NCBI GenBank assembly: GCA_031425655.1
Contig: JANPJS010000117.1
Location: 1-22,095, forward strand
Source: Abditibacteriaceae bacterium
GTDB lineage: Bacteria; Armatimonadota; Abditibacteriia; Abditibacteriales; Abditibacteriaceae
Reading direction: 5' to 3'
Length of the DNA: 22,095 bases
In this document: positions 1-22,095 of the stretch, piece after piece
Position numbering within the stretch: the stretch's first letter is position 1
Layout: each line of letters begins with the position of its first letter
Notes under the pieces: model-generated
The model's database searches: none
Seen by the model: the letters and a program-made list of their open reading frames with translations, nothing else
Told to the model about the DNA's origin: nothing
Position numbers and translations under genes: made by a program

Positions 1-63
1 GTTTTGAGTTTTAAGTTTTGAGTTAACTTCAACTCAAAACTTAAAACTCAAAACTCAAAACTC
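1..63. repeat. Palindrome of tandem heptamers (GAGTTTT)n/(AAAACTC)n, truncated by the window start
   Basis: 1-24 GTTTTGAGTTTTAAGTTTTGAGTT is the exact reverse complement of 31-54, with a 6-nt loop. Extra units run to 63. It begins 2 nt after the acpP stop. Confidence 0.95.
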
Positions 64-65
64 TA

Positions 66-305
66 TCAGGCTGTTCCTGCCTTTTCGTCAATGTATTCCA
101 CTGCGGCACCGACGGTGCTCAGTTTTTCGGCGTCTTCGTCGGGAATTTCGACTTCAAATTCCTCTTCAAAACGCATCACCAGTTCGACCACGTCGAGCGA
201 ATCGGCGCCCAAATCTTCGACGAAACGAGCCTGCGGCGTCACGATGCCCGCTTCTACGCTCAGTTGATCGGCCACGATTTCGCGGACTTTATCAATAGTT
301 GCCAT
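66..305 (-). CDS. acpP: Acyl carrier protein
   Basis: 79-aa acidic protein with the [14 protein letters not shown] phosphopantetheine-Ser motif. GGAG SD upstream; follows fabG. Confidence 0.97.
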
Positions 306-353
306 GATGGATTCTCCACTCCCAAAAATTGTCTTTGCGACGAATTACCCTTT

Positions 354-1088
354 TTACATAACCAAACCGCCGTCAACATTCAAGACCTGACCCGTGATAT
401 AGCGCGCTCCGGGCGATGCCAAAAACAGCGCGACATGGGCTACATCGTCCGGTTCGCCAAGCGCGCCAAGCGGCACGTTTTGCAAAAGTGCAGTCTTGGC
501 TTCGTCTGTCATATCGGCGGTCATGTCGGTAGAAATGAAGCCGGGCGCGATGGCATTGGCGGTAATTCCACGGCTGCCCAACTCCTTCGCCACCGACTTG
601 GTAAAACCAATCAAACCGGCTTTGGAAGCCGCGTAATTGGCCTGTCCGGCGTTGCCGATCTGCCCGATGACCGACGTAATGGTGATAATGCGCCCGGCGT
701 TGGCTTTGAGCATATGCCGCGCGACGGCTTTGGTGCAATAAAACGCGCCGGATAAATTCACATCAATCACGTTCTGCCATTGTTCGAGTTTCATGCGAAT
801 CAGCAGCCCGTCCTGCGCGATGCCGGCGTTGTTGACCAAAATATCAATTTTGCCGAAATCGCCGATGCTTTGCTTGACCGCCGCGTCTACGGCATCGGCG
901 TCGCTGACATCGGCGGCAATCGCAAGGGCTTTGCGGCCCAAAGCGCGAATTTCTTCGGCCAGTTCTTCGGGCGCCGAACGCGCCAAAAGCACGCAATCGG
1001 CGCCGTTTTGCGCCAATTTTAAAGCGATGGCGCGCCCAATGCCGCGCCGCGCGCCGGTAATGAACGCGACTTGATTTTCGAGTTGCAT
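354..1088 (-). CDS. fabG: 3-oxoacyl-ACP reductase (SDR family)
   Basis: TGARRGIG, LVNNAGI, YAASK and GQVLNVDGG motifs; fab context. Start placed at ATG 1088 (MQLENQ) because the 1121 start lies inside the repeat hairpin. Confidence 0.95.
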   Translation of the reverse strand: MQLENQVAFITGARRGIGRAIALKLAQNGADCVLLARSAPEELAEEIRALGRKALAIAADVSDADAVDAAVKQSIGDFGKIDILVNNAGIAQDGLLIRMKLEQWQNVIDVNLSGAFYCTKAVARHMLKANAGRIITITSVIGQIGNAGQANYAASKAGLIGFTKSVAKELGSRGITANAIAPGFISTDMTADMTDEAKTALLQNVPLGALGEPDDVAHVALFLASPGARYITGQVLNVDGGLVM

Positions 1089-1099
1089 AATTTGATTTT

Positions 1100-1171
1100 C
1101 ACCACAAAGACACGAAGACACAAAGATTTTTCAAGAATTGGTTTTCTTTGTGCCTTCGTGTCTTTGTGGTG
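1100..1171. repeat. Palindrome with three octamer units per arm (CACAAAGA/CACGAAGR), CACC...GGTG ends
   Basis: 1100-1126 pairs with 1145-1171 (27 bp, 1 mismatch) around an 18-nt AT-rich loop. It fills the fabD-fabG gap. Confidence 0.95.
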
Positions 1172-1174
1172 GAT

Positions 1175-2056
1175 TTAATTGTCCGTCGTTTCCACGCTGA
1201 CGGATTTGTCAATGCGCTTGACCAAGCCGGCCAGCACGTTACCGGGGCCGAGTTCGTAAAAGTTAGTGGCGCCGCCTTCGATCATGGCGCGGATGGTGTC
1301 CGTCCAGCGCACCGGATTCGTCATTTGTTCGCGCAAGGCGGCTTGGAGGTCGGCGGCGGCGGTGGCTGGGCGCGCGGTGACGTTTTGATAAACCGGAATT
1401 TGCGCGTCTTGAAAGGGCGCGGCGTCAATGAGCGCGGCCATTTGCGCGTCGGCTTCGCGCATCAACGGCGAGTGAAACGCGCCGCTAACGGCCAGTTTCA
1501 CTGTTATTTTGGCGCCTGCGGCTTTGGCGGCGTGCATCGCGGCATCAATAGCGGCGCTTTCACCGCTGATGACGATTTGGCCCGGCGAATTGAAGTTGGC
1601 GGGCACGACGGCGCCTGCATCCGCAACGTTGTTCAGAACCGTTAAAAGCTGCTCGTCGCCCAAACCGATGATGGCCGCCATCGCGCCGGGCGGCGCCTGT
1701 GACATCAGTTCGGCGCGTTTTTGCACCAAACGCAGCGCGACCTCGAAATCCAACGCGCCCGCAGCGACTAAGGCGCTGTATTCGCCCAAAGAATGCCCGG
1801 CGGTCATCGCGGCGCTGATTCCTTCGCTTTGCGCCTGCTGCCAGTGCAACACGCCGACGGTGAGCAAGGCCGGTTGCGCGCGGCGCGTGTCGGTTAGCTC
1901 TTCTTGCGGCCCGTCGAAGCACAGTTTTGCGAGATCGTAGCCCAAAATCGCATTGGCGCGCTCGAAAAGCTCGCGCGCGGCGGGCGAACTGTCGAACAGC
2001 GCGCGGCCCATGCCGATTTTTTGGCTGCCCTGTCCGGGAAATAGGAAAGCGTTCAT
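1175..2056 (-). CDS. fabD: Malonyl-CoA:ACP transacylase
   Basis: FPGQGSQ, GHSLGEY (catalytic Ser), NFNSPGQIVISG, SGAFHS and ELGPGNVL motifs. Confidence 0.96.
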   Translation of the reverse strand: MNAFLFPGQGSQKIGMGRALFDSSPAARELFERANAILGYDLAKLCFDGPQEELTDTRRAQPALLTVGVLHWQQAQSEGISAAMTAGHSLGEYSALVAAGALDFEVALRLVQKRAELMSQAPPGAMAAIIGLGDEQLLTVLNNVADAGAVVPANFNSPGQIVISGESAAIDAAMHAAKAAGAKITVKLAVSGAFHSPLMREADAQMAALIDAAPFQDAQIPVYQNVTARPATAAADLQAALREQMTNPVRWTDTIRAMIEGGATNFYELGPGNVLAGLVKRIDKSVSVETTDN

Positions 2057-2058
2057 GG

Positions 2059-2135
2059 AGGTGGTTGGGTGGTTGGATGGTTGGGTGGTTGGGTGGCTTG
2101 AATAACCACCTGACTACCCAACTACCTAACCACCT
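2059..2135. repeat. Imperfect palindrome of tandem octamers (GGTGGTTG)5/(YAACYACC)4
   Basis: Five units at 2060-2099 and four degenerate inverted units at 2103-2134. It overlaps the last codons and TAG of the methyltransferase and ends 2-3 nt from the fabD ATG. Confidence 0.9.
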
Positions 2136-2703
2136 TCTTCGCTTGAATGATGTAGTGATACGGGCCGATGTCTTCGAGGCTTTGCACCGCGAAACCGGCG
2201 TTTTCGACCAGTTGGCGCGCGTCAGCGTGTTCGATGCGCTGTGTGTTGGGCGGGCCGGGCTGCGATTCTTCGTCGGCCCACAGCCATTCGATGAGAATCA
2301 GGCGCCCGCCGGCTTTCAGCACGCGCGCGACTTCTTGCAAGTGCTTTTCCGGCTCGGCGCATTCGTGCAGCGTGTTGGCGTGGAAAATCACGTCAACTTC
2401 GGCGTTGTCCAGCTCAAATTCGTTTTCGCGGCACGGAAGCGTGAGAATCCGCTCCCAGTTATCGCGGCGGGCACGCAAAATTTGCAGCATCGCCGGTTGC
2501 ATATCGAGCGCGTAAACCATGCCGCGCGGTCGCACCACTTTCTCGATTTCAAAAGTGAACCAGCCGGTTCCGCAGCCGATTTCGGCCACGCGCGAGCCGG
2601 CAGGAATCTGCGCCGCTTCTACGATTTCGCGCGGGTTATTCCATTTTAGCCGCTCGGTCGCATCAAGTTTTTGTGCTTGCGAAACGTCGAATTTTTGGGA
2701 CAT
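2122..2703 (-). CDS. Class I SAM-dependent methyltransferase
   Basis: Motif I VAEIGCGTG, ALDMQPAML, VDVIF, RVLKAGGRLILIEW; 193 aa. Confidence 0.9.
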   Translation of the reverse strand: MSQKFDVSQAQKLDATERLKWNNPREIVEAAQIPAGSRVAEIGCGTGWFTFEIEKVVRPRGMVYALDMQPAMLQILRARRDNWERILTLPCRENEFELDNAEVDVIFHANTLHECAEPEKHLQEVARVLKAGGRLILIEWLWADEESQPGPPNTQRIEHADARQLVENAGFAVQSLEDIGPYHYIIQAKKVVR

Positions 2704-2793
2704 GAAAATAATGTGGAGACTTTATGAAATTTTTACCGAAGTCAACTGCTTATTTAACCGGAGTTTTGCTTTATCTACAAGCGCGGGACGGTG

Positions 2794-2833
2794 AAAAAGA
2801 AAGGGCACGCTCAATCGAGCGCGCCCTTTCTTT
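2794..2833 (-). terminator. Intrinsic terminator after the six-repeat protein gene (could act in both directions)
   Basis: AAAGAAAGGGCACGCTC-AATC-GAGCGCGCCCTTTCTTT stem with A/T tracts, 12 nt past the stop at 2846. Confidence 0.8.
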
Positions 2834-2845
2834 ATCATCGGCTAC

Positions 2846-4546
2846 TTAAGCCGGGGCCGCTGTGAAATTAACGCCAGTCAGACTCGCGTTATTGACGGTC
2901 ACGGTGCTTTTTTGCGGCGTGAACCGGGTGTTGTTTTTGTCGGGCGTGATGGTGTAAGTGCCCGGAGCAACACCGGTCAGGGTGTAATTGCCGTTGGCGT
3001 CGGTCAAAATGCCGTCGTTGACTTCCCCCGTGCTTTCGATGCGAACGCCCGCTACAGGCACGCCCGCGCCGTTCAAAACCCGCCCGCTAATGGTGAGGCT
3101 GCCGGAAGGCGCGCCGCCATAAGCCGTGAAATTCACATTTGTTACGTTAGCATTGGTCACCGACACCGAGCGATAAAGCGGACGAAAGGCGGTATTATCC
3201 TTATCGGGTGTAATGACGTAGTTTCCGGCGGCAACGCCAGTCAGAACGTAGGTGCCGTTGGCATTGGTTAAAACGCCGTCGTTAACTTGGCCGCTGCTTT
3301 CGATGCGAACGCCCGATACAGGCGCGCCGTTGCTGCTCACCACGCGCCCACTGATGGTGAAATTGCCGTTGCCTCCGTCCACGGTAACAGCAGTGAAATT
3401 CACGCCGTTCACACTGGCGTTGGTGACGGACACGTTGCGCACCACAGGTGTGCAGCGGACATTCTTTTTGTCGGGCGTGATGACGTAAGTGCCGGGTGAC
3501 ACGCCGGTCAAGGTGTAGAAGCCGTTGAGATCGGTTTGCACGCCGTCGTTGACTTCCCCGGTGCTTTCGATGCGAACGCCGGGAACGGGTTGTCCCGCTG
3601 CATTGAGGACGCGCCCGCGAATCGCGTAACGGCCAACCGATGCGCCGCCGTAGGCCGTGAAATTGACGTTGGTTACATTGGCCGTCGAAACCGTCACGGT
3701 GCGAGACGGCGGGCTGAACTGCGTGTTGTCGCGGTCGGGCGTGATGGTGTAAGTGCCCGGCGCGGCGCCGTTTAGAATGTAGTTGCCGTTGGCGTCGGTT
3801 AGCACGCCGTCGTCAATTTCGCCGGTGCTTTCGATGCGCACGCCCGAAACCGGCACGCCGCTGTCATTTACAACCCGCCCTCTGATGATAAAACCGGCGC
3901 CAGCTCCGCCACCGGAAGCGGTAAAGTTCACTCCCGTGACATTGGCGTTGTTTATTGTCACCGAACGGGTTTGCGGCGTGAAACTGGTGTTGGTTTTATC
4001 GGGCGTGATAACATAAGTGCCCGGCCCGGCGCCGGTGAGCATATAATTGCCGCCGGCGTCGGTGAAAACGCCGTCGTTGACTTCGCCGGTGCTTTCAATT
4101 TTGACGCCCGAAACCCCGCCACCCACCGAATTCAGCACTCTTCCGCTGATGCTGAAATCGCCGCCTGCGCCAACGCCGGAGGCCACGAAATTCGCTCCGG
4201 TCACGTTGGCATTAAGCACTTGCACCGTAAGCGATGACGGATTAAACGTCGTGCCATCTTTGTCGGCGACAAGCGTATAGGCGCCGGAAGCAGCACCAGT
4301 CAGCGTGTAGAAACCACTGGCATCGGTGAAAACCCCGTCGTTAATCTCGCCGGTGCTTTCGATTTTTACATCGGCTACGCCTTGTCCGGCAGCGTTGGTT
4401 ACGCGCCCGCTGATGTCGAAGGCCTGCGCGCTGGGCGCGCTGAAACCGAGATTGCACATCAAAGCAATCGCCATCAAGGCCAGCGGCCCGGCGAAAGATT
4501 TTCTGCGCGCCGACAGTCGCATTTGCGATTGAAAAAAAGCTAACAT
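2846..4546 (-). CDS. Secreted protein of six tandem ~88-aa carboxypeptidase-regulatory-like (transthyretin-like beta-sandwich) domains
   Basis: GAGGAG SD before ATG 4546; signal peptide ending AQA. Six repeats of ISGRV..G..V.GV.IESTGEVNDGV.TD.NG.Y.LTG...G.Y.ITPDK....F.P....V.V.NANVT.VNFTA. Confidence 0.85.
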   Translation of the reverse strand: MLAFFQSQMRLSARRKSFAGPLALMAIALMCNLGFSAPSAQAFDISGRVTNAAGQGVADVKIESTGEINDGVFTDASGFYTLTGAASGAYTLVADKDGTTFNPSSLTVQVLNANVTGANFVASGVGAGGDFSISGRVLNSVGGGVSGVKIESTGEVNDGVFTDAGGNYMLTGAGPGTYVITPDKTNTSFTPQTRSVTINNANVTGVNFTASGGGAGAGFIIRGRVVNDSGVPVSGVRIESTGEIDDGVLTDANGNYILNGAAPGTYTITPDRDNTQFSPPSRTVTVSTANVTNVNFTAYGGASVGRYAIRGRVLNAAGQPVPGVRIESTGEVNDGVQTDLNGFYTLTGVSPGTYVITPDKKNVRCTPVVRNVSVTNASVNGVNFTAVTVDGGNGNFTISGRVVSSNGAPVSGVRIESSGQVNDGVLTNANGTYVLTGVAAGNYVITPDKDNTAFRPLYRSVSVTNANVTNVNFTAYGGAPSGSLTISGRVLNGAGVPVAGVRIESTGEVNDGILTDANGNYTLTGVAPGTYTITPDKNNTRFTPQKSTVTVNNASLTGVNFTAAPA

Positions 4547-4674
4547 GAAACTCCTCAAGCTGTAAATCACGGCGATTGCCGCACTTGTGTTTTATCGTAT
4601 CGTATCGGAAATCACAATAGAAGAAAGCGTCAAGATACCTCAAAAGAGCGATGGCGGACATTGATAGCCGCAGC

Positions 4675-5730
4675 TCAAACGGCGCGCTGATCGTGCCACT
4701 TAATCGCCGCCGCCGCCCATGTCAAACCAGCGCCGAAGCCGACGAGGACGACGTTATCGCCGTGTTTGATGCGTCCCTCGTCGCGCGCTTCGCGCAGCGC
4801 CATCGGAATGCTGGCCGCCGAGGTGTTGCCATATTTATGGACGTTGACGAAAACCTTGTCCATCGGCAGATTCAAGCGTTTGGCGGCGCTTTCGATGATG
4901 CGAATATTCGCTTGATGCGGCACCAATAAATCCACTTGCGAGGGTTCAAGACCGGCGTTCTCGACCGCGCGCAGGGCCGATTCGCCCATCACGTTAACCG
5001 CAAAGCGGTAAACCTCGCGCCCGTTTTGGTAAACGCGCTTTTGGCCCGGCGCACCTTCGAGCGTGACCGGCAAATTTTCGGAGCCGGACACGTTTTCAAC
5101 TTTGAGCAGTTCGCCGCCCAATCCGTTAGCGCCCAAATCAATGCCCAGCACGCCGAAACCTTGTGGTGCGGCCTGCAAAACGGCAGCTCCGGCGCCGTCG
5201 CCGAAAAGCACGCAAGTATTGCGGTCGCTCCAATCCATGACGCGCGACATCACTTCAGCGCCGATAACCAGCGCAGTATCAATGGCGCCGCTGGCGATGA
5301 ACTGCTGCGCCACGACGAGCGCGTAAACGAAGCCTGAGCAGGCCGCTTCCAAGTCGAAAGCGGCGGCATGACAGCCCAAACGATGCTGCAAAAGCGCCGC
5401 AGTGGCTGGGAACTGATAATCGGGCGTGCTGGTGGCGCAAATGACGAGCTGCACCGCCGCCGGGTCTACATTGGCGTCTTCGAGAGCTTGACGCGCGGCT
5501 TTTTCGGCCAAATCGGCGGTGGTTTCGTGTTCTGCGGCAACGCGCCGCTCGGCGATTCCGGTGCGCGAGCGAATCCACTCATCGTTGGTGTCAACGAATT
5601 GGAGCAAATCGGCGTTAGTCAGCACGCGTTCGGGCGCGTAAAGCCCCAATCCGGTGATCGCGGCAGTGCGCGCAGACGGCAACGGGCGGTGCAAAGCAAC
5701 GGGCGGAGCGGCGGAGACTTCGTGGGTCAT
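4675..5730 (-). CDS. fabH: 3-oxoacyl-ACP synthase III
   Basis: WIRSRTGI, AACSGF (Cys), LFGDGAGA, VPHQAN (His), YGNTSAASIP (Asn), GFGAGLTW. Confidence 0.97.
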   Translation of the reverse strand: MTHEVSAAPPVALHRPLPSARTAAITGLGLYAPERVLTNADLLQFVDTNDEWIRSRTGIAERRVAAEHETTADLAEKAARQALEDANVDPAAVQLVICATSTPDYQFPATAALLQHRLGCHAAAFDLEAACSGFVYALVVAQQFIASGAIDTALVIGAEVMSRVMDWSDRNTCVLFGDGAGAAVLQAAPQGFGVLGIDLGANGLGGELLKVENVSGSENLPVTLEGAPGQKRVYQNGREVYRFAVNVMGESALRAVENAGLEPSQVDLLVPHQANIRIIESAAKRLNLPMDKVFVNVHKYGNTSAASIPMALREARDEGRIKHGDNVVLVGFGAGLTWAAAAIKWHDQRAV

Positions 5731-5733
5731 GTT

Positions 5734-5806
5734 GGGAATTGAGAATTAAGAATGGAGAATCAAGAAATTAGTTTTCTTCATTCTCCATTCTCAATTCTAC
5801 ATTCTC
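5734..5806. repeat. Imperfect palindrome of tandem heptamers (GAGAATK)n/(MATTCTC)n
   Basis: GGGAATT GAGAATT AAGAATG GAGAATC AAGAAA, a short loop, then TTTCTT CATTCTC CATTCTC AATTCTA CATTCTC. One arm encodes the PlsX C-terminus (ENVELRMENEEN) and the plsX stop lies at the loop. Confidence 0.9.
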
Positions 5807-6850
5807 AGTCGGCGCTTCGGATACGGCGCTTTTGATGCGCTCGACAATTCCGGCTTCGGCGACCTGCTTGGCGATGCGAATCGCCGATTGAATCGAGCGC
5901 GCATCGCTGCTGCCGTGACAAATGATGCAAATGCCGTTAACGCCGAGCAGCGCCGCGCCGCCGTAGCCTTGATAATCGAAGCGTGTGCGCAGCCGCGTCA
6001 GCGAGGGCTTGAGCAGCAAAGCGCCAAGTTTCGAGCGCATATCAGCCATTAAAGCGCTTTTCAATTCGGCGCCGAAAATCTTGGCGAATCCCTCGGCGAC
6101 TTTAAGCACAACATTACCGACGAAGCCGTCGCACACGATCACGTCAACCGTTCCCATCGCCACATCGCGCCCTTCGACGTTGCCGTGAAACGTGTATTTG
6201 CCCTTCGCAGCGTTTTCTTTGAGCAGCTTGAAGGCGGCTTTCGTAAGATCGTTGCCTTTACCTTCTTCTTCGCCGATGGACATCAAGCCGACGGTCGGCA
6301 AATCGCCGGGTGCTTTGGCTTCGATGCCGGGAATAATGCCGCTGACGCCGCGCACATAAGCCGCGCCCAGCACCGCGAAGGCCGCGATGTGTTTCGGTCT
6401 GCACTCGACGTTGGCGCCGGCGTCAATCAAAACCAGAGGATGCTGCGCTGTCGGAAAAACCGTAGCAATGCCGGGCCGCTCGACGCCGGGAATGCGCTTG
6501 AGACGAAATAAGGCCTCAGTCGCGGCCACGCCCGTATTGCCGGCGGAAATCACGGCGTCGGCCTTACCATCGGCGTGCAGTTGCGTGGCGACCGCGCACG
6601 ATGAATCGGGCTTTTTGCGCCGCGCGTGAATCGGCTCTTCGTGCATCTCGACGATTTGCGAGGCATGATGAATCGTCACGCCGGACGGCAAAACGCCGCT
6701 GCCGGGAGTTGTGCCCAAGCAGCGGCGGATGGCGTCTTCTTGTCCGACGAGGATAACTTCAATTCCGAAATCGCGCGCCGCTGCGACGGCACCGGCGACA
6801 ATTTCAGCGGGGGCGCGGTCGCCGCCCATCGCATCAATGGCGATCCGCAT
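5768..6850 (-). CDS. plsX: Phosphate acyltransferase PlsX
   Basis: IAIDAMGGDRAP, ISAGNTG, DAGANVE, IGEEEGKG, VCDGFVGNVVLK, CHGSS; located between rpmF and fabH. Confidence 0.97.
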   Translation of the reverse strand: MRIAIDAMGGDRAPAEIVAGAVAAARDFGIEVILVGQEDAIRRCLGTTPGSGVLPSGVTIHHASQIVEMHEEPIHARRKKPDSSCAVATQLHADGKADAVISAGNTGVAATEALFRLKRIPGVERPGIATVFPTAQHPLVLIDAGANVECRPKHIAAFAVLGAAYVRGVSGIIPGIEAKAPGDLPTVGLMSIGEEEGKGNDLTKAAFKLLKENAAKGKYTFHGNVEGRDVAMGTVDVIVCDGFVGNVVLKVAEGFAKIFGAELKSALMADMRSKLGALLLKPSLTRLRTRFDYQGYGGAALLGVNGICIICHGSSDARSIQSAIRIAKQVAEAGIVERIKSAVSEAPTENVELRMENEEN

Positions 6851-6854
6851 TGCA

Positions 6855-6930
6855 TTTGAGTTTTGAGTTTTGAGTTTCGAGTTTTGAGTTAATTATCAAC
6901 TCAAAACTTACAACTCAAAACTCAAAACTT
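6855..6930. repeat. Palindrome of tandem heptamers (GAGTTTT)n/(AAAACTC)n, same family as 1-63
   Basis: About five GAGTTTT units, loop AATTATC, then about five AAAACTC units. It fills the whole rpmF-plsX gap. Confidence 0.95.
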
Positions 6931-7135
6931 ATTCAGCGTCGGGGCGTTGGGCGCTGCGGTCGCGGATGGCGAGCACTTGGCGACCGTTGTAATAGCCGCA
7001 TTTGCCGCAGGCGTGGTGCGGCAATTGAGCTTGGCCGCAATGCGCGCAGGTCGAGAGAGTAACGGGTTTCGCTTTCCATTGTGCGCGGCGCGTGCGCACA
7101 CGGGCGTGTGATTTCCGACGTTTTGGCAAAGCCAT
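6929..7135 (-). CDS. rpmF: 50S ribosomal protein L32 (zinc-ribbon type)
   Basis: MALPKRRKSHARVRTRRA, CAHC...CGKCGYYNGR; canonical yceD-rpmF-plsX order. Confidence 0.97.
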   Translation of the reverse strand: MALPKRRKSHARVRTRRAQWKAKPVTLSTCAHCGQAQLPHHACGKCGYYNGRQVLAIRDRSAQRPDAE

Positions 7136-7153
7136 GATGAATCCTATTCCTTC

Positions 7154-7693
7154 TTAATTGTTTTGAGCGGGCGCGTCTGGTGACGGCTGCCACTGGGCCA
7201 GCGATTCCCAGCGCGCATCGCGCTCCTGTTGATAATTAGCTGCTTCAGGCAAACCCGGACAATCGTCCGAGCAACGCGGGGCAATCGAAACTTGCAGCAC
7301 AATCGCCTGCCGGATGAGTTCTAAAACGTCCAACGTATGCGCGTCGAACAGTGCGGCGAGTTCATCGTTGGTCAGCTCATTTTCCGGCGCGTGTTCGTCG
7401 TCAGTATTGTCAGTTCCATTCAAACGCGACATGAAAAAGCTGACCGGCGCGACAGCTTCCAAATCAAGTTCGAGCGGTTGGGCAAAGTCTCGCAAACAAC
7501 GCGCGCACTGCTGCACGATGCTGGTGGCGGCCTGACCCGTCACTACAATGTTGCGTCGTGCGTTGGCGGCGCGCACCCAGCCGCGAATCGGCGTCTTTAC
7601 TTCAAACTCGTCCAATTGCAACGGAGCGAGTTCGATGCTTTTTTCCACTGACGTGCCCGGTGCGCGCAGAATATCGGTTAAATCGAGATACAT
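7154..7693 (-). CDS. yceD: YceD/DUF177 family protein
   Basis: CARCL motif, LDVLELIRQAIVL, C..DC.GL and D.RW..L C-terminus; directly upstream of rpmF; AGGTGA SD. Confidence 0.88.
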   Translation of the reverse strand: MYLDLTDILRAPGTSVEKSIELAPLQLDEFEVKTPIRGWVRAANARRNIVVTGQAATSIVQQCARCLRDFAQPLELDLEAVAPVSFFMSRLNGTDNTDDEHAPENELTNDELAALFDAHTLDVLELIRQAIVLQVSIAPRCSDDCPGLPEAANYQQERDARWESLAQWQPSPDAPAQNN

Positions 7694-7784
7694 CTTTTCA
7701 CCTGTTTCCGGCGCGCGGGCCTGCGAAAACAGAAAGCCTGCGGCATAACCTCAGGATTTCCAGTCGTCAAATTCGCAAGTAGGG

Positions 7785-7813
7785 ATTTTAGGCGCGGGCG
7801 CCGCTTTTGTCAA
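7785..7813 (-). promoter_or_regulatory. Sigma70-type promoter of the yceD-rpmF-plsX-fabH operon
   Basis: Minus strand reads TTGACA-N17-TAAAAT, about 90 nt upstream of the yceD ATG. Confidence 0.8.
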
Positions 7814-7880
7814 GCAATGACACAGGCCGGACGCACGGCGCCGGGCCGCGCCCCCGGAAATCGCAATTGGCTCACACGAA

Positions 7881-7912
7881 CGAAAACCGGCCCAATGACG
7901 GGCCGGTTTTCG
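7881..7912 (-). terminator. Intrinsic terminator after the Tyr-Pro-repeat gene
   Basis: CGAAAACCGGCCC-N6-GGGCCGGTTTTCG perfect 13-bp inverted repeat, 23 nt past the stop. Confidence 0.75.
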
Positions 7913-7935
7913 CTTATGATGAAGCCGCTTTTAGG

Positions 7936-8583
7936 TTAACGCAGCGTATAATCGCGGTTGCGATTATCATTGCGTGGCGCCGAGGCAGCGGCGCGAGGCG
8001 CTACGGCGCGGTAGTCGTTGGGATACTGATTGTATCCGCTGTTGTAAGCGCCGCTCCCGGCGTTTTTATTGGCGCCGTTGTGGCAATTGCTATTTTGACC
8101 GCCGTAGCCGCCCGACGGGTAATTTGTTGAGGAATTGTAAGTCGGGTAACTGTTCGACGGATAATTGGAGTTGGGATAGCTATTTGTCGGATAGCTGCTG
8201 GTTGGATAGCTATTTGTGGGATAGCTGTTGTTTGGGTAATTCGGGTAGCTATTGTTCGGATAGCTTGATGGCTGGCGATAGTCGGGGTATTGCTGACCCG
8301 GATACTGCTGGCCCGGATACTGAGAATATTGATCCTGACGCTCGGCTTTGCGGCCTTTTTTGTAAGCGTAATAAGCGCCTGCGGCAGCGGCGGCGCCGGG
8401 CAGGGTTTTGCCTTTGATGATCAGATAGGCCGAAGCCGCGCCCAAAACCACGGCGCCGGCTTTGTAAGCGTCGCCTTTGTCCACGGCGTGCGCCGGAAGG
8501 GGCTGAATGAAAGCCGAAGCCGCCATTACGCCGCCCGTTAGAAGGGCCAGTCCGCGAATGTTTTTTCCGTTCGTTTGCATCAT
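7936..8583 (-). CDS. Hypothetical exported protein with a hydrophobic Gly/Ala segment and a low-complexity Tyr-Pro repeat tail (215 aa)
   Basis: GGAGGA SD 7 nt before ATG 8583; signal peptide ending AHA; 14 YP dipeptides, mostly in pentapeptide register; own terminator. Confidence 0.85.
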   Translation of the reverse strand: MMQTNGKNIRGLALLTGGVMAASAFIQPLPAHAVDKGDAYKAGAVVLGAASAYLIIKGKTLPGAAAAAGAYYAYKKGRKAERQDQYSQYPGQQYPGQQYPDYRQPSSYPNNSYPNYPNNSYPTNSYPTSSYPTNSYPNSNYPSNSYPTYNSSTNYPSGGYGGQNSNCHNGANKNAGSGAYNSGYNQYPNDYRAVAPRAAASAPRNDNRNRDYTLR

Positions 8584-8649
8584 TGTTGGTTCCTCCGAAT
8601 TCGGCGGCTTGTTGTGTGTCTGGGTTGCTTTTCCGCCGTTCTGGCGTTT

Positions 8650-8676
8650 TTCGACGCGGTGATGCCCAAGCAGTTC
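8650..8676 (-). promoter_or_regulatory. Candidate ECF-sigma (RpoE-like) promoter
   Basis: Minus strand reads GAACTG-N16-TCGAA, 66 nt upstream of ATG 8583. Confidence 0.45.
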
Positions 8677-8684
8677 AAAAAGAA

Positions 8685-8766
8685 AATGCGGAACGCGAAA
8701 ACATTCCGCATTCCGCATTCCGCATTCCGCATTCCGCATTCCGCATTCCGCATTCCGCATTCCGCA
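8685..8766. repeat. Asymmetric palindrome: nine perfect CATTCCG heptamers opposite two degenerate inverted units; probable terminator of the DUF151 gene
   Basis: (CATTCCG)9 at 8702-8764 and inverted AATGCGGAACGCGAA at 8685-8699. On the minus strand the stem is followed by TTCTTTTT. Confidence 0.95.
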
Positions 8767-8768
8767 CT

Positions 8769-9293
8769 TCAGTTCGCCTCGCCTTCGCCCAAATCCACGC
8801 CTTCGAGCAAACGCTGAAACTTTTGCACTTCGGGCGGGCCGTCTTCGATTTCTTCGTCGCTTAGCTCGTCCGATTCGCTGTCCTCGACTTGAATGCCGGT
8901 TTTCTGCGCCACTTCGTCGCTGACTAAAATCTGGCACTCGGCGCGCAAAGCCAAAGCGATGGCGTCCGAAGGGCGCGCGTCCACTTCCTGAATGTTGTCG
9001 TCACCCGGCCCGATTTGCAGGTGCAGCCGCGCGTAATAAACCTGCTCCGCGAAATCGTTGACCGTGACGCGGATTAAACGCACGCCGAGTTCTCGAAAAA
9101 TATTCGTCATTAAATCATGCGTCATCGGGCGTTGCGGCTGGCGGTGATCCAATTCCCATTGAATGGAAATCGCTTCCGCCGGCCCGATCCAAATCGGCAC
9201 GAATGTTTTGCGTTCGGCATCGCGCAACAGCACCAGAGGATTGTTTTGCGGATCAATACCGATGCCCTCGACCGTCATTTCTATCATCGTCAT
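8769..9293 (-). CDS. Bifunctional nuclease family protein (DUF151)
   Basis: PIWIGPAEAISI, RPMTHDL, YYARL and DARPSDAIALALR signatures. GAGGGG SD 9 nt before ATG 9293. Confidence 0.93.
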   Translation of the reverse strand: MTMIEMTVEGIGIDPQNNPLVLLRDAERKTFVPIWIGPAEAISIQWELDHRQPQRPMTHDLMTNIFRELGVRLIRVTVNDFAEQVYYARLHLQIGPGDDNIQEVDARPSDAIALALRAECQILVSDEVAQKTGIQVEDSESDELSDEEIEDGPPEVQKFQRLLEGVDLGEGEAN

Positions 9294-9323
9294 GGTGGCC
9301 AACCCCTCTTCGATTCCAACTTT

Positions 9324-9332
9324 ATTCTAACA
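9324..9332 (-). promoter_or_regulatory. Extended -10 promoter element of the DUF151 gene
   Basis: Minus strand reads TGtTAGAAT, 30 nt upstream of the ATG. Confidence 0.5.
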
Positions 9333-9666
9333 TCCGTTTTGCTGTGTTCGTTACGAACAACCAAATTTTGCGTGCCGTTGAACTCGTTTCGAGAGATGAT
9401 TTCGCGCGCGGCGGACGCGACTGTTGTTTGTAGCCTATGCGCTAAATTGGGTTGTCTAAATCTCTCGAACGCTGTCATGGCGATAAGCGTCTGGCAAAAA
9501 TTACGACACGCGGGACGAGCGCAGTTTGAATAATTGCGTTGAATGGGCTAACTTTAATCTTACTCTTTGCTCCTTAAAGCCCTTTGTTGCGTAGCTGTGT
9601 TTGGTTTTTCGCCGTCAAGCCGCCGCGTCACGCGAATTGATGAACGTATTTGACGGGAGTCGTTGC

Positions 9667-10350
9667 ATGAGAATTTTATCCTCGGTGTTCGTCGCTGCAC
9701 TTTTGCTTTTGCCGGGCTTTGATGTCGGCCCCGCGCCGGCTCAAAACGCCAAGTCGCAGCCGAAAATCGGCAAATCCGAAGGTGCTTTGGCGTTTCACGT
9801 CACGGCGCGGTTTCGCTATCACGATGGCGAAGGCGGCGATGCTCCCGAAGATTCGTTAGACGCCAAAGTGCTGGCGCAGGGCCAAAAAGCACGTCTGGAA
9901 ACCAAAATCGGCGGGCGGCCTTTGGTGATGATTTTCGCGCCGCCTTTCCTTTATAAAGTCTTGCCTCTCTCGAAGAGCGGCACGCGCTATCCTTTAAGTG
10001 GTGCCTCGAAAAATCCGGGCCTTTCCGGGTTTAATCCGCAGCCGTGGCTGCGCGATCCGACGGCGATTCGAGAGTCTTTGCGCAAACAGGGCGCCGTGCG
10101 CGGTGCCGATGCAACTTTGAATGGCGTTCCGGTCGAAGTTTGGAATGCTCGAAAATTCATGGGACTTAGCGGACAAGTCAAAGCGTGGCTGCGCCGCGCC
10201 GATGCTTTGCCGCTGCGTTTGGAAATTCAAACCAAGGCGCTGACCGCTACGGCGACGTGGCGCGATTATCAGCGGATGCGCGCCGTGACGAACGCGCAAT
10301 TTAGCCCGCCCGCCGGTTTTCGGATGCGCGACGGGCAATCGAGCGAATAA
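9667..10350 (+). CDS. Hypothetical exported protein, probable LolA-like/DUF4412-like fold
   Basis: GGGAG SD before ATG 9667; signal peptide. The C-terminal pattern TLNGVPVEVW...KAWLRRADALPLRLE...QFSPPAGF is typical of LolA-like proteins. Confidence 0.65.
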   Translation: MRILSSVFVAALLLLPGFDVGPAPAQNAKSQPKIGKSEGALAFHVTARFRYHDGEGGDAPEDSLDAKVLAQGQKARLETKIGGRPLVMIFAPPFLYKVLPLSKSGTRYPLSGASKNPGLSGFNPQPWLRDPTAIRESLRKQGAVRGADATLNGVPVEVWNARKFMGLSGQVKAWLRRADALPLRLEIQTKALTATATWRDYQRMRAVTNAQFSPPAGFRMRDGQSSE

Positions 10351-10381
10351 TTTATCAGTCGTGAAGGGAAAGGGAGAAGCG

Positions 10382-12304
10382 ATGCGTTATCGTGCGGTAG
10401 TTTTTTCCACAGTTGTCGCGCTCAGCGGAGCGCTGGGCATTATCGTGCCGGCGCAAGCCGAAACGAGCGCGTGGACGATGCCCAAAGGCAATTTGCAGCG
10501 CACCGGGGCCAGCGATGCGACCTTCGTTTTGCCGCTGAACTTGATCTGGCGCCATTCAACCGAGGCCAAAGTGACCGGACGCGGCCTCTTTCCGCCGCTT
10601 GTCGTGGGGCCGCCCGGCGACCGGCGCGTGTTTTTCGTGGCGGGACGCAATCTTTATTGCGTCAACGCGCAAAACGGCACCCAGGTCTGGAAAAGTGAAA
10701 ACCTGGCCAGCGCATTGGGCGCGCCGCTGTCGCTGTTTTCCGGCGATGCCGGCGACGCGGTTATGGCCATCACCTCGTCGGGCCGCCTGACGGCTTTTCG
10801 CACGGCGGACGGCAGCGTGTTCTGGGAAGCGGACGCGCGCGGCGGAATCCAGGGCGGCGCGCCAACCGTCGTCAAAACGCCCAAAGGCGAGCGCGTTCTC
10901 GTTGTCACTTCGACCGGCAAAGTCGCCGCTTTTCAGAAAGACAGCGGCAATCTCGACCCGGCTTATGGGCTTCGTTTGGGCGCCGGAGGCTCGGCGATTA
11001 CTTCGTCGCCGGCGCTTTCCGCCGACGGCAGCATCATGTTTTTGACGCTGCAAGACCAAAAACTTTACGCGATAGACGTAGCCAAAGCCACGCCACTTTA
11101 TTCGGTGCCGATGGGCAAAACCTCGTTTGAAACGCCGCTCGTGCTGGGAGATCGCGTGGTTGTCGCCGTGGGTTCGACAGTGCGCTGCTTTCAGCAAAAA
11201 AGCGGCAATCCTTTGTGGACTTTCAATAGCGGCACGCGCGGTCGCATCTCGGCTTCGCCCATAGGCTCGGTCGTCGGCGCCGAAGGCCGGGTTTACGTCG
11301 GCACCGAGCGCGGCGATTTTTACGCGCTCGATCTTGCCAGCGGCCAGAAACTGTGGACGGCAGAGTTGGGCATCGGCACGAACGTCGGCGCCGCAACGCT
11401 GCTGCCCGACTTGGTTTTAGTCGGCACGCGCAGCGATGTTTTGTTCGGCCTGCGGCCCTCGGACGGCAAAGCTATGTGGAAATACCGCGTGCAAAGTCAG
11501 CGCGTGGTGCCGGCAGCCGATGCTGCGGGCGTTATCGTAGATCAAGGCGGCGGAGCGGCGGGCGAAGGCGGCCCCGTGATTCAGCCGGGCGGCGTTCCGG
11601 GCGGCGTTCTGGGGGGCGCGCCCGGCATCGGCGTGGGCGAAGACTTAGCGCCGCCTGCGGGCACGGTTCGCACTTATGGCGTTTCGGCAGCGCCGGTGGC
11701 TGTGGACGGCCAACTTTTCGTGCTGGCCGACAGCGGCGCGCTGCTCGCGTTTGAAAGCACGCCCTTCGACGCCGAGCCTCCGTATCCCGCCGAGCCTTCG
11801 CTGGCGCTGACCGACGCCGACAAAAAATTCAGCTCCTTTCTGATTGATCCCGACGAGCCGATGGTCGTGCCGGGCACGGCGCCCTTAGTCTTCGCGGTGC
11901 AGCTTTCCGATCCCGGTTCGGGTGTCGTGCCCGAAAGCATCAAAGTTTTGGTGAATGCCCAAGCGGTGTCGGGGCCGACGCGCGTTGATTTTCAGCCGGG
12001 AAGCGGCACGCTCAGCGTGAATTTGGTGGACGTTAAGCCCGGTCAGCGCCCGGTGTTGCCCGATGGCGTTTATACCGTCGCGGTGGCGGCCAAAGATTAT
12101 GCGGGCAACGAGTTGTCTTACAGCGGCACCTTTACCGTGGAGCGCGGCGCTCCGGCGCCCCGCAAGAAAGTGCCCGATCTCGTCATCAATCCCGGCGGGA
12201 TGGGCAGCAGTTCGCCCGGCGGTAGTTCGCCGGGCAGTAGTTCGCCCGGCAGTTCGCCGGGTGGCTCGTCGGGCCGGAGGCCGAGGAACCAACCTCGCAA
12301 CTAA
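10382..12304 (+). CDS. Exported PQQ-like (BamB-type) beta-propeller repeat protein with a C-terminal Ig-like domain and Ser/Gly/Pro tail
   Basis: GGGAG SD; signal peptide ending AQA; WTMPKGNLQRTG; repeated L.A.D...G...W blades; DPGSGV...LPDGVYTVAVAAKDYAGN Ig-like module. Confidence 0.85.
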   Translation: MRYRAVVFSTVVALSGALGIIVPAQAETSAWTMPKGNLQRTGASDATFVLPLNLIWRHSTEAKVTGRGLFPPLVVGPPGDRRVFFVAGRNLYCVNAQNGTQVWKSENLASALGAPLSLFSGDAGDAVMAITSSGRLTAFRTADGSVFWEADARGGIQGGAPTVVKTPKGERVLVVTSTGKVAAFQKDSGNLDPAYGLRLGAGGSAITSSPALSADGSIMFLTLQDQKLYAIDVAKATPLYSVPMGKTSFETPLVLGDRVVVAVGSTVRCFQQKSGNPLWTFNSGTRGRISASPIGSVVGAEGRVYVGTERGDFYALDLASGQKLWTAELGIGTNVGAATLLPDLVLVGTRSDVLFGLRPSDGKAMWKYRVQSQRVVPAADAAGVIVDQGGGAAGEGGPVIQPGGVPGGVLGGAPGIGVGEDLAPPAGTVRTYGVSAAPVAVDGQLFVLADSGALLAFESTPFDAEPPYPAEPSLALTDADKKFSSFLIDPDEPMVVPGTAPLVFAVQLSDPGSGVVPESIKVLVNAQAVSGPTRVDFQPGSGTLSVNLVDVKPGQRPVLPDGVYTVAVAAKDYAGNELSYSGTFTVERGAPAPRKKVPDLVINPGGMGSSSPGGSSPGSSSPGSSPGGSSGRRPRNQPRN

Positions 12305-12326
12305 GCCAGCCACAAGTTCAAAAACC

Positions 12327-12370
12327 ACACGCGGGGCAAGATGAAAATTCATCTTGCCCCGCGTGTTTTT
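12327..12370 (+). terminator. Intrinsic terminator
   Basis: ACACGCGGGGCAAGATGAA / TTCATCTTGCCCCGCGTGT 19-bp inverted repeat followed by TTTT. Confidence 0.85.
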
Positions 12371-12462
12371 GCTCGTGGCGAACGCTTTTATGGGCACTTC
12401 GGGTGCCTTTTAATCCCAAACGAATCGAAGAACAGGCTCACAAGTGTGAAAACTTCGTGACC

Positions 12463-12491
12463 TTGCGCCGCGTGTGGGTTTTGTTTATATT
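12463..12491 (+). promoter_or_regulatory. Candidate sigma70-type promoter of dprA-topA
   Basis: TTGCGC-N17-TATATT, 20 nt upstream of the dprA ATG. Confidence 0.5.
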
Positions 12492-12511
12492 GCAGTCCCG
12501 TTGAGCGAGCC

Positions 12512-13738
12512 ATGAACGACGAAGAACGCGACACGGCGCCGGAAAGCGCCTCAAATGAGCAAAACGCACCCGATTTCGATGAGGAATCATGGTTGCGTTT
12601 GGCCTTCGTCGGCTTGCCGGCGATGCGCTCGTTGGCGGCGTTGGAAAAGTGGGAAACGCCGGGAAACCTGCTGCGCGCGGCCCGCGATGGACGCGAACAC
12701 GAGCTTCTCGCCACGCAGGGCATCACGCCCACGACGGTTGAACGATTGAAGCAAAGCGCAACCCGCGATTTGAAAAAGGCGTTGCAGGCCATGCGCGATT
12801 TCGGCATTCGTTTACTGCTGCGCGAACACGCCGAATATCCCGCTGCGCTGGCCGGTTTGCCCGACCCGCCGCCGTATTTATTCGTGCGCGGAATGGTTGA
12901 AGATCGTGACCGCGCCGCTGTCGCCATTGTCGGAACGCGCCACGCGACGGATTACGGCAAGGGCATCGCCGCCAAATTAGCCGGTGATTTGGCGCAGCGC
13001 GGCGTAACGGTTGTCAGCGGATTGGCGCGTGGCGTGGACACGCAGGCGCATCGCGGCGCGTTGGATGCCGGCGGGCGCACGTTTGCTGTCTGTGGCTGCG
13101 GCTTGGACATTGCTTATCCGTCGGATAATCGGCGTTTGATGGAAGAAATCGAAGCCAACGGCGCTTGTTTTAGCGAATTCGCGCCCACGGTTCATCCTGA
13201 ACCGTGGCATTTTCCGGCGCGCAATCGTATCATTAGTGGGCTGAGCGCCGGCGTAATTGTCGTCGAAGCCGCCGAACGCAGCGGCGCGTTAATTACCGCC
13301 GATTTTGCTCTCGAACAAGGCCGCGAAGTGCTGGCCGTGCCGGGCAACATTCACAAAGCGCAAAGTCGGGGCGCGCACGCTTTGATCAAATCGGGCGCGG
13401 CTCTGGTGGAAAACGTGGACGATGTGCTGACGGCGCTCAATTCTCGCGCGTTGCCGTTTGAATCGCTGCGAGACGCGAAAAAAGCGCGCGATGCCGAAGT
13501 CGCGGCGCAGCAAATGCTGCCTCTCGAAGCGCGTCCCAAGCACGCGACGGTTCGCCCCGATTTTTCGGGCGCCGAGAACCGCGTTTACTTGGCTTTAGAT
13601 GTCGAACCGCTGCACGTTGACGACATCGCCGCCGTTGCCAACATGGGAGCCGGCGAAGTTAACGCGACGTTAGTAATGCTCGAACTTAAAGGCGCCGCGC
13701 GTCGTTTGCCCGGCGGAATGTTCATTCGGAACGAGTAA
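12512..13738 (+). CDS. dprA: DNA-processing protein DprA
   Basis: YP..L....DPP..LFVRG, AIVGTR, VSGLARGVD, FPARNRIISGLS, VVEAAERSGALITA, C-terminal winged-helix-like segment; conserved dprA-topA order. Confidence 0.96.
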   Translation: MNDEERDTAPESASNEQNAPDFDEESWLRLAFVGLPAMRSLAALEKWETPGNLLRAARDGREHELLATQGITPTTVERLKQSATRDLKKALQAMRDFGIRLLLREHAEYPAALAGLPDPPPYLFVRGMVEDRDRAAVAIVGTRHATDYGKGIAAKLAGDLAQRGVTVVSGLARGVDTQAHRGALDAGGRTFAVCGCGLDIAYPSDNRRLMEEIEANGACFSEFAPTVHPEPWHFPARNRIISGLSAGVIVVEAAERSGALITADFALEQGREVLAVPGNIHKAQSRGAHALIKSGAALVENVDDVLTALNSRALPFESLRDAKKARDAEVAAQQMLPLEARPKHATVRPDFSGAENRVYLALDVEPLHVDDIAAVANMGAGEVNATLVMLELKGAARRLPGGMFIRNE

Positions 13739-13746
13739 ATTTTAGC

Positions 13747-13857
13747 CTCTCGCAAAGACGCAAAGGCGCAAAGATTTTTAAGGGCTTTTGGCTGAAGCAA
13801 TATCGTCAGCGAAATGCAAGCAAACTTTTTCTTTGCGCCTTTGCGTCTTTGCGAGAG
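13747..13857. repeat. Perfect 28-bp inverted repeat of three CGCAAAGR octamers around a 55-nt spacer
   Basis: 13747-13774 CTCTCGCAAAGACGCAAAGGCGCAAAGA is the exact reverse complement of 13830-13857. Confidence 0.96.
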
Positions 13858-13878
13858 ATTTCAAAAGGTTAATAAAAG

Positions 13879-16287
13879 ATGGCGAAATCTCTACTTATTG
13901 TCGAATCTCCGACCAAAGTGAAAACCCTGAAGGGGTTTTTAGGGCCGGATTTCATTATTAAAGGCTCGCAGGGGCACATCCGCGACTTGCCGAAAAGCGG
14001 CCTCGGCGTGGACATCGAACACGATTTTGAGCCGAAATACGAGCTGCTCGAAGACCGCAAGCGCATTATTGACGAGCTGAAAAAAGCCGTCAAAGAAGTG
14101 GACACCGTCTACCTTGCCAGCGATCCCGACCGCGAAGGCGAGGCCATCGCGTGGCACATTCGTGAAGCCTTAAAAATCAAAAAAGCGCACCGCATCGAGT
14201 TCAACGAAATCACGAAAACCGCCGTGCAGCGCGCCCTTGCCAACCCGCGCGAAATTAACATGGATCGTGTGGATGCGCAGCAGGCGCGTCGCGTGCTCGA
14301 CCGCATTATCGGCTACAAAATTTCGCCGCTGCTCTCGCGCAAGATTTCCAAAGGCTTGTCGGCGGGCCGCGTGCAATCCGTCGCGCTGCGCCTTGTTTGC
14401 GAGCGCGAACGCGAAATTCAAGCCTTCAAAACCGAAGAATATTGGAGCGTCACGGCGCTGCTGTCGCCGCAAACCGAAAATTTTCCGTTTCCGGCCAAGC
14501 TGATTACGCGCAATGCCGAAAAGTTGACAATCGGCAACGAAGAAGAGGCCACGGCGCTGGTTGACGCCTTAAAAACGCGCGATTATGTCGTAGATAAAGT
14601 CACGCGGCGCGAAAAGCGGCGCAATCCGGCGGCGCCTTTTATCACTTCGACTTTGCAGCAGGAAGCCAGTCGCCAGCACGGCTTTTCGGCCAAGCGCACC
14701 ATGATGACGGCGCAACATCTCTACGAAGGCATCGCGCTGGGCGGCGGCGCGCCGGTCGGTCTCATTACTTACATGAGAACCGATTCGACCACCATTGCCA
14801 AAGAAGCGCAAGTCGCGGCGCGCACGCTGATTAACGCGCGTTACGGCGCCGACTTCGTGCCCGAAAATCCGCCGGCTTATAAAAATCGCAAAAGCGCGCA
14901 GGAAGCGCACGAAGCGGTGCGTCCCGCCGATGTGACGATCATTCCCGAAGACATCGAAAAGTATCTTTCGTCCGACCAATTCAAATTGTATCGCTTGATT
15001 TGGCGCCGTTTTGTCGCTTCGCAGATGAAACCGGCCATTTTAGACACGACAACCGTTGACATCAAAGCCGGCGAATTTGGCCTGCGCGCCAGCGGTTCGA
15101 TTGTTAAGTTTCAAGGTTTTCTCATCGTTTACGAAGAAGCCAAAGACGAAGACAAAAGCGACGAAATCGAGCCGGACGACGAGAACGCCGAGCGCAAACT
15201 GCCCTCGCTGGACGCGCAGCAGCCGCTCGATTTGCGCGAAATTTTGCCTCGCCAGCACTTCACACAGCCGCCGCCGCGCTACACCGAAGCGACTTTGGTG
15301 AAAGCGCTCGAAGAAAACGGCATCGGGCGGCCTTCGACTTACGCTTCGATCCTTTCGACAATTCAAGATCGCGGCTACGCCAATTTAGACCAGAAACGCT
15401 TTGTGCCCGCCGAACTTGGCTTCACGGTCAACGATAAATTGGTGCAGCATTTTCCCAATGTGGTCAACGTGCAGTTCACAGCCGGCGTGGAAGAAAAGTT
15501 GGACGATGTTGAAGAAGGCAAGCAAAATTGGGTGCAGCTTTTGCGCGAATTTTACGAGCCGTTCAGCGAAGATTTGAAGCGCGCCGATACGGAAATGGAA
15601 AAAGTGGCGCCGGTCGAAACCGATTACGACTGCCCGGTTTGCGGCAAGAAGTTTTACTTGAAACGCAGCCGTTTCGGGCCGTTTTATTCGTGTTCCGGCT
15701 ATCCCGAATGCAAAACCATCATGAGCGTCGGGCCGGCCGGCGAACCGGTCGCCAAAGCTGAAAAAGTCGCGCCGGTTGTGGCCGGCATCGAACCGGGCGA
15801 AACCCGCGAATGTGACAAATGCAGCAAGCCGATGGTGTTGCGCATGAGCCGCAGAGGGCCGTTTTGGGGTTGCACCGGCTATCCCAAGTGCAAAAATGTG
15901 ATCTCGATTGACTTGCCGCCAGCCGCAGAAAACGGCGATGTTTTGTCGCTCGATCCCGATGCGCCGCCGCCCGTCGCGCCCAAACCGGCGATGGAGCTGA
16001 CCGAACACAAATGTCCGAATTGCGGCGAGTTTTTGGCGCTTCGCAAAGGCCGTTTCGGGCCGTTTTTGGGCTGCACCGGCTATCCGAATTGCAAAACCAT
16101 CATCAATTTGGATAAAGAAGGCAATCCGCGCTGGCCCGTCGCCGGCGAGGAAAAAAAGCCCGCGAAAAGCGCCGCCAAAGGCGCGAAGAAAGCGCCCGCG
16201 AAGAAGGCACCCTCCAAAACTGCGGCGCTCAAAACGAAAGTGGCGGCAACGGAAAAAGTCGCAGCCGCTTCGGTTGAAGCCGTTTAA
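13879..16287 (+). CDS. topA: DNA topoisomerase I (type IA) with three C4 zinc ribbons and a Lys/Ala-rich tail
   Basis: IVESPTK, DPDREGEAI, SAGRVQS, GLITYMRTDS (catalytic Tyr), QEAHEAVRP, GIGRPSTYA; three CxxC...C.GYP.C repeats. Confidence 0.98.
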   Translation: MAKSLLIVESPTKVKTLKGFLGPDFIIKGSQGHIRDLPKSGLGVDIEHDFEPKYELLEDRKRIIDELKKAVKEVDTVYLASDPDREGEAIAWHIREALKIKKAHRIEFNEITKTAVQRALANPREINMDRVDAQQARRVLDRIIGYKISPLLSRKISKGLSAGRVQSVALRLVCEREREIQAFKTEEYWSVTALLSPQTENFPFPAKLITRNAEKLTIGNEEEATALVDALKTRDYVVDKVTRREKRRNPAAPFITSTLQQEASRQHGFSAKRTMMTAQHLYEGIALGGGAPVGLITYMRTDSTTIAKEAQVAARTLINARYGADFVPENPPAYKNRKSAQEAHEAVRPADVTIIPEDIEKYLSSDQFKLYRLIWRRFVASQMKPAILDTTTVDIKAGEFGLRASGSIVKFQGFLIVYEEAKDEDKSDEIEPDDENAERKLPSLDAQQPLDLREILPRQHFTQPPPRYTEATLVKALEENGIGRPSTYASILSTIQDRGYANLDQKRFVPAELGFTVNDKLVQHFPNVVNVQFTAGVEEKLDDVEEGKQNWVQLLREFYEPFSEDLKRADTEMEKVAPVETDYDCPVCGKKFYLKRSRFGPFYSCSGYPECKTIMSVGPAGEPVAKAEKVAPVVAGIEPGETRECDKCSKPMVLRMSRRGPFWGCTGYPKCKNVISIDLPPAAENGDVLSLDPDAPPPVAPKPAMELTEHKCPNCGEFLALRKGRFGPFLGCTGYPNCKTIINLDKEGNPRWPVAGEEKKPAKSAAKGAKKAPAKKAPSKTAALKTKVAATEKVAAASVEAV

Positions 16288-16303
16288 TTTACGATTTAAG
16301 CTG

Positions 16304-16338
16304 ACAGCCGGCGAAATTTGCGTTTCGCCGGCTGTTTC
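16304..16338 (+). terminator. Intrinsic terminator after topA
   Basis: ACAGCCGGCGAAA-N6-TTTCGCCGGCTGT 13-bp stem followed by a short T run. Confidence 0.7.
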
Positions 16339-16400
16339 ACATTGATGTATTTCACTTTTCGATCAGGTGATAGGCACCGCGACGTGCGATAATTTAAACA

Positions 16401-17378
16401 ATGTTTGGAAATGTTCCCCCCTGGGCTTGGATTGGTTTTAATGTTGTTATCTTGGCGTTGCTGTTGCTCGACTTGGGCGTTCTAAACAAGAAATCCCATG
16501 TTGTAGGAATGCGCGAAGCCTTGATGTGGACGGCGGGCTGGATTACGCTGGCGCTGCTTTTTTGCGTCGGAATTTATTTCAAGATGGAAAACGGGCAAAC
16601 GCGCGCCCTTGAATTCCTGACCGGCTATCTCATCGAATACGCGCTCAGCGTGGACAACATTTTCGTGTTCGTGCTGCTGTTTTCCTATTTCAAAGTCGCG
16701 CCCCAATATCAACACAAAGTCTTGTTTTGGGGCATCATGGGCGCTTTGATTATGCGTGCCATCATGATCGTGGCCGGGGTGGCTTTGATTCACCGCTTCG
16801 AGTGGCTCATCTATGTTTTCGGCGCGTTTTTGGTGTTCACCGGCATCAAGCTGGCGTTGCAAAAAGAAGGCGACATCGAACCGGCGGAAAACCCGCTGGT
16901 TAAAGGTGTCCGGCGCTTGATGCCTGTCACCGAGGACTATGAGAACGGCCATTTTTTCGTGATGCGCGAGGGAAAACGCTGGGCAACGCCGCTTTTTATC
17001 GTGCTGCTGATGGTTGAAACCACCGATCTGGTTTTCGCTGTAGATTCGATTCCGGCGATTTTAGCGATTTCTAAAGACCCTTTTGTGGTCTACACTTCCA
17101 ATGTTTTTGCGATTCTTGGACTGCGCTCGCTGTATTTTGCATTAGCCGGGCTGATGGGATTGTTTCACTATTTGAAACTCGGTCTCTCGGTAATTCTGAT
17201 GTTCGTCGGTGTCAAAATGCTGTCGAGCCACTATGTGCATTTGCACCCGGCGGTGTCGCTGGGTGTGATCGTGAGCATTTTAGCTGTTTCGGTTGGCGCC
17301 TCGCTTTGGCGTCCGCGCCACGACCTCGATACCGTCGAAGAAATTCTCAAACACGACGCCGATTCCGGCTCGGAGTAG
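16401..17378 (+). CDS. TerC/Alx family integral membrane protein (metal homeostasis)
   Basis: EYALSVDNIFVF, WGIMGALIMR, ETTDLVFAVDSIPA, TSNVFAILGLRSLYF; multiple TM helices. Confidence 0.93.
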   Translation: MFGNVPPWAWIGFNVVILALLLLDLGVLNKKSHVVGMREALMWTAGWITLALLFCVGIYFKMENGQTRALEFLTGYLIEYALSVDNIFVFVLLFSYFKVAPQYQHKVLFWGIMGALIMRAIMIVAGVALIHRFEWLIYVFGAFLVFTGIKLALQKEGDIEPAENPLVKGVRRLMPVTEDYENGHFFVMREGKRWATPLFIVLLMVETTDLVFAVDSIPAILAISKDPFVVYTSNVFAILGLRSLYFALAGLMGLFHYLKLGLSVILMFVGVKMLSSHYVHLHPAVSLGVIVSILAVSVGASLWRPRHDLDTVEEILKHDADSGSE

Positions 17379-17387
17379 CCGCCTTTC

Positions 17388-18143
17388 ATGCTCACTCTCG
17401 GCTCGGTTCCTTACCTCAACGCGCTGCCGCTTTATCGCACATTAGAAAGCAGCGGCGCGGCGCAGATTATTCGCATCGTTCCTGCCAAACTCGGCGCGCA
17501 TTTGCGTTCGGGCGAATGCATCGCCGCGCTGTTGCCGATTGTAGACCACTTCCGCGACCCGCAATCGTTCCTGGTTTCCGATGCCTGCATCGGCAGCGAT
17601 GGCGCGGTGCGGTCGGTTTTGCTGTTCTCGAAAGTTGCGCCGCGCGCTATTCGCAGCATCGCCGCCGACACGTCTTCGCACACATCCGTCGCGCTTTTGC
17701 GCGTTTTATTGGCCGACGTTTTCGATGCGAATCCGCCTTTCGTTGACCACGCGCCGGAGTTTGAAGCCATGCTCGCCGCGCACGACGCGGCGCTTTTAAT
17801 CGGCGATAAAGCCTTAGAAGCCGCGCAAAATGTGCCGCCAAACGTAACGATTTACGATTTAGGCGCCGAATGGAAGAAATTAACCGGCTTGCCCTTCGTT
17901 TTCGCGGCGTGGATTGCGCGCGAAATCGTGCCGGAAAATCTCGGCGCCATTCTCAGCGCCGCGCGCGACGAAGGCGAAGCGAATCTGCCGCAAATCGTAG
18001 CTGAAAACCCGATTCCCACGCGCCTGTCTCCGTCTCAAATCGAAGATTACCTGCGCCACGCCGTGACGTTTCATCTCGACGCAGCGCATCGCGCCGGATT
18101 AGCGGAGTTTCGCGCGCGGTGTGGGAAGCATGAGCTGATTTAG
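17388..18143 (+). CDS. mqnA: Chorismate dehydratase MqnA (futalosine menaquinone pathway)
   Basis: GSVPYLNALPL, GAVRSVLLFS, SHTSVALL, LLIGDKAL, DLGAEWKKLTGLPFVFAAW. Confidence 0.88.
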   Translation: MLTLGSVPYLNALPLYRTLESSGAAQIIRIVPAKLGAHLRSGECIAALLPIVDHFRDPQSFLVSDACIGSDGAVRSVLLFSKVAPRAIRSIAADTSSHTSVALLRVLLADVFDANPPFVDHAPEFEAMLAAHDAALLIGDKALEAAQNVPPNVTIYDLGAEWKKLTGLPFVFAAWIAREIVPENLGAILSAARDEGEANLPQIVAENPIPTRLSPSQIEDYLRHAVTFHLDAAHRAGLAEFRARCGKHELI

Positions 18144-18157
18144 GCACAGATGACACC

Positions 18158-18580
18158 GTGACTTTAAGTGAATTTGAAGCATGGCTTCTCAAAAATCCAG
18201 AACAATATCTCTCCACAGACCCAATTTCTGTAGATGAGGCTGCTTGTCCTACGCTACCAAGCGTTTATAGGGAATTCTTAAATCGTTTCGGGCCGCTCGT
18301 TCTTTTTGATTATTGTTTTTTGTCGCCATCTCAAATTGTCGAGATAACCAAATTCATCCACGATTTGAGCTATCCAGCAGAAGGAGTGAACTTTCATCAT
18401 TTGACACCTTTTTTCGCGCAAGGCTATGATATGTGCTACCTATGCTTTGATGGCGAGAAAATCGTAGATTTTGACCCATTGGAGCCGAGTTCAATGGAAA
18501 CCATAATTGCCGAGTCATTTGAGGAATTTTTAACCAAGTTTGTGAATGAAAAAGGCGGAGCATTTTGGCTCAACAAATAG
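18158..18580 (+). CDS. SMI1/KNR4 (SUKH) family immunity-like protein
   Basis: LPSVYREFLNRFG and IAESFEEFL motifs; 140 aa; GTG start; clearly more AT-rich than its neighbours. Confidence 0.75.
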   Translation: MTLSEFEAWLLKNPEQYLSTDPISVDEAACPTLPSVYREFLNRFGPLVLFDYCFLSPSQIVEITKFIHDLSYPAEGVNFHHLTPFFAQGYDMCYLCFDGEKIVDFDPLEPSSMETIIAESFEEFLTKFVNEKGGAFWLNK

Positions 18581-18588
18581 GAAGGCAT

Positions 18589-18647
18589 AAACACAGAGGG
18601 CGCAGAGAAATTAAAATCTCTGCGCCCTCCGCGTTCTCTGCGGTGAA
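18589..18647. repeat. Partly eroded CGCAGAG-unit palindrome between convergent genes
   Basis: GAGGGCGCAGAGA (18596-18608) pairs with 18617-18629. The right arm continues to GCGGTGAA and matches the element at 22028-22095; the left arm lacks the outer unit. Confidence 0.9.
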
Positions 18648-18653
18648 TCGAAT

Positions 18654-18791
18654 TCAATTGGTTTTGACTTGGGTCGGATTGATGCTGCCGGTTCCGGCGC
18701 CCCACGGCGTGGTGGAGTTCCAGTAGCGCACGAAAAGAACGCCGCCGATGACCATCAAAACTACTATCACGATGCTGACAATTTTCAACAT
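18654..18791 (-). CDS. Small single-TM membrane protein (45 aa), absent from the ORF track
   Basis: MLKIVSIVIVVLMVIGGVLFVRYWNSTTPWGAGTGSINPTQVKTN*; AGAGGAG SD 10 nt upstream; upstream promoter; downstream hairpin. Confidence 0.7.
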   Translation of the reverse strand: MLKIVSIVIVVLMVIGGVLFVRYWNSTTPWGAGTGSINPTQVKTN

Positions 18792-18845
18792 GACCGATTT
18801 TCTCCTCTTGCGGCGCTGGTAAAGGCTCCGAATTGCTTTACGGCA

Positions 18846-18875
18846 ATTTTAACGGTGCGAGATGGTAATGGTCAA
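18846..18875 (-). promoter_or_regulatory. Candidate sigma70-type promoter of the 45-aa ORF
   Basis: Minus strand reads TTGACC-N18-TAAAAT. Confidence 0.55.
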
Positions 18876-18991
18876 GGCATCGCGCTCATTGGCGCTGTTT
18901 GCGACCTCATTTTGCCTTCCGCAAACAGAAGGTGTGTTATAACAAGCTTAGAATAAAATCTGTCAGTTGTTGGCAATGGGAGTTGATTTCG

Positions 18992-21112
18992 ATGAAACGA
19001 TGGACGGTCTCGATGGTGTTACTGGCGGCTGTAATAAGCGTGCCGCACAGTCGCGTTTTGGCGCAGGCGAAAATAGCGGCGGGAGACACGGCTTCGCAAG
19101 TTGCCGTCACGGTCGAGGGCGACCAAGTGCGCTTCGCATCGCCCATCCCGGTGCAGGAGATGCGTGTGCAAATCGCCACGTTGAAGGGGCAAACCATCTT
19201 CGACAGCGGCGCTGTGGCTAATGCGAACGTAACGTGGAGCGGACGCGATGAGTTCGGCTTATCGGTGGCGGACGGCATCTACCTTTGCACGATTACCGTC
19301 AAAGATCGCACCGGCAAAGTGAGCCATCAAAGCGAATCCGTCGCGGTGCAGAGAAACGCCGCTTCGCCAAACGCACTGTCATCAAACTCGGTGTCGTCAA
19401 ACGCAGCAGCGCCGAGTGCGTCCGGTGTTACGGCAAGTGCAGTAGCCACGCTGACCGGGCAGGGCACCATCGGCAATATTCCCAAATGGGTCGGCATCAA
19501 CGAGTTGGCCGACTCCATCATGACCGAGAAGTCGGGCAAGGTCGGCATCAATAATCCTTCGCCTTCGGCCACTCTGCACATTATCGGTCAGGCCACAGCC
19601 GCCTCTGCCTCAACAGGGAACACGGCGGCGGCGCTGCTGATTATGAGTGGCGGCGCGGGTGGCAACGCGTCTGGCCCTTTTTCCGGTGGCACCGGAGCCG
19701 CCATCAATCTGCGGGCCGGGCCGGGTGGCAATTCGGGGGGCGGCGTCGGTGGAACGGGCGGCACTATTACTTTGATACCGGGGCCGGCGGGCACGGGGGG
19801 CAGTGGCGGCAGTATCGGTCGAGTGCTGCTCGCGCCAAACGGCGGCAACGTCGGCATTGGCACCACATCCCCGTCGTCGCTGCTGACGGTGGCGGGCACC
19901 ATTCAATCCAACAGCGCAAGCGGCAACGGTGTGTCCAGCACCACCAACGGTGGCGGCAGCTTTGCCGGTGTCTATGGCATCAGCACCGGAGCCAGCGGCA
20001 ACGGCGTGATCGGCGAAGCTAACAGCGGCACCGGTGCCTATGGCGTGTGGGGCAAAAGCACCGAGGGCCTCGGTGTGAAGGGCAGCAGCAACAGTGGCAC
20101 CGGCGTAGATGCCCAGAGCAGCAGTGGCAGCGGCGTGAGTAGCAGAAGCATCAGCGGCAACGGTGTGGAGAGCACCAGCAGTAGCGGCGCTGGCGTAAGC
20201 GCCAGCAGCAACACCGGCATCGGCGTGAGGGGCACCAGCACCAGCAGCATTGGCGTGCTGGGCACCCACACCTCTTCCAGCGATGATCCAGGCGTGAAGG
20301 GTATCACTTTTTCAGGAGCTTTCGGTGCGGTTGGAGTGCAAGGCACGGTTGCTTCCACTGGGGCGGGCGGTAGCCCGGCAGGCCCCAGTTCGGCGGGCGT
20401 GCGAGGCACCAACAACGGCGAAGGCACCGACGGCATCGGCGTTTATGGTTCGCAAGACGGCAGCGGCACCGGCGTTTATGGCTATACCCCCAGTGGCAGA
20501 GGCGTCGAGGGTTACAGTCTGAGCGGCACAGGCATTTATGGCGTCACCGGCAGTGGTTTTGCCGGGTTCTTCAGCGGCAAAGTCCAAGTCAATGGCGATC
20601 TGACGGTAACCGGCAATGTGAGCAAAGGCGGCGGGTCATTTAAAATAGACAGTCCTCTCGACCCCGCCAACAAGTATCTGTCGCATTCGTTCGTAGAATC
20701 GCCGGACATGATGAACATCTATAACGGCAACGCGACGCTCGATAAAAAAGGCGCTGCAACCGTTGTTTTGCCGAATTACTTCAACGCGCTCAACAAAGAA
20801 TTCCGCTATCAACTGACTGCGATGGGAGCGCCCGGCCCCAATCTCTACATTGCTCAGGAGATCGCCGGCAACCAATTCAAAATCGCGGGCGGCAAGCCCG
20901 GAACGAAGGTTTCGTGGCAAGTGACGGGCGTTCGGCGGGACGCTTATGCCAACGCGCATCGTATTCCCACCGAAGAACTGAAAACCGGCGCTGAGCGCGG
21001 TCGTTATTTGCACCCGGCGGCGTTCGGACTGCCCGCCGACAAAGGCATCGGATATGCCCCTCGCCCGGAATTGGCAGCAGCCAAATCCAATACGCCGCCG
21101 TCCAAGCCGTAA
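18992..21112 (+). CDS. Large exported Gly/Ser-rich fibre-like protein (FlgD-Ig-like N-domain, VGIGTT.P motifs, GVxG repeats, non-repetitive C-terminal domain)
   Basis: GGGAG SD before ATG 18992; signal peptide; WSGRDEFG..VADGIY; GKVGINNPSP and GNVGIGTTSP; many GV.G/GV.S repeats; C-terminal SFKIDSPLDPANKYLSHSFVESP domain. Confidence 0.8.
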   Translation: MKRWTVSMVLLAAVISVPHSRVLAQAKIAAGDTASQVAVTVEGDQVRFASPIPVQEMRVQIATLKGQTIFDSGAVANANVTWSGRDEFGLSVADGIYLCTITVKDRTGKVSHQSESVAVQRNAASPNALSSNSVSSNAAAPSASGVTASAVATLTGQGTIGNIPKWVGINELADSIMTEKSGKVGINNPSPSATLHIIGQATAASASTGNTAAALLIMSGGAGGNASGPFSGGTGAAINLRAGPGGNSGGGVGGTGGTITLIPGPAGTGGSGGSIGRVLLAPNGGNVGIGTTSPSSLLTVAGTIQSNSASGNGVSSTTNGGGSFAGVYGISTGASGNGVIGEANSGTGAYGVWGKSTEGLGVKGSSNSGTGVDAQSSSGSGVSSRSISGNGVESTSSSGAGVSASSNTGIGVRGTSTSSIGVLGTHTSSSDDPGVKGITFSGAFGAVGVQGTVASTGAGGSPAGPSSAGVRGTNNGEGTDGIGVYGSQDGSGTGVYGYTPSGRGVEGYSLSGTGIYGVTGSGFAGFFSGKVQVNGDLTVTGNVSKGGGSFKIDSPLDPANKYLSHSFVESPDMMNIYNGNATLDKKGAATVVLPNYFNALNKEFRYQLTAMGAPGPNLYIAQEIAGNQFKIAGGKPGTKVSWQVTGVRRDAYANAHRIPTEELKTGAERGRYLHPAAFGLPADKGIGYAPRPELAAAKSNTPPSKP

Positions 21113-21134
21113 CGCGGCGATTTAATCATGAAAA

Positions 21135-21164
21135 GGCCGGGAGCGCATCGCTCCCGGCCCTTTT
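21135..21164 (+). terminator. Intrinsic terminator
   Basis: GGCCGGGAGCG-CAT-CGCTCCCGGCC followed by CTTTT. Confidence 0.8.
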
Positions 21165-21241
21165 GATTTCTTAAAATGGTAGCGCAGGAAATAGGCGTCG
21201 TTTCACATAAACGAAATTCACCTTCCACGAACGCCGTGAGC

Positions 21242-21268
21242 GAACTTCTATGCCGCAGGATGCTCTAA
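21242..21268 (+). promoter_or_regulatory. Candidate ECF-sigma (RpoE/AlgU-like) promoter
   Basis: GAACTT-N16-TCTAA, 44 nt upstream of the dioxygenase ATG. Confidence 0.55.
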
Positions 21269-21312
21269 CGAGTAGATTCCACACGAACGAGCTGCTGCAA
21301 AAGGGATAAATT

Positions 21313-22023
21313 ATGAACTCAAAGCACAACACCGAAAACGTTCCGACGCCAACCGCATCGCGGCCCAGCCGCCGGCACTTTCTGCGACAGCTTGCTTCGG
21401 GCGTTTTGGTGGCGACCGGCAGCGTGGCTTTATGGGATAGATTCGCGTTCGCCGCAGAACTGATTCGCACGCCTCCGCAGATGGAAGGGCCGTTTTATCC
21501 CGATCATCTGCCGCTCGACACCGACAACGACCTGATTATCGTCAGCAAGAGCATCACGCCCGCTGTCGGTGCAATTACGCATCTGAGCGGGCGCATTTTA
21601 GATGCGCGCGGCAATCCTCTCAAAGGCGCGGTTATCGAAATCTGGCAGGTGGATAATCGTGGTGTTTATCTGCACTCCGCCGACTCCGGGAACCGCGAGC
21701 GCGACAAGCATTTTCAGGGCTACGGGCGTTTTGAAACCGGAAAAAGCGGCGAATATCGCTTCCGCACCATCAAACCGGTGCCTTATCCGGGACGCACGCC
21801 GCATATTCACGTCAAAGTCTCGAAAGGCAACAAAGAGCTTCTGACGACGCAGTGCTACATCAAAAACGAGCCGATGAACGCGCGCGACGGCATTTTGATG
21901 GACATCGGCGATTTGCGGCAGCGAAACTCGTTGATCGTGCCTTTCGAGCCGATTAAAAAGTCGCGCATCGGCGAGTTGTCGGCCCGCTTCGACATCGTTT
22001 TAGGCTTCACACCGACCGTTTAA
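21313..22023 (+). CDS. Intradiol ring-cleavage dioxygenase family protein (protocatechuate 3,4-dioxygenase beta-like) with a twin-arginine signal
   Basis: SRRHFL Tat motif, hydrophobic stretch and AFA; EGPFYP; EIWQVDNRGVY; FRTIKPVPYPGRTPHIH. The two Tyr and two His iron ligands appear retained. Confidence 0.9.
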   Translation: MNSKHNTENVPTPTASRPSRRHFLRQLASGVLVATGSVALWDRFAFAAELIRTPPQMEGPFYPDHLPLDTDNDLIIVSKSITPAVGAITHLSGRILDARGNPLKGAVIEIWQVDNRGVYLHSADSGNRERDKHFQGYGRFETGKSGEYRFRTIKPVPYPGRTPHIHVKVSKGNKELLTTQCYIKNEPMNARDGILMDIGDLRQRNSLIVPFEPIKKSRIGELSARFDIVLGFTPTV

Positions 22024-22027
22024 ACTT

Positions 22028-22095
22028 CACCGCAGAGACGCAGAGGGCGCAGAGAAATTTTCTTTTTTCTCTGCGCCCTCTGCGTCTCTGCGGTG
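22028..22095. repeat. Perfect 30-bp palindrome of three CGCAGAG units with CACC...GGTG ends, at the window end
   Basis: 22028-22057 CACCGCAGAGACGCAGAGGGCGCAGAGAAA is the exact reverse complement of 22066-22095, with an 8-nt pyrimidine loop; starts 4 nt after the stop. Confidence 0.96.

Follow-up and report, generated by a model that had tools for sequence, protein, structure and literature searches.

Nine hairpins at gene ends

The window analysed here, a contig of 22,095 nucleotides from an Abditibacteriaceae bacterium (JANPJS010000117.1, assembly GCA_031425655.1), carries at its gene ends a series of hairpins whose arms are tandem arrays of short units, which raises the question of what these hairpins are and what has spread them. 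All nine hairpins described in a first-pass annotation were confirmed (Table 1), with tandem arms of 7-9-nt units and folding z values of -4.2 to -14.0, and 0 of 200 shuffles folded equally well. The reported proximity to stop codons holds for all nine, which overlap a stop codon or start 2-8 nt away from one, and the five co-directional junctions named at the time (rpmF-plsX, plsX-fabH, MTase-fabD, fabD-fabG and dprA-topA) are correct; the element at 8685-8766 is also co-directional and that at 18590-18647 is convergent. The hairpins at 1-63 and 22028-22095 form the two ends of the contig (C117) and may therefore be clipped. The description of the nine as unrelated in sequence proved wrong, since they fall into two classes, five of class H with a unit of 7(8) nt and four of class G with a class unit of 8-11 nt. 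Their units are multi-copy, as had been suspected, each being found at 9 to 108 loci in a genome-wide count. None of the nine carries a gene inside, and six of them lack any exact 13-mer in common with a loaded (gene-carrying) cassette of the assembly.

Table 1. Tandem-repeat hairpins of the window, with their relation to loaded cassettes and the state of the same site in related genomes
Position	Class	Unit	Location	z	Arms	Loci with unit	Relation to loaded cassettes	Same site in relatives
1-63	H	GAGTTTT	2 nt past acpP stop (acpP on - strand)	-7.1			arms match four-helix-bundle cassette on C92 (6 shared 13-mers)	other units in G002, G003, G011, G013, G014; class G hairpin in G006
1100-1171	G	CACAAAGA	fabD-fabG junction, 3 nt past fabD stop	-12.4	27 nt, 96%	46	exact cognate gene absent from assembly	related G arms in G002, G014; unrelated fillers in other relatives
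2059-2135	H	GGTGGTTG (8 nt)	methyltransferase-fabD junction; methyltransferase stop codon inside 5' arm	-5.7		12		element-free gap of 7 and 5 nt in G001 and G013; different units in G002, G005, G007, G014
5733-5807	H	GAGAATK	plsX-fabH junction; ~12 final plsX codons encoded by 5' arm	-9.4	35 nt, 86%	31		identical unit in G001 and G003
6855-6929	H	GAGTTTT	rpmF-plsX junction, overlaps rpmF stop	-9.5	35 nt, 89%		arms match four-helix-bundle cassette on C92 (13 shared 13-mers)	at least six other units within family
8685-8766	H	GCGGAAT	2 nt past stop of bifunctional-nuclease-domain gene	-4.2	lopsided, 9.3 units vs ~2	9
13747-13857	G	CGCAAAGR	dprA-topA junction; 55-nt loop	-7.0	28 nt, 100%		arms match GxxExxY cassette on C143 (26 shared 13-mers)	class H hairpins instead of class G in G002, G003
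18590-18647	G	CGCAGAG(G)	between converging SMI1/KNR4-like gene and 45-codon ORF	-5.1	19 nt, 89%; one arm decayed in outer part	58	like GxxExxY cassette arms on C54 by eye, zero shared 13-mers
22028-22095	G	CGCAGAG(G)	4 nt past stop of dioxygenase-like gene; contig end	-14.0	30 nt, 100%

A genome-wide population

At least 647 tandem-repeat hairpins occur in the 5.98 Mb of the genome (G000) versus none in 1.5 Mb of fifth-order Markov sequence, a number that is a floor because the detector recovers just six of the nine window hairpins. The proposed preference for gene ends extends to these 647, whose start lies at a median of 3 nt past a stop codon. Most lie within operons, with a median stem of 31 bp of tandem units; 466 of the 647 are found between co-directional genes, where the next start codon is a median of 16.5 nt away, and 82 between converging genes. 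The AT-richness noted for the loops is only moderate genome-wide (54% versus 47% in plain hairpins). Among 318 class H hairpins the purine arm comes first in 164 and second in 2, with 152 ties; the H consensus is RRTKNNR, TTTGAGT is the most frequent unit in the genome, and a GGGGACT unit is also present. About a third of the long loops recur elsewhere (52 of 163 in G, 39 of 96 in H), and one young subfamily has fixed TAAGT/ACTTA ends. A search of Rfam gave no match. In contigs from four DNA runs the assemblies break at the hairpins, and no strain variant was found among those contigs.

The position after stop codons and the 82 copies at converging genes would also suit ordinary intrinsic terminators, and a T run directly follows 8685-8766, the lone window element that would qualify, so that this hairpin may double as a terminator. 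However, the predominance of co-directional junctions with a start codon close by argues against such a role, as do the T-rich tails, which occur in 41 of 255 H (16%) and 42 of 180 G hairpins (23%) versus 144 of 419 plain hairpins (34%), and the fact that the elements are multi-copy, swapped and also found in frame within genes. The rarity of T-rich tails bears out the earlier view that termination is not the main role, and we regard terminators as a very improbable explanation of the population.

Arms around two orphan gene families

Inverted tandem arrays also enclose genes. All seven four-helix-bundle genes (PF05635/TIGR02436) of the genome and eight of its nine GxxExxY genes (PF13366/TIGR04256) lie between such arrays, the four-helix-bundle arms consisting of GAGTTTT units at C92 and of GACGAGT units at C262. 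For class H elements, 158 cases of 13-mer sharing are with four-helix flanks and one is with a GxxExxY flank; for class G the split is reversed, 130 being with GxxExxY flanks and one with a four-helix flank. Gene-less copies outnumber loaded ones by about 40:1, and about half of the hairpins entering this comparison (159 of 318 in H, 134 of 265 in G) have no 13-mer in common with any loaded cassette of the 97% complete assembly. Inverted arms were found in relatives at 25 of 27 four-helix loci (period 7 in 20, 8 in 3) and at 26 of 28 GxxExxY loci (period 8-11 in 25, 7 in none), and across many phyla at 72 of 77 four-helix loci, with period 7 in 73.

The repeat unit varies together with the cassette protein. 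With identities taken from a multiple alignment, units differ by no more than 1 nt in all 14 pairs of proteins at least 80% identical and in 19 of the 1994 pairs with identity under 50% (Mantel r -0.41, 0 of 999 permutations), a covariation that needs no recognition because gene and arms are physically linked; a tree of 106 four-helix proteins, quick and poorly resolved, was left out of the counts. Among 31 genomes, repeat density tracks gene density (rho 0.67 and 0.58), and partial correlations are 0.51 and 0.45 for the cognate and 0.34 and 0.17 for the cross comparisons, values that are overstated because the genomes are related to one another and that include an H pattern loose enough for a reversed control to rise likewise. 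Repeats are mostly scarce in genomes without the two genes. G008 has neither gene and lacks the element at 20 junctions that G000 fills; G026 has 153 clustered G-pattern matches and no GxxExxY hit, and H-like hairpins occur in G011 without a four-helix hit. Action in trans is putative for either protein, the association being through shared arms and co-occurrence.

Among the proteins listed earlier as candidates, the four-helix-bundle and GxxExxY families are retained by virtue of their shared arms; RAYT transposases, flanked by other palindromes, are not, and neither are reverse transcriptases, since a search of the 97% complete assembly for RVT_1 gave no match. Further cargo genes between such arms were sought and only host genes lying between neighbouring hairpins were found; a DUF559 gene has a palindrome family of its own.

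The genome's six Y1_Tnp genes and a similar habitat would suit hairpins of REP/BIME type mobilised by its RAYT (HUH) transposases, REP elements being found just past stop codons, in operons and sometimes in genes in the available text of PMC3733652, which also describes REPtrons and TIRtrons, in which a RAYT gene lies between its own palindromes and many gene-less copies follow stop codons. The systems are indeed alike in that an uncommon gene sits between palindromes of its own, gene-less copies are many and partner proteins are family-specific. However, the Y1_Tnp genes are flanked by palindromes with neither H nor G arms, the arms described here enclose two other gene families and no HUH transposase, they are tandem arrays of about 30 bp without a conserved GTAG/CGTC tail (checked by eye in 67 G copies), and resident elements are overwritten. 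We consider an origin from REP/BIME elements scarcely credible.

Different units in the same slots

The first-pass annotation had called for a search for presence/absence and unit swaps at orthologous junctions, and both were found. Of the junctions filled in G000, 44 of 73 are also filled in the same-genus genome G003, versus 15 of 94 of the empty ones (the junction classifier gave 1 false call in 150 shuffles). The unit is identical in 3 of the 44 junctions occupied in both. At 5733-5807 the unit is shared with G001 and G003, which marks an older site. Class is retained above chance at junction pairs (HH 35, GG 8, GH 7, HG 0, 5 other), and the H-H unit distance at shared junctions equals that of random pairing (2.52 versus 2.61, p 0.29). 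Gradual drift of the unit at a fixed site was rejected, as 0 of 31 pairs are at distance 1 and the distance is as random. A near-zero gap was found in a relative in 15 comparisons (13 sites). In G006, G008 and G011 slots also hold unrelated short palindromes, a finding that speaks for permissiveness or selection on the host's part no less than for targeting. The genomes compared did not reveal an individual insertion event; a metagenome PlsX scan gave only distant relatives (42-50% identity), and its 80 loci were excluded.

The persistence of slots within the family despite sequence change is what would be expected if the hairpins were RNA signals kept by the host, whether as RNase III sites or stabilising stems that divide operon transcripts into segments, or as translation insulators, with any long-stem repeat family serving. 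Junction occupancy climbs with ribosomal-protein-like codon bias (by quartile, from 3.8% to 12.7% for H and from 2.1% to 8.5% for G), an RNase III gene is present in the genome, and in the available text of PMC4990558 a Coxiella IVS stem with heptamers is cut in vitro by RNase III. On the transcribed strand, G stems have 117 G-U versus 75 A-C mismatches (p 0.003), but H stems show no such bias (113 versus 155), so that the G-U test for RNA-level selection gave opposite signs in the two classes and was set aside. Retention as RNA signals is also at odds with G008, which has the same operons without any of these elements, with the near-zero gaps in relatives and with the 18 H hairpins in coding sequence, where cutting would be costly, and it leaves the gene cassettes unexplained. 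We consider it quite unlikely as the explanation of the hairpins, although it may explain which slots persist.

Hairpins within genes and traces of copying

These 18 H hairpins lie in frame, for example in ruvC, uvrA and mutS2, and at such sites host codons have been replaced. In ruvC, 5 codons are replaced by 21, and a single codon slot in mutS2 carries a different arm type in each of four genomes of the genus; 11 genomes of another genus have a plain linker of 10 residues there. Whole hairpins at least 90% alike occur at different loci in 35 pairs, and homology mostly stops at or near the palindrome ends. Unlike MITEs, the elements show no target-site duplication, as flanking direct repeats were not in excess around 141 G elements. 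A search for ISAzo13, the only transposase family tried, was blank, and control genomes were likewise blank.

Two further modes of origin were tried and rejected. A general inverted duplication of flanks would leave mirrored outer flanks, and the excess is modest (mean 4.6 versus 2.6 nt, with 6 of 141 at 12 nt or more). Rewriting of arms around a kept host loop is weak: hand-delimited peptide loops gave p <0.001, 0.01, 0.09, 0.62 and 0.85, where the helicase match (p <0.001) comes partly from the arm and the mutS2 match (0.01) overlaps the last unit, and 29 intergenic loops showed no similarity above random expectation (p 0.95).

Host processes alone, namely polymerase slippage, arm-to-arm template switching and gene conversion between copies, might also have made and spread the hairpins, with the two genes as harmless loop passengers. 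Consistent with this, the cognate gene is absent from the assembly for half of the elements, G026 and G011 have elements without the gene, array length varies freely (window 8702-8766), outer flanks are slightly mirrored, and arms are more alike within an element (0.94-0.98) than between elements (0.75-0.89), a gap that detection itself favours. However, passengers are not expected to sort as strictly as 158:1 and 130:1, with period 7 at zero GxxExxY loci, nor is it expected that the arms carry no cargo beyond host genes between neighbouring hairpins and that gene-free genomes are mostly repeat-poor. Spread by host processes alone therefore seems rather unlikely to us, less so than the RNA-signal explanation.

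The two proteins and a proposed model of spread

In GxxExxY proteins D70, E80, K82, Q94 and Y98 are invariant among 26 sequences. The structural model (pLDDT 96.9) has Cas4 and lambda-type exonucleases as its nearest folds, with middling matches (best Z 7.7, none outstanding), and a sequence search against PDB gave no match; GxxExxY is thus a predicted PD-(D/E)XK nuclease of the Cas4/lambda-exonuclease type, with the catalytic D...E-x-K kept. For the four-helix bundle we know of no catalytic site. One four-helix protein of the genome matches 2gsc (E 3.5e-14, five chains), and a second gave a weak match to the Avd model (20.7 bits, cut-off 80).

In this study, arms are shared between gene-less hairpins and cassettes, arm class is paired with gene family, whole hairpins have been copied, host bases have been replaced and units have been exchanged in occupied slots. 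The occurrence of the same arms around orphan genes and of different units at the same spots suggests a spread by copying and overwriting that the orphan proteins probably drive. We thus propose, with a probability of roughly 55%, that the nine hairpins are gene-less members of two palindromic cassette families, one with a four-helix-bundle gene and 7-nt arms and the other with a GxxExxY gene (predicted nuclease fold) and 8-11-nt arms, which probably spread through copy-and-overwrite recombination under the direction of their own proteins. The cassette protein would bind its own repeat, the four-helix bundle putatively acting as an Avd-like pentamer on single-stranded arms and GxxExxY putatively nicking or resecting the fold-back. 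A break would arise at a transcribed gene junction or a resident hairpin, host recombination would mend it from a second member of the family, and that donor's hairpin, whether or not the gene came along, would take the place of the earlier content. Such insertions might be tolerated because the fold-back keeps stop and start codons near each other, or because RNase III cuts it, as has been published for the related 23S rRNA intervening sequence.

Comparison with known systems

Comparable dispersed heptamer repeats are known as cyanobacterial STRR sequences. As far as the available text of each source goes, paired heptamer/octamer arrays occur in Geobacter metallireducens (PMC2700814), GGGAATC and GGGGAYT repeats in Xanthomonas and Nostoc (PMC4692102), and TAACTGA repeats in Beggiatoaceae, for which 'no mechanism is evident' (PMC4679880). 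These arrays resemble those described here in having several unit families per genome, inverted pairs at co-directional junctions, the purine-rich strand just past the stop and its complement just ahead of the start, few Shine-Dalgarno sites and some copies within genes. Class H has the features of long simple repeats (dispersed 7-nt units, intergenic, inverted pairs, fixed polarity) and class G, with 8-11 nt, falls outside. The available texts read such arrays as regulator-binding sites, quadruplexes or of unknown origin and name no cognate protein; the Xanthomonas unit is retained between two species, whereas units in the G000 family are exchanged. In the Nostoc trnL intron, one slot (P6b) holds a stem of Class I TDNGATT or Class II NNTGAGT, replaced wholesale several times (PMC4476775, available text); Class II accommodates TTTGAGT, and the GACGATT family comes near Class I. 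P6b is one slot in one intron, its agent unnamed there, whereas slots number in the hundreds here, units run to dozens and there are candidate proteins. The hairpins had been called undescribed, which cannot stand for paired tandem 7-8-nt arrays, already in print in PMC2700814, PMC4692102 and PMC4476775 according to the available text, and applies to the protein link only, as no link of heptamer arrays to a protein was found in print.

A close likeness to a cassette is the 23S rRNA IVS (helix 45) of Coxiella burnetii, in which an S23p four-helix-bundle gene lies within heptamer-bearing terminal inverted repeats, the tandem heptamers being variable in number and the distribution scattered and apparently horizontal; its unit GACAGAT agrees with the H consensus, and the available text (PMC4990558) mentions neither copies beyond rRNA nor how the element spreads. 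Unlike the IVS, the seven four-helix cassettes and all nine window elements are found where protein genes adjoin and not in rRNA, gene-less copies are in large excess, and a parallel GxxExxY class exists. Avd, whose fold family the four-helix proteins share along with XCC0516 (PDB 2gsc), is described as a positively charged pentamer gripping an RNA stem-loop via all five protomers (bioRxiv 10.1101/2023.10.23.563531, available text). Unlike in diversity-generating retroelements, no reverse transcriptase, template or variable repeat was found, and the Avd score is far under the cut-off.

Implications

Decades of cataloguing seven-base repeats in bacteria have not accounted for their origin, and both protein families are without known function. 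That arm class pairs strictly with gene family, and unit with protein version, points to two candidate agents and their substrates, which turns the matter into a question for binding, cleavage and mobility assays. A broader reading, tentative and with odds somewhat against it, is that two non-transposase proteins, one an Avd-like pentamer and the other a minimal nuclease resembling Cas4, recognise a repeat code specific to each and write or overwrite fold-back arrays, which would account for the heptamer repeats of cyanobacteria, Xanthomonas and Geobacter and for rRNA intervening sequences. Equally tentatively, such writing, at transcribed junctions as well as within protein loops and involving neither target duplication nor a reverse transcriptase, would make these a new class of self-spreading element. 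Slot overwriting, including that in ruvC, uvrA and mutS2, would explain the motif replacements in the Nostoc trnL marker and provides a route for rewriting protein loops and C-termini, as in plsX here. Copy-and-overwrite spread, if true, would explain the long-puzzling 7-base repeats of bacteria.

Tandem-arm hairpins in the window and the genome

All nine hairpins that the first-pass annotation had described were recovered in the window, each folding better than its shuffles (z -4.2 to -14.0; 0/200 shuffles as good in each case), and every one overlaps a stop codon or starts 2-8 nt from one, as had been claimed. Tandem-arm hairpins are real, and the nine gave zero matches in Rfam. Genes of the window were named by translation and by Pfam searches on eleven ORFs, and acpP, fabG, fabD, fabH, plsX, rpmF, dprA and topA are presumed names. 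The window is a whole contig, one of 327 in a 5.98-Mb genome (97% complete), and ends inside a hairpin on both sides; contigs from the best-matching sequencing run likewise end at several tandem hairpins. The elements thus fragment assemblies, and loaded cassettes, in which a gene lies between inverted tandem arms, may be under-counted.

Using our own hairpin finder, tandem arms were identified in 647 of the 1730 hairpins of the host genome (G000), a floor since the finder detects just 6/9 window elements; a 1.5-Mb Markov control gave 11 hairpins, 0/11 with tandem arms. Each window unit recurs at 9 to 108 loci and is therefore multi-copy. The hairpins had been described as unrelated in sequence, which does not hold: by our own rules of period and motif, the 647 include 318 of class H (7 nt, a few 8; loose consensus RRTKNNR) and 265 of class G (8-11 nt, CRCRRAG-like, outer ends fixed), together with 32 in a DUF559-linked family, 5 that look RAYT-like and 27 others. 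The purine arm comes first rather than second in 164 to 2 H and 220 to 1 G elements, the remainder being ties, and H stems have a median of ~30 bp, or four to five units.

Placed against our own 4733 gene calls (hexamer model, starts uncertain), 466 tandem hairpins lie in co-directional gaps, 82 in converging and 22 in diverging gaps, 24 within genes and 53 at contig edges. Between co-directional genes the median distance is 3 nt from stop codon to hairpin and 16.5 nt from hairpin to the next start, against 29 and 90 nt for plain, non-tandem hairpins, which bears out the proposed preference for gene ends. T tails are rarer after tandem stems than after plain hairpins, so that these elements are very improbable as terminators, in line with the earlier view that termination is not their main role. 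Occupancy rises with ribosomal-protein-like codon bias of the genes, and a detected hairpin lies within 60 nt of 15 of the 59 tRNA/tmRNA genes.

Coordinates of features in the window, in other contigs (C) of the host genome and in fetched stretches (L) of comparison genomes
Location	Strand	Feature
window 1-63		hairpin at contig end; shares 13-mers with the C92 cassette
window 2789-2840		plain non-tandem hairpin
window 2846-4474	-	secreted-looking protein with six carboxypeptidase-regulatory-like repeats (Pfam), between fabH and methyltransferase; fabH-methyltransferase spacing is 8 nt in G001 and G003
window 5768-5807		PlsX C-terminal residues encoded by 5' arm of hairpin; in G003 the plsX stop is shifted past the second arm, overlapping the fabH start
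window 6855-6929		hairpin sharing 13-mers with the C92 cassette
window 12327-12366		plain non-tandem hairpin with T runs on each strand; resembles a bidirectional terminator
window 13747-13857		hairpin sharing 13-mers with the C143 cassette
window 18158-18580	+	SMI1/KNR4-like gene, AT-rich, slightly below Pfam cut-off; no counterpart found next to mqnA in the stretches examined from relatives
window 19013-21112	+	long Gly/Ser-rich protein, 30-nt repeats; start 77% match in G001; no match in Pfam search
window 22028-22095		hairpin at contig end
C273:8765-9161; C215:25704-25964; C262:6836-7066		tRNA clusters spaced by class H hairpins
C244:30733-31369; C144:400-861		DUF559 genes beside CCCCC/GGGGG hairpins, a third gene and palindrome family (32 gene-less copies, 5 in frame inside genes)
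C33:2883-3082; C48:2997-3201; C126:21363-21578; C278:6504-6714; C286:18969-19168; C23:6971-7186		young 200-216-nt composite, class G hairpin inside fixed ends (TAA start, TTA end); six copies 91-96% alike; may be moved by another transposase
C143:56280; C298:36400-36900; C150:9409-9499		16-20-nt mini-hairpin inside arms of both H and G
C193:13437		overlapping stop/start codons; loaded GxxExxY cassette at this junction in G002 and G003 (L251, L270)
L276:1440-2400		class G arms of G026 in BIME-like clusters with repeated linkers

Two gene families enclosed by the arms

All seven four-helix-bundle genes of the genome (PF05635, TIGR02436) lie between inverted tandem arms, as do 8/9 GxxExxY genes (PF13366, TIGR04256), the ninth matching weakly within a longer frame. 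Counting hairpins that belong to cassette flanks, H elements share 13-mers with four-helix flanks in 158 cases, with GxxExxY flanks in 1 and with neither in 159, and G elements with GxxExxY flanks in 130, four-helix flanks in 1 and neither in 134; judged by shared sequence, the two arm classes do not mix between the gene families. Six of the nine window elements share no 13-mer with any loaded cassette of this genome. Among relatives (counted apart from the loci of G000 and one cut locus), inverted arms flank 25/27 four-helix loci, with period 7 in 20 and 8 in 3, and 26/28 GxxExxY loci, with period 8-11 in 25 and never 7. Named genomes from many phyla supplied a further 80 four-helix loci, 77 of them with flanks; of these 77, inverted arms occur at 72 (26% when flanks are mismatched) and the period is 7 at 73.

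Across 102 loci, units were at most 1 nt apart in 14/14 protein pairs at >=80% identity, 59/154 at 70-80%, 408/1421 at 60-70%, 155/1568 at 50-60% and 19/1994 at <50% (Mantel r -0.41). This match shows that gene and arms travel together, and is not evidence that the protein reads the arms. Repeat density tracks gene density in 31 genomes, which are kin and not independent (rho of 0.67 in class H and 0.58 in class G), with two exceptions: G026 has 153 G matches and no GxxExxY hit, and G011 has H-like hairpins and no four-helix hit.

Four protein families had been put forward as partners, and two of them, four-helix bundle and GxxExxY, are enclosed by the arms. The others fell away: an RVT_1 reverse transcriptase gene was not found in the assembly (97% complete), and the six Y1 transposase genes are flanked by palindromes other than H or G, which makes movement by RAYT highly unlikely.

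Slots are kept while units are exchanged

The comparison of orthologous junctions revealed both presence/absence and unit swaps, as had been suggested. At rpmF-plsX, acpP-next gene, methyltransferase-fabD and dprA-topA, most members of the family carry a tandem hairpin of another unit or class, or a gap of a few bases. Among 167 junctions shared with the congener G003, 44 were occupied in both, 29 in G000 only, 15 in G003 only and 79 in neither (odds ratio 8); the respective counts for G002 were 11, 11, 6 and 25. Restricting the count to junctions where both gaps were >=45 nt gave 52, 19, 10 and 34. These comparisons draw on ~1.66 Mb of the 5.3-Mb genome G003, 0.3 Mb of the 6.1-Mb G002 and 0.12 Mb of the 3.6-Mb G008, which has neither gene and no element at its 20 junctions that are occupied in G000. 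Class tends to be kept at shared slots (HH 35, GG 8, GH 7, HG 0, 5 other), and the unit was identical in just 3/44 (G003) and 1/11 (G002); for H-H pairs (n=31), unit distance equals random pairing (2.52 vs 2.61, p 0.29). An element faced a gap of <=13 nt in 15 comparisons, and loaded and empty forms alternate at one junction among the genomes compared; at C193:13437, where stop and start codons are coupled, the cassette was cleanly gained or lost.

It is conceivable, though improbable, that the hairpins are RNA stems selected by the host. An RNase III gene is present, and in the hairpin-poor G008 (L130), G006 (L124-L125) and G011 (L122-L123) the same slots are filled by the genomes' own short palindromes, so host selection may nevertheless govern slot retention. 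In G011 and G015 such palindromes are also present in frame within mutS2. The G-U test was split (G-U vs A-C mismatches: 113 vs 155 in class H, 117 vs 75 in class G and 105 vs 83 in plain hairpins).

Copying of hairpins and putative mechanism

Open frames hold 18 H hairpins, their hosts including ruvC, rlmN, uvrA, a GIY-YIG gene, a helicase, an aminotransferase and a MutS-domain gene, presumably mutS2. In the mutS2 slot (our pattern covered 19/21 fetched loci), arms are GACGAGT in G000, GGGGACT in G003 and GGTCTTT in G002; G001 combines a heptamer arm with a DUF559-type palindrome, and a 10-residue linker takes its place in 11 genomes from a different genus. In ruvC, 21 codons stand in place of 5 (3/10 fetched stretches displayed). 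Entire hairpins with loops were copied between unrelated loci (35 pairs >=90% alike), and 52/163 long G loops and 39/96 long H loops recur elsewhere. With host bases replaced and no excess of flanking direct repeats at 141 G elements, the signature is that of replacement, not insertion with duplication.

The comparisons show two cassette families with gene-less copies, whole hairpins copied between loci, host bases replaced and units exchanged while slots persist. We propose, with a probability of about 0.55, that the cognate protein would mark or cut fold-back hairpins at transcribed gene junctions, and that a family member would then be copied in by host recombination. Slippage and conversion by the host alone, with both genes as passengers, seems rather unlikely.

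A four-helix protein of G000 matches XCC0516 (PDB 2gsc, five chains), described as a homopentamer (PMC4990558), and its relative Avd is a positively charged pentamer of which all five protomers bind an RNA stem-loop (bioRxiv 2023.10.23.563531); the four to five units of the median H stem would suit a pentameric ring. In GxxExxY, D70, E80, K82, Q94 and Y98 are invariant in 26/26 sequences, and the folds nearest to its model (pLDDT 96.9) are those of Cas4 and of exonucleases of the lambda type (Foldseek E 7e-4; best Z 7.7, middling).

Relation to known systems

Cyanobacterial STRR are a further known relative among repeat systems. Our search, from which subscription papers were mostly absent, found no literature tying dispersed arrays to either protein family, and in this link the system can still be called undescribed; the name GxxExxY occurs in three papers there, at least one of them on an unrelated subject. 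The rest of that description was too broad: the gene-less architecture was published for Geobacter (PMC2700814) and Xanthomonas (PMC4692102), unit replacement in one slot for Nostoc P6b (PMC4476775) and a four-helix gene in rRNA framed by heptamer arms for Coxiella (PMC4990558); the heptamer repeats compared also include those of Beggiatoaceae (PMC4679880). The H/G system works like REP/RAYT (PMC3733652) yet falls outside its definition, and is kin to ORF-bearing IVS (PMC4990558) yet falls outside that as well. If these proteins write their own repeats, which we regard as a tentative possibility, they would represent a new class of element.
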